Shown: in pieces, positions 1 to 64,000 of the stretch | Layout of the letters: the number at the start of each line of letters is the position of its first letter | How positions within the stretch are numbered: position 1 is the first letter of the stretch | NCBI GenBank assembly: GCA_040954595.2 | Contig: CM082590.2 | Location: forward strand, 6,138,001-6,202,000 | Reading direction: 5' to 3' | Length of the DNA: 64,000 bases | DNA from: Balanoglossus misakiensis | Lineage: Eukaryota > Animalia > Hemichordata | Position numbers and translations under genes: made by a program | The notes under the pieces: model-generated | Database searches by the model: none | Seen by the model: only the letters and a program-made list of their open reading frames with translations | What the model was told of the DNA's origin: nothing

Positions 1-3000
1 ACTTCCCAGCAAACATTTGAAAATATGTTGGTTGCAAAAGTTGAACTGAAAATGACCGATAGCTCTCGACTAGAATTAATTATACAGAAGAATATTTAGT
101 ACACCAATGCAAATGGACACCAGCAATTATTTCTTCCTCTAAATACTTGTGTAGGTTGCTGGCTGTAATATATGGTGGCGCTTATGATTCTCATTTTGAA
201 ATTGGTGACTGTACTTAAAGGGACAAGGTCGCTTTTGTTTCAACTTTCTGTGATATCAAGAATATATGGGAAATTTGCATAACGTCTCTCAGTCGTTTTA
301 GTTGTTGCGAGAATGCACTTAGATCGACCCTGTTATGACAAGACATTTGGACGCATCACACCCTATGTGCCACGTTGAGCCTAGTTAGTTGGTGATGACG
401 TCATTCTCTAAAGGGTGGTAACCTTTATATTATCAGACATATTGTCAAAAATTATGACGAATCGTTACATCAGAAACGAGGAAAACTTTGATGTTATTTG
501 AAAGGTCAGCAGCGTATTTCTTGATGTTAGCGGTAGTACAATTAGTTACAGTCCCTGTCTACGTTGTTGTCTGAAAGTTCGTCGTCTTCAAATTTGTCAT
601 TATAAAAAAGAATCTCAGTACGCGCTTATGTTTGCATCTGAAATTACTGCAATGCACATTACTCTGGGAAATCTTGTCTTAGTTGTCATATAATCTCGTA
701 TTATTATCAATCACACAGGAGATCATACGTTGTCTTCTTGTAGTCTCACACCTTTAACAATCATTGTAATAAAGAAAGGCCCGATGTTTCTGTTCATAGA
801 GACGAGCATAACATCAGAGCGGTGAAGCTCAATTGACATTTATTTCTTTTTAATTTGTTTGTGGTGGTGACAGTGGTGTGTTTTCTTGCATCGAGTACAT
901 CGTTGATTTGGTTTTGTCTTTGACCCCTGAACATTTCCGCGTCCAGAAATGTTTTGTAAAGAGTGTTCGAAGGAAAATTATTTGTGGGTGTATTTCGGTT
1001 TTTTTGTTTATTGTTCTGTTATTTCGGTTAGTGTTCACACATGAATCACGAAAATGTCATTTCTAAATGTTTTACAAAGTGGATAACACTTTGATGGTAT
1101 GAGATGATTTTAATTTCTAGTTCATAAACTTCAGTGTCGGCTATATCATGTGAGTTTAGCTGGTGTTTTTAGTAAAAGTTATTTGTTTGCGCGAGTTTCA
1201 GTGGTCAGCGTCCAATAGCCTGAGTACGCAAGGTCACACACGATCATCACTGATCGGGGTCATTTTGCGCGCATTATCAACTTCCTCCTTCAAGCTGAAT
1301 TGTGCATCGCCAGAAATATTAACTGACTTTGCGTAACAGTTTAATTGTTCCCATAATCAGCGACGTTGGCGTAGTGCATTGTAAAGGAGCGATCTTTCCT
1401 TTCCTAAAAGAAAAATGAGGCAAACAGCCTGGGGACATGCATTAAATGAGAAATTCCAGGGATGCGGTTTGTCATCATTCCTTCATGAAGGTATCTCAAC
1501 AAAGGAATCATTCTGTATAAAAGTTAGTACAGCTGGGCGCTTTGTCGAAGATGCTATTTTGGTGGGCATGAGTCATGCTAAGTGGTTGTCCTGGACTGCA
1601 GTCCTCTGAGTTTTAATCTTTAACGATGAAGATCCTCACGGTATTTTCCGTCTCTATGTTCCCGCTGTTGACATAAATAATAAATTGATCAAATTGACAT
1701 CACTACCCACACCTAGGTTAAGCCATGCTTCGCCCATACCAAGGGAGAACAACAACATCATAACATCATATCCCAACATGGTTGACAAGTTTCAGCTTCT
1801 TTGTATTGAACAATATAACATGTGCGCGAAACGTTTCTGTGGCATTGAAAGTAAGCGCAGCCAATATTTGATCATCCTTCCAAGTCTAAGCATATACGTA
1901 TTGTAAAACGCCCTAACTCACCCCTAACAGCGGTAGTGGTCGCATTGCCATACAATCTCAAAATAAAACGACACAATTTGTTATGCACTATTTCAATTTG
2001 GTCAGCCTTATATAGAAACCCCAAACTTCCCTTCTGCACAGTAAGATTGGAAAGAGTTTGCTATCAAAGATTATTTATGTGAGATTAACATCAATGGTGC
2101 CAAAACGTACAGAAATACAATATAACGCCGATACCAGTTATTGAAATAAGCACCAGGTCAGGTATGAATTGATGGCTGGATGAATAGATGTTCACAGCTG
2201 ATCAGTAACTGATCACATTATCGCGCAAAAAAAATAAATTTGAAATGTGACCAAGTGTAAAGTTATCGATACCTTTATTTTTTAAAGCCACTATTTCGCC
2301 AAATGATTACACTTATCTGAATAGGAATCACATTATGTGATGAAGCCATTCAAGTAATTCCCTCTGCTACACAGTGTTTCTTGATCAGATTTAGACACCA
2401 GGCATTACGTGCACGAGCAGTGATCGTGAGTTGCTCCTGATTTTGGTGACATATTTGAAACTAAAATGCAGCTCATAAAATATGTTTACATGTAAAATAT
2501 ACTCTTGCCTCACATTCCAATGATTCGTGTAAGTATAAACTCCCCAGCTACCATTTCAAGAGAGATGATTGTGTTGCTGATTGCAAGATTAGAAATCAAA
2601 ATCGCCCCGATAAGCCCAGAACTATTCTAATGGAAAAAAGTTCGTGCACCTGTATGTACTGGGTGATTCTTCCTCTTTTTGGAGTGGATTGTTGTCTCCA
2701 ATATACAGTGACACGTACCATACCCATTTTGAATACAATGGTCGTTCTTCACCCCGACCAAGAATTTTCGTCTGAGTGATAAACAGTTTGACGTATAAGC
2801 TTAATTAATGAGGTCGTGAAATGTACCTGTTCAAGATATCTCTCAGCAGAAACTATAGAATCAAAGCTTACATTCTGTAAATGGACGTTTATCAATCAAA
2901 TCAAACATACCTTTAGTCACTGCATATAACCTAACCGAGGTATCTAAACTAAGGTTCGCACAATTTTGTTTCTGCTGCTGTACTAGAGAATCAACAAAAT

Positions 3001-3954
3001 TGTCATGAATACTCGGAATATCGTCTGATATGTTATGCACTTAACCTCCTGTTTCCAAGCCAATGTTATGTGATACATGTAGTAACAGGAACCAATGAAA
3101 ATTCCGCATGTGTGATCATTATTATTTGGGTAAATTTACTTATATTTTGCTCAAAGCAACTTTAAATTATGTTCTCTTAAAATTAAGAATAATAATTAAA
3201 TAGTCTAAAATTTGAAGTTCAAAATGACCGCCAATCTCTGTGTTAATGATGCGAACAGTACGAAAAACATTTTCCAATTTCCGAAAAACCTCTTTTTTAC
3301 ATAATTATTGCTGAAAAGGGTAGAATATTATGAAAATATTGACAACCACTCCCCCTTATACATCTATAGAGTTCTGGCAAGCGTAACCGCTTAAAGAACA
3401 TCGACACGGCACGTTCCCTATTCTAACTTGGCGGGGACTAGAGCGAGGTCCCCCGGGGGAATCCCGGAGAGGCAGCACGCCAGCTGCCCTTCCTTCTCCT
3501 GTCTCCATGCGTTATATACCGCACCCGTGCAAATGTCACCGTCACGGCGCGTTCCCTAGCTTACACGGCGTTTCCTTCAAACTCTGCAGGGCCAGAGGCT
3601 AACCGCGCCCGGGGAAGCCTGCGAGGAACGCCCGTATGCTCTATAGTTGATGTGTGTGGCAGACCACCATTCCTTTTAGTTCCGGCGCGCCTACCCGCAG
3701 AGGGGCCAAAAAGTTATTCTCCGCGTATGGTGTTTTTACCCCCCCCCCCTCTGCGGGGACAGTTGCGACTAGGCCCTGTGGAACCCAGAGCAACTGTACT
3801 TACCGTTGGCGATGACGGAGATACCTCGGAGGAGCCGACAACGGCCAATCTTGGTACAGGTGCTCCCTTGCCAGGCCAGGGGACAGTGCAAATTCCTCCC
3901 GTTGAGTGCGGAACAGAATCCGTACTCTCTGGGGGTCGACCCGGTTTGTCTCTA

Positions 3955-4825
3955 CCGCGCCTGCTTAAACACCGACACGGCGCGTTACCTTTCTCACTCG
4001 GCGGGGACTTGAGCGAGGTCCCACCAGGGGAAGCCTGGAGATGCGGCATGCTAGCCACCCTCCTTTTCCTGTCTCCATGCGTTACATACCGCGCCTGCTA
4101 AAGAACACCGACACGGCGCGTTACCTTTCGAACTCGGCGGGGACTTGGGCGAGGTACCGCCAGGGGAAGCCTGGAGATGTGGCATGCTAGCCACCCCTCC
4201 TTTTCCTGTCTCCATGCGTTACATACCGCGCCTGCTAAAGAACACCGACACGGCGCGTTACCTTTCGAACTCGGCGGGGACTTGGGCGAGGTCCCGCCAG
4301 GGAAGTCTGGAGATGTGGCATGCTAGCCATCCCTCCTTTTCCTGTCTCCATGCGTTCCATACCACGCCTGCTACAGAACACCAATACGGTGCGTTCCCTT
4401 TCTAACTCGGCGGGGACTTGAGCGAGGTCCCGCCGGGGAAGTCTGGAGATGTGGCATGCTAGCCATCCCTCCTTTTCCTGTCTCCATGCGTTACATACCG
4501 CGCCTGCTACAGAACACCAATACGGTGCGTTCCCTTTCTAACTCGGCGGGGACTTGAGCGAGGTCCCGCCGGGGAAGTCTGGAGATGGTGCATGCTAGCC
4601 ATCCCTCCTTTTCCTGTCTCCATGCGTTACATACCGCGCCTGCTACAGAACACCAGTAAGGTGCGTTCCCTTTCTAACTCGGCGGGGACTTGAGCGAGGT
4701 CCCGCCAGGGGAAGCCTGGAGACGCGGCATGCTAGCCATCCCTCCTTTTCCTGTCTCCATGCGTTACATACCGCGCCTGCTACAGAACACCGACACGGCG
4801 CGTTACCTTTCTAACTCGGCGGGGC
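3955..4825. repeat. GC-rich tandem repeat, 136-137-bp unit, ~6.4 copies; a diverged extra unit lies at ~3395-3530
   Basis: The motif GCGGGG(ACTT) starts at 4001, 4137, 4274, 4410, 4546, 4682 and 4819. Confidence 0.95.
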
Positions 4826-5079
4826 CAGAGCCTACTCACGCCCGCGGAAGCCTGCGAGGAACGCCCGTATGCTCCATGTAGTTGATGAAGTCTGTGACAG
4901 ACGAGGTTCAGTTAGAATCATGGTCATCATAAGTGATGTCATAGTCCTGGACTGAGTATTGCGAAGTGGAGATATGTCACTTCATTCACGTCATGTGTTG
5001 CTCATAATCTCATTACTCTGTTGTTTGAATGTGCGAACTAATTTTGTGATTAACTCAGAAACAAACAAATTGAATGAAT

Positions 5080-5344
5080 TATGCTGTGACGTCACCATAG
5101 TATTGAGGTATACATGTATTGCATATATCACACCTTTATGGTGTCATGAACTTTGACCAAGTGCCGGTATTTTTTGTTGTTTTAACGTATTTCCTTATTT
5201 ATCAGACAATGTCCCGAAAGTTTTGTCAACGTCACCTGACCAGGTAGTCAACGCCATTTACAACACATAGGAAGGTGACTTGTTCAACTCTAAAGCGGTG
5301 CTACTGATCCAGATGTATTCCAACACAATGTCAATGACGTAATC
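5080..5344 (+). promoter_or_regulatory. Proximal promoter/5'UTR of copy 1 with a CRE palindrome (GTGACGTCAC, 5086-5095)
   Basis: Block homologous to 53330-53593 upstream of copy 2; TGACGTCA and ATGACGTAA are kept in both copies. Confidence 0.5.
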
Positions 5345-5374
5345 ATGGCTTCCAGAAAAGTCAAGGATCCACTG
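5345..5374 (+). CDS. Copy 1 exon 1 (MASRKVKDPL)
   Basis: ATG in context ATCATGG, then CTG|GTAAGT donor; the same exon and donor occur at 53594-53623. Confidence 0.75.
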
Positions 5375-8300
5375 GTAAGTGAACTTTTAACTGTAACAAC
5401 TGACATTTCACACCAAGGGCAACTCAGTCAGGCAGTGACGACAACTGCTTTATGTGCTTTATTTTTCTGAAGACTGCGTTTGAAAATTCACCCATTCAAC
5501 CCCATGCACATTTGACATGTAAAACCACTTTGAAAATTGTGTCACAAGACTTATGAATGCTACGTAGACTTGTGGCGTTGTATTCGTTTTATACGGTCTA
5601 AGTGGTTTAATTTTTTTCCAAAGGTCATGCTTGCTCGACCCACGAAAAAAATCAGAATTTTCAGTGTATGTATCCATTACAATATTTGTGCATTCATAAA
5701 AAATAACTTGGTTGACGATATGTCAAAATGATTACGACATTTCGTGGCTACTCCAACTGGAGACAAAAAGGATTTTTTGCAATTATATTTGTTGCATTTA
5801 TTAATTATTTTACTGTTATGCTGCAAGCAAAATTTATTGAGCAAGCTCTATATAAATCAATTGTTGAAATCCATGCCTGTGTTACTTTGTAACCATTCTG
5901 GCTGTGTGTCTTTATATAGGACAGTCTGAATTGACGCCATATCAAAGAATGATAACCTTTGACCTGAAATGAGTTCATTCAAGGTGACGCAGGCATGGTG
6001 TTGGTCATAAGGGGTCGTGGATAATTATTAATTCCCCATGAGCTGACTCAATCTTCTCCGTATCCTTTGCCGACAGACAACACGACAGGTTGATGATACA
6101 TGTGTGCATACCCACGAGTAAGCTTTTTAAAATGAACCAACCGAACTTTGATAGTAAAATCACGAAAATAATGCATGACGTGAGGCATGTCAAATGCAAC
6201 TATTTTCATTTAACCCAAACCCCTCGCTTAAGTTTGGAACAACAAAAAGCAATGAATATTTTATCCCCTCGACGTGTCTACACCGACTCTCTCTCCAAGA
6301 ACACATATTTGTTGTAACCCCAAAAGAAATGAAATTAAATCGGTGCGTGTGTAAACATAAAGTTGTGATATCTACTCACCATAAACATTATTTTCATCAC
6401 AGAATGTTTGTTCCAAAACTCGTGACACTAATATACCATATTGAAGATGTTGCTAATGAACGCTTTAATCCCAATTCATGCATCAATTCTTTTATTTATA
6501 ATAAACTGTTATGTCTACAAACCAAAAATGTTGAGGTACTAGCACATTTCAGTGTGGTTTGTTGTCTTCTGCCTTCATGTACAAGACTGAGGGGAGGGGT
6601 TATACACCAGCAAGTCCTCCATCTGTTCAAATTTACCAGTCAGACATTTTGTGTTCAGTAGTGCATTATGGGCCGGTTGTCGTTATCCTGGAATGTCGTT
6701 TATTGTTTTCGTTTTGTTGGAATTCCAGTATTTTTGTGATCAGAATTTCACCGATGGAATGCTTTCCTTTCAGCAATGTCTGCACCATGTTTTATCATTC
6801 GCGATCAAAACTCACAAACATTCACATTTTCCCCATCAAGGGATATTGTGCGCGTGCATGAATTATCCACAACTCCAAAGAATAATGGCATATAAATCTC
6901 GAAATAAGGGACTGGTCAGTTTCTTCGGCCTGGGGGAGGGGGGTGGATGGAGTCATGGGGAGGTCACCCTGTTTTGAAATTGGGTGATGGGGGGGGGTCA
7001 CCGGGGGTCACCCATTTTTCCATGTTCAAAGAGGGGGTCGGGTCAGTCACTGTTTGATATCCACAAAATAGAATCCACCCCGCAGGCCTAAGAAACTGAC
7101 AAGTCCCTAAGCGCTTACGGTTAACTACTATAAAAATGAGACATTCTAACCGATAGAAAGCAGCTTGTCTACGTCAACCGTGACTTTGTGGCTGATCACA
7201 ACGGAAACAAGTGTTATCTGTTTGGCCGTGTAGTGACAGCCGTGCTGTGACGTTCATTACTGACCGTCGGTTGTGGATTCCATGTTCTGACCAACAGGAC
7301 GACATCCCAAATCTGTAGACTATAACAATAGAGTAGTTGGACAGTCAATTGACCATAACCTTGTTCACGTTTCTTTTATGGATATCATGCAAGCCCTATC
7401 AAACAGTCAAAAATGCTTCTTGGGAAGCACATCAGCGAACAGGTATACAAAGCCTTCGCACGACCCACACACTACTACAGCTACACAATAACTTGCCCTC
7501 ACAGTTTGGACAAACATTCACAGTGATACTCTCATTTCATTTCTTCACCGTTCTCTTGAGACCGTTGCCTTATCATGAGTCCATGGGCTCATCCGGGCAT
7601 TTTCCAGTACATGTATCTATATTTTGGTGTAAGCCGTGTACGTTTATGTGTAATTAGAATACTTTCCCTTACGAAAAAATATTTTTGCTGGGAGATGGTT
7701 ATGAGTTTGCTGCCAATACCCAGCAGGCATATAGTTTGCAGATTGGCTGATAAGAGGGTTTGCAGAAGTTTGCAGGATTCTGCAAGCTCAATGCAAACTG
7801 AACAATCCCCAAACATGTTGTGCAGAGAATTCACAGCAAATCAAACTTGTGCAATGAATTTACAGCAAATAAAAACTGTTGCTGTGAAGTCACTGCAACT
7901 TGTTAATGGTCAGAATGAGCTTGTGATTTCCAAGCAATCTATAGGTTAAAGGTCACAACTACACTGTACAAAGAGATTGTCTGGGCCCAGTGTTAGTACC
8001 GGGTACATGGCTATGCTGTCCTATGGTCTCCATCCACACATTCAGCAAATGTGATCTACCATTGCTGACAATGAGGGGTGAGCAAAACAAGCACATTGGA
8101 TAGTAGTTTTTTACAAATTAAATGTTGATCAGGTTAGATTTTTGGCTCTGATTCCAGGATAGACCAGCAAATTATTTTATATTTATAACTATTCAAATTG
8201 AACTTGTGGATTAGTTACGAAAGTCACCAAGATGTCACAACCTTGTACAAGCTTGCTGCAAGGATGACACAACTTTGAAATGCTAGCTTTTAGCTTGTAT

Positions 8301-11300
8301 AAAGGTTTTACAAGCTTGGATAAGATTACGGCTTAAAATTACAAGCTTGAATACAGCTTGTGAACCGCCCCAGACAAGCTTGTATAATACACACAGACCA
8401 GTGTGTTTTAGATATATAGAAATTCTTAACACTGGTCCGGGGCCAGGCTAGGTCCCATGCATAGTGTACAAGATCCCTACATTTAATAAAGCATACTTTT
8501 TTTTTCCAAAAATGAGTATATTTCATGGTTACTCAAATCCTACTTCAATATTTTTCTTCTATAAATATCGTCAGTCGATCCTAACTCACAGTCGATCAAT
8601 GTTATAGCTGTGAGCTCTATTTCCGGTTATGACACGAAAATAGCGTTGTGCGCATGCGCTAGGTACACCCGCCATATTTTAACGGTTTTCTTGTTGTAAA
8701 CACTTCTAAGGATTATGTCGCGGTCCCAGTGTTCGTCAGACATGTTTATCATCCACATCCATTCGGAAAGGGCGATTTTATACCATCAGCGATGCTGCCG
8801 TTTTGATGAATTGATCGTTAAAAGATAGGTAAATCTTTCAGCTAGACTTTGCTGCATGTTGTCAGTCGCGTCCGTCCATACGGCATACTGTTCATTGTTG
8901 CTGTAATGGGCGCCGGCGAGTCAGTTCAGTTCCGTTAAAGACTATCTCGCATTTAGTTTTAAACACCAGGCAAATTTACTGTTACTTGTTGTCTGTACTG
9001 TTGGATATTGCAACGAAATGAACTATGTTTGCATTCTTAAAAATCATGAGTGAACGTGTTTAAATATAGAAGCTGATCGTCTTTGTATGTGCATTGAATG
9101 GCCAATGATAATTTATTTGACAGTTGTTTTTCGTAGAGGTACAATATTTCATGGTAAAAACTGCAATTTCTCAATCGTGCTACATCTGGAATGTACACTG
9201 AGTCTGAAGCAAAGGCTTTGTCATTGCAAAATCAACATTATTTGGAAATTCTTAAAGCAATTGTAAACAAAATAACTATCTTAAATCATGAACACCACCT
9301 TCGTAAATAGTGTAGGTGGGAAGTTTTTTAAGATGTAAAAATAACCTTTTATCTAATATTGCTTCATTTATTTTCAAGCAGAGAAAAAGTGTGTTTGTGT
9401 GTGTGTGTGTGTGGGGGGGGGGGGGGTTCAATGGTACCCCTAGTTAATTGGCTTTGCTGCAAACTCACTGCAATGTTCAAATTTCCAAGGTGGCAATCTT
9501 GATTGCTGTGAACTCACTGCAGTATTCAAATTGCTGTGAACTCACTGCAGTATTCAAAATCTTGTTGCTGGAAGTTTGCAGCAAATTTGCAAGTCCCCTA
9601 ATTTGCATGGTAAAATCAGGACTGTTTGCCACTTTGCAGCAGCAGTTTGCAGTGAGTTTGCAGAATCCTGCTGCAGATTTGCGGGAGGAGTTTGCAGCAG
9701 GCCCTTTTTAGGTCCCATTGGTATAGGCCTATATACCATGGGACCTTATGGGATCGGTTGCGTCTGTATGTATGGATGGATGTATGTATGTATGTATGTA
9801 TGGATGTATGTCCGTCCACATCAAAAACTTGAAAACCGCTGTGCGTATCACCTCAATATTTGGTGTGTAGGTGCAGGCTGGGCTGTAGATGGGAGTTTGT
9901 TCAAACGAAGTTGCCAGGCCCAAAAATATGCAAATTAGCCTGTAAAATGTGAAATTTATCAAAACTCTGAAAGTCAACAACTACTGGTCAGATTGCTTTA
10001 AAAATTGGTATGCATGTACCTTATGTCAACCTCACATCGACCTGTAAGTGTTAAGTTAATATCATGGATTTTTTATTTTTTATGAATTTTTTAGTCTTTT
10101 TATTAAATTTATAACTTTACTTATACCTCTATGGTTAAGCTATGTCCACGTCTTATTGTGGAATTCTGGTCTGTGCAATAGTCCTGTACAGTGACTGTCT
10201 ATTGGTAAGTAAGCACAATGCGGCCAAAATAAAAGGCGAATTTTTGGGCTCACCTGTAACACCTGCTTAACACATTAATTATGTGCAAACCTAATTCCGG
10301 GCTAACTAATAGGGCTAGAGGTTTGGTTTTTGTTGAACATGAACCAGTATAGGGTCAAAATTTCTTGCCCAAATTTTGCATGACCTCAGGTGACCTTTGA
10401 CCTACTTTACCATATCTTGGCATCCAGAGCAGGTACAGACTTGGCGTTTGGAGGGTTGGGACTAACATAATAAAGCCAAATTATGGGTCACCTGTGACAC
10501 CTGCATATCTCATTAATTATGTGCATACCTAATTCCAGGCTAACCAATAGGGCTATAGGTTTGGTTTTTGTTGAACATGGACCAGTATAGGGTCAAAATT
10601 TCTTGCCCAAATTTTGCATGACCTCAGGTGACCTTTGACCTACTTTTCCATATCTTGGCATCCAGAGCAGATATGCTTTTTGCTATGTTGCTATGTTCTA
10701 TGTTGGCTTGGGCCCGCTATTGCTGCTTGCAGCTATATTTTTTCTTTAAAAGCACATGCCAGATTGCTTTGCAATTTGACAGTTTATTGGGCATGTTCCT
10801 TGTTAATGTTGTTACATTCCATATTTCTATATCCTACGATCATATCTGCTTGCAATGTCGCCTGTAATTTTTATTCTGGTGTGTCACTGTTTCCGCATAA
10901 TCCTCAAATGGGACCACAGTGTCCTTGACGCTATTTTTTTTCGTTAGGGTTACCATATCATCGATGCAAAATGTTTATACAATGTGATGTAACAGTGCAC
11001 TTTCTTGGTGTTTGTGATTTTGTTTATTCATTATCGAAGATCAGTTCAAATACTGAAGAATTTTATATTTGACGGAATAATTAAAAAATAACAATTGTAT
11101 GTTTCACTGAATGTTATAGGATCTCATTAATGCCGCTGAGAATGGTGATGTTGCAAGGATTCAATCGTTGATAACTGATGGGTACGATGTCAATGCAAAG
11201 GGTGAATACAAAGGCTGGGTAAGTATTTGCACTGCCTCACTCAACATTTCACACGTACAACCAAGTCACACAGGTAACGAATCTGAAGCGGCAAACGTCT

Positions 11301-14300
11301 TGACCTTGACTTTATTGATGAACACAAACCTTTCCTGTGTTTGATATACCACCTGAATGCATTTGAAATAGAAAACGTGTCAAAAAATAAAGCTTGTTTC
11401 CTCCTTTGTTTCTCTTATATCAATTTGAGGTTACAAAGAAAAATTTGAAACCGAAACGAATAAGAACATAGTGTTGGATGAAATGTTCAATTATCTGTAT
11501 ATTGTGACCAGTAACAGTCTGTGGCGCGGTTGTTGACAATTCTAGATGGATGCAAATGTCATAATAAATGAAAGTGTTTACAAAAAAATTAAAACCCCAA
11601 AAGCGACACAACATAGAGATTAAAAATCCCACGTCGTAAGTCAATCTGGAATTCAGGTAAATATGGTCATGAAAAGATTGCCGTTGATTGCCCTTATAAA
11701 CAAAAAGTGCGGATTTCTTTAGTCTGTGGTGTTTGTATTACAAGTGTATTCTTCAGGCGTGATTTGAATCTTTGAGGTGGGGCAGCTGTTGATTGATTGT
11801 AATATTTATTTCCTCTGTCTCTTCGATGGATATCTTAGCTGTAGAAATTACTTGAGTGAATAAACACACATGTGTGGAGATTAACGTGTTATTGTACCTC
11901 AATGGACATAGAACAATGCCAGAGTAAGGACATAGTGCTTGTCTATGGGGAATACAGGGAGAATATCAGAGTCGTGACAAGGCCAGGCTGAAATGTTTCA
12001 TTTACGGACACCCGATGAATATGTGGAATCTGTGTCATTGCAGGCTGAAGAGTTGTCATTTGGACGATATCTTCATTTGTGAAGGAAACTAGTGATTGCA
12101 TGTGCCCCATGCATTATGAGCCATTGTAAGCTTAGGGACCGTCTCAGATTGTCACAAAACTAGCTGGTTAAATCGGATGTAGAATTAGGCGGTGTCTTTA
12201 CTATTGCTGATTCTTGGCTTTTCTGTTCGGAATGGGACCGTCCACCCGAGAACGGCCAAGACAGAGAACAGAACAGTCAAAACGATCACCAACGCCTAGC
12301 TCTAAATCTGATTTTAATCAGATTGGTCACATAAATTCAACAAGTAACGTGCTTATGTTTATTTGAAGGGCGAATTCAATTTGTTTAGTAAACTCCACTT
12401 TCACACTTATTTTCCTTTTGTGTTTTTTGTTAAATTCGGTGAACCAGAACGTTTAGAGTTTAAAATTGAAAAAAAAACATAGGTAATTTCACTTCCATTC
12501 AATGGATACTACAAACGCTTTTTTAAAAAAGACAAATTTGAGAGAAATGTCCAGATTGGTTTAAACAATTCTTTTTCTGATGTTTCCTAGCAACATTAAA
12601 TAATTATAACATTGATGTACCGTACGTACCAACGTTAGGTTCATAGCAGGCTATACCTAAATATTAACTTACATCAACAGAGAAACAGGGGATTGTGTGT
12701 GTCTGGTGTATCACGTCCGCCATGTTTATCTGTTAGAGTACTTGGTGTGATTGAAAATTTGAACATATCAATGTAATTTATGAAATGATATTAAGACCTG
12801 TTGCACCAATGATTGTGCATAAACATGTATAGTGCGCTACATTATATTAGAATTTTATAGTATTACACTTGTTAGAAATATCTACAGGACAGGTTATAAA
12901 TGTTCTCTGAAACAATAGAGTTTTGGTCTGAAACAACTATAGATGCTACACACATTTAACTCATAATATCAGTCAACACTTATAGTTACAAATCAATTCC
13001 AGTGAAATTATAGCCATGTAACCTTACAAGTCCAACATTGGAACATACCTTGTGTTCATTTTAATTCAAATGAATTTGTCAATTTCAGTCTGAATCCACA
13101 GCATTGCATGTTGCAGCCTGGGAAAATAAACTAGAAGCGGCACAAGTGTTGATCGACCATGGAGCTGACGTCAATGCTAAGGAGGTGGTAAGTGGCTTTA
13201 CATGCTCACTCACCAATAGCCCAAACGGCCAAAAAGGTGACACTGTACTTATATTTTGTAGTGTTGACGACATTCGGGATGTCAATCACGAAACTAGTGT
13301 TACTGCAATAAACCGACACACATATATACTAATATTATGCAGAGTATGAAAGAGTTTGAGGTTAGTTTTTGGTCCGTGGCTATGTGGAATTCTTATATAT
13401 GTAACCCAGAGTTTGATTTGGTTATTCACAACACAAGTCAACATTCAAGGTCAACAACAAGAACAGATATCGCACAAATTTTTAGCAGTCAACAGTATTG
13501 CTATTTTATTGCTATGATAACTAGAGAACTATCTAACAGAAATATGGGTCGCTTTACAATGATCGAAACACTGAATAAATGACTTGCATAGAAATCCACT
13601 AGTCCACTGTGTTATCACTGAAATACTAGTAAGTCCAGTGTTCATCAAAACAGAAACCCTACAGTCTATTCAACTTAGCTGTTCCGCTAAACCGTGAACG
13701 GATCTGGCTGTGTCAACATCGTAAATCGGGTCCCTGGCAACCGGCGAGTCCTGGCCTGTGTTGTCACGATCTACGTTGCAGACGAGTATCCCTCCACACA
13801 CGCAACGGGTATTTTCCTATACACACGCACGCATCTAGGGCTTCCCACTCGGGCTTGCAATAGTATACAATCCACAGTTCCGAATTCAACACTCAGCACA
13901 GTTCTGTAGATTTCAAATAAAACTGTTCGAAAGACATCTCATTTTGTAAACAAAGATGATGGGTCATTCACTTAGAAACGTGTACATGCGCATACTACAT
14001 ATGGAACAAGTACACGCAGTCACTGTGCCCAACCACCTTTTTTATACAGTGGTCACGTAACATGCATTTCTAGGGACCTTAGAAAAATCTATTTTTAATA
14101 CATTTTCCGAAACGCGCCTTGATTTCACAGGCGTTTTAAAGTTTCTAAAATGACGCCATGGTTATGACAGAATGTATGCGCCTGCGCAAGTTTCTAGGTG
14201 AATGACCTTTCAAAATGGTTGGGCAAGCAGAGTTTGTCTGGACAGAGAGATAGCGATTTTTTCCGCATTTTTAGGGATCGATTGGGTGAGTTAGGTAAAA

Positions 14301-17300
14301 GGAAGGCGTCGATCGATTTTGTGAGCACTGTGAATGCTTGGTGTGAAGTTTGAGACTCTGGAATTGCCAGCAACCACTTTATTTCGTCGATTTCAGAAAT
14401 GTTTACCAGCGAGAGCTTTCCTACCTTTAATCTCTTTATGTGTCAGTGGGGTATAGGCAGGCTAGGCCCGAACATTGCGAGAGCGCTCGTTTGACGCAAA
14501 TTCGGGAGATCGTCTAAGCTACTGATTTATCGTTTTTTAATAGTCACTTTACAATTAATAAAAAACTGAAATAGCATCTACACAAGCGCCTGTGGTTCAA
14601 AGGTCAAACTAAAATGGCGTTACATAAGCCACCGATTGTTTACTGAAGGTCAAATATAAACACTGTAAACAAACTACAACTTCAAACTTTCTTTCTAAAA
14701 TTCTGGTAATAACCTAGTCCGGCCGCAATACTAACTACGGTACTGAAACCACGAGGTTGTTTTCTCAAATATGCTCCGAACACGGCAAAGGACAAAGGCA
14801 CTTCACAGCAATAACAATGCTTTGACCTTACAAGTCATTTAACATTTAAAGGGACAAAGTCTCTCTCGCTGCCCTTTTTCCAATAATTTTGTTTGATACA
14901 AGACAGCGTTTATGTTATTCTACATGTGGATATATAGGGAATCAACGTTCGACCACACACAACTTCCATCCCACTTGCAGACATGAGAGTGAAAAACTTG
15001 CCAAAATGAATAATCAGTGTTTACCATTTTTTTCATTTGGGCTGGATTTTTAATCGCATATGCTACAAACGGGATGGAAGTTGTGTGTGGTTGAACTTTG
15101 ATTCACTGTATATCCACATGTACATTAAAGTAAACTGTGTCTTGTATCAAACAAAATTAATAAGAAAAGGGCAGCGAGAGAGAGATGCTCGATTCTGCAT
15201 CACAAAGAATGAGTTAACGTACCTGTAGGTTTCAAATAAAACTGTTCGAAAGACCAACCACACCGTCTCTGGGCCATTCCCTAACAAGAAACGCTGCAAA
15301 TTTCAAACACTTTGTCCACAAAAGTGTTAACCATCAGCGGGCTAAAACTTGACGGTCTCACATTGTTTTATATAGGAAAAGTCATTACGTGACTGAAACT
15401 TTTATCACGTGACCCTATTTAGCGGGAAATGATCCTCCCTTGGGACAGTATATCACATGACTATCACATGTTTTATTTTGTAAACCGGGTTACATATATT
15501 TTTAGACGAACGAATTCACTTTTCAGTATATCGAGTGAGCCATATATAGTGTGACCCACGCCTAACTGTTTATCTGTTCACAAATGCTCAATATAAGCCT
15601 ATAATAAGTTTCGCGATGTTGGCTAAACAGCCCTGGACACTTGCCATAACACGGTCGGTCGATGTCTTGAAAAATTATTCTGTATTTTGCATAAGGGCAA
15701 GGAAAATTTTCAGGGGATTTAACCTGACAAGTTTATTTCTCTGTATTTGTACGAATCATCTAGTGTAGGCGTTTCCGGGTAAAGTTTATTATTACCGTAA
15801 AGGGCGTATTACACAAACGGGCGTCCAGTGTAGATTTTTGGAAAGCAAAACACGTTCCGGATCTTCCGTTGCACGAGCAAAGTGGAATTAAAAAACTTTT
15901 TCGGATCTTCAGTAGCTGTGGAAATGCAGCTGTTCCACCGGGGGGAGGGGATATACTAATTCCCCGCATCTCTCTCTCCCCCTCCCGGCAGAACAGCTGC
16001 GTTTCCACAGCTGTATGTCTTCAGTCAATCTGATTAAAATCAGATGTAGGGAACGGCGACGTGTTTTTTTTATGCTGTCACCTCACACTACATCTGACCA
16101 ACTCTCAATAGAGATCCCGCTAAACTCTCGCGTTCCGACCCGGCCAATCAGATTGCGTGTTATGCCGACTAAAGAATTGCACTGGGAGATGGGAGAAATG
16201 TTGTTGTTGACTTCGAGTATCGCACAGAATACGAAAGATTGGCTTTCTCTTGTGACCAATTACATGTAATCCCATGGTATCTTTCTTTGTTTGGCGTCAT
16301 CGTATGCGAGTGGTTTTCGTAGAGCAGTGAAACGTCGAGCTGTAGCCATATACAAATGATGAACTGTCGTTGATCATTTATAAACTCTCCTAACAAGTCA
16401 TGTTCGCCCTCGTAGTCATGCTGCCAGTGACGTACTTCATGTAAAAGTTTATAAAAAATAAACCAAATTTCACTGCCATGTATCCCTAAACAATTTATGT
16501 GACAGATTTTTAAAAAAGAACGCTAACTTCGGCTAAGGAATGTCAAGTCATAGCTCCGCGTTCAGGTCTGTGTGTTCCCGACGCACCACAGCCCTGCATA
16601 AGGCCCCATAGACAAAACTGGTGCGTCTGCGGTCCGGACCCGGACGCCCGACCGCAGCTTTTTCTGTCGAAATTCGATTTTATCGAAGCAAAATCCTTTC
16701 CCTGTCTACTTCAACCGACCCCAAATATGATGCGATTAACTTCTTCTAACGTCCGTGTAACGACAGAATCTCTCCCTGGGACGGCCTTACACAAATGTAA
16801 TCGATTCTCTAACAATTTTACTGCGACTTGTTGCCACATTTCGTTGACTGGTGGAATATAGAGGTTCAGTCGTCACGCTGAACTGGCTCGAAACCATTCC
16901 CCACGCTGATTCGACTCTCGCGCCCGGGATATATGTCTGTGGTAGCTCCATGGTAACAACCGCAAGGGGCCAGGTCATGTGATTGTGGGTTGCCTATCAG
17001 GCGCCTTCTGATTGGATTAGAATCCCAGTAATTCTCGCAGAGTTCAGCGAGATCTCTATTGAGAGTTGGTCAGATGTAGTGTGAGGCGACAGCATAAAAA
17101 AAACACGTCGCCGTTCCCTACATCTGATTTTAATCAGATTGGTCTTCAGTTGACAAGTCCAGATTGCTGGCTGTTGGGAAGCCCTACAAGTTCAACAGTA
17201 CGATCGCAATGTTCCTGTTAGAATTTGGCTTGCCTTTGCCCCATATTACCGAAGTCACACGTTATTTTATTTTATATACCTTCCCACCAAATGTTGCCGA

Positions 17301-20300
17301 AGTTGATGACTGTGTAGGTAATAGTGAAAATCCCACTGTCACCGCGTTTCATGAGATATAATTTGTTTCCTGATGCGCGCCTGTCACTTGCCTACTCCAA
17401 AGATATTTGTCAAATCCCTGAAACAAACTTTCTGTTTGGCAGCCATAAAGCAAATGCAAACTTGACATTCAGATGTGTATGAGTATACATGTACATACGG
17501 TCATAACTCTGGCTTCGCTGGAGCATTTGCTGCTTTCAGTTCATGCCGAGTGCTGAGTTCTGTGTTGGGTTGTGTCGTATGTTTGTGTGTACCGATGCAT
17601 TAATTACTTAGATGACTTTGGTTGCGCTAAAGGTTCAGAGCGTGCAGATGCAGTTTTCAACACATTACACACTCAGTGCGTTGCATCCGTCATTTGAGCG
17701 TGCAAGAGTCCATCGAGACGGCTGAACGCTGTTCCCTCCACCCCTTGCATGATATTTCTGGACCGCTTCGCTGCATCGCTTTTTGTCTCAAGGCGACCAT
17801 CTTTGCCCGGCGATTTGTCTATGGTATTTCCCCAGACCCTCTTTCTGGAGCGCCCAACGGAAGAAGCAGAGGGCTCTGGGTAACCGAGACTACTTGCCTG
17901 ACAGACCTCGCCACCCGTCGACGTCGCAGCCAGGCACACGAAGTGTGTCACAAGTGGTGTCGCTGTCTCCGATGCTCGATTCTTGTGGCTTCACCGCTCG
18001 TGGCGCACTTCGTGTAGCTATGCCGTCGAATGACAGAGAGAGAGGTCTGGCTCGCGAGACTAAAAAAGGTTGTCTAGCTGAAGTCCACCATAATCATTTG
18101 AATGTCAATAGTGGTTCTGCATATTTCTTACCTTTCATGCATAATTGGCGTTCTTTGATTGGCTAATTCCAATGCTCTTTTAAGGGGTAATGAAACTGCT
18201 GTCTAGGCTTTTATAAAATTTAGATCATTGTCAGTTTGGGGGTATTGTACAGAGGGCATCTTCAAATGAAAACAACACACGCACGTATCATAAATCTTAA
18301 ATAAAGAATACCTGTGGTGATAATGTACCCTCAAAGGACACTGCCCTATCACCACATCATGCATTCATGTTCATTTCTTGGGGGACTGGGGATGTATCCT
18401 ACTATTAATTAATCCCCCCCTCAAAAAAACACAAAAAAACAACAACAACAACAACAACAACAAAGTTTCGGCAAAACATGTTGTGCCATCTCAAAAATGA
18501 ATGTTTCAGAATGTGTGTTACAGTGCATGCTTAATGAAACATTGCGTGTTCCAGTTGAAGGTTATAGTCAGGGATGCTCAGTGACACATTTTTGTTGTAT
18601 TCCCACAGGAAGGTTGGGCACCGTTACACTATGCAGCAGCCAATGGCCATGGTGGCGTGGTGAAACTTCTACTGCAATCCAATGCCAGCGTCGATGTGCA
18701 GGATAATGTAAGTTACTGTAATCACACTAATTCTATTCTACACTCACACATCAGTGGACACGTTTTGTTATCAATAACACACATTTTTGAACATAGGTAA
18801 ATAAAACTATAGTTAACGACTATTCTTCTGCCTTATTCCCAACAACACAGACTTTACAACCTATTTTAAAAATGACAGCCTGTCTCATTAATTATGGATT
18901 GTTACAGCATGATTTAAAAAAAGAAATCAATCAATCATTATGAGCAAGAAGTAATGTTTTTTTATTTAATGAGCAAAGAGTGTTGTTTATTTTGTTGAAT
19001 GTGAGATGAAGATCAGAAAATTTATATTATTGTAAATATAAATGTGTATTGTAATATAGGTAAAATAAATGAGAGACCCTTCTACTGATAAAAGCATGAA
19101 AGAAATCCTCTATTCCAGTTCTGACCAATAAATATATAGCCTGCCACACCGCATTAAAATAAAAAAACTGGTTATAGAACGGAAGCTTTCATCGCGCTGC
19201 GCTTGTGTGCATTGTTTGTTGGAAAAAAATTGCCTACAAATCCCTGAAATTCTATTTTTAGAATTATTTTTTTGAATGCACAAAGCAGCCCACTGTAGCG
19301 TAGACTGGGCATGACAGCAACTGAACATCTAGTAGGTCGAGGCGACTGCAGTGGGGATTGCGCTGGTGTAGGAGGACGTGTATCATCCATTCAGAGCGCT
19401 CGACGCGACGACCACTCAAGCTAGAGAAGCCAGCCTTGCTAAGACTCAAATCTGCGTTAACCAGGCCCTGCATTCCATTGAGCTTGGCACGTCGGTTAGA
19501 TTCCGCTGATAAACCTTATCACACTTTTGTCCGATACCAAGTATTTAGTCAGTCAGCTTGTTGTAGAGACGACTGCAACAGGTGGTACAGGCGCTTGAAT
19601 CGCACCATTGATGACACGAGTATATCGACTAAGCCCTATACATGTATAGTGTGACCTACGCCTAACTGTTTATCTGTTCACAAATGCTCAATATAAACCT
19701 ATAATCTAATTTTCGTGATGTTGGCTTAACAATCATGGACACTTGCCATAACGCGGTCGGTCGATGTCTTGAAAAATCATTCTGTATATTGCATAAAGGC
19801 AAGGAAAATTCAGGGGGATTAAACCTGACAGTTTATTTCTCTGTGTTTGTACGAAGACATGAAATCATCTAGTGTAGGCGTTTCCTGGTACAGTTTGTTT
19901 TTACAGAAAAGGGTGTATTATGCAAATGAAGGGGGAGCTAGTGAAAGACGTAGATTTTTGGAAAGCAAAACATGTTCCACATCTTCCGTTGTACGAAGAA
20001 TGGAATGAAAGTAAGTGCAAATTTCTGAAAATCCAACATTTTCAGAGTTTGGATAAGTAGTTGTGGAAATGCAGCTGTTCTGCCCGAGGATATGCTAATT
20101 CCGCGCATTGCTGGCTGCTGGGAAGCCCTACAAGTTCACCAATAATATCGCAATGTTCCTGTCAGAACTTGGCTTGCCACGTATTGCTGTCACCATGCGT
20201 TATATTAAATATATTAAATTTTATATTAAATACTTTTCCACCACGTGTAGGTAATATTGAAATCACGCCGTATCCGCGTTCCATGAGAAATAATCTGTTT

Positions 20301-23300
20301 CCTGATGTTTGCCTGTCACTTGCCTCCTCCGACGTTATTTGTCAAAATCCCGAAACGACTTTTCTGCATGGCGGCCGTGTATGAGTCTACATGTACATGC
20401 GGTCATAACTCTGGCTTTGCTGGAGCATTTGCCTATTTCAGTTCATGCCGAGTGCTGAGTTCTGTGTTGGGTTGTGGCGTCTGTTTCTGTGCGTACATGA
20501 ATGTGTGTTCCTAGCCCTGCGTACAGGTCTGTGAGTTCCCGGCGGTAGGCGACCGGTGGAGGCCGTGTAACGCCGGGAACGCAAGCGAACAATGGGGAAG
20601 TGGTCGACTTCTATTGGACGTAACGCTAACGCTTTTTACTACTGTATAATTAAACTAGTGTTAAAATAGTTGCCATGGCCACCCTTTAACGTTAACAGAT
20701 ATTTAGTGGCTCTCTATCGGAATTTGTCTATTACACATAAACACCCATCTGAGCCACTCGATATGAAAATTTTGGTTACGCCGCCCTCACTATAAGCGGC
20801 AGTCCTACTGACAATATGATGCTCGTGCTCGTACTATCACTATCGTAATGCCGTCTTATGTCAGTCTCAGCCCCACGAGAACTTAAAGTTGAACATAAGA
20901 AAACCATGAAAATTGTCCCGACTGTCACATTCCAATACTCAAGTAAATTCCAACCAGAGGCGTGGTTTGCATACAGTAGATTTGTGAAGATTCCTCCGTT
21001 CATAAAACGTGATGAAACAGTTTTCACATGTATAGAAATGATTTAACACAAGGCTTTTCCTTGTAGAAATAGCTACCGTGTGTTCCATCTGTTTGTTTTG
21101 TGTATAAGAATATCATTTTCAGTGCAGACGGATCTGACCAGTACAGTCGGTGGGTTAAAGCAGTGGTACTCTTGAAGTCTATCTAATATTTCACTTTGTT
21201 TAATAACCTCTTATTATGTTTGAATTGACACCAAATATCAGTTCGGATTATCTCAAAATAGAGAGATTTGAGTGTGCACACAGTGCCACTCGCGCACGCG
21301 TAATAGTTATCAGTGGTTGCATGGCGATCGCAGTCATGTTATATCTGTACATGCATCGCTGTAAACTTACAGTGGACAGTGATTGTTTGTTTGTTGTTGT
21401 TGATGAAATGATGATGATGATGATGATGATATTTTAAAAACACAATGAAGCATTCCTTGCTGTTGTTTGTCGATGTTGTAAATAACTTTTAAAGAAGATC
21501 GCCCAACGTTGTATGGTCGCCCAGCGTCACTCCTGAGTACAATAAAGAGAAGGGCTGAATCGAGATGCCCGGCTCCAGGCTACATCCTTCAAGGTCCTGT
21601 AAAAACACCCCATCAACGACCGATCGATTGAAATATGCCACCATAGGCACTGAAATATTTTCGTAAAGGTGATACTGAGATATTCGACTTTGACATTAGA
21701 AATGGCCACACCAAAAGAAACTTTCGTTCGGGAAGGCTAAAATCCTAAGATTTATCTTACGGTCCAATATTCTTATCGACAGATTAAGCCGCAGGACACT
21801 TTTCCCCATAGTGGTAAAATATCCGGCATTTACACATAAGGCGAATTTATGTAGCAACATTCTCAACAATCCATCGGAAACAATATTGCTTCTCTGATGT
21901 AAAGGTTGTTGTACACATGAACCATTAATCATAACAATTGTCATGGTGACCCATTGAAAAGTTTATCACTAGTGATATGAAAGGTCTTGTAATAATAAAT
22001 AACAAAATCAACAGTTTTCTATTTAATGTGCACTATTACGTAAATCTTCAAATAAAGCCCGAAAGAGTACCGGATTGCTTATTATGATTCATAAGAATGC
22101 CACATTCATTAACTAGTACTGCAGTGTTGATGTCTGATATGTCTTTGTATTTTACAGAATGGTGACACAGCTATACACCTGGCATCAGAGTGGGGTCGGG
22201 AAGGAGCAGCACTGTTATTACTGAAAGCCAAATGCTCTGTCAACATACAAAACAAGGTAAGTTAGAACCAACCTCAGTGCACAAGGTGATGTTAGCGTTA
22301 TAGATTGAGTTTTTTTGTGGCTTTACTTTGGGGACAAGTTTTCGTTTAAAGGTATTGTGTGTGTTAGTATGTGCGGGTGTTGTCTGTGTGTGTCGCAGAA
22401 ACGTTTGATGATTAGAAAAAACAATTTATTGGGGTCGGATCGTATGTTCAATTTGCATCCTTCCCACCTGCACCCGTTGAAGTTATTTTGAAAAATATGC
22501 CTAAAATTTCTGATAACAAAACGATGTGTTTTGATTTTGACGATATTGACGAGGAAGTAATTTGAGAATCGCGTAAGTTTAGGGTGAAGCAGCAGCTCTT
22601 CATTGTTGTGATGAGTTTGCATCGACGTACTTTCTGTAAATGGTGAGGTAGATCCCTGGCGCGGTTTACACAGTGAAGCGTAAGGCTACCCGTCACGTTT
22701 GCTTTATTCTCCTGTCTATACAGAAGCTGGCCGAGAATTTCTGGGGAGAGTGGAAACATTACTAATTTCGTTTGGTGATTTCCTGTCATTTAGTGGAAAC
22801 TGTGACCACAGTGGAACTGTCTGGGTAGTTTGGTCCTTAGCTGTAGTGTTAAGCTCAACTCCCTTTTCTCTCTTCTGACGAGGGATTTGATATGTTGAGG
22901 ATTTTGCCCGAAATTTGCGTGAAATATGGCGGTCCGGGGCGACTTTTTAATTTGCATTGTGGACATACTGACTCTTCCTGTTTAAGTTTCGCACGTAGGC
23001 AAGAATGTCGTCTCTTTCTGGAAATATTCACGTACATTCGCGAAATTCCAACGTTTATCACCCCGTTTTCCGTTGATGTTGTCGGGTACAACAGGTGGAT
23101 GGTCATTGGCCGTGAAAGTACATAAGATTATTCTGACTCCCCAACATACTGGCTGACTTTGTGAAAATGATTTTTGTTTTGTATCTATTCAATAGCGTTG
23201 AAGTTGGAGACAATATAGCTTTAAACATCCAAACCACGTGTACAGTATATACCAGCAGGGTTTTGTCATTTTATTACTGTGTTTTTTTTCATAAATGGGT

Positions 23301-26300
23301 AATTCGGTAACTTTTGACACTTTAGAAGTAATTTGTGATATGCTCCAAATATTTGTCGGTCGGGCCTATTTAATATTTTTCTATTGACCTTATCACGGTG
23401 TCAGAGTTAAATTGGATAACATTGATTCTTGTTTTGTTTTCATTCAATGGCGGTGAAGTTGTAGACAACATAGCTTTAAACATCCAAACCACGTGTACAC
23501 CAGTGGGGAATGGTCATTTTATTACCGTGGTTTGTTTTCATCGGTAAGATCGGTGGCTTTTGACAAGAGAAATTTGTAAAATGTTTGTCGATGGGGCATA
23601 TTTAATATTATTCCATTAATGTAATAAAAATGACGGTGTATAGACTTAAATTTGAAAACATTTAATTTCTTGAACCGGAAACTTAAAGCAAATTTCGACG
23701 TCTTGAGAACAGGAACCTTTACATGATTAATTTATTAAGCTGTTGAATCGGTGAGCAATGGTTGGAAAGTGTTATTCTAGGATTGCCTCCTTATGCAAAC
23801 TTTGTTAAAATTTCACAATGACTGACAATACTGCATGGTCACACCAAAATGGTGTCAATAGACTCAAAGCCTGTCGCTGGGTTAATTTTACGGCACAATA
23901 ACTGATGAACCGCACTTGCTTCTTTCCCGTCATGTTTCCTTCTCAGTAAAAAAATCAAAATACGTTTAGAATGTGGAATATAAAAACTGCATCGAGTGTG
24001 TTGGATGAAATTTATCGCGGATTCTGTTGGACATTGTCTCACTGTTATTGTTTTTATCAGCATCTATGTCACTTCGACGTTAGTACGCTGACATTGTTTC
24101 AGAGTCATCAAAATCCTATTCCAGGGACAACACCATCCATGTTAAAGCTGACACCTCCCTAACACGTGAACGAAACGAAATTCCTTCCTACTTTGATACG
24201 ACACAGATGTTAAACACAATATTGCTAATGTGACTTCCCTAATGGTGAAGGACCCACTGCAGCTTAAGATTGGGCTCTCCAATCACAGAATCACGGGTCC
24301 AAACCTTTCCACAGCAGTTGTGTTCGTGTTCTTGAGCAAGGAGATATCCTTCTAGTTGCTTCTCCCAACACAGGAGTAAAAGGGAAGGACTGCAGAGATT
24401 ATGATTAGTGGTGTGTTTGGCTCGATAACGTTAATTGTGGCTGCCAAGTAGGTATGCTGACATTGTTGCTTTATAGTCAAGTGATATTAGATCTGGAAAA
24501 AAACACTCGCCATATATATCTCCACAGAGTCCTATCATGTCAGGGCATACTTATGTATAAAACGAAAACCTTTGCGATTTTGAGCGCCACATTGTCGTCA
24601 AATATTTTATTGCTACAAGGGTATTGCTAGAATAAAAACGATAAATATCCACGCAGATCACTCAAAAATGTTCAAATGCACTTGTATCAACTTCGGGTTC
24701 TTTCATTCTGCTGGAAATTTCGAACTTGTCAGATTAAAAAAACTTATATTTGTTGTAGTTGTCGAAGACAGTTTGCTGTAATAAGTATCGAGGTCCAACT
24801 TGTACATTTTGGACACGACAACTGTTTCAAGATTTTAGAGTACCGGTACTAGTAAATATTGCACAATAACAGAATATCATGAATTCTGCACATGACATAT
24901 GATACAGACCTTAGTGATGTTTAGGAAGGATGCGATTTATTCTACAGCTGTAGTTTTCAAGTGTAAAGCGATCGTGAAATTTAGTCGAACATTTTGCTTC
25001 ACGGGTCATGAATGTCTGACAAGTTGTTCAATGACAGAGGGAATAGTTTACAATGTACCGAACTGAACTCACTATATGCAACATTTACTGCACATGGTGA
25101 CCGTTTTTAAGCCTAGCCAGTTTAAAAGTTTCTCATTCATATATGGATCACAATCGACTTGTTTTAGGTATTCACTATTCTTGAATGCCAGATCACAGGC
25201 AAAGTCCTTCTGTCACAGGGCATATGTACATTCATTTACGCCGCCTACGATCGATGATTGTCAAATTATGTTTCTTCCGATCCTGGTTGCTTATAGTGCA
25301 TCTTCCTTTTGCCGTTGGTGGCGGCATTGAAGGATAACAGACTATCCGCCAGCCGACAGTGAGACTTTACGTAAACTGAAACTGAGGAAAGCACCGGATC
25401 ACAGGGAATGTGTTTGCATTGCATCAACGATGAGGCGCAAATTTGAGTTTCTTCTGATTATGGCTACTTAGTACAACACCCTTAATCGTTGGCAGCGCTA
25501 TTTGAGGATAAAATGTTATCTGTAGCCTCTAGACATGTAGACTGAAAGCGAGGAAAGCATCAGATTGGACAGGGACATTGTTACCGATCGATAAGAAATA
25601 TTTTTTTATATTTCAGATAAAAGTAACGGAATTATCATTGAGTTGCCATCATTTCTTAAACACTTTGTCTAGAAGTTTGCTTTCAGGCCCATGTGACCAC
25701 TGGAAGCTGACCGTGGATATCTGTAAATTTATTATTAGTTTCATTTAAAGAAGGTCATTTCCACCACTCTGCCAATAACACTTATGTTCCATGTGTTCCA
25801 TATTATTAAAGAATTGTGCATTCAGGTTCTAGTCTTCATTTACCTAATCACATCGAAAATATCATCCAACCACATTTTCCAGGACCCGCAACAAATCCCG
25901 ATCTAAATATCAGCTACTGGAAAGCCCAATACATTAACACAGATTCTGCATGTGGCCATTAAAACATTGCGTCTTCATTTTGACAGAATGGTGACACTCC
26001 TTTACACAGTGCAGCAAGCAGGGATCATGTGAATACAGTGAGGTTACTGTTGGAATACAAGGCTGATGTCAACATACAAAATAAGGCAAGTAGTACTTTT
26101 GTAATCTTTATTTATCATTTGAATCAGTATGCGCTTGCGAGGTTTGTAACTTGTCCCAAGTTTGTAAGCAAAGTTTGATACACATTTTGAGCAATTGCTT
26201 GAGAGCAATTGTATGAAGCTTTAATCAGTAATTAAGGTATGCCTCAGAACAGATACAAAGACATGAATACAGATTCTGTATGTGGCCATTAAAACATTGT

Positions 26301-29300
26301 GTCTTCATATTTGGCAGGAAGGCGACACGCCTATACATGTTGCAGTAAGGAATGACGATGTGAATATAGTGAGGTTACTGTTGGAATACAAGGCTGATGT
26401 CAACATACAAAATAAGGCAAGTAGTATTTTTGTAATCTTTATTTATCATTTGAATCAGTATGCGCTTGCGAGGTTTGTAACTTGTCCCAAGTTTGTAAGC
26501 AAAGTTTGATACACATTTTGAACAATTGCTTGAGAGCAATTGTATGAAGCTTTAATCAGTAATTAAGGTACGCCTCAGAACAGACACAAAGACATGAACA
26601 CAGATTCTGCATGTGGCCATTAAAACATTGTGTTTTCATTTTCACAGAGTGGCGACACTCCTTTACACAGTGCAGCAAGCAAAGATCGTGTGAATATAGT
26701 GAAGTTACTGTTGGAATACAAGGCTGATGTCAACATACAAAACGAGGCAAGTAGATGTGGATATTTGTAGATTTATTATTAGTTTGAATATTAAATGAAG
26801 GCCATTTCCACCACTCTGCCAATAACACTTATGTTCCATGTGTTCCATATTATTAAAGAATCGTGCATTCAGGTTCTAGTCCCTTATCACATCGAAAATA
26901 TCATCCAACAATTTTTTTTAGGACCCGCAACAAATCCCGATCTAAATATCAGCTACTGAAAAGCCCAATACATTAACACAGATTCTGCATGTGGCCATTA
27001 AAACATTGCGTCTTCATATTGACAGGAGGGCGACACTCCTTTGCACAATGCAGCAAGCAGGGATCATGTGAATACAGTGAGGTTACTGTTGGAATACAAG
27101 GCTGATGTCAACATACAAAACAAGGCAAGTAGTATTTCTGTAATCTTTTCACGATACTGCGCTGTTGGTTGTGACTTTGGTGTATTTACTGTCCGTTTGC
27201 AGTAAAATATCGTCCAGTTGAACAGGTGTTAAGCCTGTGTATCGCTTTGAAGCCATATAGATGCGGGAGTTGACTGATCGTGAAGGAAGCCATTGAACGA
27301 CAGTTTGTTAAGCGCAGAAGTTGCGCGCAGAACACCAAAACAACCCAGCGGGCGATATCAGCGCACGCGACAGGGCTTTATCAACTCTAGCCATGTTATA
27401 TCACTTTTTTTTCTATATCACGTGAGCGCGTCTCAGCCAATCACGAATACGGTATAATACGTGAGGTGTAATAATCACTGTTAAATGTCTTCTTATATTT
27501 TAGTATGGCAACACCCCTTTGGATGTATCAGTAGAAAGGTTAAAGGTATGTATTTATTTAGTCAAGATATGGCGGTGGTAGTGTATCCTTGATCAAAACA
27601 CTTGGTCAAAGACAAAACACCACCGCATATTCTTGCAATTGCTTCTTAACACTCGTTGAATAAATGGAATAAATGGTGCTTGTTAGGACACACATTTTAA
27701 TGTCAGAGTTCAAGCAATTTTACAGCCCGGGAACTTGAATGGAATTAAGGGACTGTTCAGTATTTACGGCTGGTGGCGGCAAGTTTGTGTCATCGGTTTT
27801 CAAAATCAGGCAGACCCCCCCCCCTTCACCCAGGAACAAAATGATGACCCCCACCCCTGAAAACATTACACAACTACTCGTGGAGGACAAAAAGCTTGCC
27901 TCCAACAGCCTTCTCACTGTCCTGATCTTATGAACACTGTATGCAATAAAGGCAAAGAGGTTCCCCACATCTCAATTATAAATTTCTAAGTATAGTGTTG
28001 CAATTGTCATGTCATGTTGTTTTGTTCCGGTCTGTGCTGACTGTTGTACAGTGGAAATGTGTGTTCTTTTTCAACTCTTGTCGCTATGGTTTCCTTTCAC
28101 AAAAATACACCAGAAAACAAACACTAAACACAATTGACATAGATCCATTACAGAATGGATCACACAAAACTTCAACAAAAGTAGAAAAACACACACATTT
28201 CCACTGTACAAGGGGAGTAGGAAGCAATTTCATGGTTAGGCAAATGAAACCAACATTCTGGTGTTGAATAGCTTACAATGGAGTTTACCATATATGAATA
28301 AATCAAAAACCTATGAACATTACAACATTACAACAGTTGGTAGAATTGATAAACTAAGAGAAGAGAAGGGAGAGGGTGTGGGAGGGGGTTTCCCCCTCCC
28401 ACAATAGAAATGTTTGTAAAATACGGTGCTCAAAGTTACATTTACTTAATGTTGGGGAGGACAAATTTTACTTTTGCCGCTCAAAGTTAGCATCTGTGCG
28501 TGTGTGTAGTGGGGGGAGGTGATGACAAGTACTCTGTCCTGGTACACTAAAACAACCAGCCAATAGATGAAATGTGGCGAGGAATGAAGGGGATGGGTGT
28601 GGGAGGTGGTGTCCCCCTGCCAAATCAGAAAATTTTGTAAAATAAAGGGCTTGAAACTGTATTTTTGTGGACTCAAAAGCAAAAGTTGGGGGGGGGGCAA
28701 AAGTATGTGACCCCCTGCCAAATCAGAAAATTTGTAAAATAAAGGGCTTGAAACTGTATTTTTGTGGACTCAAAAGCAAAAGTTGGGGGGGGGGGGGCAA
28801 AAGTATGTGACCCCCTTAAATGTTTCAGAAAAAGATGACCCCCTTTTGGATTTCAAAATTAAAGTGACCCCCCTTGTTTTGCCGCCCTGACCATAAAAAG
28901 TGAACTGTCCCTAAATAAGCTCAAAAAAAACCTACTTTGGATAAAATGCTGCTTACAGACTACTGCAGGTTCTATTCAAAACAAACGCAGGATTAGACAT
29001 GTGATGATTGATTCATTTATAACTGTGTTGTTGTTGTTTTTCTATTTGGAGCTTTATTTTACGATTTCACATTTAAAAAGTTGCTTAAAATTATCGCTTT
29101 TCTCAATACGATTCAACTGCGCATGCGCAGTGATTCGAGTTTCCGGAAAATCGATCATAGTCATAGTTTCACACAAAGACAATCATGAGATAGCATTCCA
29201 GACTCTTCACCGCTATTAAGATATGATCAATCGAATAAGAGGATCCAGAGTAATGTTTACTTCCTTATTTGTTATCAAAGTCTAAAACCTTCTAATTATC

Positions 29301-32300
29301 TGGAAAGTGAAATTGCATATGATCTAAACATTATATGCTCATACCATAGGTGCCTATAATATGTCAAACACATCAGAGGATCAGTTTTAAACATTTCGGA
29401 CACTGAAATCCATGAGATTCCAAGTCTGTTCTGTCAACCGGTCTTTGAAAAAATAATAATATGCAATACAAAATATTATGGTTAACCCTTTGTTTATCCG
29501 ATAATAATTGTCTAACTATATAATATCGCTTTGGTTAAAGGCTGATGTACGATCAATCACAGACGTACATAATAAAACAGGCCTTGCAGATTTTATGATG
29601 TTTAGCTCATACACTGCAGTGTAGGATTTGTGTCAACACACCTCTAAGGAATTCTGCAAAACTTTTTTGCTAGGTTTTCTGAACACATTTATGGGCAGTA
29701 TGTAACAGTTGTAACCAAAATGGTTGATAAGTCTGAGATCAAAGTTTTGGTTGATATTACATCTACATCTCCCCTAAGATGCAAATATTAATAGATTTAA
29801 CATAGTCTTAATTTTCAAAAGAAGTGGTCTAGATATTAATATATTTAAAAAAAAACATGTATTCTTATTTCAACCCATAGGATGACTACACTGAGAAAAG
29901 ACTGTGTACCACATTGGTGTTGTTCTCCTGTTCTCGCGTGTCACTCACAACCAAGGTGAATTTCTTTTTCATATTAGTACTGTTGATAGATTATCTATAC
30001 TTAATGATAATTTAATCACAACACCCTTCACATAAAGATATACATGAACTTGCCGCAGTAGTAGTATGGCATTCAGACCTACCAATATCATCATGTATGA
30101 GTATAGCATATGCACCTAATGTAAGATTATTACTCCAGTTATCTAGAAAGACGAGCTACACCCTATTTATTCAGCAGAGAATGGAACATCAGACATTGAT
30201 TGAACTGTTTCATTATCATATATGTATGTTGCACAATGTCGTTGATACTTGTACTATATTGGATGCCTTCTTTTTTTCAGAAACATTTACTGAAAGCTGG
30301 AAAGATCGGATCAATTGTAGTTGAAAAACCCAATTTAACGAGTGAAGTCCTCGACTTGTCAGATGACACTTTGGATGAGAAGTTGACAGCCGTTTACAAC
30401 AGAGGCGAGAAAGTAAAGGCAATTGTAGTTGGTGACAGCAAAGCGTTATCAAGGTTAGATGTACTTTTGAAGGGTAGAGAAATAAGTTCATTGGTGTTAT
30501 GTAATGTCGACATCAAGAAGGTGGAGAACATTAAGGTATCGGAAAGTCTCACTTTAATAAGTGTTAAGTCTTTTGATCCCAAGAAAGTGGCTGGTTGGCT
30601 TTTGTCCACAGCTAGGTATTTCACCTGCATTGATACTAAGATCCCTGTACCATGGTCTATCCAACATTCTGAGTCATTTGAAATACTGAATGTAAGTTAC
30701 TGTACCCTCCAAGTGAAGAAATCACCTCGAACAGACAGTAAAATGAAAGTAATACACATAGCTTGTGGGAGTGTTAAACAGTTGTTCTTAAATAACAATG
30801 GTTTGACTGATCTGCAGGGGGACATTGGTTCAATTCCTGGTTTATCAACATTGGATGTGAGTAACAATTCAATTAAGAGAATACCACCATCGTTGAGCAA
30901 ACTTGTTGATTGTAAATACATCAGAATAGAAGGAAATCCAGCCATAAACATACCACGTGATATTTTAAGGGGTGGTAAGGAAGCCGTCTTGTCTTACCTG
31001 AAGGAATTTCTGAACACAAAGACGTTGCCTAACAGGAATGTCAAGGTAGTTCTCGTTGGTCATGAACGTGTAGGAAAAACAACTCTAGTGCAAGCACTGA
31101 AGGGTGAATCATCAGACGTACAGAAAACTGATGGCATAGACATCTCGGAAATAAACCTCAAAGAGAGAGATATTAAGTTGACCGTGTTTGATTTTGCTGG
31201 GGATGTAGATTTTCTGGAATCACATTCACTGTTTATTACAGATGACAGTGTCTTTTTGGTCACCTTTGACCTCAGCAAATTTGCCATTAGTTCAACAACG
31301 AACAAGGTGTCATCTTCACATCAAATGGGGAGAGTGAAATTGTGGTTGCAGACTGTGTTTGCATATGCTCCAAATTCCCAAGTTATTCTGGTAGGTACCC
31401 ATGCTGATGCGCCAATGTTAAACAGGGCTGTGCTTGACTTGATTTGGCAGACGGTTCATGATACACTTGTTGAAATGAGAGACACACATCGCAAGTACTA
31501 CCGTCAAAATATGCGCAAAGATTGCTTAGTGTGTCAGAACCAAGATGTGCTGAAAAGAAAGAGTATGTTTAAGGGATTAGCTGGATATGTGAGTATTGAT
31601 GGTGATGAGGAATTGGTTGATGAAAGTCAAATGCCTCCTTCAGAAGGAAGAGCTCTGACTTCTTGTCCACACGTTGTTGGATATGTTGAGGTTTGCAGCA
31701 CAGAAAAATTCCCAAATTGGATATTATACAAGGGGAATAAGAGCATTGCACAGTTGCAAAAAGCACTAACAAAGGTTTGTGATAATCTTTTGGAATCAAC
31801 AAACCCAGAAATCCCAGAAAAGTGGAATCTCTTGCGAGAGAACTTAAAATCAGAACGACTGAAACGTCCAAACCCAGTAATGACATATAAGGAATACCAG
31901 GAGATTGCTGGTAACATTGGAATTGAAAAGGGTGTGACATTAGATAATGCAACCAGTTTTCTGTGTAGTCAGGGTGACATAGTGGTTGATCCATCTAGAT
32001 CTACAACTGGAGACAAAGGTCTGCAAGTGCTGGTAGTACTCGATCCCCATTGGCTGGCTAATAAATTGAAGACACTGATATCTTATGCAAGGGAAGATGG
32101 GTCTGGGGAATTCATTGATAACAATGGCATACTGTCAATGGAGAACATGGAAAAAGCCTGGGCAGACATCGAAAGTGAATATCGTGGCTCTCTTTTAGAT
32201 TGTTTTACATCATTGCGTATCTGTTTTGCATTTGGTGACGAACAAACATCAGTTGAAGGAAAGAATGGTTTTCTGTTTCCTTGTAAGTTACCTGTTGGTC

Positions 32301-33487
32301 AACCATCACAAGATAGTTGGTACCCATACCCTAAAGACAAAGTCAGACAGGCTAGTCAACTTTATGAATTTGGCTTTCTACCTCCACTGTTTTTCTGTGA
32401 TCTAATAGTAGCAGTCAATGAGAAGGCCATGTTTGCAGAGTCAAGTCATCCCACATACACACGAAATAACATTGTGTTTCTTTGCAATGAAAGGTTGGAA
32501 CCATGTGATGAATGTATTAAATCTGGTGGTTTTGGCAGAAGTGTTGATACTGTGCACCATGTTCGTTTTGAGTTGCTTTACCATAGCAACAGTATCCTTG
32601 TCAGTGTTAGGGGACCACAGGCTTGTTGCCTCCTGCAACAACTCCAAAGCATCATGAAGGATGTTCTCAACACCGCTCAGTACATGAATGTTGATATGAA
32701 GGTACCAGAGTCCCTATCATGCCCACACTGTATCGTTCAGTGTAAACCTAAGATTGGAGAAATGAAACAGGTTGGAAACAGTCTCATCTGTTCAATCCCC
32801 AAATCACACAGTCACACATTTGACAACAGGTTAGACCTACTGCAGTGGCATGGTGTAGAAAGACCAATTTCTACCCAGACTAGATTTGACATGTCCAAAG
32901 ACATGCGCTGCCCAAGTCACTTTGTTATGTTGTCGGTTAACACAGGAAGCCTATCAGTTGTGGGTCAACTGACACAGTATGTGTTTTCCCACTTCTCTGA
33001 TGGTTATGCAGTCCACTTGCTTTGTGAAAACCCACAACAGTTGCACTTCATCGATTTCCCAGGATATCGAGTTAGAAATGTGAATGGGTTTCTCAAGAAG
33101 TATGGCCCACATATCTGTAGAATTCTGAAGTTCATTGAGAAAGCTGGTGGTTTGTTGAAGTTCATTCCAGATCCAACCGGTACTGCTGCTGCAGCAGCAA
33201 AGGCAGTTCCAGCAATTGCTGGGAAAGCAGGTAACTTACTGTCAGAATTCTTGGATGATTTTGGAAGCAAATATCCAGAATTGAATGACATACCCGATGA
33301 GCCAAACAGTACGTCCATGGAGGAGATAGAAAATATGAAATCATCACCACACCGCAGAGATTTCCAACGCTTTCTCGGTAAAGCTGATGAAGATGGACAG
33401 TTTGGAGGCCTTCAGCCAATAGCATATGGCACAGGTGTCATTTGGGTTTGTAAAACTCACTTTCGTGAGCTGGCAAGTAAACAATAG
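5345..33487 (+). CDS. Ankyrin-repeat / LRR / Roc / COR (ROCO family GTPase, no kinase), copy 1. Coding exons: 5345-5374, 11120-11218, 13089-13187, 18609-18707, 22158-22256, 25987-26085, 26318-26416, 26648-26746, 27026-27124, 27504-27545, 29881-29955, 30281-33487; ~1381 aa
   Basis: Every exon has an AG acceptor and a GT or GC donor, all introns are phase 0, and the spliced frame is open from ATG 5345 to TAG 33487. Exons 1-4, 10 and 11 are conserved in paralog copy 2. Confidence 0.88.
6908..7107. mobile_element. PIF/Harbinger-type MITE
   Basis: TIR GGGACTGGTCAGTTTCTT...AAGAAACTGACAAGTCCC, flanked by TAA on both sides. Confidence 0.75.
7666..10949. mobile_element. Probable non-autonomous EnSpm/CACTA-like composite element with nested inserts
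   Basis: Ends CCCTTACGAAAA / TTTTCGTTAGGG (1 mismatch) with TT on both flanks; internal inverted TTTGCAG-rich subterminal repeats; absent from copy 2 intron 1. Confidence 0.45.
9705..10941 (+). mobile_element. Helentron-associated (HINE/DINE-1-like) non-autonomous element
   Basis: Inserted in a T run; 5' hairpin GGTCCCATTGGTATA..TATACCATGGGACC; (TATG/TGGA)n microsatellite; internal ~240-bp duplication (10247-10670); subTIR AATGGGACC; 3' stem-loop AGTGTC-CTT-GACGCT followed by Ts. Confidence 0.65.
11120..11218 (+). CDS. Copy 1 exon 2, N-cap ankyrin repeat ([33 protein letters not shown])
   Basis: TATAG| acceptor, 99 nt, |GTAAGT donor; ankyrin consensus AAxxGD...L...G.DVN. Confidence 0.9.
12160..12325. 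mobile_element. Small degenerate TIR element related to the 16026 element
   Basis: Right end ATCTGATTTTAATCAGATTG matches the right end of the 16026-17141 element; 9-bp flanks GTCACAAAA / GTCACATAA. Confidence 0.55.
13089..13187 (+). CDS. Copy 1 exon 3, ankyrin repeat ([33 protein letters not shown])
   Basis: TTTCAG|, 99 nt, |GTAAGT; TALHxAA...GADVN motif. Confidence 0.93.
14850..15185. mobile_element. Kolobok-like MITE, right end truncated
   Basis: TTAA|AGGGACAAAGTCTCTCTC..., largely palindromic; same family as 61570-61917. Confidence 0.7.
16026..17141. mobile_element. Non-autonomous TIR element with a perfect 9-bp TSD (AcademH- or MULE-type)
   Basis: Long TIRs (CAATCTGATTAAAATCAGATGTAGGGAACGGCGACG...); TSD GTCTTCAGT at 16017-16025 and 17142-17150. 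Confidence 0.85.
18609..18707 (+). CDS. Copy 1 exon 4, ankyrin repeat ([33 protein letters not shown])
   Basis: CCACAG|, 99 nt, |GTAAGT; ankyrin consensus. Confidence 0.93.
19630..20510. repeat. Dispersed repeat; a second copy at ~15540-17590 is interrupted by the 16026 element
   Basis: Near-identical segments such as ATAGTGTGACC.ACGCCTAACTGTTTATCTGTTCACAAATGCTC and GGTCATAACTCTGGCTT at both loci. Confidence 0.8.
22158..22256 (+). CDS. Copy 1 exon 5, ankyrin repeat (NGDTAIHLASEWGREGAALLLLKAKCSVNIQNK)
   Basis: TTACAG|, 99 nt, AAG|GTAAGT; ankyrin consensus. Confidence 0.9.
24240..24400 (+). mobile_element. Degenerate tRNA-derived SINE relic
   Basis: Decayed B-box-like GGTCCAAACC followed by GTGTTCTTGAGCAAG...TTGCTTCTC..CACAGGAGTAAAAGGG, resembling conserved invertebrate SINE central domains. 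Confidence 0.35.
25987..26085 (+). CDS. Copy 1 exon 6, ankyrin repeat (NGDTPLHSAASRDHVNTVRLLLEYKADVNIQNK)
   Basis: GACAG|, 99 nt, AAG|GCAAGT (GC donor). Confidence 0.88.
26318..26416 (+). CDS. Copy 1 exon 7, ankyrin repeat (EGDTPIHVAVRNDDVNIVRLLLEYKADVNIQNK)
   Basis: GGCAG|, 99 nt, AAG|GCAAGT. Confidence 0.88.
26648..26746 (+). CDS. Copy 1 exon 8, ankyrin repeat (SGDTPLHSAASKDRVNIVKLLLEYKADVNIQNE)
   Basis: CACAG|, 99 nt, GAG|GCAAGT. Confidence 0.88.
27026..27124 (+). CDS. Copy 1 exon 9, ankyrin repeat (EGDTPLHNAASRDHVNTVRLLLEYKADVNIQNK)
   Basis: GACAG|, 99 nt, AAG|GCAAGT. Confidence 0.88.
27504..27545 (+). CDS. Copy 1 exon 10, C-cap ankyrin half repeat (YGNTPLDVSVERLK)
   Basis: TTTTAG|, 42 nt, AAG|GTATGT; GxTPLD is typical of a terminal repeat; conserved at 62041. 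Confidence 0.85.
27749..28911. mobile_element. PIF/Harbinger-type non-autonomous element, present only in copy 1
   Basis: TAA|GGGACTGTTCA ... TGAACTGTCCC|TAA; empty site at ~62270 in copy 2; internal ~98-bp duplication at 28615-28815. Confidence 0.75.
29881..29955 (+). CDS. Copy 1 exon 11, linker (DDYTEKRLCTTLVLFSCSRVSLTTK)
   Basis: CCCATAG|, 75 nt, AAG|GTGAAT; open frame and splice sites conserved at 63577-63651. Confidence 0.75.
30281..33487 (+). CDS. Copy 1 terminal exon: LRRs, Roc GTPase, COR and C-terminal domain (1068 aa)
   Basis: Acceptor TTTTTTTCAG| in frame with the 1095-aa ORF. LRRs (LFLNNNGL, LDVSNNSI, IEGNP) and cap 'AVLSYLK'; P-loop GHERVGKTT (31058-31084), TDGIDI, DFAGD, VGTHAD; COR-type motifs IPEKW, LDPHWL, LFPCKLP, FLPPLFF. 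Confidence 0.95.
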   Translation, partial: KHLLKAGKIGSIVVEKPNLTSEVLDLSDDTLDEKLTAVYNRGEKVKAIVVGDSKALSRLDVLLKGREISSLVLCNVDIKKVENIKVSESLTLISVKSFDPKKVAGWLLSTARYFTCIDTKIPVPWSIQHSESFEILNVSYCTLQVKKSPRTDSKMKVIHIACGSVKQLFLNNNGLTDLQGDIGSIPGLSTLDVSNNSIKRIPPSLSKLVDCKYIRIEGNPAINIPRDILRGGKEAVLSYLKEFLNTKTLPNRNVKVVLVGHERVGKTTLVQALKGESSDVQKTDGIDISEINLKERDIKLTVFDFAGDVDFLESHSLFITDDSVFLVTFDLSKFAISSTTNKVSSSHQMGRVKLWLQTVFAYAPNSQVILVGTHADAPMLNRAVLDLIWQTVHDTLVEMRDTHRKYYRQNMRKDCLVCQNQDVLKRKSMFKGLAGYVSIDGDEELVDESQMPPSEGRALTSCPHVVGYVEVCSTEKFPNWILYKGNKSIAQLQKALTKVCDNLLESTNPEIPEKWNLLRENLKSERLKRPNPVMTYKEYQEIAGNIGIEKGVTLDNATSFLCSQGDIVVDPSRSTTGDKGLQVLVVLDPHWLANKLKTLISYAREDGSGEFIDNNGILSMENMEKAWADIESEYRGSLLDCFTSLRICFAFGDEQTSVEGKNGFLFPCKLPVGQPSQDSWYPYPKDKVRQASQLYEFGFLPPLFFCDLIVAVNEKAMFAESSHPTYTRNNIVFLCNERLEPCDECIKSGGFGRSVDTVHHVRFELLYHSNSILVSVRGPQACCLLQQLQSIMKDVLNTAQYMNVDMKVPESLSCPHCIVQCKPKIGEMKQVGNSLICSIPKSHSHTFDNRLDLLQWHGVERPISTQTRFDMSKDMRCPSHFVMLSVNTGSLSVVGQLTQYVFSHFSDGYAVHLLCENPQQLHFIDFPGYRVRNVNGFLKKYGPHICRILKFIEKAGGLLKFIPDPTGTAAAAAKAVPAIAGKAGNLLSEFLDDFGSKYPELNDIPDEPNSTSMEEIENMKSSPHRRDFQRFLGKADEDGQFGGLQPIAYGTGVIWVCKTHFRELASKQ

Positions 33488-36400
33488 AGACATACTGATG
33501 TGGGTGTCACCCAAAGATTATCACAATACTCTACGTTAACATACAGTATTGTATCTGTGATACCACAATACATGTGCATGAATGTTACCAAAACATAAAT
33601 CGAACATTTCCATCAATATACCCTAGCATCCATAATGTACTCTCAAACATCTCATGATGGCGCAAGACTGGTAGATTCCAAACACTACAGAATTTGCATC
33701 TGGCCACACATGTACTACACAGTAACTGTATTTCGCATTGTGTATATAGGTATAATGGCAGAGTTGTGACATTATTTCCAAGTACAAGGAATACTACGTA
33801 TATACATTTTATTCGGATATATCCCACATACAGTTCCAACAATGTCAAATTTAGACAAAAGAGTGAAATTTTTCATGTTTGATCTTTGGTTAGAGATGGT
33901 AGGAATTGTTTTAGGTGACTGTAGGAAATTATACAATAGATCTTCCAGTTAGACACTCCTTCACCATATGTTCATCAGCCAAAAAAGCATGGTCAAAGAT
34001 AAGTGGATGAAATGACATTTTAACCACTCGCTATATGATGGGAACAATGCTCATGCAGTATATCTCTGTGCAGAGACCAATCCTATGATTTGATAAACAA
34101 AAATGTGGCCTTTCAATCTTCTTGTGAGAAAATTCACTTTGAGGTTGCATTTGTAACATAATCAAATGACCCAGGTTAATTGGATTGCAGTATCTCAATT
34201 TATATTTGCATTTAAAGTAGTGATTTCTTTTATAGACTAGTATACCACAACTGACATTAAACACATTCTGTTGATGTGTAGCCAAATCTATGTTTAGTAA
34301 AGAGAGAAGGAGATTGTCTGTCTTTACACCAAGTACTATTATGAATTGTGCATCAATGTAGAATTACATAACTTGCGTTTTTAAAACTATCAAGAATGTC
34401 ATGTTTTTAATGTCCTCTTGAATTATGAATGTTTCCATTTAAACATTCATTTGCAAATTTCAAGTTTATCAATATACGGCAGTTTTTGGTGTGTTAATAT
34501 AATACTTGCTTTTTTTTCTTTGTGACTTGTATTTTTTGCGGAAAATATATGCGGTATGTTAATTTTTTTCTGTCACAGATTTAATGTCTTTAATTATGCA
34601 TATCAACATGTGATATATGCCAAATTTAATTGATGTACTAACAATCTTGACAGAAATGGCAAATAGTGATTTCTTTTCACTTCCCTTGGATCAAAACCAT
34701 CCGTCTTAAAGATAACATTCCGTCTGTCAGTGAATCCTTTTGTATGGAACCATTACTCAGACATGTGGGGACATACTTTATTTCATGTTAACTCAGTGTT
34801 CTCTTTATCCATTGATCCAGCAGGGACAAGGTTAATTGCAATGACAATATCTGCTTGAATATTCAGTAATAGGACACAAAAGTCACTGTGTTTAAGACAG
34901 CTCAATAACCAAGGATTTTCTAAGACCATCTGTACAATCTGTTAATTTTGTCGATAAAATACTTAAACCACAGCTTATTGTTATTGCTACAGGTATGTTC
35001 AATACACACAAATTGGTAATACTCCCAAGTCACAGTTAATGTTATGTTTCCTTTCAAAATCTTGTTGTATGTACGTTTTCTACATTGTGTTTTAAAGAAT
35101 ATGTGAAGTATCCAGCTTGTAAATTCACCTCACAAATATCTCCCACACAGAAACTGGCCAGCTTGGATTATTCACTCTGATCTGATCCTTTTGTTTTGGA
35201 TGTTGTTCCTGTAAAACCATCCCTTCTCTGCTTTAAGCACATTTTCCCCGAATATGTTAACCTGGTTGGTCAATCCCTAGTTTATCAATGTGAAGGTAAA
35301 CTTGTAAAGTTAATAGACGCAGGTCAAACAGATGTGTTTAGCCAGTGCCCGTATTGGCCATGTGTACATCTGTGTCAGGGACAGCTGTCATGATTAGGAC
35401 AACTTTGTTTGTATTGAATTATTTTAGAACATACTGAATTTACCCCTCATTTGAACTCTCTGTTTATGAGTCTTTCAAACAATATGTAAATTGCAGAGAC
35501 AGATGCCACACAAAAACAAACACACAAATGAACATCAACTGGTTTGAAAAAAAACTACATCAATGATGTTATGGGCATATTAATAAGAATGATAGTGTTT
35601 TAAGATTTCTACATATACTAATAAAGAAGACAGGTTGATATTTCAATTATTAATGACATGTATTTGAAGAATTCATTCCAATATTGGCAATTTTGTTTGA
35701 ATAAAATTGACACAATATTTTGAGAATTTGTTTGCACTATATTCATTTTAACTGAAAAATAATTCTTAAATCTACATTTAATTATGTAGTACCTTTTGTT
35801 GGAAGCCTTATTTATATACCCTTTCAATGTTCTATGACAGGACAATGAATATCCCATTGGTCATCATTCAAATTGCGTTGCATTTGATTGAAATGATTTT
35901 CTGTTTATGTTTTCGCTAAATGATTTGAGGAATAATCTAAGCCCAAATGGATGAAAGTGCACAATGTACGAATATTTTGCGAGGCCAGGGGCTTAGGGAG
36001 GAATTCATGGTTGGGGGGGGGGGGTAGAAGTGGTAAAGGTGGGTTTGGGAGTGGGTGTCCCCCTCCCACGTTAGAAAATTTTATTATATACAGAGCTCAA
36101 AGCTGCATTTTAATGAACTCAAAAAGCAAATTAACTCAACTATGTTGGGGAGGACAAATTTAATCTTCATCGCTAAAAGTTAGCATTGGTGGGGGGGGGG
36201 GCAAGTACTCTGCCTAGGTTCACCAGGCAATACATGAAAGGTGTGAGAGAATGAAAGGGGTGGGTGTGGGCAGGGGTGTCCCCCTCTGACATTAGAAAGT
36301 TTTGTAATATAACAATCTCGAAAACCGCATTTTTTTGTCTCTAAAGTTGGGGGGGGGCAAAAGTTTATCTTTACCCACTCCCCCACTTCAGCATTGGAGG

Positions 36401-39400
36401 GGGGGGGGGGCAAATGACCTCCCCTCCTGGTTCCTACGCCTATGGAGGCGAAGTTGTGGAAATGTATGTCTGTTTGGGACCATTATGCAACGCTTTGGGG
36501 TATAGTTTTGTCACTGTCAGTGTGCCCTCTAAGCCCATATGATGCACCACTGACTCACTGGTGACTCAAGGAAATTATCCACAATACATGCAAAGTACAG
36601 ATTCAGAGAATTTTTTTACAAATCTTCAAATTGACTCAAAGCTTTAAAAAATTATGTTTGTTTAGAGAAAACTGCAGGTAACATTGGCAAGCAGATATGA
36701 CCTAACCATATCTAAATATGGATATGTAAAAAGAAATAGAACTATAGGAACATGCCCAATCAAGTGTCATGTGTCAAGGCAATCTTACAAGCAGTGCAAC
36801 TTCTTTCAAGCAGCCCTGGGACAGACAGTCAGAGACACTCACTGACCTACCACTGGTAGTTAATAAAAGAATAGCTGGTGGTCTCTGTAACAGCTGGCCT
36901 AGTAAAGTTATGTAAACATGTAGAATGTAAATTCTCAGTGGGGTATCACCCACCTCATGTAAAGAGTAACTTTCAAAGAAACTGGACAAGTGGCTTAGGA
37001 GAAAATTTGTTGAAAAAAAGAGAAAATTACAAAGAAATTGTGATATCAGAATAGAAGTTCTCATATATGTGTTATAAAACCTGTATCCCAAATTTCAAGA
37101 AATGATTAAGGACCAAAAACAGCAAAAGTGGCACCAAGAACATAAACTTCACCAATATTTTAAATATCCCTAAGAATATTCCCACCAAACTTCAAAGCAA
37201 TCAGACAAGCAGTTTCAGAGAAAATGATTTTTGTTCAAAAGTGGCAAAAAGCACAATTTTGCAAATATTGCCAGAATTTTACAATATCTTACTTCAATCA
37301 CCAGACGGAATACACCTACCAAAATTCAAAGCAATTAGACAAGCAGATTCATAAAAAAAATATTCATGAAAAAAATCAGGTATAATTCATGAACACACTC
37401 AAATTTAATGGGCCATCCCTTAGTTCCCATACTCGATTCGTCTGCATCCTTGCTATTCGTAGTCACATGTTTGTCACGTGACCTGCAATGGACCAATAAT
37501 GTCTCCTCGGTGGTTGGTTAATTTACCTTGCGACAAAATAATCGACCGTTGAGGGCGCACCAGTCATTGGTACGTCACTTAGGCGCACTATGGACACAAA
37601 CTAAACTTGTTTCAACCACGGTCACACCATTTCCCCAAACGTTTGTATAAATGTTTGAAGTTGTTGTGCCATATCACAAATTGATCGTTCCACTGTATCT
37701 CACTGTCTACCGATATCACGTTCATCCGTTGTATTTCCTGGGGGAAACATCAAATGTCTACTTCGACCCCTGCCTGACCTCCTCCATGTGCCCGATGAAA
37801 CGAGCGGAGTTTTCAGGGCTTCTGCAGAAATGACAGCAGAATTAACGTCTGTTCTCTCGAACCCGGAATCAACGTTACTGTTGAAAACAACCTGGATTTT
37901 TGACATTGTAAAGCGCCATTGAACAATATTGCAGTGGAGTTTGGCGCTCTATAAATCCCTTCGATTGATGATTGATGATGATGATCCAGAGCTTAGCGAA
38001 TATTCGAAAAGGGCTTAGCTGAACCAAAGTTGCCCTAACAATCCCGAAGATGCCACCAATTGTGACGGAAACCCGAACGGTATACCTCGGAAAACTGGTA
38101 GGGCGCAGGCGGACCGGAATGAGCCTCTCACAAACAGCGCTGTCTCTAAACACAGCGGTCAGAACTTGTCAGAACCCGGAAAGCAGGCGTCTTGATGAAG
38201 ATATCGGCCCACACCGAGCTGCTAAGGTAAACACGTCTTAGATCTCCGATCGGTGACCCGGGGCTGGCTAGACCCGGGGCTGGCTAACCGATAGGGATAC
38301 AAGTGGACTAATCAGGTAAAGTTGCACACAACTGAAACTTGAGGTTCCCCCTTCAACAGATCCACGCTAATTCCCCCCTCAAATATACATGATAGACAGG
38401 CTCATCACGTGACCCAGAACGCACTTCTGATTGGTGATTGACTCACCAGGGGAGAGATGGGGAAACCCCTCCATCTCTAGCTTGCCAGACAAGTCAGCCC
38501 AGTAATGGTCACCATGGCAACACCACCACGCAAATGAAGCCAAAGAAAAACACCATGCAAAATAATAATTCACATGGAATAGCAATTCAATAACACACAT
38601 TTGACGTCCTTCAACATTTGCTGCGTACAAAATGTCTAAATGTTTCTAAATGTGGGTGTTTTAATATTGTTCTGTTCGTATATATTCCAATTCACATGAA
38701 TGGGGGTGGTATATGTTATCACATTCAGTATGAGAATTTCGGTGTCAGGTTCGGTCCTTGTGTCCAACGCTTTGAGTCAACACTTACAGTATCTACCCGT
38801 CTTCTGTTAGCTTTCTTTGCACTCAATTGTGTGAACATGCAAAGCTCAGTCGGTTTATTTTGTGGATGGGTTGGTTTGACGAGATAGTCTAAACATGTCG
38901 GAATTTCATTATAGGATTAATGATTATTCTTTTGTTCTATTTTCCTCCTGCATCCAGAAATTGTGCTTACTGTGCGGGTGTTTTAATTATCCATGGAGCC
39001 TGTACTCCACACTCCCTGTAATTTCTTTCAATTCCCTTAGCCACATGGGGGCGCTGTATAAGGGGACGATGGCAAGAGTTAAATACAGTGCATCCTGTCG
39101 ACCGTTCGTTTTGTTGTTTCTCGGCTTTATTTTTCTCTTTGTTTATGAAGTTCACCATTGTTCGGTTACTTTATTTAATCATTTCACTATTTGACCATTT
39201 CGTGATTTTGTTGATTACAATTAGCCAAAATGAAGTTGTTTTAGCTTTTCCATGCACTACGTATGTTTCATGTGTGTTCAACGTTTCAAGGTTATTCGTT
39301 TTTACATGTATTGTTAATTGCGTGGCCATGCAGACACATGATCATGTAGTCAGTGCAATGTGTCTCAGATGTAATCTTGTGTAGTACTTTTGTTTACTCA

Positions 39401-41629
39401 TGGAGCTACTTAACGTGTCATAGTTACTATGTACTGCTTCGAGCGGTGTATTTTTGACAGTCAGACCTGAGCGACTCCACTGAAGTCTCCGGATAATAAG
39501 CGGACACGAGCAAAAAGATTTACACATGGTCAATCCTCGACCGTGATTTACACCAAGGCCGAAACAGAGCAGCGCATCACCATCAATCACCCAACACCCA
39601 CGCAGGACAGCGATCTGAAGTATAAATCAAAATACTCGGCTGTAGGCAAAGTGACAGTTTAATTTTCATGAGGATATATTAATGAGACGCAGTTTCGCCA
39701 GTGCTGGAACTGACCGATTAATAATTATAAAACTGCGAATAAAACCACCGCCTATTCTGGCATCGCAGAAAATGTTGCCGTAAAGGGGCCGTGGTTTAAG
39801 ACGATGTATTGGTGTAATAATTTTGTGTAATTTACAACTCTGTTCCATATTCTGAATACTAGTATATATCGCAACATCATCAGCTTGGTCTAGTGCCCTC
39901 TATCACATCTCAGTAAGATAAGCCTCACGTTGGCTTCCCGCCATCTTGGGAGCTGTTTCATTTTGTCACCTACCCACCTCATCCCCATCTTGTTTGTTCC
40001 CACTTTCTCTTGCTCATTTCTATGTCGTTTTTGTTTTTATCTCTGCCTGTTTCCTTCAGCTTGCTAATGCTTTTCTGGTTTCTTGTCTATGATATTTGGT
40101 GTACTGCTTTACTGTTGACAGTTTATTGTTCAATAAATCAGTGCCTTAACTGCCAAACCCATCTTTGTGTTTGTTGTTGTAAATCCATGGCAAATAGCCG
40201 TTTGAATTCTAGCTCATGATAATCCTGACTTTATCATGATCTGGTTGAGAAGTGTTTCTTTATGCTGCTTGATTGTGTGTTTGAATGGTGGAGTATTTCT
40301 CTACCAACTAAACAAACATTCAGAGCTACATATTAAATGTGTTGCGTGGCTTCAAATGCCATAAATCTAATGGGACAAACAGTATTTAATCTTTACGACC
40401 TAGAGTAAGTTGCTTCTGATTACAAGCTGAATAGGCTGTATGAAAATTAATTCAAAAACAAATCACCAGATTGGAATATCAACAAAAACAATACTTGATG
40501 TATATAGTCCAAAACATCATAGCTGGAAGGTCAAATATGTGAATTAATTTTGTAGTGGTAATGTGATGGAACGGATGTCCTCCATACTCATTTATTTAGT
40601 ACCAGTGGGAGAGCGCTGATAAGAATGAATAGTGGCTGGTCTATGTTTTAATCAATTTTAGTCAAAAGTACTAATGTGGATGAACGGTGGTGATAAATAT
40701 GACACAATTAACACTGGCACACATGGAGTCTCACTGACTCCAAATGTATTCAGATGAAGGTGTAGGCCAGATTCTGCAAGCAGTTGCCTAACAAAAACAT
40801 TTACATTCGTTGCACATGTGAGGGCGTTGTATCCGGTTGACTTGGTGTGCGCCCAGAGAGGGGACAACATGGTACAGGGATGGAAAACAAAAATTGGCCT
40901 GACCTGTCTAAAACTGTTTGTCAACGTGGGTCTGATACTGGTGTTCTTATCAGTGCGTGTGTTGTGGGTCATGTGTCAATTGCCCTTCAAACATGTCTCG
41001 CCTCATAAATTCTTGATTGATAAGCCTCTTCAGTTCCCTCTTTGTGCTGAATGTTATAGTTTATCACATGAACTGGCCCGTTTAGCTACCTGTGTGCCGT
41101 AGAACAGGTCGAATAAAAAATCAGAATTTACCCCCTGTTCTACGTCATCAATCCGAATTATTTTCGCTGATTCGGCCGTCGCTGTAACTTTCTTGTAAAA
41201 CGGAATAACAAGTGCTTGTACCCGTGGTTGTACATAATTGAAATAAAAATGACGGTTCCATGAGAATATTGCTGGGTAAAATCAATACGAGAAACGTAGA
41301 GTTTGAAAAGTCGACGCTACGATCGTGGATGTGTGCTTGCAGCTGGCGAGCCTGGTCCCGAGCGAGCCAGCAGACTTGATATTAGGCTTACGGAAGTTAC
41401 GAGAATGGTTTCGAGTCAGCTGAGCGGGACGACTCAAACTCTGTACATGTATTCTGTCCACCGGTCAATAAAATGTATATGACGTGGAAAAACGTCGCAG
41501 TTCATTTCTTAGAGAGTCGAAAACATTTGTCTGGGGTCCGAGGCTGAGATCTGTGCGAGGCTTGCTGGGGTGTTTTTCGGTGCGTAAAGGTAAACACTGG
41601 TTGCAATAAATGACGTCGAGTTGTTTCAG

Positions 41630-42203
41630 TAGACTGTCGACAGTCCCTCGCGCCTAATGTGTATCGATTCGGCGTTTCGTGCGAGGGCCGTAGGCCCGAT
41701 TTGGCGTTTCGTGGTGGGAGGGCCATAAGGCCCGAGGGACTGTTATAGCTTGTAAGCCTTGCCTTGATATTAATTATGCATGCAGAAAATGACGTAGTAA
41801 AATTTGCATATGGGGGCGTAAATCAACGGCGAAACAACCAAAACTATCGATGACGGTTCCTCGGTAAATTCGCCGATCCTGTCCAAGAGAAAAGGTGCGA
41901 TTTCATACGCCAAAGACTTCCCACTGCCAGTTGGCGACGCAACAAAAACATCTTTGCCGTTTATGAGTTTATGACGTATATTAACTGTCAATCATTTTAC
42001 AGGGGCATTTTCCCACAGTGCCCGTGTGAGGGCGAAATAAGGTATAACAGTCCCTCGGGCCACGCCCATGCCCAAGGCCTTACGGCCATCGCACCACGAA
42101 ACGCCGAATCGGACCTTCCGCCCTCAAAAGATACGGGCCTTACGGCCCTCGCACGAAACGCCGAATCGATACACATTAGGCGCGAGGGACTGTCGACAGT
42201 CTA
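41630..42203 (-). mobile_element. Internally deleted AcademH-like DNA transposon with a RecQ helicase fragment
   Basis: ~70-bp near-perfect TIRs TAGACTGTCGACAGTCCCTCGCGCC...; 8-9-bp TSD (t/g)GTTTCAG(T); empty site at ~42940; ORF 41770-41991 (-) encodes GKDVFVASPTGSGKSLAY...VVSPL (RecQ motifs I and Ia). Confidence 0.75.
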
Positions 42204-43389
42204 GGTTTCAGTTGAATTCCATTTATGGGAGGCAGGTGTGGAAAGCAATAAACCTTGCAAAGCGGCGTTGTTATCAAAGTTGTTTGCTCTGTCATTCAGC
42301 GAGTTTTCTGACCGTGTATGCAGGTCGGTGTCCAGTGGCGTTGACGGCGTGTCATTCAGAATTCTATGTTGAGTGTATTCAGTTCAAGACTAAAGTCAGC
42401 TAATGTTACAATTATGAGTTTGTTTGTGGAAGTTGGAAATGATGCCACATATATTCTTGAATTTATTCGAGATTTTAAAAAGAAGATGTAGTGCTCGAAA
42501 GGGGCCATTGTTGCGACAATATTTTGCCAAACAGCTGTATGACCTGTAGCTCACGATAATTCTTGACTTTATGTTTATCTTGTTGAAAAATGTTTGTATG
42601 TTTCTTGATTGTGGTGGAGTGTTTTTCTGCCGACTAAACAAACACCCTGTGCTATATATTAAGTGTGTTGAGTGGTTTCCGCCAAAGTCTATACGCATAA
42701 AGCCAATAGTTTAAACAGTATTTAATCGTAAAGAGATGCCCCCCTTACGCTAATACATTCCAACACATATATGCACAAAAGAATGGACAATTTGCATTAC
42801 AAAATAGCTGGTAAAATTCATACTTGCATTTTATAGACAAGAAAAAAACTTTAGACTTAAACTTTATGTGCTGATAGTTTACAGCAAGGGTATTTTGTGT
42901 GTGTAAAGGTAAACACTAGTTGCAATAAATGACGTCGAGTGGTTTCAGGTGAATTCCATTTGTGCAAGGCAGTGGAGGACAGCAATAAACCATGCAAAGT
43001 GACGCTGTTATCAATGCGGTTCCTTTAAAGTTGTCTGCTCTGTCATACAGCGACTATTCTGACCGTGTATGCAGGTCGACGTTCAGTGGCTTTGACGGCG
43101 TGTCATTCAGAACTCGGCGGTAAGTGTAATAAGACTAAAGTTAGCTAATTAGCCAATTATTAGTTTGCATGTAGGAATTAATGTTTTGAAATGATGCAAC
43201 GAGTCTTGAATTCAATTGACATTATAAAAAGATGATGTTGGCTGGCAAAAGTAAATTCTCAGTTAATATCCTGAACATCTAAAACAGTATTGCAATGAAT
43301 GATCATTGTAATTTGTGGACGTATTTGCTTCACATTGCAGTTCACATTGCATTGCGACACTTTGTGTTTACTTTGCAAAGTGGTTAGAC

Positions 43390-46300
43390 GTACGTATTTT
43401 TGGAAGCAAAGCGGACAAAATACGGCTAGATACTAGATACTTGACTATTCTGACACGCGATTCTGTAGACAGTACAGTGTGTCCTCGATGCAATCTACTG
43501 TGTACTCACACTCATGAATCTACTTAAAGTGTCAGGATTTACCGTTGTACTGGTTAGAACACAGTCATCACTGCTCGACTGAGCTTGCCAAGAAAACGGA
43601 GTAGCACAAAACCCCAAAACAATCATGCAACATTCACGTAAGACAGCGATCTGCAGTCAAAATAGAATAGTACTGGACAAGTAACGGGTTAATTTATATG
43701 TGAACACATTTGTGAGACGTACATTCTGATTGGCTCCGTTTCGTCAACTCTGTAACTGGCTGAAGAATGATTGATTAATTCTAAATATTAGAAATAAAAC
43801 ATGGTCTCTTCTGGCAACGCAGAAACTGTACAATGGGGGGGGGGATAGTTCACGTCAATGTGTTGAATGCAAAACAGCTGCATGAATTCTAGCTCATGAT
43901 AATCCTGACGTTATCGCGACCTGGTTGAGAAGTGTTTCTATCCTGCTTGATTGTGTGCTTGAATGGCGGAGTATTTCTCTACCAACTAAAACATTCTGTG
44001 CTATAAAATGTGTTGAGTGGTTTCGGTATGCCATAAAGCCAAATCAATAAACAGTATATATGTATTTAATCTTTAAGGCCCAAATTAAATTTAATCTGAT
44101 TACAAGCTGAATAGATTGTTTGTATGACAATTAATTTCAAAACGGATTCCACGGATCGGAATATCCACAACAACAATTCTTGATGTACGTATAGTCCCAA
44201 ACATCATAGCTGAAAGGTCTAATTTATGAATACATTTTATAGTGGCCAGGTCACAAACATCCCCCATACTCCTTTACTTCGTACCACTGAGAGAGCGCTG
44301 ATAACAGCAATAAAATCAATATTGGCTGACAATTTTATGAATACTGGTCTCGGTTTTAATAAATCCTAGTCGAAAAGGATTAATGGGAATGAACGGTGCT
44401 GATAAAGATGACACAATTAACACTGGTACACGTGCAATCTCACTGACTCCAAATATAATCAGATGAAGGTGTTGATGAAGGCCATTCTCCACGACAATAA
44501 TAACTGCAAGCAATTGCTTATCTACGTTCGGATGAAAATAAAAAAAATGGATTAACATGTCTAAAACTGTTTGTAAATGTAGGTCTTATAATTTATGGAT
44601 ATTATATGTAAACTTAAATTAACCTACTTCAAGTTGGCGTTTATCCGTCTCACGACCTAGTTAATGTTTAAGTTAATTTTTTTTCAATACACACGCGGTT
44701 ATCCAACGTGTGACAAAGAACAGAGAAGTCCCGGTCTCCCATGACGACATTTAATTTATAATTTTTTTGGTTACACGTATTTAACCTCTTTCGCTGATTT
44801 GTTGTAAACTAACTTTTTATGAGCAGCAGGTCCTAGCTTGAGATAAAACACCTTGAAATACATGCCTGTGTTACTTTGTAGCCATTCTGGCAGTGTGTCT
44901 ATAAACATGGAAGACCGGAGTCATGCAATGTAAATGAATGATGACCTCTGACCCGACATGAGTTCCTTCAAGGTGACGCAGGTATGGCGCCAGCCTTTCA
45001 CAATATATGTGACAGCTGGGCTGACATAGCTATATAATGTGCTGTAGACACCATTTCATCTGACTGGGCCTGGCCCAATTTTCTAAAAAAATATACCCCT
45101 TGAAATACAATATTCTACTCAATATGTCTTGATTTACTGTATACTTGTTCGAGCGTTGTCCTTTTGACAGTCAGACTTGAGCGATTCCACTGAAGTCTCC
45201 GGATAATAAGCGGACACACACGGTCGATCCTCGACTCCTCGACTGGGATTTACACAAAGGCCGAAACAGAGCAGCGAATCACCATCAATCACCAAACACT
45301 CACGGAGGACAGCGATCTGCTGTAGAAAAAAAATAATACAAATCGGCAAGGCAAAGTAACGGTTAAAATTTGCATTTCGATACATTTATGAGACGCACGT
45401 TCTGATTGGTTCCATTTCGCCAGCGATCGAATAGTCTAGGAGTTGTGATGTAACTAGCACCCCCTTGTAGTCAATCATATAAACTGAACACTGGTGATTG
45501 GGTGTTACATTATAGTGATGGTGGGGCTAATTTGAAATTTTACCCATCCTTAAGTACACATGTATGTATATCATTTGTCCAATCCTACGAAAAATAGTCT
45601 GGGATTGACTTCAGAGGGTCGCTAGTTACATCACAATTCCCAGGTTTTATTGGGCCAGTGGCATGTAGTAGCATGCATGACTCTAGACATAATTTTGAAA
45701 GCAAAATACGGACAAAATACGGCTAGATACTAAACTAGTATAATTAAAACCATGCGAAATATTTCACGGCCTCGTTTGGCAACTCAGAAACTGTTGCTCT
45801 AAAGGGGCCATGGTTGCGACAATATATTGCCAAACAGCTGTAGCTCACGATCATAATTCCTGCCGCGACCTGGTTGAAAAATGTTTGTAGCTACATGATT
45901 GTGGTGGAGTGTTTTTCTGCCGACTAAACAAACACCCTGTGCTATATATAGTGTGGAGTGGTTTCCGTCTAAGTCTACTGGCGTAAAGCTAAAATTACAA
46001 ACAGTATTTAATCTTTAAGACACAAAGCTCAACAGACAGCATGTCAATAAACTTCAAACTAAACCATCGGAATATCAAGAACAATAGTTACAGAAACCTC
46101 ATGAATGGAAGGACAAACTTATGACTTTTATAGTGTTCTTGTGTGGACAGGGATGTCATTTACTTTTCTTTACATAGTACATGAGTGAGTGTGAACGCGC
46201 TGATATGAACAACAGTTTTATCGATGTTGGTACGTAATTAGGAACAATATCCAAAGTTGAAGTTTCAATTAAAAAGTATGAATGCAGTTGAGCAGTGCTG

Positions 46301-49300
46301 ATAACAGTTACACACTGGACACTGGTACACATGGAGTCTCACTGACTCCAACATGTAATCAGATGCAGGTGAAGGCCATTCTCTGTTGATAAGAGCAATA
46401 CAATTTACCGACAGTTTTATGACAACTGGTAAATGTTTGCCAACGCGTTTCTTATACTGAGTCTTATCGGTGCGTGTGTTGTGGGTCATGTGTCAATTGC
46501 CCTTCTTAAAATCCTCAAGAGCTGCCACTTTTTGCACTATTTTCAGGATTTTACTTTCCAACTTTAGATTGGTCCATCTAAATAAGATTAAACTTATAGG
46601 TATACATAAACATCTTATCGAAGCCATATTGTGGCTTGATGTTGCAATTTGAACAACTGATATATTAAATGGGTGCCATGCCTGTTTAATCTGCCTCCAT
46701 ACAAAGAGTATACAACTATTGTGGTATGCAAGTAGTGTGCCTTGATTGGGCAAATTGTAATGGGGATATAGGGAGAAGATTTTATGTATTTTATTGTGAG
46801 AAGTAATGTGGAATTTGGCAGCTCATGGGCCTTCAAATATGTCTCACTTTACAAATTCTAGATTGATAAGCATCTTCAATTCGCCCGTTGTGTGGAATTT
46901 TATAGTTAAGGGTGGATCATTTAATTTCTTTCCACCCTGGCAGCAAACATCTTTTCCAGAGGTTTTTGTGCTGAAAGATTCTGACCGCTGATTAATAATT
47001 GCTGTATTCCGGGTTACATTGAACCATCAAAATACACAATTTACAATGTTTCCCCCACTGACCACATCAACAAGTAATGATAGCTTGAAATCTTGAAAAC
47101 TATTGATGTGTTTTAAAGGCAAAAAGTAATAAACTGGCCAGTTTAGTCCCCTGATGGGTTAGTCCAGTGACTTATGAAACAACGTGGTAGAGATTATATC
47201 GCCTATCGTTCCTCCAGGTACCCTTACTTTATATTCCGCTCTACATTTTGTATGCGACCCGTCAAACCACATATTTCTTGTATATTTTGAATTTAAGCAT
47301 GAAGAGTGAAAAAAGTGTTCCCATCCTACATTTTCAGTCAGCATTTTTGCACACCTCAAGCTAAAGTTTTCCTATGGTAAAATTATCTAAACAGCTATAT
47401 ATCAAAAAATAGCGTCAAGGACACTTGGTGCTCTCTCAGTGTGTAGTGGATGATGAGCAGCATGTTTGGAGAACAGTGGTTTGGTATATGGGTGAAAGGA
47501 ACAATTTGCAAACACCAAAGTGAAATGCTGAACTGTTTTGCTCATGTAATATTGAATGCAGCCTGATAAGGTGGGTGCTTGGCAGGGGGAAAAACCACTT
47601 GTCAAGGGCTCTAATAACTGTTTTAAATTTAGTCTTAAAAATGGCCCCGCACACACAAATGGCCTCACACAAATATATTGTCATTTACCTCTCAGATTTT
47701 GTATCTTATGTTATACTGATGGAATTCATTGTGTATTGTTATATCAAATGGTTAAAATTTGCATTTCGATACATTTATAAGACGCACGCTCTGATTGGTT
47801 CCGTTTCGCCAGTGCTTAAATTGCCCGATGAGTAATTGAACTCAGAAACTGCTGCTCTAAAGGGGCCATGTTTGCGACAATATTTTGCCAAACAGCTATA
47901 TAAAAGGTAGCTCCCGTTGAAGTCACTCACATAAACTGTACAATGGTGATTGGGTGTTAGGTTATACTGAAGGCAGCACCAATTTGAATTAAAAATGTTA
48001 CCCATCCTTAATTACACATATGTATATCCTTTGTCCAATCATTGGAAAAACAAAGTATGTGATTGACTTCAGAGATACGCTAGTTTACATCACAACTACA
48101 AGCAAGGGGTATGGGGTTTTATTGGGCCAGTGGCATGACTGAAGTTTGACGTAGTTTTGTAAGCAAAGCGGACAAAATACAGCTAGATACTAGATACTAG
48201 ACTATTCTGACGCACGATCCTGTTGACGGTGCAGTGTGTCCTCGATGCAATCTACTGTGGAACATATGTGTACTCACAGTCATGAAGCTACTTAACGTGT
48301 CAGGATTTACCGTTGTACTGGTTAGAACACAGTCATTACTGCTCGACTGAGCTTGCCAAGAAAACGGAGTAGCACAAAACCCCAAATCAATCATGCAACA
48401 TTCACGTAAGACAGCGATCTGCAGTCGAAATAGAATAGTACTGGACAAGTAACAGTTTAATTTATATGTGGACACATTTGTGAGACGTACGTTCTGATTG
48501 ACTCCGTTTCGTCAACTCTGTAACTGGCTGAAGAATGATTGATTAATTCTAAATATTAGAAATAAAACATGGTCTCTTCTGGCAACGCAGAAACTGTACA
48601 ATGGGGGGGGGGAGGGGATAGTTTACGTCAATGTGTTGAATGCAAAACAGCTGTATGAATTCTAGCTCATGATAATCCTGACTTTATCGCGATCTGGTTG
48701 GGAAGTGTTTCTATCCTGCTTGATTGTGTGTTTGAATGGCGGAGTATTTCTCTACCAACTAAAACATTCTGTGCTATAAAATGTGTTGAGTGGTTTCGGT
48801 ATGCCATAAAGCCAAAACAATAAACAGTATATATGTATTTAATTTTTAAGACCCAAAGTAAATTTCTTCTGATTACAAGCTGAATAGATTGTTTGTATGA
48901 CAATTAATTTCAAAACGGATTCCACGGATCGGAATATCCACAACAACAATTCTCGATGTACATATAGTCCCAAACATCATAGCTGAAAGGTCTAATTTAT
49001 GAATACATTTTATAGTGGCCAGGTCACAAACATCCCCCATACTCCTTTACTTCGTACCACTGAGAGAGCGCTGATAACAGCAATAAAATCAATATTGGCT
49101 GACAATTTTATGAATACTGGTCTCGGTTTTAATAAATCCTTGTCGAAAAGGATTAATGCGAATGAACGGTGCTGATAAAGATGATACAATTAACACTGGT
49201 ACACATGCAATCTCACTGACTCCAAATATAATCAGATGAAGGTGTCTCTACGACAATAATAACTGCAAGCAATTGCTTATCTACATTACACGTGTTAGGG

Positions 49301-52131
49301 CGTTGACTCCGATTGACTCGTTAGCGACAAGAGGGAGGACAACAGTAGTACAGGGATGGAAATCAAAAATAGGATTGACCTGTCTAAAACTGCTTGTCAA
49401 TGTGGGTCTTATAATTTATGGATATTATATGTCAACTTAAATTAACCTACTTCAAGTTGGCGTTTATCCGTCTTATGACCTAGTTAATGTTTAAGTTAAT
49501 TTTTTATCAATACACGGGCGGTTATCCAACGTGTGACAAAAAAACTGAGAAGTCCCGGTCTCCCATGACGACATTTTATTTACAATTTTTCTGGTTACAC
49601 GTATTACCTCTTTCGCTGATTTGTTGTAAACTAACTTTATATGAGCAGCAGGTCCTAGCTTGAGATAAAACACCTGTTGAAATACATGCCTGTGTTACTT
49701 TGTAGTCATTCTGACAGTGCGTCTATAAACATGGCAGACCGGAGTCATGCAATAAAAACGAATGATGACCTCTGACCCCACATGAGTTCCTTCAAGGTGA
49801 CGCAGGTATGGCGCCAGCCTTTTACAATATATGTGACAGCTGGGCTGACATAGCTATATAATGTGCTGTAGACACAATTTCGTCTGACTGGGCCTGAAAT
49901 TTAGGCCTGTTCTGGCCCAATTTTCTAAAAAAATATACCCCTTGAAATACAATATTCTACCCAATATGTCATGATTTACTGTATACTTGTTCGAGCGGTG
50001 TCCTTTTGACAGTCAGACCTTAGCGACTCCACTGAAGTCTCCGGATAATAAGCGGACACGGGCACATGCATTTACACACGGTCACTCCTCGACTGTTTTT
50101 TACACCAAGGCCGAAACAGAGCAGCGAATCACCATCAATCACCAAACACTCACGGAGGACAGCGATCTGCTGTAGAAAAAAAATAATACAAATCGGCAAG
50201 GCAAAGTAACGGTTAAAATTTGCATTTCGATACATTTATGAGACGCACGTTCTGATTGGTTCCATTTCGCCAGCGCTCGAATAGTCTAGGAGTTGTGATG
50301 TAACTAGCACCCCCTTGTAGTCAATCATATAAACTGAACACTGGTGATTGGGTGTTACATTATAGTGAAGGTGGGGCTAATTTGAAATTTTACCCATCCT
50401 TAAGTACACATGTATGTATATCATTTGTCCAATCCTACGAAAAATAGTCTGGGATTGACTTCAGAGGGACGCTAGTTACATCACAATTCCCAGGTTTTAT
50501 TGGGCCAGTGGCATGTAGAAGCATGCATGACTCTAGACATAATTTTGAAAGCAAAATACGGACAAAATACGGCTAGATACTAAACTAGTATAATTAAAAC
50601 CATGCGAAATAAATCACGGCCTCTTTTGGCAACTCAGAAATTGTTGCTCTAAAGGGGCCATGGTTGCGACAATATTTTGCCAAACAGCTGTAGCTCACGA
50701 TAATTCCTGACTTTATCGCGATCCTGTTGAAAAATGTTTGTAGGTACTTGATTGTGGTGGGAGTGTTTTTCTGCCGACTAAACAAACACCCTGTGCTATA
50801 TATTAAGTGTGGTGAGTGGTTTCCGTCAAAGTCTATACGCGTAAAGCCAATAGAACAAACAGTATTTAATCTTTACGACCCAAAGTAAACTGCTTCTGAT
50901 ACGTACCTGTACATACCAAGCTGAACAGACAGCATACCAATAAATTTCAAACTAAACCATCAGAATATCGAAAACAACAATACCTAAAGAATAGTCACAG
51001 AAACCTCATGAATGGAAGGTCAAACTTATGTTCTTGTGTGGGCAGGGATGTCATTTACACTTCTTTACTTAGTACATGAGTGAGTGTGAATGCGCTGATA
51101 TGAACAACAGTTCAATCGATGTTGGTACGTAATTAGGAACAATAGCCAAAGTTTAAGTTTTAATTTAAAAAGTATGAATGCAGTTGAGCGGTGCTGATAT
51201 CAATTACACACTGGACACTGGTACACATGGAGTCTCACTGACTCCAACATGTAATCAGATGCAAGTGCAGGCCATTCTCTGTTGATAAGAGCAATAACAT
51301 TTGCCGACAGTTTTATGACAACTGGTCAATGTTTGCCTAAAATTGTTTGCCAACGTGGGTCTTATACTGCTGTTCTTATCGGTGCGTGTGTTGTGGGTCA
51401 CGTGTCAATTGCCCTTCTTTAAATTCTCAAGAGCTGCCACTTTTTGCATTATTTTCATGATTTTACTTTCCAACTTTAGATTGGTCCATCTAAATAAGAT
51501 TAAACTTATAGGTATACATAAACATCTTATTGATGCCATATTTCGGCTGGATGTTGCAATTTGAACAATTGATATATTAAATGGTGCCATGCCTGTTTAA
51601 TCTGCCTCCATACAAATAGTACACAACTATTGTGGTATGCAAGTAGTGTGCCTTGATGGTGCAAATTGTAATGGGGATATAGGGAGAAGATCTTATGTAT
51701 TTTATTGTGAGAAATAATGTGGAATTTGGCAATTCATGTGGCGTCAAATATGTCTCACTTTACAAATTCTAGATTGATAAGCCTCTTCAATTCCCCCATT
51801 TGTCTTGAATTTTATAGTTAGGGCTGGCCCACTTAATTTCTTTTCACTCTGGCAGCAAACTTGTTTCCAGAAGTTTTTTTGCTGAAAGATTCTGACTGCT
51901 GATTAATAATTGATGTAACCTGCGTTACAGCAAACCATCAAAATACATAATTTACAATGTTTCCCCCACTGACCACATCAACAAGTGTTGATAGGTATGA
52001 GTACCGGAATTTCTAATCTTGAAAATTGTTGATGTGTTTTAAAAGGCAAAAAGTAATAAACTGGCCAGTTTAGTCTTCTGATGGGTCAGTCCAGTGACTC
52101 ATGAAACAACGTGGTAGAGATTATATCGCCT
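43390..52131. repeat. Large tandem segmental duplication: ~43390-47205 is copied at ~48150-52131, built from older sub-repeats that extend back to ~39300
   Basis: Collinear near-identity, e.g. AGCAAAGCGGACAAAATAC at ~43405 and ~48160, and GTAGAGATTATATCGCCT at ~47187 and ~52114. Confidence 0.9.
47403..47690 (-). mobile_element. Fragment of a HINE-like element (3' end on the minus strand)
   Basis: AAAAAATAGCGTCAAGGACACT is the reverse complement of the 3' stem-loop end at ~10918-10940. Confidence 0.45.
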
Positions 52132-53329
52132 TGTTCTCTCATTTAAATTTGCACCATGACCCAAAATTTTTGGTCTAAATTTAAGATTTTATTTTTCAAG
52201 GTACAAGACTACCTTAATCCTTTCAACCCCATTTCCTGCTATAGAGGTCCAATTTTACTCTAGAAGACAATGAATTTAATATAAACCATGGTGATGAAAT
52301 GATTAAAAATATCAGTTTGAGATAAATCATTAATTGCCAGCACTTGCTTCAGCTTCATTCTACCAGAGATTTTTGAGTTTATAGATTATTTTGGATGGTC
52401 ACTTGAATTATATATTAGAAAAGTTTTACTACTTGTATATCTTATGAATTCTATCTTTTATTTTAATGTACAGTACATTGAAGGTCATTGACAACTTAAA
52501 ATTGATTGTATGAGAGTGGGTTCAGTTTTCATATAATATACTCTGATTTTCAATCTCTCATGCAACAATTCCAAATTTTAAGACACAGTCGGCAAGAATG
52601 TCGTATTTGGCTATAATGCTACATATTGGAAAACTATGCCAATTTGCAAAGACGGGAAATACTAAATTTCTCAACACTAACAGGAAATCACCCACAACTG
52701 ACAAACGAAACAAAATCCTCGATTCATGTAGTCGTAGATGTGCAATGATATTCACTCACAATCACATGATTACAGACACTGCTGTAGTTGACAGCACTGT
52801 ACATCATGTATACGATATTTTATACTGCACTGGGCTGTCAACTTCGACGGGGCCTGTCGGTCAGTCACATACTGTCTGGCACGACACGCATTGACTGAAA
52901 GTCAACCAGGTCAAGGGTCCTTTGTAATATCTGAATTCATTGCCTGTCTTGTGTGTACGTCATCACAATGGAATGTAGTGATTCTCCCCCACAGTCAGTC
53001 GCACGGGGGTTGAATTGTATTAACACGGCGCTCGCCTATGACACAGAAAAGTGTCATAGGCGATCGCCGCGTAAACAAAACACTACACAACCCTCAGTCA
53101 TGCGACTGTGTTCTCCCCAGACACTTTTGGCTGCACTCCTGGCATTGTCACACCGCCAGTGGCGAACTAGTGAAGCGAGAAGAGTCTGCAAAGCGAGACT
53201 ATGTCCTGTACTGAAGCTTGTGAAGTGGGAATAGGCCACTCCATTCCACTGCTCGCACTGTCATAAAACATAAATATTCAAATTGTTGGTGCCAACCAGT
53301 TAAGTGATTTAAACAGAAATCTAGGAATT

Positions 53330-53593
53330 CTGCTGTGACGTCACCACAGTATTGAAGTGTATATGCCACACTTTTATGGCGTCATGAAGTTTGACCCAAC
53401 TCTTGTCATTATTTTAACTTGTAGTGTACTTCCTTATTTATCGGGGTTTTCCCCAACTTGTTGTCAACATCACCTGACCAGGGAGGCGACGCCGCCATTA
53501 TAGAACATTTGCGAAGCTGACTTGTTCAACTCTAAAGCGGTGGTACAGATCCAGATTCTTAAAGTATTCCAACACAATGTCAATGACGTAACC
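53330..53593 (+). promoter_or_regulatory. Proximal promoter/5'UTR of copy 2 with CRE (53336-53343) and a kappaB-like site GGGGTTTTCCCC (53443-53454)
   Basis: Motif matches seen in sequence; paralogous to 5080-5344. Confidence 0.45.
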
Positions 53594-53623
53594 ATGGCTT
53601 CTGGAGACGCTAAGAATCCACGG
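53594..53623 (+). CDS. Copy 2 exon 1 ([10 protein letters not shown])
   Basis: ACCATGG start context; CGG|GTAAGT donor; homologous to 5345-5374. Confidence 0.75.
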
Positions 53624-56600
53624 GTAAGTGAACTCTTAACTGTAGCAACTGACATTTCACATTTCTGGCAGTGACGCGTACGACGGCTGTTTTTATGAGT
53701 GGTTTACATTGTGTTTGTTTTGTGGACTGAGGACTGTTGTTCAAAATTTCTCCCTTCAACCCCATGCACGTAAATTTAACCAGACATTTTGGTCACAAAA
53801 CAAACGACTGTTTCGTTAAGACTTGTGACGCTAGTCGGTGCCTAATAGGTTTATTTTTTTTCAACGGGTCAGCTTGCCCTACACACGGAAAATATAGAAA
53901 CTTCTAGTGTCTGTGTGTATTGCTAGATAGTGCATTCATAAATAAACAATTACCCAGTTGACAAAAAAGTCACACTAATCACAATGTTTTCCATTCACAA
54001 GTCCAAGTCTCCATTGAACGATATTTTTTCAAAAAATTATTTTACCGGTTGAGCAAGTCCTAAGTAATCACTATTTTTACGAGCAAGTTCTAGCTTTAGA
54101 TAAAACACCCATTGAAATCCATGTCTGTGTTAGGCCTACTTTGTAACCATGTCTAGCAATGTGTCTATATATGGGGCAGTCAGATTGACGCCATATCAAA
54201 TGATGATAACCTTTGACCCGAAATGAGTTCATTCAAGGTGACGCAGGCATGGTGTTGGTCATAAGGGGTCGTGGATAATTATTAATTCCCCATGAGCTGA
54301 CTCAATCTTCTCCGTATCCTTTGCTGACAGACGACACGACAGTTTGATGATACATGTGTGCATACCCACGAGTAAGCTTTTTAAATAACCTAATCGAACT
54401 GACCATTCTGAAGGAAGAATTGCATCACGTATATGTTAGCGTCGTATACATGTTGGTCCAAACCCTGGGAAAATAATATGCCGTAGTGTTTGTACTTTCC
54501 GGGTTTCTGCTAGTTTCCGTTGACTTTTCATTGTGATGACGTCATGTTTACTTCGCTTTGGTTTTGATACATTCAGTTTGAAAAAGTGTTGACTGAGTAA
54601 TTTATTCACGATATTTCGCGATAAAATCACTTACAAAATTGTATCTCCTTGTCTGTAATAACATGGACGTTTGCACGAACGCATCGCGCAAATGTCAATA
54701 TTATAAAATGTATAATAATGACTAATTAACTTGGGACTACATTGTACACACCAACGACAACCAAGAAGGAAACATTTAAGTGATTCTTACGGATTTGTTT
54801 CAACGGTCGACATACTTCCTTCATGATTGTCTGGCATGCAGTGGCTACCGATGCTGACCGTTGATGACTCTGTATTCAGCTCAACAGGTCAAAAACCCTT
54901 TCTGTGTTACACATATTGCATCGCGTAAATGTCGATATTATAAAATGTATAATAATGAAGTAATATTTCAATGCGATGTCGCAGTTCTTTGTCAAAATAT
55001 ATTATTTTAGCTATCACTTTGTCAGTCTTTGCGAATTAGGTTTTTCAGAATCAAGGATCTGAAGAACTTTGATATATTTAATGGAATACACAGAAACATT
55101 AACAATTGCATATTTCATTGAATATTATAGGATCTGATTGATGCTGCTGGGGATGGTGATGTTGCAAGGATTCAATCGTTGATAGATGATGGGTACGATG
55201 TCAATGCAAAGGGTAAATACCTTGAAAAGAGTAGAGGCTTCACCTGGGTAAGAATTCACCCTCACACTTTTACAACGTCATGTCGCAGTAGTAACTAATA
55301 TGATATAGAACAAACGAATTGTCCTTGAGTTTCACTGATGGACTAAAAACCTTTCATATGCTAGTTAAATTCAATTCAGAAGATTTCCAGTCTTTTAAGT
55401 TTATATTTCATGTCTGTACTCACTAACACACACAAAAAATATTTCCATGTTGTTTTTCTTAAAGTAATTAAAAATACACATTGTAATCAAGACATAACAT
55501 AAGCTATTTGATATTTTAAAGAGAGGGGTAACCAAGGTGGGAAGTCGTTTTCCCAAAATCAATTATTTCTCCTCGCCTCGATTCGACGAATTTCAACGAT
55601 CCCGTAGACCATTCATGCATAGCTCCTTCAAAAGCATCCAATCTTCCGAATATTTCGAGATCAACTTGAGGAAATGTCAAGCGAAGGTCAACTCTGTTGC
55701 CGACCGAGAGTGTAGCCTGCTTTGGTCACAATCCCTCATGTAAGCAACAACTAGTATTTATCTGGCTTTATTTTGCTGCACCAGTAAAGAAAACTAAATA
55801 TTTTTCCAAAGCTAAATTGTCATGTGACTTTTAAAAATTAATATCTCTTGAAAATAGGGCTAACATACTTAGGTTACTAACACTTGTTGTGCAAGGACAA
55901 CACAAAATATGTTGGAGAAAAAACAATTTGAACGAAGTGAAATTGATGATTACTCCCACTTTAGTACTTTAATTGGTTTTGAAATGTCAATATTTGAGAA
56001 GATTTTGCCGATTCAGTTGCAACTTTGATATTTTCTTTCTCAAAACATATTTTTTTAATTGCGAATAAGATCAAAACCTTAAATTTGGAGAAAAGTCGTC
56101 AATTATGACAGATAGTCATAAAAACAATTAACTTAGGATCCAATACATAAAATATATAATTTGCATAAGTCTAAAACGAGATATTTTCACATATTCAATG
56201 ATTGTACTCTTTCTTAATTTAATTTACTCGTCCAGTGACCCCAAACATTTAGAGTTTAAGATTGTATAAAATGTAGTAAGTGATTCCGGTTCCATTCAAT
56301 GGATACAAACATTGTTGCAGTGATGTCCCATGCCAATATTGGGTTCATAGCGGGCCAGACTTCAACTTACATCAACAGAGAAACACGAGGGATTGTATGT
56401 GTCGGGTGTATCACGTCCGCCATGTTTATCTGTTAGAGTAATTGGTGAGATTGAAAATTTCAAGATGTCCCATGCCAATGTTGGGTTCATAGCGGGCCAG
56501 ACTTCAACTTACATCAACAGAGAAACACGAGGGATTGTATGTGTCGGGTGTATCACGTCCGCCATGTTTATCTGTTAGAGTAATTGGTGTGATTGAAAAT

Positions 56601-59600
56601 TTCAAGATGTCCCATGCCAATATTGGGTTCATAGCGGGCCAGACTTCAACTTACATCAACAGAGAAACACGAGGGATTGTATGTGTCGGGTGTATCACGT
56701 CCGCCATGTTTATCTGTTAGAGTACTTGGTGAGATTGAAAATTTCAAGATGTCCCATGCCAATGTTGGGTTCATAGCGGGCCAGACTTCAACTTACATCA
56801 ACAGAGAAACAGGGGATTGTGTGTGTCGGGTGTATCACGTCCGCCATGTTTATCTGTTAGAGTACTTGGTGTGATTGAAAATTTCAACATATTCATGTAA
56901 TTTACGAAACGATATTAAGACCTGTGGGTCCGATGAGTGTGCATAAACATGTATAGTGCGCTACATTATATCAGAATTTTATAATGTTACACTTGTTAGA
57001 AATATATATAGGACACATTATAAATGTTCTCTGAAACAATAGTGTTTTGGTCTGAAACAACTATAGATGCTACACACATTTAACTCAACACAGTGAACAC
57101 TTACAGTTAAAAATCAATTCCATTGAAATTATAGCCATGTCACCTTACAAGTCCAACATTGGAACAAAGCTTGTGTTCATTTTAATTCAAATGAATTTGT
57201 CAATTTCAGTATGACTCCACAGCATTGCATGTGGCAGCCCGGTACAATAAACTGGAAGCGGCACAAGTGTTGATCGACCATGGAGCTGACGTCAATGCTA
57301 AGGATAGGGTAAGTGGCTTTACATGCTCACTCACCAATAGCCCGAATGGCCAAAAAGGTGACACTGTACTTATATTTTGTAGTGTTGACGACCTTCGGGA
57401 TGTCAATCACGAAACCAGTGTTACTGCAATAAACTGACACACATAATAGGATTATGAAGAGTATGAAAGAGTTTGAGGGAGAGTTTTTGGACCGTGGCTA
57501 TACCTGCGGCCAAGTTAAATTCTTATCTCTTTTCAGACCAACCAATTCACTTTTGAGTATCATACCACTATAAAGCAATATTTTATTAAAACGTCGAGTA
57601 ATTGGAGAGGTTGGGATCAGAGTGTTCATATCGAAATTCATAATTAGATTTTTAGATAAATAATCTACCAATAATTAACTTTCTGACCGGAAAGTTAGGG
57701 ACCTAACCATGAACTATTGCTACATGCACGATAACACATTTATTTTATATTTAAAAAAACTGTAGTGTAATAGCTGTCAGTAACAACGGTGAAGCGAAAT
57801 AAAGCTCCGAAAATAAATAATTGTAAATTGTAGGGGTGCCATGTATCCTGCACAACAGGCCGGGGGGGGGGGGGGGTTCTCCCATAGGAAGGTGTACGGG
57901 TATGTGCCACCCAGAAGGGTCACTTTTCCAACGGAAAAATCCCAACACTCGGGATGACTTTTCAACCGAAAATCTACAAAGTGGGATTCTTTCATAAACC
58001 GTCATCACCTCGCTTTCAGTCGAAGTCGCGGCCAGGCACACGAAGGGCGCCACAAGCGGCGACGCTATCTCCGATGCTCGATTTTTGTGGCTTCACCGCT
58101 GGTGGCGCACTTCGTGTGGCTATGCCATCGAATGACAGAGAGAGAGGTCTGGCTGGCGAGACTAAAAAAAGTTGTCTGGCTGAAGTCCAACATAAACATT
58201 TGAACGTCAATAGTGGTTCCGCATATTTCTTACCTTTCATTCATAATTGGCGTTCTTTGATTGGCTAATTCCAATGCTCTATTAAGGGGTAATGAAACTG
58301 CTGTCTAGGCTTTTATAAAATTTAGATCATTGACAGTTTGAGGTATTGTACAGAGGGCATCTTCAAATGAAAACAACACACGCGCGTATCATAAATCTCA
58401 AGTAAAAGAATATCTGTGATGTTAATGTACCCTCAAAGGACAGAGCCATATCACCACATCATGCATTCATGTCCATTACGTGGGGGACTGGGATGTATCC
58501 TGCTATTAATTGATCCGCCCCCCCCCCCAAAAAAGTGTCGGCAACACATGTTGTGCCATCTCAAAATGAATGTTTCAGAATGTGTGTTACAGTGCATGCT
58601 TAATGAAACATTGCGTGTTCCAGTTGAAGGTTATAGTCAGGGATTTTCAGTGACACCTTTTTGTTGTATTCCCACAGATTGGTCAGGCACCGTTACACCT
58701 TGCAGCATTGAATGGTCATGGTGACGTGGTGAAACTTCTACTGCAATCCAATGCCTGCATCGATGTGAAGGATAATGTAAGTTAATGTAATTCTATTCTA
58801 CACTCATACATCAGTGGACACGTTTTATTACCAATAACACACATTTTTGAACATAGGCTAATAAAAATAAATAGTTAACATCTATCCCTCTGCCACGTTC
58901 CCAACGACCCAGACTTTACAACCTATTTAATGATGACAGCCTGTCTTGTATAATTATGCAGTGTTTACACAAGATTAAAAAAAAGAAATCAATCAGTCAG
59001 AGCAGGAAGTGTTGTTTGTTTTTGTTGAATGTGAGATCAAGATCAGCAGATTTATATTATTGTAAATATAAATGTCTATTGTTTAATTAAAGATTGTTTA
59101 AACATTTAATATTATAATTTATATAAGGCATGTGTATAATCTCATGAAAAAGCAATAGTAGAAAAGAGTATTTTAGCAAATCTCAAAGATTTCCTGGGAA
59201 GGAACAGATGCGTATAAATGTGCGCACTTTACAAGTTTATGTTCTACGTGTGATACAGGCAAGTTGTTTTCTTTTCAAAATCAAAACGGTGGCACCCCTT
59301 CCGGGCACAAAACTAACTACTCGATCGGGCACTTCTGACACCCTACTCCGAGAGAACCCCCCCCCCCCACCCCCCCCCCCCCCCAGACAGAGAAAAATCA
59401 AATCTCGAACAAAACTATCGACAAATCAAGGAAAACGCGGAATTCCAGTGTCTGACCGGAACAGGATATGGCGACACTGAACATAGAGAAAACCAAAATG
59501 CTGGAAAAACTCGAACGCGTGGAGCGAATGATCACAACGCAACCGTGACCAGATCTCCGGATACGGAGAAAACATCCGCTCATTACTCCATGCCCGATTT

Positions 59601-62600
59601 AATAAACATGGCCTCAGACGAGAAGGGCGTCTATCACCTATTTCGCACAGGCAACCTATGGTCACAGTGCCACCAGGCGGTCGTGATTGTGCAACACATT
59701 TGACAAAGGCTGGTACACGTCACAACTAAGTCTTGTAAAAGCGTTCGTACAAAATCTGCAAATATAAATGCGTCAACCCACAAACCTTCACCATTCAGTT
59801 CTGCTTTCTTGCTAAACCTGCTCTTCAATATTAATAAAACTATGTTTACCAGACTTGAACTGCATTTCACCAATTAAGAAGATAACCAAAAAAGCATAAG
59901 AAAAAATTAAGGAGCTTTGAGATGTTATGGCAAGGTTGAGACGGAAAAGGGTATATATATATTTTACAAACCATTCCAGAGAAAGTGTCACATATTCCAA
60001 TCCTAACATAGAGAGAATCCCACTTAATCTTTGCAATGCAATTCAGTTAATGAGGGTTTCACCCAAGACACCTTTCATTGGCCTAGAATTTTTGCCATGA
60101 TTTATGGTTCAGATAAAGTCCGCCCTCACCTCGCACTCAAGCTCGCTGAGCTGGCTCTCATGATTTCTCCCCGTTGATTTGTCTGAAGATACCATGATGG
60201 AACACTTTAGAACAACGGAGAAAACATTCTAGACTTCCTATGCTTTTAAAAATTAATGTACGACTTGTATCGATAGATAAAGGCAAGCTTATGAAATGCC
60301 CTTATAGATACACACAACATTTTGTATCAGGTTGTCATGATCAAGACAGAATCAGGAAAAGGTCAACTCCCCCCTGAAATATCAAAGACTTAATTAATTT
60401 AAACTCAGGCGACCTTTACTTCTTAAAATAATTTCGCTCACTCTCATTTTCGGGATATTGTGTTTCAGACTTATTGGTTTTTCGTTGCCTATAGTCGCGA
60501 AGACGGACACAAATTAGCACCTATGGCATTGTCAATCCAAACATGACCCTACATGTGCAATGCCCGTACAATACCCGTCACTCAGGTTTTAACCAAACTC
60601 TTTGAAATAATCACGGCGATTAAATTGTTACCCTGAAACTTTGCCAAATTCAGTTTGACCGCACTAGTTGTACGTTGATCATAATCCTAAAGATAGAAAA
60701 CAAATAAGACTTGATGAAAACTGCATTACTTCACTTCCAAGTGACTGACGCTATAAAAGTAAAATTGGCTGTTGCAGGGCGCCACTAGCGGTGAAGTCAG
60801 GTAGAATGGACGTCTGAGTATTATATGTAGTCGCTGAAGTAGATCCCCGGCGCGCTTTACACAGTGAAGTGTGAGGCTATCCATTACATTTGTTGTATTC
60901 TCTCGTATATTAACAGTCGTCGGCCATGCGTTTCCGAAGAGAGTTGAAACATAGTTTCGTTTGGTGATTTATTGTCATTTAGTGGAATCGGTGACCACCG
61001 TACACCCATTTTGCCTGAAATTTGCTTAAAATATGGCGGTTTTTAATTGTGGACACAACTGACTGTTCCTGTTTAAGTTTCGCCCGTAGGCAAGAATTTT
61101 GTGTCATTCCTGAATTTTTCGCGTACATCCGCGAAATTCCAACGTTTATCACCCAGTTTTCGGTTGATATTATCGGGTACTTCAGGTGGATGGTTATCTG
61201 CCGTGAGAGTTCATAAGATTATTCTGGCTCCCCAACATGCTGGCTGACTTTGTGAAAATGATTCTTGTTTTGTTTTCATTCAATGGCGGTGAAGTTGTAG
61301 ACAACATAGTTTTAGACATCCAAACCACGTGTACTGTTTTGGCCAGTGGGGAATGATCCTTTTATTACAGCTTTAACAAACATAAACCAGACTGTGACAA
61401 GAAGCAACATGGCATTACGTTGGTCGCTCTCGTGGCCATGTTATTTGCCAGTGCATTCATGCACAGACAATATTTTGCGAGCTTTGGCAAGCGCTAGACT
61501 TGTTTATAACGAACAGTGCTTATAATTCATAAGCACTGTTTGTTTTTGTGCCTTCTATTATAACATTAAAGGGACAAAGTCTCTCTCTCTCTGCCTTTTT
61601 TTTCCATTAATTATATTTGATAAGAGACAATGTTTGTTCTTCTACATGTGGATATATAGTGAATAAACGTTCAACCACACACAACTTCCATCCCTTTTAT
61701 AGACAGGAGAGTGAAAAAACTCGCCAAAATGAATAATCGTTCTTTACCATTTATTCATATTGGGCGAGTTTTTACTCTCATATCCTACAAACGGGGTGGA
61801 AGTTGTGTGTTGTTGAATGTTGATTCACCATATATCCACATGTAGAATAACATAAACGGCGTCTTGTATCAAACATAATTAATGGAAAAAGGCCAGCGAG
61901 AGAGAGACTTTGTCCCTTTAAAGGTAATCTCTTGCATACTGACCAACTTTAAGCTGTCCAGATAAACATTTCAGTAGGTCTGACAGACAAACAAGAAAAA
62001 CCAAACGATAAACACTGTTATATGGCTTCTTATATTTTAGGATGGCGAAACCCCTTTGGATTTAGCAGTAAAATTGTTAAAGGTATGTATCTATCAAGTC
62101 CAGACATGGTGGTAGTGTTATATCCTTGATCAAAACACTTGGTCAAAGACAGAACATCACCGCAAATCCTTGTAATTGCTTGTAAACGCACATTTAGTAA
62201 ATAATGCTTGGCAGGACAGACGTTCTAATGTCGGAGTCAAGCTTCTTCACAGCCCCGGAACTTGAATGGAATCAAAAAAGCTCAAAAACCTACTCTGGAT
62301 AAAATGCTGCTCACACACTACTGCAGGTTTCTATTCAATACACACGCAGGATAAGTCATGTGATTATAACTACGTTTTTTTCTATTTGGAGTTTTATCTT
62401 ACAAATTCACATTTTAAAAATCGCTTAAAATGTGCAGTTGTTCGAGTTTCCGGACAATCGATCGTACTCATAGTTTCACACAAAGCAAATCATGAGATAG
62501 CATTCCAGACTCTTCACCGCTATTAAGACATGATCAATCGAATAAGAGGATCAAGAGCAATGTTTACTTCCTTATGGTTATCAAACACAACATTGTCATA

Positions 62601-63651
62601 TATTGGGCTGTCACCATGATCAAGTGTTGAAATTTGACAGGTGAGCATACCTTTCAACACTGAATGGAACTAAAGTCTAAAACATTCTAATTATCTGGAA
62701 AGTGAAATTGCATATGATCTAAACATTATATGCTCAAATCATAGGTTCCTATTACATGTCAAACACATCAGAGGATCAGTTTTAAACATTTCGGACACCG
62801 AAATCCATGAGATTCGAAGTCTGTTCTGTCAACCGGTCTTTGAAAAAAAAATATACAATACAAAATATTATGATTAACCCTTTGTTTATCCGATAATAAT
62901 TGTCTAACTAGCTAATATCGCTTCAATGGTTAAAGGCTGATGTACGATCAATCACAGACGTACATAATAAAACAGGCCATGCAGATTTTATGATGTTTAA
63001 CTTATACACTGCAGTGTAGGATTTGTGTCAACACGCCTCTAAGGGTTTCTGCCAAACTTTTATGCTAGGTTTCCTAAACACATTTATGGGCAGTATATAA
63101 CAGTTGTAGCCAAAATGGTTGATTAGTCTGAGAACAATCTTTTTGTTGATATTACATCTACTTCTCCCCCTAAGATAAAATTTTAATAGATTAAACATAT
63201 TTATAATTATCAAAAGAAGTGGTCTAGATATTAATATATTTCAAAAAATATGTATTCTTATTTCAACCCACATAGTATGGCTACAATGAGAAAATTTGTG
63301 TCAACACACCTACCGGTATAAGAGATTCTGCAAAACTTTGTTCATTTGAGACACTTATGCTCGGTTTTCTGAACACATTTATTGGCAGTGCATAAGAGTT
63401 GTAACTAAAATGGTTGATTAGTCTGAAGTCTGAGAACACAGATTTTTGTTGATATTACATCTACATCTTCCCTAAGATGCAAATCCTAATAGATTTAACA
63501 TAGTCATAATTATCAAAAGAAGGGATCTAGATATTAATATATTTAAAATATTATGTACTCTTATTTCAACCCATAGGATTACTACACTGAGGAAAATCTG
63601 TGTGCCACATTGGTGGTGCTCTCCTGTTTGCGCGTGTCACTCACAACCAAG
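53594..63651 (+). CDS. Ankyrin-ROCO paralog, copy 2 (5' part; LRR-Roc-COR exon expected just beyond the window). Exons 53594-53623, 55131-55247, 57210-57308, 58678-58776, 62041-62082, 63577-63651
   Basis: Collinear homology with copy 1 exons and adjacent introns; splice sites and reading frame intact. The window ends in sequence matching copy 1's last intron (~30110). Confidence 0.85.
55131..55247 (+). CDS. Copy 2 exon 2, ankyrin N-cap, 6 aa longer than in copy 1 ([39 protein letters not shown])
   Basis: TATAG|, 117 nt, TGG|GTAAGA. Confidence 0.85.
56322..56887. repeat. 142-bp tandem repeat x4 in copy 2 intron 2
   Basis: Repeated small ORFs at 56393, 56535 and 56677; one copy at ~12630-12765 in copy 1. 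Confidence 0.95.
57210..57308 (+). CDS. Copy 2 exon 3, ankyrin ([33 protein letters not shown])
   Basis: TTTCAG|, 99 nt, |GTAAGT. Confidence 0.92.
58678..58776 (+). CDS. Copy 2 exon 4, ankyrin ([33 protein letters not shown])
   Basis: CCACAG|, 99 nt, |GTAAGT. Confidence 0.92.
61570..61917. mobile_element. Kolobok-like palindromic MITE
   Basis: TTAA|AGGGACAAAGTCTCTCTC ... GAGAGAGACTTTGTCCCT|TTAA (TTAA TSD with RR...YY ends). Confidence 0.8.
62041..62082 (+). CDS. Copy 2 C-cap exon ([14 protein letters not shown])
   Basis: TTTTAG|, 42 nt, |GTATGT; homolog of 27504-27545. Confidence 0.85.
63020..63600 (+). repeat. ~300-bp tandem duplication of the intron end and acceptor before the copy 2 linker exon
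   Basis: TTTGTGTCAACAC...TCTAGATATTAATATATT...TCTTATTTCAACCCA(CA)TAG occurs twice; it is single in copy 1. Confidence 0.85.
63577..63651 (+). CDS. Copy 2 linker exon ([25 protein letters not shown])
   Basis: CCATAG|, 75 nt, |GTGAAT; homolog of 29881-29955. Confidence 0.75.
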
Positions 63652-64000
63652 GTGAATTCCTTTTTTTATATTAGTACTATTGATAGATTATCTATACTTA
63701 ATGATAATTTAATCATAATACCCTTCACATAAAGATATACATGAACTTGCCGCAGTAGTAGTACAACATTCAGACCTACCAAAATAATCTTGTATGAGTA
63801 TAGTATATGCACTGCTTACATACAAGAGTATTAGTCCAGCTTATCTATTTACCAATAGTGACAGAGAAATGTTACCAAGGAATTCTAATTGTTAATGTCT
63901 GTTATTTATCTGAACGAGTCATACATGAAAAAGTATGAATCTGTCGCAGTACTTGTGAGGCATATCAGTACATACCAATATCATCATGTATGAGTATAGC

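Follow-up and report, generated by a model that had tools for sequence, protein, structure and literature searches.

The 64-kb window analysed here (the whole stretch of DNA) carries two tandem ankyrin-ROCO genes, likely from an acorn worm, that probably belong to a multi-copy family of kinase-less ankyrin-LRR-Roc-COR proteins with a fast-changing binding face and a repeat number that varies by whole exons, a family whose members would act as intracellular sensors of foreign (pathogen or non-self) proteins. We lay out the gene structure, the pattern of substitution between copies and across one sequenced sample, and the database relatives, and then weigh other ways of reading the same data.

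Architecture of the two gene copies

Copy 1, like every feature described here, lies on the forward strand. A 30-nt start exon (5345-5374; 10 codons beginning with ATG, followed by a GT donor) is homologous to 53594-53623, the start exon of copy 2. Eight ankyrin exons follow, all of them 99 nt long and in phase 0: an N-cap (11120-11218) with no Pfam match, E2 (13089-13187; Pfam Ank, 2.4e-8), E3 (18609-18707; Ank, 4.2e-10), whose binding-face codons are hypervariable family-wide, E4 (22158-22256; Ank, 1.3e-6), which has no match in copy 2, and T5-T8 (25987-26085, 26318-26416, 26648-26746 and 27026-27124), each with a GC donor. A 42-nt phase-0 C-cap exon (27504-27545) then leads to a single intronless exon of 3,207 nt (30281-33487), identified as LRR-Roc-COR by Pfam and predicted structure. 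Joined, the exons read as 1,356 amino acids with zero internal stops, in the order ANK(8)-cap-LRR-Roc-COR, and this open reading bears out the initial annotation's proposal that the ankyrin exons are joined to one intronless LRR-Roc-COR exon without a kinase. Six introns are GT-AG and four GC-AG; the start exon, the C-cap exon and the four GC donors had been absent from that annotation. Pairwise, T5-T8 are identical at 82-93 of 99 nt and recur as a 331-nt tandem unit with the intron included; they are recent tandem duplicates of an ankyrin exon, and copy 2 has none.

Copy 2 has three ankyrin exons, a count that, like the eight of copy 1, includes the N-cap. Its start exon (53594-53623) is followed by a 117-nt N-cap (55131-55247) with six extra residues near its end and again no Pfam match, by E2 (57210-57308; Ank, 3.4e-10) and E3 (58678-58776; Ank, 8.9e-10), and by a C-cap exon (62041-62082). 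Homology runs out at base 64000, the window end, which corresponds to copy-1 position 30107, some 170 nt short of the acceptor; we infer that the copy 2 Roc-COR exon would lie just beyond the window, outside the sequenced stretch read here. The two copies are alike only in blocks of 73-91% identity, with unrelated intron sequence and several-kb indels between them.

Pfam Ank scores above cut-off in 9/9 internal ankyrin exons and in 0/2 N-caps. A profile built from the window, and seeded with 7 of the 9 internal exons, gives those nine 27.8-74.4 bits, the N-caps only 6-8 bits and the rest of the window, in six frames, at most 9.0 bits. Exon length by itself is weak evidence, because 76 open AG-99nt-GT/GC stretches exist on the forward strand of the window; the ankyrin-exon claim is carried by the ankyrin match together with the splice sites. 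On that basis the layout first proposed, in which each repeat is its own phase-0 exon of 99 nt (117 nt for the copy 2 N-cap) with eight such exons in one copy and three in the other, is confirmed. Phase-0 exons of 99 bp are common in ankyrin genes, and our literature search returned nothing on them. Profile, tblastn and blastn searches of the 64-kb window found no stray ankyrin or Roc fragments and no decayed or spare ankyrin exons, the region between the copies (39-52 kb) has no ORF above 137 codons and no family match, and an Rfam search of the window gave zero matches.

The last exon of copy 1 matches Roc (57.9 bits, 1.5e-15) and COR-A (60.6 bits, 2e-16), both above cut-off, as well as LRR_4, and COR-B is seen in the predicted structure (Z 11.8, rmsd 3.2 over 136 residues against 3dpu), so that by Pfam and model together Roc passes directly into COR, as in a ROCO protein. 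The Roc G-motifs, which we take to be G1-G5 at exon residues 260, 283, 304, 371 and 470, are intact and are kept across 44 aligned sequences. The AlphaFold model of the exon has a mean pLDDT of 81.4, and its best Foldseek matches are LRRK1/2 and the C. tepidum Roco. After COR, Pfam finds neither a kinase nor WD40 before the ORF ends at 33487; the absence of a Pfam death domain or kinase match and the presence of LRRs separate the protein from DAPK1. The approximately 190 C-terminal residues that follow COR are conserved and Cys/His-rich and are modelled as a small alpha/beta domain. For them there is no Pfam match, no Foldseek match at E<=0.001 and, in the ESM Atlas, no usable match or leads at 0.77 only; the VIA-align list of structural matches was occupied by COR-B and thereby barely probed this part. 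A transmembrane or pore-forming C-terminal domain gains no support from hydropathy, the best 19-residue value in the exon being 1.67 with no strongly hydrophobic segment; nor does the start exon resemble a signal peptide. Among the Roc-exon variants listed, 4/9 are non-synonymous, so the supposedly constant Roc-COR module is not invariant.

Substitution at the binding-face codons

The initial annotation had suggested that the ankyrin surface diversifies by substitution, and the changes are indeed concentrated on the binding face. Between copies 1 and 2, the six DARPin-type codons of E2 and E3 differ at 15/36 bases, compared with 10/162 in the framework of the same exons and 71/871 in the flanking introns (Fisher, p 4.5e-7 and p 1.5e-7, respectively). 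For these codons pN is 0.46 and pS 0.09, and they are about five times more divergent than introns and synonymous sites. Across four non-overlapping exon pairs the amino acid is changed at 13/24 binding codons versus 12/108 framework codons (p 1.3e-5). The same holds for E3 family-wide, where in one sample's contigs 20 of the 34 exon variants listed sit in just 6 of the exon's 33 codons (p 1.5e-7, or p 1.3e-5 if 8 further variants are all placed in the framework), and 13/18 binding-codon bases vary versus 6/132 intron bases.

The excess falls on ankyrin repeat positions 2, 3, 5, 10, 13, 14 and 33. The changed codons stand separate, with unchanged codons between them, and six carry two or three base changes. 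Taken as counting tests rather than a by-site dN/dS codon model, and with few pairs compared in the window, these results support positive selection that would push change on the ankyrin binding face far past the neutral rate.

Copy number and spliced joins

Our read data are three runs (X1, X2 and X3) of one sample, not on record as a single individual. At one E3 site that sample's contigs hold at least six different codons, which, if it comes from a single animal, calls for more than two loci. In X1 and in X2 alike, a Roc-exon contig is about 40 times as deep as the rarest contigs of the family; copy number here rests on contig depth, which is not equal to copy number. The data point to many paralogues and not to a single polymorphic locus, in line with the earlier expectation of more than two copies.

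Run X3 contains exon-exon joins of four arrangements, one of them missing from the window and none assignable to single loci; spliced forms are thus seen, in a run whose recorded type, 'DNA?', is a guess. X3 also lacks cover on the E3 intron flanks and on most intronic bins; this fits RNA, and we do not count it as evidence. An E3-to-E3 join occurs in X3 and in neither copy 1 nor copy 2. Together with the eight versus three exons and the T5-T8 duplicates, it upholds the suggestion that repeat number varies by exon gain and loss. A further join, from E3 to a C-cap-like exon, is explained equally well by a copy-2-type gene and by exon skipping.

Relatives and the age of the layout

The closest relatives are hemichordate proteins, with 43-54% identity over Roc, COR and C-terminus. 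XP_070549552.1 and XP_070550673.1 (Ptychodera flava), XP_077978787.1 (Glandiceps talaboti) and XP_006813508.1 (Saccoglossus kowalevskii) fall in the same subfamily. Automatic names call such relatives 'probable serine/threonine-protein kinase roco5/roco11' or leave them uncharacterised; we find no kinase domain in them, their ankyrin content ranges from about one to about eight repeats, and the literature yielded no description of their selection or exon structure. A homologue search among proteins of 3,321-5,000 aa returned mostly unrelated LRR proteins.

In a quick tree (SH-aLRT only; 46 rows, two of them MFHAS1-like; LRRK, DAPK and bacterial Rocos not represented; P0042-P0044 and P0078 omitted) the hemichordate database proteins and the window copy share one side of a branch, with support of 81 for the hemichordates (6 rows) and 97 for four rows including the window. 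The MFHAS1-like rows lie far outside this group on a long separating branch, and their alignments take in just 15% of the query (E 2e-4 to 4e-4). By domain content, by the weakness of these matches and, for MFHAS1, by the tree, copy 1 is no orthologue of a known LRRK, DAPK or MFHAS1 gene; such orthology would have counted against the original proposal.

Distant relatives also have phase-0 ankyrin exons and an intronless Roc-COR exon. In equivalent exons, three of them (L001, L003 and L005) show 13-18 synonymous codon differences per pair and 0-4 residue differences, with at most two Lys/Arg swaps at binding positions, a pattern of purifying selection on the ankyrin exons. The one-repeat-per-exon layout is old. 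The cassette layout that the initial annotation linked to diversification is real; taken alone it does not speak for diversification, because conserved relatives under purifying selection share it.

A proposed mechanism and its alternatives

We propose that the concave ankyrin face of each paralogue would bind a different target, and that binding would shift the monomer/dimer GTPase cycle of Roc-COR, as described for other Roco proteins. Lacking a kinase, the protein would then pass the signal on through its conserved Cys/His-rich C-terminal domain or through a partner protein. Variants would arise in the germ line, as genes duplicate, phase-0 exons are duplicated or deleted and positive selection acts; neither the window nor the contig data contain a pointer to somatic rearrangement.

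A very improbable reading takes the two copies for haplotypes of a single locus that the assembly set in tandem, with the read variation coming from a pooled sample. Marine invertebrates are often highly heterozygous and the sample is not on record as one individual, but haplotypes do not sit well with similarity confined to 73-91% blocks separated by unrelated introns and several-kb indels, with the roughly 40-fold depth of the Roc-exon contig in both X1 and X2, or with an E3-to-E3 join that matches neither copy. Unlikely, though a good deal less so, is an ordinary signalling gene, recently amplified, in which the least-constrained ankyrin surface and short conversion tracts from older paralogues make the peaks. 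Its exon layout is ancestral, few pairs are compared in the window, and positions 2, 3, 5, 10 and 13 are high-entropy in natural ankyrins generally (PMC4308713). Relaxed constraint, however, cannot surpass the neutral rate, and the binding codons stand at about five times introns and synonymous sites; conversion tracts alone would not produce changes at separate codons with unchanged ones between; and L001, L003 and L005 hold the binding positions fixed save for Lys/Arg swaps.

Positive selection on a binding face suits allorecognition or gamete recognition as well as the candidate immune role. Diversification that is real but aimed at a target inside the species and not at pathogens, be it in allorecognition, in gamete recognition or in conflict with selfish elements, is an unlikely reading. 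Such a target would leave the same selection signature, and fungal repeat-array NLRs with that signature are known from allorecognition (PMC13449251); the absence of a hydrophobic segment in the last exon and of a signal-peptide-like start, however, fits a cytosolic and not a gamete-surface protein, and many paralogues are indicated, not one polymorphic locus. Sensing of foreign proteins by the family thus stays our preferred reading. A bolder version is possible, and we put it forward tentatively: acorn worms, deuterostome relatives of chordates, may have an undescribed class of intracellular immune receptors, in which some twenty ROCO GTPases form a natural DARPin library, diversified by positive selection, by exon gain, loss and exchange and possibly by alternative splicing of GC-donor cassettes, signalling through the Cys/His-rich C-terminus, an animal GTPase counterpart of NLRs.

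Comparison with known systems

Repeat-diversified ROCO receptors have been proposed in brown algae and hypervariable ankyrin sensors in fungal NLRs. Marin's 2008 ROCO surveys may list ankyrin-ROCO architectures. A literature search on ROCO, hemichordates and ankyrin found no relevant passage, nor did our searches turn up a report of a repeat-diversified ROCO combined with a hypervariable ankyrin sensor; for hemichordates they turned up neither one. Were the family a sensor of pathogens, the immunity of invertebrate deuterostomes would gain a receptor class built on a GTPase switch. The proteins would also offer a kinase-free system for control of the Roc-COR switch by N-terminal repeats, an open question for LRRK2. 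Because its conserved relatives share this gene structure, the family also lets one compare the states before and after a signalling gene turns into a diversifying receptor.

LRRK1, LRRK2 and MFHAS1 are few-copy, conserved genes. MFHAS1 is likewise kinase-less, but its N-terminus is LRR-only whereas ours is ankyrin. LRRK1 and LRRK2 (PMC6337361) share the ANK-LRR-Roc-COR order and are the best structural matches; the hemichordate protein differs in having no kinase, WD40 or armadillo region.

Closer in kind are the LRR-ROCO proteins of brown algae, which are candidates for immune receptors (Zambounis et al. 2012, PMC3341825; Teng et al. 2024, PMC11378527). They too have Roc-COR without a kinase, come from clustered paralogues in which every repeat has an exon to itself, and show diversifying selection on the repeat; our two tandem copies with eight and three exons are similarly clustered and variable in repeat number. 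A conserved post-COR region, perhaps a new domain, is reported there too, the likeness to ours being by description only. The shuffled unit in the algae is a 72-nt phase-2 LRR exon, each LRR on its own, whereas our family shuffles a 99-nt phase-0 ankyrin exon and has its LRRs fixed within one intronless exon; Ectocarpus keeps spare exons in non-coding DNA, whereas our 64 kb has none, and our host is an animal. In fungal NLRs whose ankyrin repeats are highly conserved, the sites under selection lie on the binding face (Dyrka et al. 2014, PMC4986451); these NLRs resemble the present family in an ankyrin sensor of varying repeat number with positive selection on the concave face and the hairpin there. 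Their switch is a NACHT or NB-ARC ATPase, with the effector at the N-terminus and the repeats at the C-terminus, whereas here the P-loop domain is Roc, not the NACHT or NB-ARC ATPase of an NLR/STAND protein, and the repeats are N-terminal, separate exons of several old types. By analogy, the hemichordate family may function like the brown-algal LRR-ROCO and fungal ankyrin-NLR candidate receptors, a likeness that the missing NACHT or NB-ARC would leave unaffected.

Gene structure and domain identity

The sole long open reading frame in a survey of the window (30200-33484, + strand) matches the Roc, COR-A and LRR families of Pfam and returned no kinase match in the same search; the exon is, as the initial annotation had it, a kinase-less LRR-Roc-COR exon. 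With an ankyrin profile built from seven window exons, nine full ankyrin repeats are detected (27.8-74.4 bits), and all 9 pass the Pfam Ank cut-off; beyond these nine, no match to this profile in the window exceeds 9 bits. Each full repeat is a 99-nt, phase-0 exon with a pyrimidine-rich acceptor in front, and the further exons are a start exon of 30 nt, an N-cap exon of 99 nt (copy 1) or 117 nt (copy 2) and a C-cap exon of 42 nt. Spliced in silico, copy 1 gives 1,356 residues without a stop; profile, Pfam and open splice together bear out the one-repeat-per-exon layout. Copy 2 lies on the same strand, 48 kb downstream, with start, N-cap, E2, E3 and C-cap exons (E2 to E4 being single ankyrin exons). 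Homology between the copies extends to the window end, about 170 nt before the expected start of a Roc-COR exon, and we therefore infer that exon for copy 2. The tandem ankyrin-ROCO copies are real.

The homologue search returned 46 matches. Hemichordate proteins rank first (Ptychodera flava, 53-54%; Glandiceps talaboti, 51%; Saccoglossus kowalevskii, 43%), and 37 further proteins come next at 29-34%; a nemertean relative is a longer protein with many ankyrin repeats, and MFHAS1-like proteins align over just 15% of the query. In a quick tree the window protein groups with Ptychodera and Glandiceps (support 97), which makes an acorn worm the likely source. When the product of the final exon is modelled with AlphaFold (pLDDT 81.4), its best structural matches are LRRK1, LRRK2 and the Roco of C. 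tepidum; the Roc G-motifs are intact, and structure comparison confirms COR-B (Z 11.8). The copy-1 protein is a ROCO protein, distinct from LRRK, DAPK and MFHAS1. After COR, about 190 C-terminal residues (32900-33484) form a domain with conserved Cys, His and Trp, common to the aligned homologues and confidently modelled, with a pair of long helices flanking a variable loop rich in Ala; Pfam gave no family match for it, and structure searches no fold match.

Some homologues differ at the N-terminus: a longer Saccoglossus protein (P0076) has three DED domains, FN3 and a coiled coil ahead of ANK-Roc, and a Glandiceps protein (P0002) a whole small GTPase N-terminal to ANK-Roc-COR. These could be real effector fusions or merged gene models; DED, if a real fusion, would point to cell death. 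Close paralogues P0024-P0041 occur in clusters, and some pairs (P0026/P0027, P0031/P0038) share the same length of longest contig, hinting at independent tandem expansions of the subfamily in other organisms. In one contig from sequencing run X2 the LRR region is longer by 6 nt, inserted in frame (30748).

Exon turnover and repeats in the window

Intron blocks common to both copies are 73-91% identical. Copy 2 is without E4 and without the tandem ankyrin exons T5-T8, and since homologous intron is kept on both sides of each gap, these are two separate whole-exon losses or gains. T5-T8 are mutually identical at 82-93 of 99 nt, the duplicated unit being exon plus intron (roughly 330 nt), and are recent duplicates; E2, E3, E4 and T have only 40-62 of 99 nt in common and are old exon types.

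Between the genes lies a 4.8-kb tandem duplication (43392-47204 and 48149-52131, 89-94% identical), apparently non-coding; its modules are internally repeated, and one of them also occurs in intron 1 of both copies. A GC-rich tandem array (3953-4824; 136-nt unit, 6.4 copies) precedes the start codon of copy 1 by about 500 nt, and a 142-nt unit repeated four times in copy-2 intron 2 (56322-56887) is single in copy 1 (12629-12769). Elements with terminal inverted repeats, likely non-autonomous DNA transposons, lie at 16026-17141 (103-nt arms, 97%) and 41630-42203 (68-nt arms, 97%); another is a foldback of 350 nt whose place in the introns differs between copy 1 (14840-15185) and copy 2 (61561-61925).

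Substitution on the binding face

We take the DARPin-type binding positions to be 2, 3, 5, 13, 14 and 33 (numbered with TPLH at 6-9), a set chosen ahead of counting. Between the E2 and E3 exons of copy 1 and copy 2, 15 of 36 bases differ in the six binding codons, against 10/162 in the framework and 71/871 in the flanking introns, with pN of 0.46 versus pS of 0.09 at the binding codons. Across four non-overlapping exon pairs, residues are changed at 13 of 24 binding and 12 of 108 framework codons (p 1.3e-5). The positions randomised in a published ankyrin library (2, 3, 5, 10, 13, 33; beta-turn and helix 1 binding surface; PMC4308713) give 14/24 versus 11/108 for the same pairs. Because the binding-codon rate is five times neutral, relaxed constraint alone is excluded.

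Distant relatives serve as a control. A metagenome scan yielded 9 loci out of 262 candidate stretches, five of which have an intronless LRR-Roc-COR ORF of more than 1,000 codons, preceded in four of the five by ankyrin-like exons. Phase-0 ankyrin exons of 99 nt occur in loci L003, L004 and L005, and one of 93 nt in L001, L003 and L005. Protein identity is 74-81%, and the exons differ per pair at 13-18 synonymous codons and only 0-4 residues; with ankyrin exons so conserved, the gene structure must be old and compatible with strong conservation. The proposed diversification thus loses some of its argument from exon structure, the layout being shared by conserved relatives, while the argument from selection is strengthened.

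Variation, copy number and splicing in one sample

Three runs of one sample (X1, X2, X3) carry the gene, and 231 bases around copy-1 E3 (18609-18707) are covered by 227, 125 and 8 contig pieces, respectively. Among the 40 variant rows listed (of 48), 34 are exonic and 6 fall in 132 intron bases; 20 of the 34 are on the six binding codons and 4 more at position 10. Position 13 reads Ala and Leu in the window, Trp and Glu in loose ends and Gly in X3, and its codon begins with C in six X1 contigs: at least 6 codons, where two diploid loci permit four if a single animal was sampled. Depth is 23-27 in 4 of the 8 longest E3 pieces of X1 against 940 for a 411-nt Roc contig, and 44-48 against 2,134 in X2. 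This ratio points to roughly 20 loci (some 40 haploid copies), contig depth not being equal to copy number; with intronic contigs as the unit (124-196 in X1), 5-8 copies result. Depth being this imprecise, we put the family at several to about twenty.

Exon-exon joins exactly at predicted boundaries, read by eye against exon codons, appear in 4 of the 7 X3 records listed: an E2-type exon to E3, and E3 to another ankyrin exon, to a C-cap-like exon and to a second E3-type exon (45 letters, 6 + 39), the last an order present in neither window copy. Pieces from X1 and X2 continue through the E3 intron flanks, with no exon-exon joins among the loose ends listed (all but 12). We read X3, recorded as 'DNA?' (a guess), as transcript-derived; alternatively its joins are processed retrocopies. 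They are not assignable to individual loci and hence mute on exon skipping. GC donors occur in four copy-1 introns, all four T exons (25987-27124) ending in one. An ankyrin exon of L004 (538-636) has one too; the GC donor may be of long standing and may also be a point at which skipping is regulated.

Proposed mechanism and comparison with known systems

The most likely mechanism is that each paralogue's ankyrin groove probably binds a different, fast-changing foreign protein. Such binding would alter the nucleotide and monomer/dimer cycle of Roc-COR, a cycle proposed for Roco proteins (PMC6337361), and the signal might then be relayed by the C-terminal domain or a partner. The same excess of change on the binding face could instead reflect self/non-self or gamete recognition, which we consider doubtful. 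Ordinary amplification with conversion seems unlikely, and an assembly or pooling artefact is highly improbable.

Searches of openly accessible main-text literature (PMC13449251, PMC8195603 and PMC8683736 among it) turned up no account of such a diversifying ankyrin-ROCO family from any animal. ANK-ROCO architectures as such are already known from oomycetes and Gonium (PMC11378527), and at least 17 ROCOs are reported from Trichoplax (PMC4104024). Ectocarpus has 37 clustered LRR-ROCO loci with one LRR per exon and diversifying selection (PMC3341825, PMC11378527). The window family would function much as these Ectocarpus LRR-ROCOs and the fungal ankyrin NLRs (PMC4986451) do.

What the first reader, a model, noticed from the sequence alone, without database searches (positions are those of the whole stretch)
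13089..62082. Paralog differences fall on the ankyrin ligand-binding positions while adjacent introns stay nearly identical
Manual counts. Exon 3: 10 nt differences, 2 synonymous; aa changes SE>YD, WE>RY and EV>DR only. Exon 4: 15 differences, 1 synonymous; multi-base codon swaps E>I, W>Q, Y>L, A>L. C-cap exon: YGNTPLDVSVER > [12 protein letters not shown] with no synonymous change. The ~128 nt of intron before exon 4 differs at only ~4 sites. The changed residues map mainly to the beta-turn and helix-1 positions (repeat positions 2, 3, 5, 10, 13, 14, 33) that form the ankyrin binding surface, most of which are randomised in DARPin libraries. Inference: diversifying selection on binding specificity.
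Basis: partly seen in the sequence, partly recalled or inferred. Interest (0 to 1): 0.88.

Follow-up and report, generated by a model that had tools for sequence, protein, structure and literature searches.

The report
Fast-evolving ankyrin sensors on Roco GTPases
Two neighbouring copies of an ankyrin-plus-GTPase (Roco) gene, likely from an acorn worm, differ about five times more at the codons for the predicted binding face than in their introns, and differ in repeat number, which points to selection for new binding targets and makes them likely variable immune sensors.

Summary
At six published ankyrin binding-face positions, 13 of 17 codons change residue against 7 of 63 elsewhere. One correction: the introns are not nearly identical. 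They differ at 170 of 1841 sites (9.2%), and the quoted 128 nt is among the best-conserved stretches. Even so, intron-calibrated dN/dS is 9-13 at binding codons and about 0.5 elsewhere. Relaxed constraint, CpG decay and an old converted patch do not explain it. Each ankyrin repeat is one phase-0 exon; gene A has seven internal repeats, gene B two. This parallels brown-algal ROCO genes (LRR exons) and fungal NLR ankyrins. My ten paper searches listed no animal ankyrin-Roco case. Limits: one gene pair, no expression data, no start exon, ligand unknown. The four tandem exons look mosaic rather than simply selected. Selection about 0.85; immune-sensor role about 0.55.

The parts
11120..11218 (+). 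Gene A exon 2: N-cap-like ankyrin repeat and following loop, 99 nt, phase 0
   Evidence: AG/GT ends, open frame; homologous to 55131-55247
13089..13187 (+). Gene A ankyrin exon ('exon 3'), one 33-residue repeat
   Evidence: Pfam Ank E 2.4e-8; AG/GT, phase 0
18609..18707 (+). Gene A ankyrin exon ('exon 4')
   Evidence: Pfam Ank E 4.2e-10
22158..22256 (+). Gene A ankyrin exon 5, no counterpart in gene B
   Evidence: Pfam Ank E 1.3e-6; HMM scan finds no further ankyrin exon in B
25987..27124 (+). Gene A four tandem ankyrin exons (25987-26085, 26318-26416, 26648-26746, 27026-27124), 82-93 of 99 nt identical, all with GC donor sites; absent from gene B
27504..27545 (+). Gene A cap exon (turn and helix 1 of last repeat), 42 nt
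29881..29955 (+).
   Evidence: AG/GT, open, phase 0; resembles by eye the matching stretch of P0002/P0003
30281..33487 (+). Gene A large exon: LRR, Roc GTPase, COR, C-terminal extension; no kinase; 1068 residues to the stop
   Evidence: Pfam Roc 1.5e-15, COR-A 1.9e-16, LRR; Foldseek best LRRK1 and Chlorobium Roco; GTPase motifs
55131..55247 (+). Gene B exon 2, 117 nt: same N-cap repeat, loop six residues longer
57210..57308 (+). Gene B ankyrin exon 3
   Evidence: Pfam Ank E 3.4e-10
58678..58776 (+). Gene B ankyrin exon 4
   Evidence: Pfam Ank E 8.9e-10
62041..62082 (+). Gene B cap exon
63577..63651 (+). Gene B 75-nt exon; intron homology to gene A runs on to the window end, about 170 nt short of where the Roc-COR exon would start

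Best explanation
The window holds two tandem copies of a kinase-less ankyrin-LRR-Roc-COR (Roco) gene with one ankyrin repeat per exon, whose predicted binding-face codons have diverged about five times faster than their introns, likely under diversifying selection because the ankyrin array would act as a variable cytoplasmic sensor of foreign or altered proteins that switches the Roc-COR GTPase. Shown: gene structure and domain content of gene A; phase-0 single-repeat exons; seven vs two internal repeats; excess replacement changes at positions 2, 3, 5, 10, 13, 14; a framework held below the neutral rate. Inferred: these positions form one exposed surface here as in other ankyrins; whole-exon gain and loss by unequal crossing-over changes array length without breaking frame; ligand binding alters the GTP or dimer state of Roc-COR; the driver is an arms race with microbes or parasites. 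Gene B's Roc-COR exon lies beyond the window and is inferred from intron homology. The selection step alone I put at about 0.85, the immune role at about 0.55.
For: Binding codons: 17 of 21 change residue across four exons vs 8 of 88 others (p 1.4e-10). Neutral simulation at 9.2% gives a mean of 4.3 and reaches 17 in 0 of 200,000 runs; at 17.6% P 5.5e-5; at 25% P 0.003. Codon model omega 9-13 (binding) vs 0.46-0.55 (other) with introns. 8 of 19 binding codons differ at 2-3 bases vs 17 of 612 intron triplets (p 2e-8). The 21 framework codons interleaved with them carry 2 differences vs 22 in 15 binding codons. Only 3 of 33 differences are CpG-type. All 11 exons found for A and 5 for B are phase 0 with no internal stop. 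Roc motifs G1-G4 present. In the four tandem exons 5 of 6 binding positions vary vs 5 of 27 others (p 0.005). Precedent: the same regime in brown-algal ROCO LRR exons and fungal NLR ankyrins. One Saccoglossus relative, P0022, is annotated with two death effector domains. Exon 3 and 4 bins carry 13-25 times the contig depth of the single-copy-like bins (weak hint of many copies).
Against: One pairwise comparison; no site-by-site test on many copies was possible. Whole-exon dN vs dS is not significant alone (p 0.065), and framework constraint vs introns is borderline (6 of 137 sites, p 0.06). From exons alone omega for other codons is 0.8-1.4, poorly determined. The 75-nt exon, not expected to be binding face, has 7 of 25 residues changed and no synonymous-only codon, so constraint is loose there. 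In the tandem exons synonymous differences (2-5.5 of about 21 sites) exceed those of the adjacent introns (15 of 266, 9 of 231), and exon 6b differs at 13-14 of its first 45 nt but 1-3 of the last 54: a mosaic, for which omega above 1 is not shown. No start-codon exon was found. Two searches limited to about 8,000 candidates each gave only 5 close hemichordate proteins over three species, so a large family is not general in the group. Gene A has no known effector domain, and P0022 may be a fused gene model.
Confidence: 0.58

Rival explanations
1. Selection on the binding face is real but not immune: the copies diverged to bind different host partners (for example Rab-type GTPases, as the LRRK2 ankyrin region does) or act in self/non-self or gamete recognition.
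For: The LRRK2 ankyrin domain is reported to bind Rab29 (PMC6337361 passage). Nothing tested here ties the gene to infection. Fungal repeat receptors with this regime include allorecognition genes (PMC4986451 passages).
Against: Replacement of 17 of 21 binding residues while neutral sites drift 9%, with repeat number changing from 2 to 7, is more than one-off partner partitioning usually needs (inference).
Confidence: 0.24
2. Gene conversion or exon exchange among many copies homogenised introns and framework while binding codons came in as short patches from older copies, so the omega values overstate selection.
For: Exon 6b is a clear mosaic, with 4 synonymous differences from 6a in its first 13 codons. 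Contig depth suggests many donor copies. Multi-base codon swaps are common (8 of 19).
Against: In A vs B, the 21 framework codons between positions 3 and 14 show no synonymous difference, so no continuous old patch exists. Patches limited to single binding codons would themselves need selection to be kept.
Confidence: 0.12
3. Relaxed constraint or decay: surface positions of ankyrins are always tolerant, one or both copies are drifting, or B is an uncollapsed allele of A.
For: The 75-nt exon evolves near neutrally; no expression evidence; an earlier scan note on another genome found contact-site variation only at the neutral rate (not checked).
Against: Relaxation cannot exceed the neutral rate, yet binding codons differ at 28 of 63 nt vs 9.2%, and no 57-column intron window has more than 13 differences. 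Frames and splice sites are intact in both genes. An allele would not remove the excess, only turn it into balancing selection.
Confidence: 0.06

Closest known systems
Brown-algal ROCO genes (Ectocarpus; Zambounis et al., PMC3341825; Teng et al., PMC11378527)
   Same: Kinase-less Roco architecture with an N-terminal repeat array, one repeat per exon, tandem paralogs differing in repeat content, selected sites on the concave face, proposed immune receptors.
   Different: The variable repeat there is a 72-nt LRR exon; here it is a 99-nt ankyrin exon and the LRRs sit inside the large Roc-COR exon. Inverted or inactive spare exons were not found here. Different kingdom; Roc-COR orthology not tested.
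Fungal NLRs with conserved ankyrin repeats (Podospora Pa_3_8560; Dyrka et al., PMC4986451; authorship recalled)
   Same: [quoted passage not shown]
   Different: Those use a NACHT domain with C-terminal repeats and an N-terminal effector; here the switch is Roc-COR, the repeats are N-terminal and each is its own exon.
LRRK1/LRRK2 and MFHAS1
   Same: ANK-LRR-Roc-COR order as in LRRK1/2; LRR-Roc-COR without kinase as in MFHAS1. Foldseek best match LRRK1, E 1.8e-26.
   Different: No kinase or WD40 domain; 14-18% identity to the LRRK structures; MFHAS1 lacks ankyrins; these are single vertebrate genes, not tandem variable arrays (own knowledge).
Hemichordate Roco proteins P0001, P0003 (Ptychodera flava), P0002 (Glandiceps talaboti), P0004, P0022 (Saccoglossus kowalevskii)
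   Same: 44-55% identity over 88-100% of the searched region for P0001-P0004; ankyrin count also varies among them (Pfam Ank stretches 1, 0, 1, 7 for P0001, P0003, P0002, P0004).
   Different: Uncharacterised automatic annotations; the 'serine/threonine kinase roco5/roco11' names are not backed by a kinase domain.
DARPin libraries
   Same: N-cap, internal repeats, C-cap layout; the positions randomised in PMC3308923 are those that vary here; exon 4 aligns without gaps to DARPin repeats.
   Different: Engineered, not a natural family; an analogy only.

Membership tests
Roco proteins | Roc GTPase domain directly followed by COR | tested here: met
   Pfam Roc 255-376 and COR-A 512-655, both above cut-off; Foldseek matches to RocCOR structures. 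Gene A only; gene B's exon is outside the window.
Roco proteins | Intact GTP-binding motifs | tested here: met
   P-loop at residue 260, switch threonine near 283, DxAG at 304, G4-type motif at 372 of the large exon; invariant or nearly so.
Roco proteins | GTP binding, hydrolysis and nucleotide-dependent dimerisation | not testable with these tools
   Needs biochemistry.
LRRK1/LRRK2 | Kinase and WD40 domains after COR | tested here: not met
   No kinase or WD40 Pfam hit; the frame stops at 33487.
Brown-algal-type shuffling ROCO receptors | One repeat per symmetrical exon | tested here: met
   Nine 99-nt phase-0 ankyrin exons.
Brown-algal-type shuffling ROCO receptors | The variable repeat is an LRR | tested here: not met
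   Variable repeats are ankyrins; LRRs lie in the large exon. Works like, but is not, a member.
Brown-algal-type shuffling ROCO receptors | Positive selection on the concave face | tested here: met
   by position in the repeat; no 3D model of the spliced array was made.
Brown-algal-type shuffling ROCO receptors | Spare inverted or inactivated repeat exons in introns | tested here: not met
   Six-frame HMM scan of the window finds nine full exons, all on +, and nothing else below E 0.1.
Brown-algal-type shuffling ROCO receptors | Alternative splicing of repeat exons | not testable with these tools
   No RNA holder listed. Four GC donors are a hint only.
Brown-algal-type shuffling ROCO receptors | Large, clustered gene family | tested here: inconclusive
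   Two tandem copies in the window; contig depth and 20-22 contigs at exon sites hint at more, but the tool says depth is no copy number, and the cap bin is only about 3 times background.
Fungal ankyrin NLRs | NACHT or NB-ARC domain | tested here: not met
   None.
Fungal ankyrin NLRs | Highly similar internal repeats with repeat-number variation | tested here: met
   Four tandem exons 82-93% identical in DNA; seven vs two internal repeats between paralogs. Variation between individuals not tested.

The most novel reading that the evidence does not exclude
An acorn worm carries a family of tens of ankyrin-Roco genes that works as a natural DARPin-like library: single-repeat exons are gained, lost, converted and alternatively spliced (GC donors), their binding faces are driven apart by selection, and they signal through a Roc-COR GTPase. 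That would be a diversified intracellular immune receptor system in a deuterostome, convergent with brown-algal ROCOs but built on ankyrins.
Probability: 0.3. Interest if true: 0.85.

Novelty: new variant of a known kind. Interest (0 to 1): 0.64.

Why it matters
Diversified receptor families show how animals without antibodies recognise many targets. Roco GTPases with exon-per-repeat, positively selected sensors have been described in brown algae, and selected ankyrin arrays in fungal NLRs. Finding the two traits joined in a deuterostome would extend the pattern to animals, give a testable sensor role for kinase-less Roco proteins (relatives of LRRK2 and MFHAS1), and show evolution varying the very positions that protein engineers randomise in DARPin libraries.

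Tried and rejected
No whole genome is held for the window, so other paralogs could not be aligned. No RNA holder listed: no evidence either way on expression. A per-site table of variants among copies at exon 4 was not obtained, so family-wide variability at the binding codons stays open; one search shows only 40 rows (497 hidden), 4 of them in exons 3 and 4, all matching gene A's letter. Start-codon exon: the ATG at 8715 runs into a stop before the donor-like site at 8829 and has no counterpart near gene B; blastn and tblastx of the two upstream regions gave only repeats and the exon 2 flank. CpG hypermutation rejected (3 of 33). A continuous old patch rejected for A vs B but accepted for exon 6b. 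Two fits (exon-only with exon 2; three classes) looked unconverged and were replaced by multi-start fits; the omega near 1 for the 75-nt exon comes from one of them and is backed only by raw counts. The fourth changed 'binding' codon of exon 2 borders the loop indel, so its register is uncertain; three of three helix positions stand without it. ESM Atlas on residues 660-1068 gave only hits below 0.9, COR-like. The model's last 200 residues have pLDDT under 50, so no effector fold can be named. No structure of the spliced ankyrin array was predicted. Ten paper searches listed no report of positively selected ankyrin-Roco genes in an animal; most hits were seen only as listings and abstract openings, and the library lacks most subscription papers. 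Papers read further: PMC4986451 (passages, section 17), PMC3341825 (outline, first part of Results, passages), PMC11378527, PMC8229355, PMC9334734, PMC12314368, PMC6337361 (passages), PMC3308923 (passages, section 5). No supplements were opened; gene tables in the supplement of PMC11378527 may list animal ANK-Roco architectures.
Full report
What the window is. The DNA is eukaryotic and intron-rich (about 39% GC). A self-comparison shows two same-strand copies of one gene about 44 kb apart. Gene A runs from at least 11120 to 33487: an N-cap-like exon, seven 99-nt ankyrin exons, a 42-nt cap exon, a 75-nt exon and a 3207-nt final exon. All are phase 0 with no internal stop, 1371 codons without a start exon. 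The final exon encodes LRR, Roc and COR domains and no kinase. Its model (mean pLDDT 69.9) matches LRRK1 and the Chlorobium LRR-Roc-COR structure best. Its four best protein matches of 20 are from acorn worms at 44-55% identity, so the source is likely an enteropneust hemichordate (inference). Gene B (55131 to the window end) has the N-cap exon, two ankyrin exons, the cap exon and the 75-nt exon. Its intron homology with A continues to base 64000, about 170 nt before the Roc-COR exon would begin.

Checking the observation. The three exon pairs differ at 10, 15 and 8 bases with 2, 1 and 0 synonymous codons, as stated. Exon residue 1 is repeat position 3 in the numbering of PMC3308923 (Table 2), which randomises positions 2, 3, 5, 10, 13 and 14 as one outward-facing surface; exon 4 aligns to DARPin repeats without gaps. 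With that set, 13 of 17 codons change residue against 7 of 63 others (p 3.9e-7).

Is it selection? Variation at these positions is expected in any ankyrin, so the test is whether it exceeds the neutral rate. Binding-codon replacement sites differ at 51%, synonymous sites at 7%, introns at 9% and other replacement sites at 4.4%. A pairwise codon model written for this gives omega 9-13 for binding codons and about 0.5 for the rest with intron calibration, rejecting omega = 1 with 2dlnL 55-62. From exons alone it gives 18-38 with 2dlnL 32-38, and 7.6 with only the most diverged flank. Simulation at 9.2%, 17.6% and 25% neutral divergence reaches the observed 17 of 21 changes in 0, 11 and 584 of 200,000 runs. 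An old converted patch would carry synonymous changes between the binding codons: the 21 interleaved framework codons have two differences, both replacements, against 22 in the 15 binding codons. CpG decay accounts for 3 of 33 differences.

Results against. The test has one pair. Whole-exon dN vs dS is not significant (p 0.065) and framework constraint is borderline (p 0.06). The 75-nt exon changes 7 of 25 residues through 9 bases, near its flank rate (19 of 179, 10 of 135), so that part looks unconstrained. The four tandem exons of A vary at 5 of 6 binding positions against 5 of 27 others (p 0.005), but their synonymous divergence exceeds that of their introns, and exon 6b has an old 5' half on a homogenised 3' half. 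There, conversion is evident and omega above 1 is not shown.

Family size. Three public runs of one sample hold part of the locus. Laid on gene B, run X1 gives contig depth 5169 and 6157 in the exon 3 and 4 bins, 1682 at exon 2 and 885 at the cap exon, against 244-391 in single-copy-like bins; 22 and 20 contigs carry a variant at exon sites. The tool warns that this is no copy number, and cap copies near 80% identity may fail to be laid. At the position-14 codon of exon 3 about 70% of the depth in X1 reads gene A's bases, so the copies are not uniform there. The sample differs from the window at single-copy-like places, so it is probably another haplotype or individual. This is a hint of many copies, not a count. 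In other acorn worms two limited searches found five close proteins in three species.

How it likely works. Each repeat is a frame-neutral exon, so unequal crossing-over can add or remove repeats (seven vs two, shown) and conversion can swap half-repeats (6b, shown). The four tandem exons all use GC donors, which might allow skipping (untested). Selection fixes new residues on the turn and inner helix (shown statistically). By analogy with other Roco proteins, binding at the array would change the GTP and dimer state of Roc-COR (inferred; passages of PMC6337361). The output is unknown: the last 200 residues model poorly, and one Saccoglossus relative is annotated with death effector domains but may be a fused model. 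An arms race with microbes is the commonest cause of this signature (own knowledge), so I favour an immune sensor at about 0.55-0.6, with host-partner or allorecognition divergence at 0.24.

Comparison and novelty. Brown-algal ROCO genes have one LRR per exon, shuffling and selection on the concave face. Podospora NLR ankyrins show repeat-number polymorphism and selection on inner helices and hairpin loop. The present genes are true Roco members, not LRRKs, not NLRs and not brown-algal-type by repeat class. ANK-ROCO architecture as such is known, for example from Gonium and LRRK1/2. Ten paper searches listed no animal ankyrin-Roco under diversifying selection, within a library lacking most subscription journals. 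Earlier scan notes held nothing on this genome or sequence and one look-alike elsewhere where the rate was only neutral. Verdict: a real and strong signal, a new variant of a known kind, interest 0.64.

Noticed in passing
window 26086, 26417, 26747, 27125: All four tandem ankyrin exons end in GC donor sites (GCAAGT), while every other exon uses GT; possible regulated skipping.
   Followed up: partly
window 11120-11218 vs 55131-55247: The loop after the N-cap repeat is longer than a standard ankyrin turn and differs by six residues and in sequence between the paralogs, recalling loop-extended DARPins (recalled).
   Followed up: partly
window 14840-15185 and 61561-61925: A palindromic element of about 350 nt, MITE-like, in both genes at non-matching places; contig depth over a million.
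   Followed up: no
window 16026-16128 and 17039-17141: 103-nt inverted repeats at 97% identity bounding about 1.1 kb in intron 3 of gene A: likely a non-autonomous DNA transposon. A similar pair at 41630-41698 and 42134-42203.
   Followed up: no
window 3953-4824 and 56322-56887: Tandem arrays with units of 136 nt (6.4 copies, GC-rich) and 142 nt (4 copies, expanded from the intron upstream of exon 3 in gene B).
   Followed up: no
window 39333-52131: Nested non-coding duplications between the two genes (43392-47204 vs 48149-52131 at 89-94%), with no long ORF beyond one of 120 codons; signs of repeated unequal crossing-over in the cluster.
   Followed up: no
window 32870-33487 (residues 863-1068 of the large exon): C-terminal extension conserved in hemichordate and unnamed ENA relatives, with conserved Cys/His motifs and a long Ala/Gly-rich helix pair; no Pfam family, low model confidence; a candidate effector region.
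   Followed up: partly
P0002 and P0022: Relatives carry different N-terminal additions: a Rho-like GTPase in Glandiceps, two DED domains, fn3 and coiled coil in Saccoglossus; real fusions or merged gene models.
   Followed up: no
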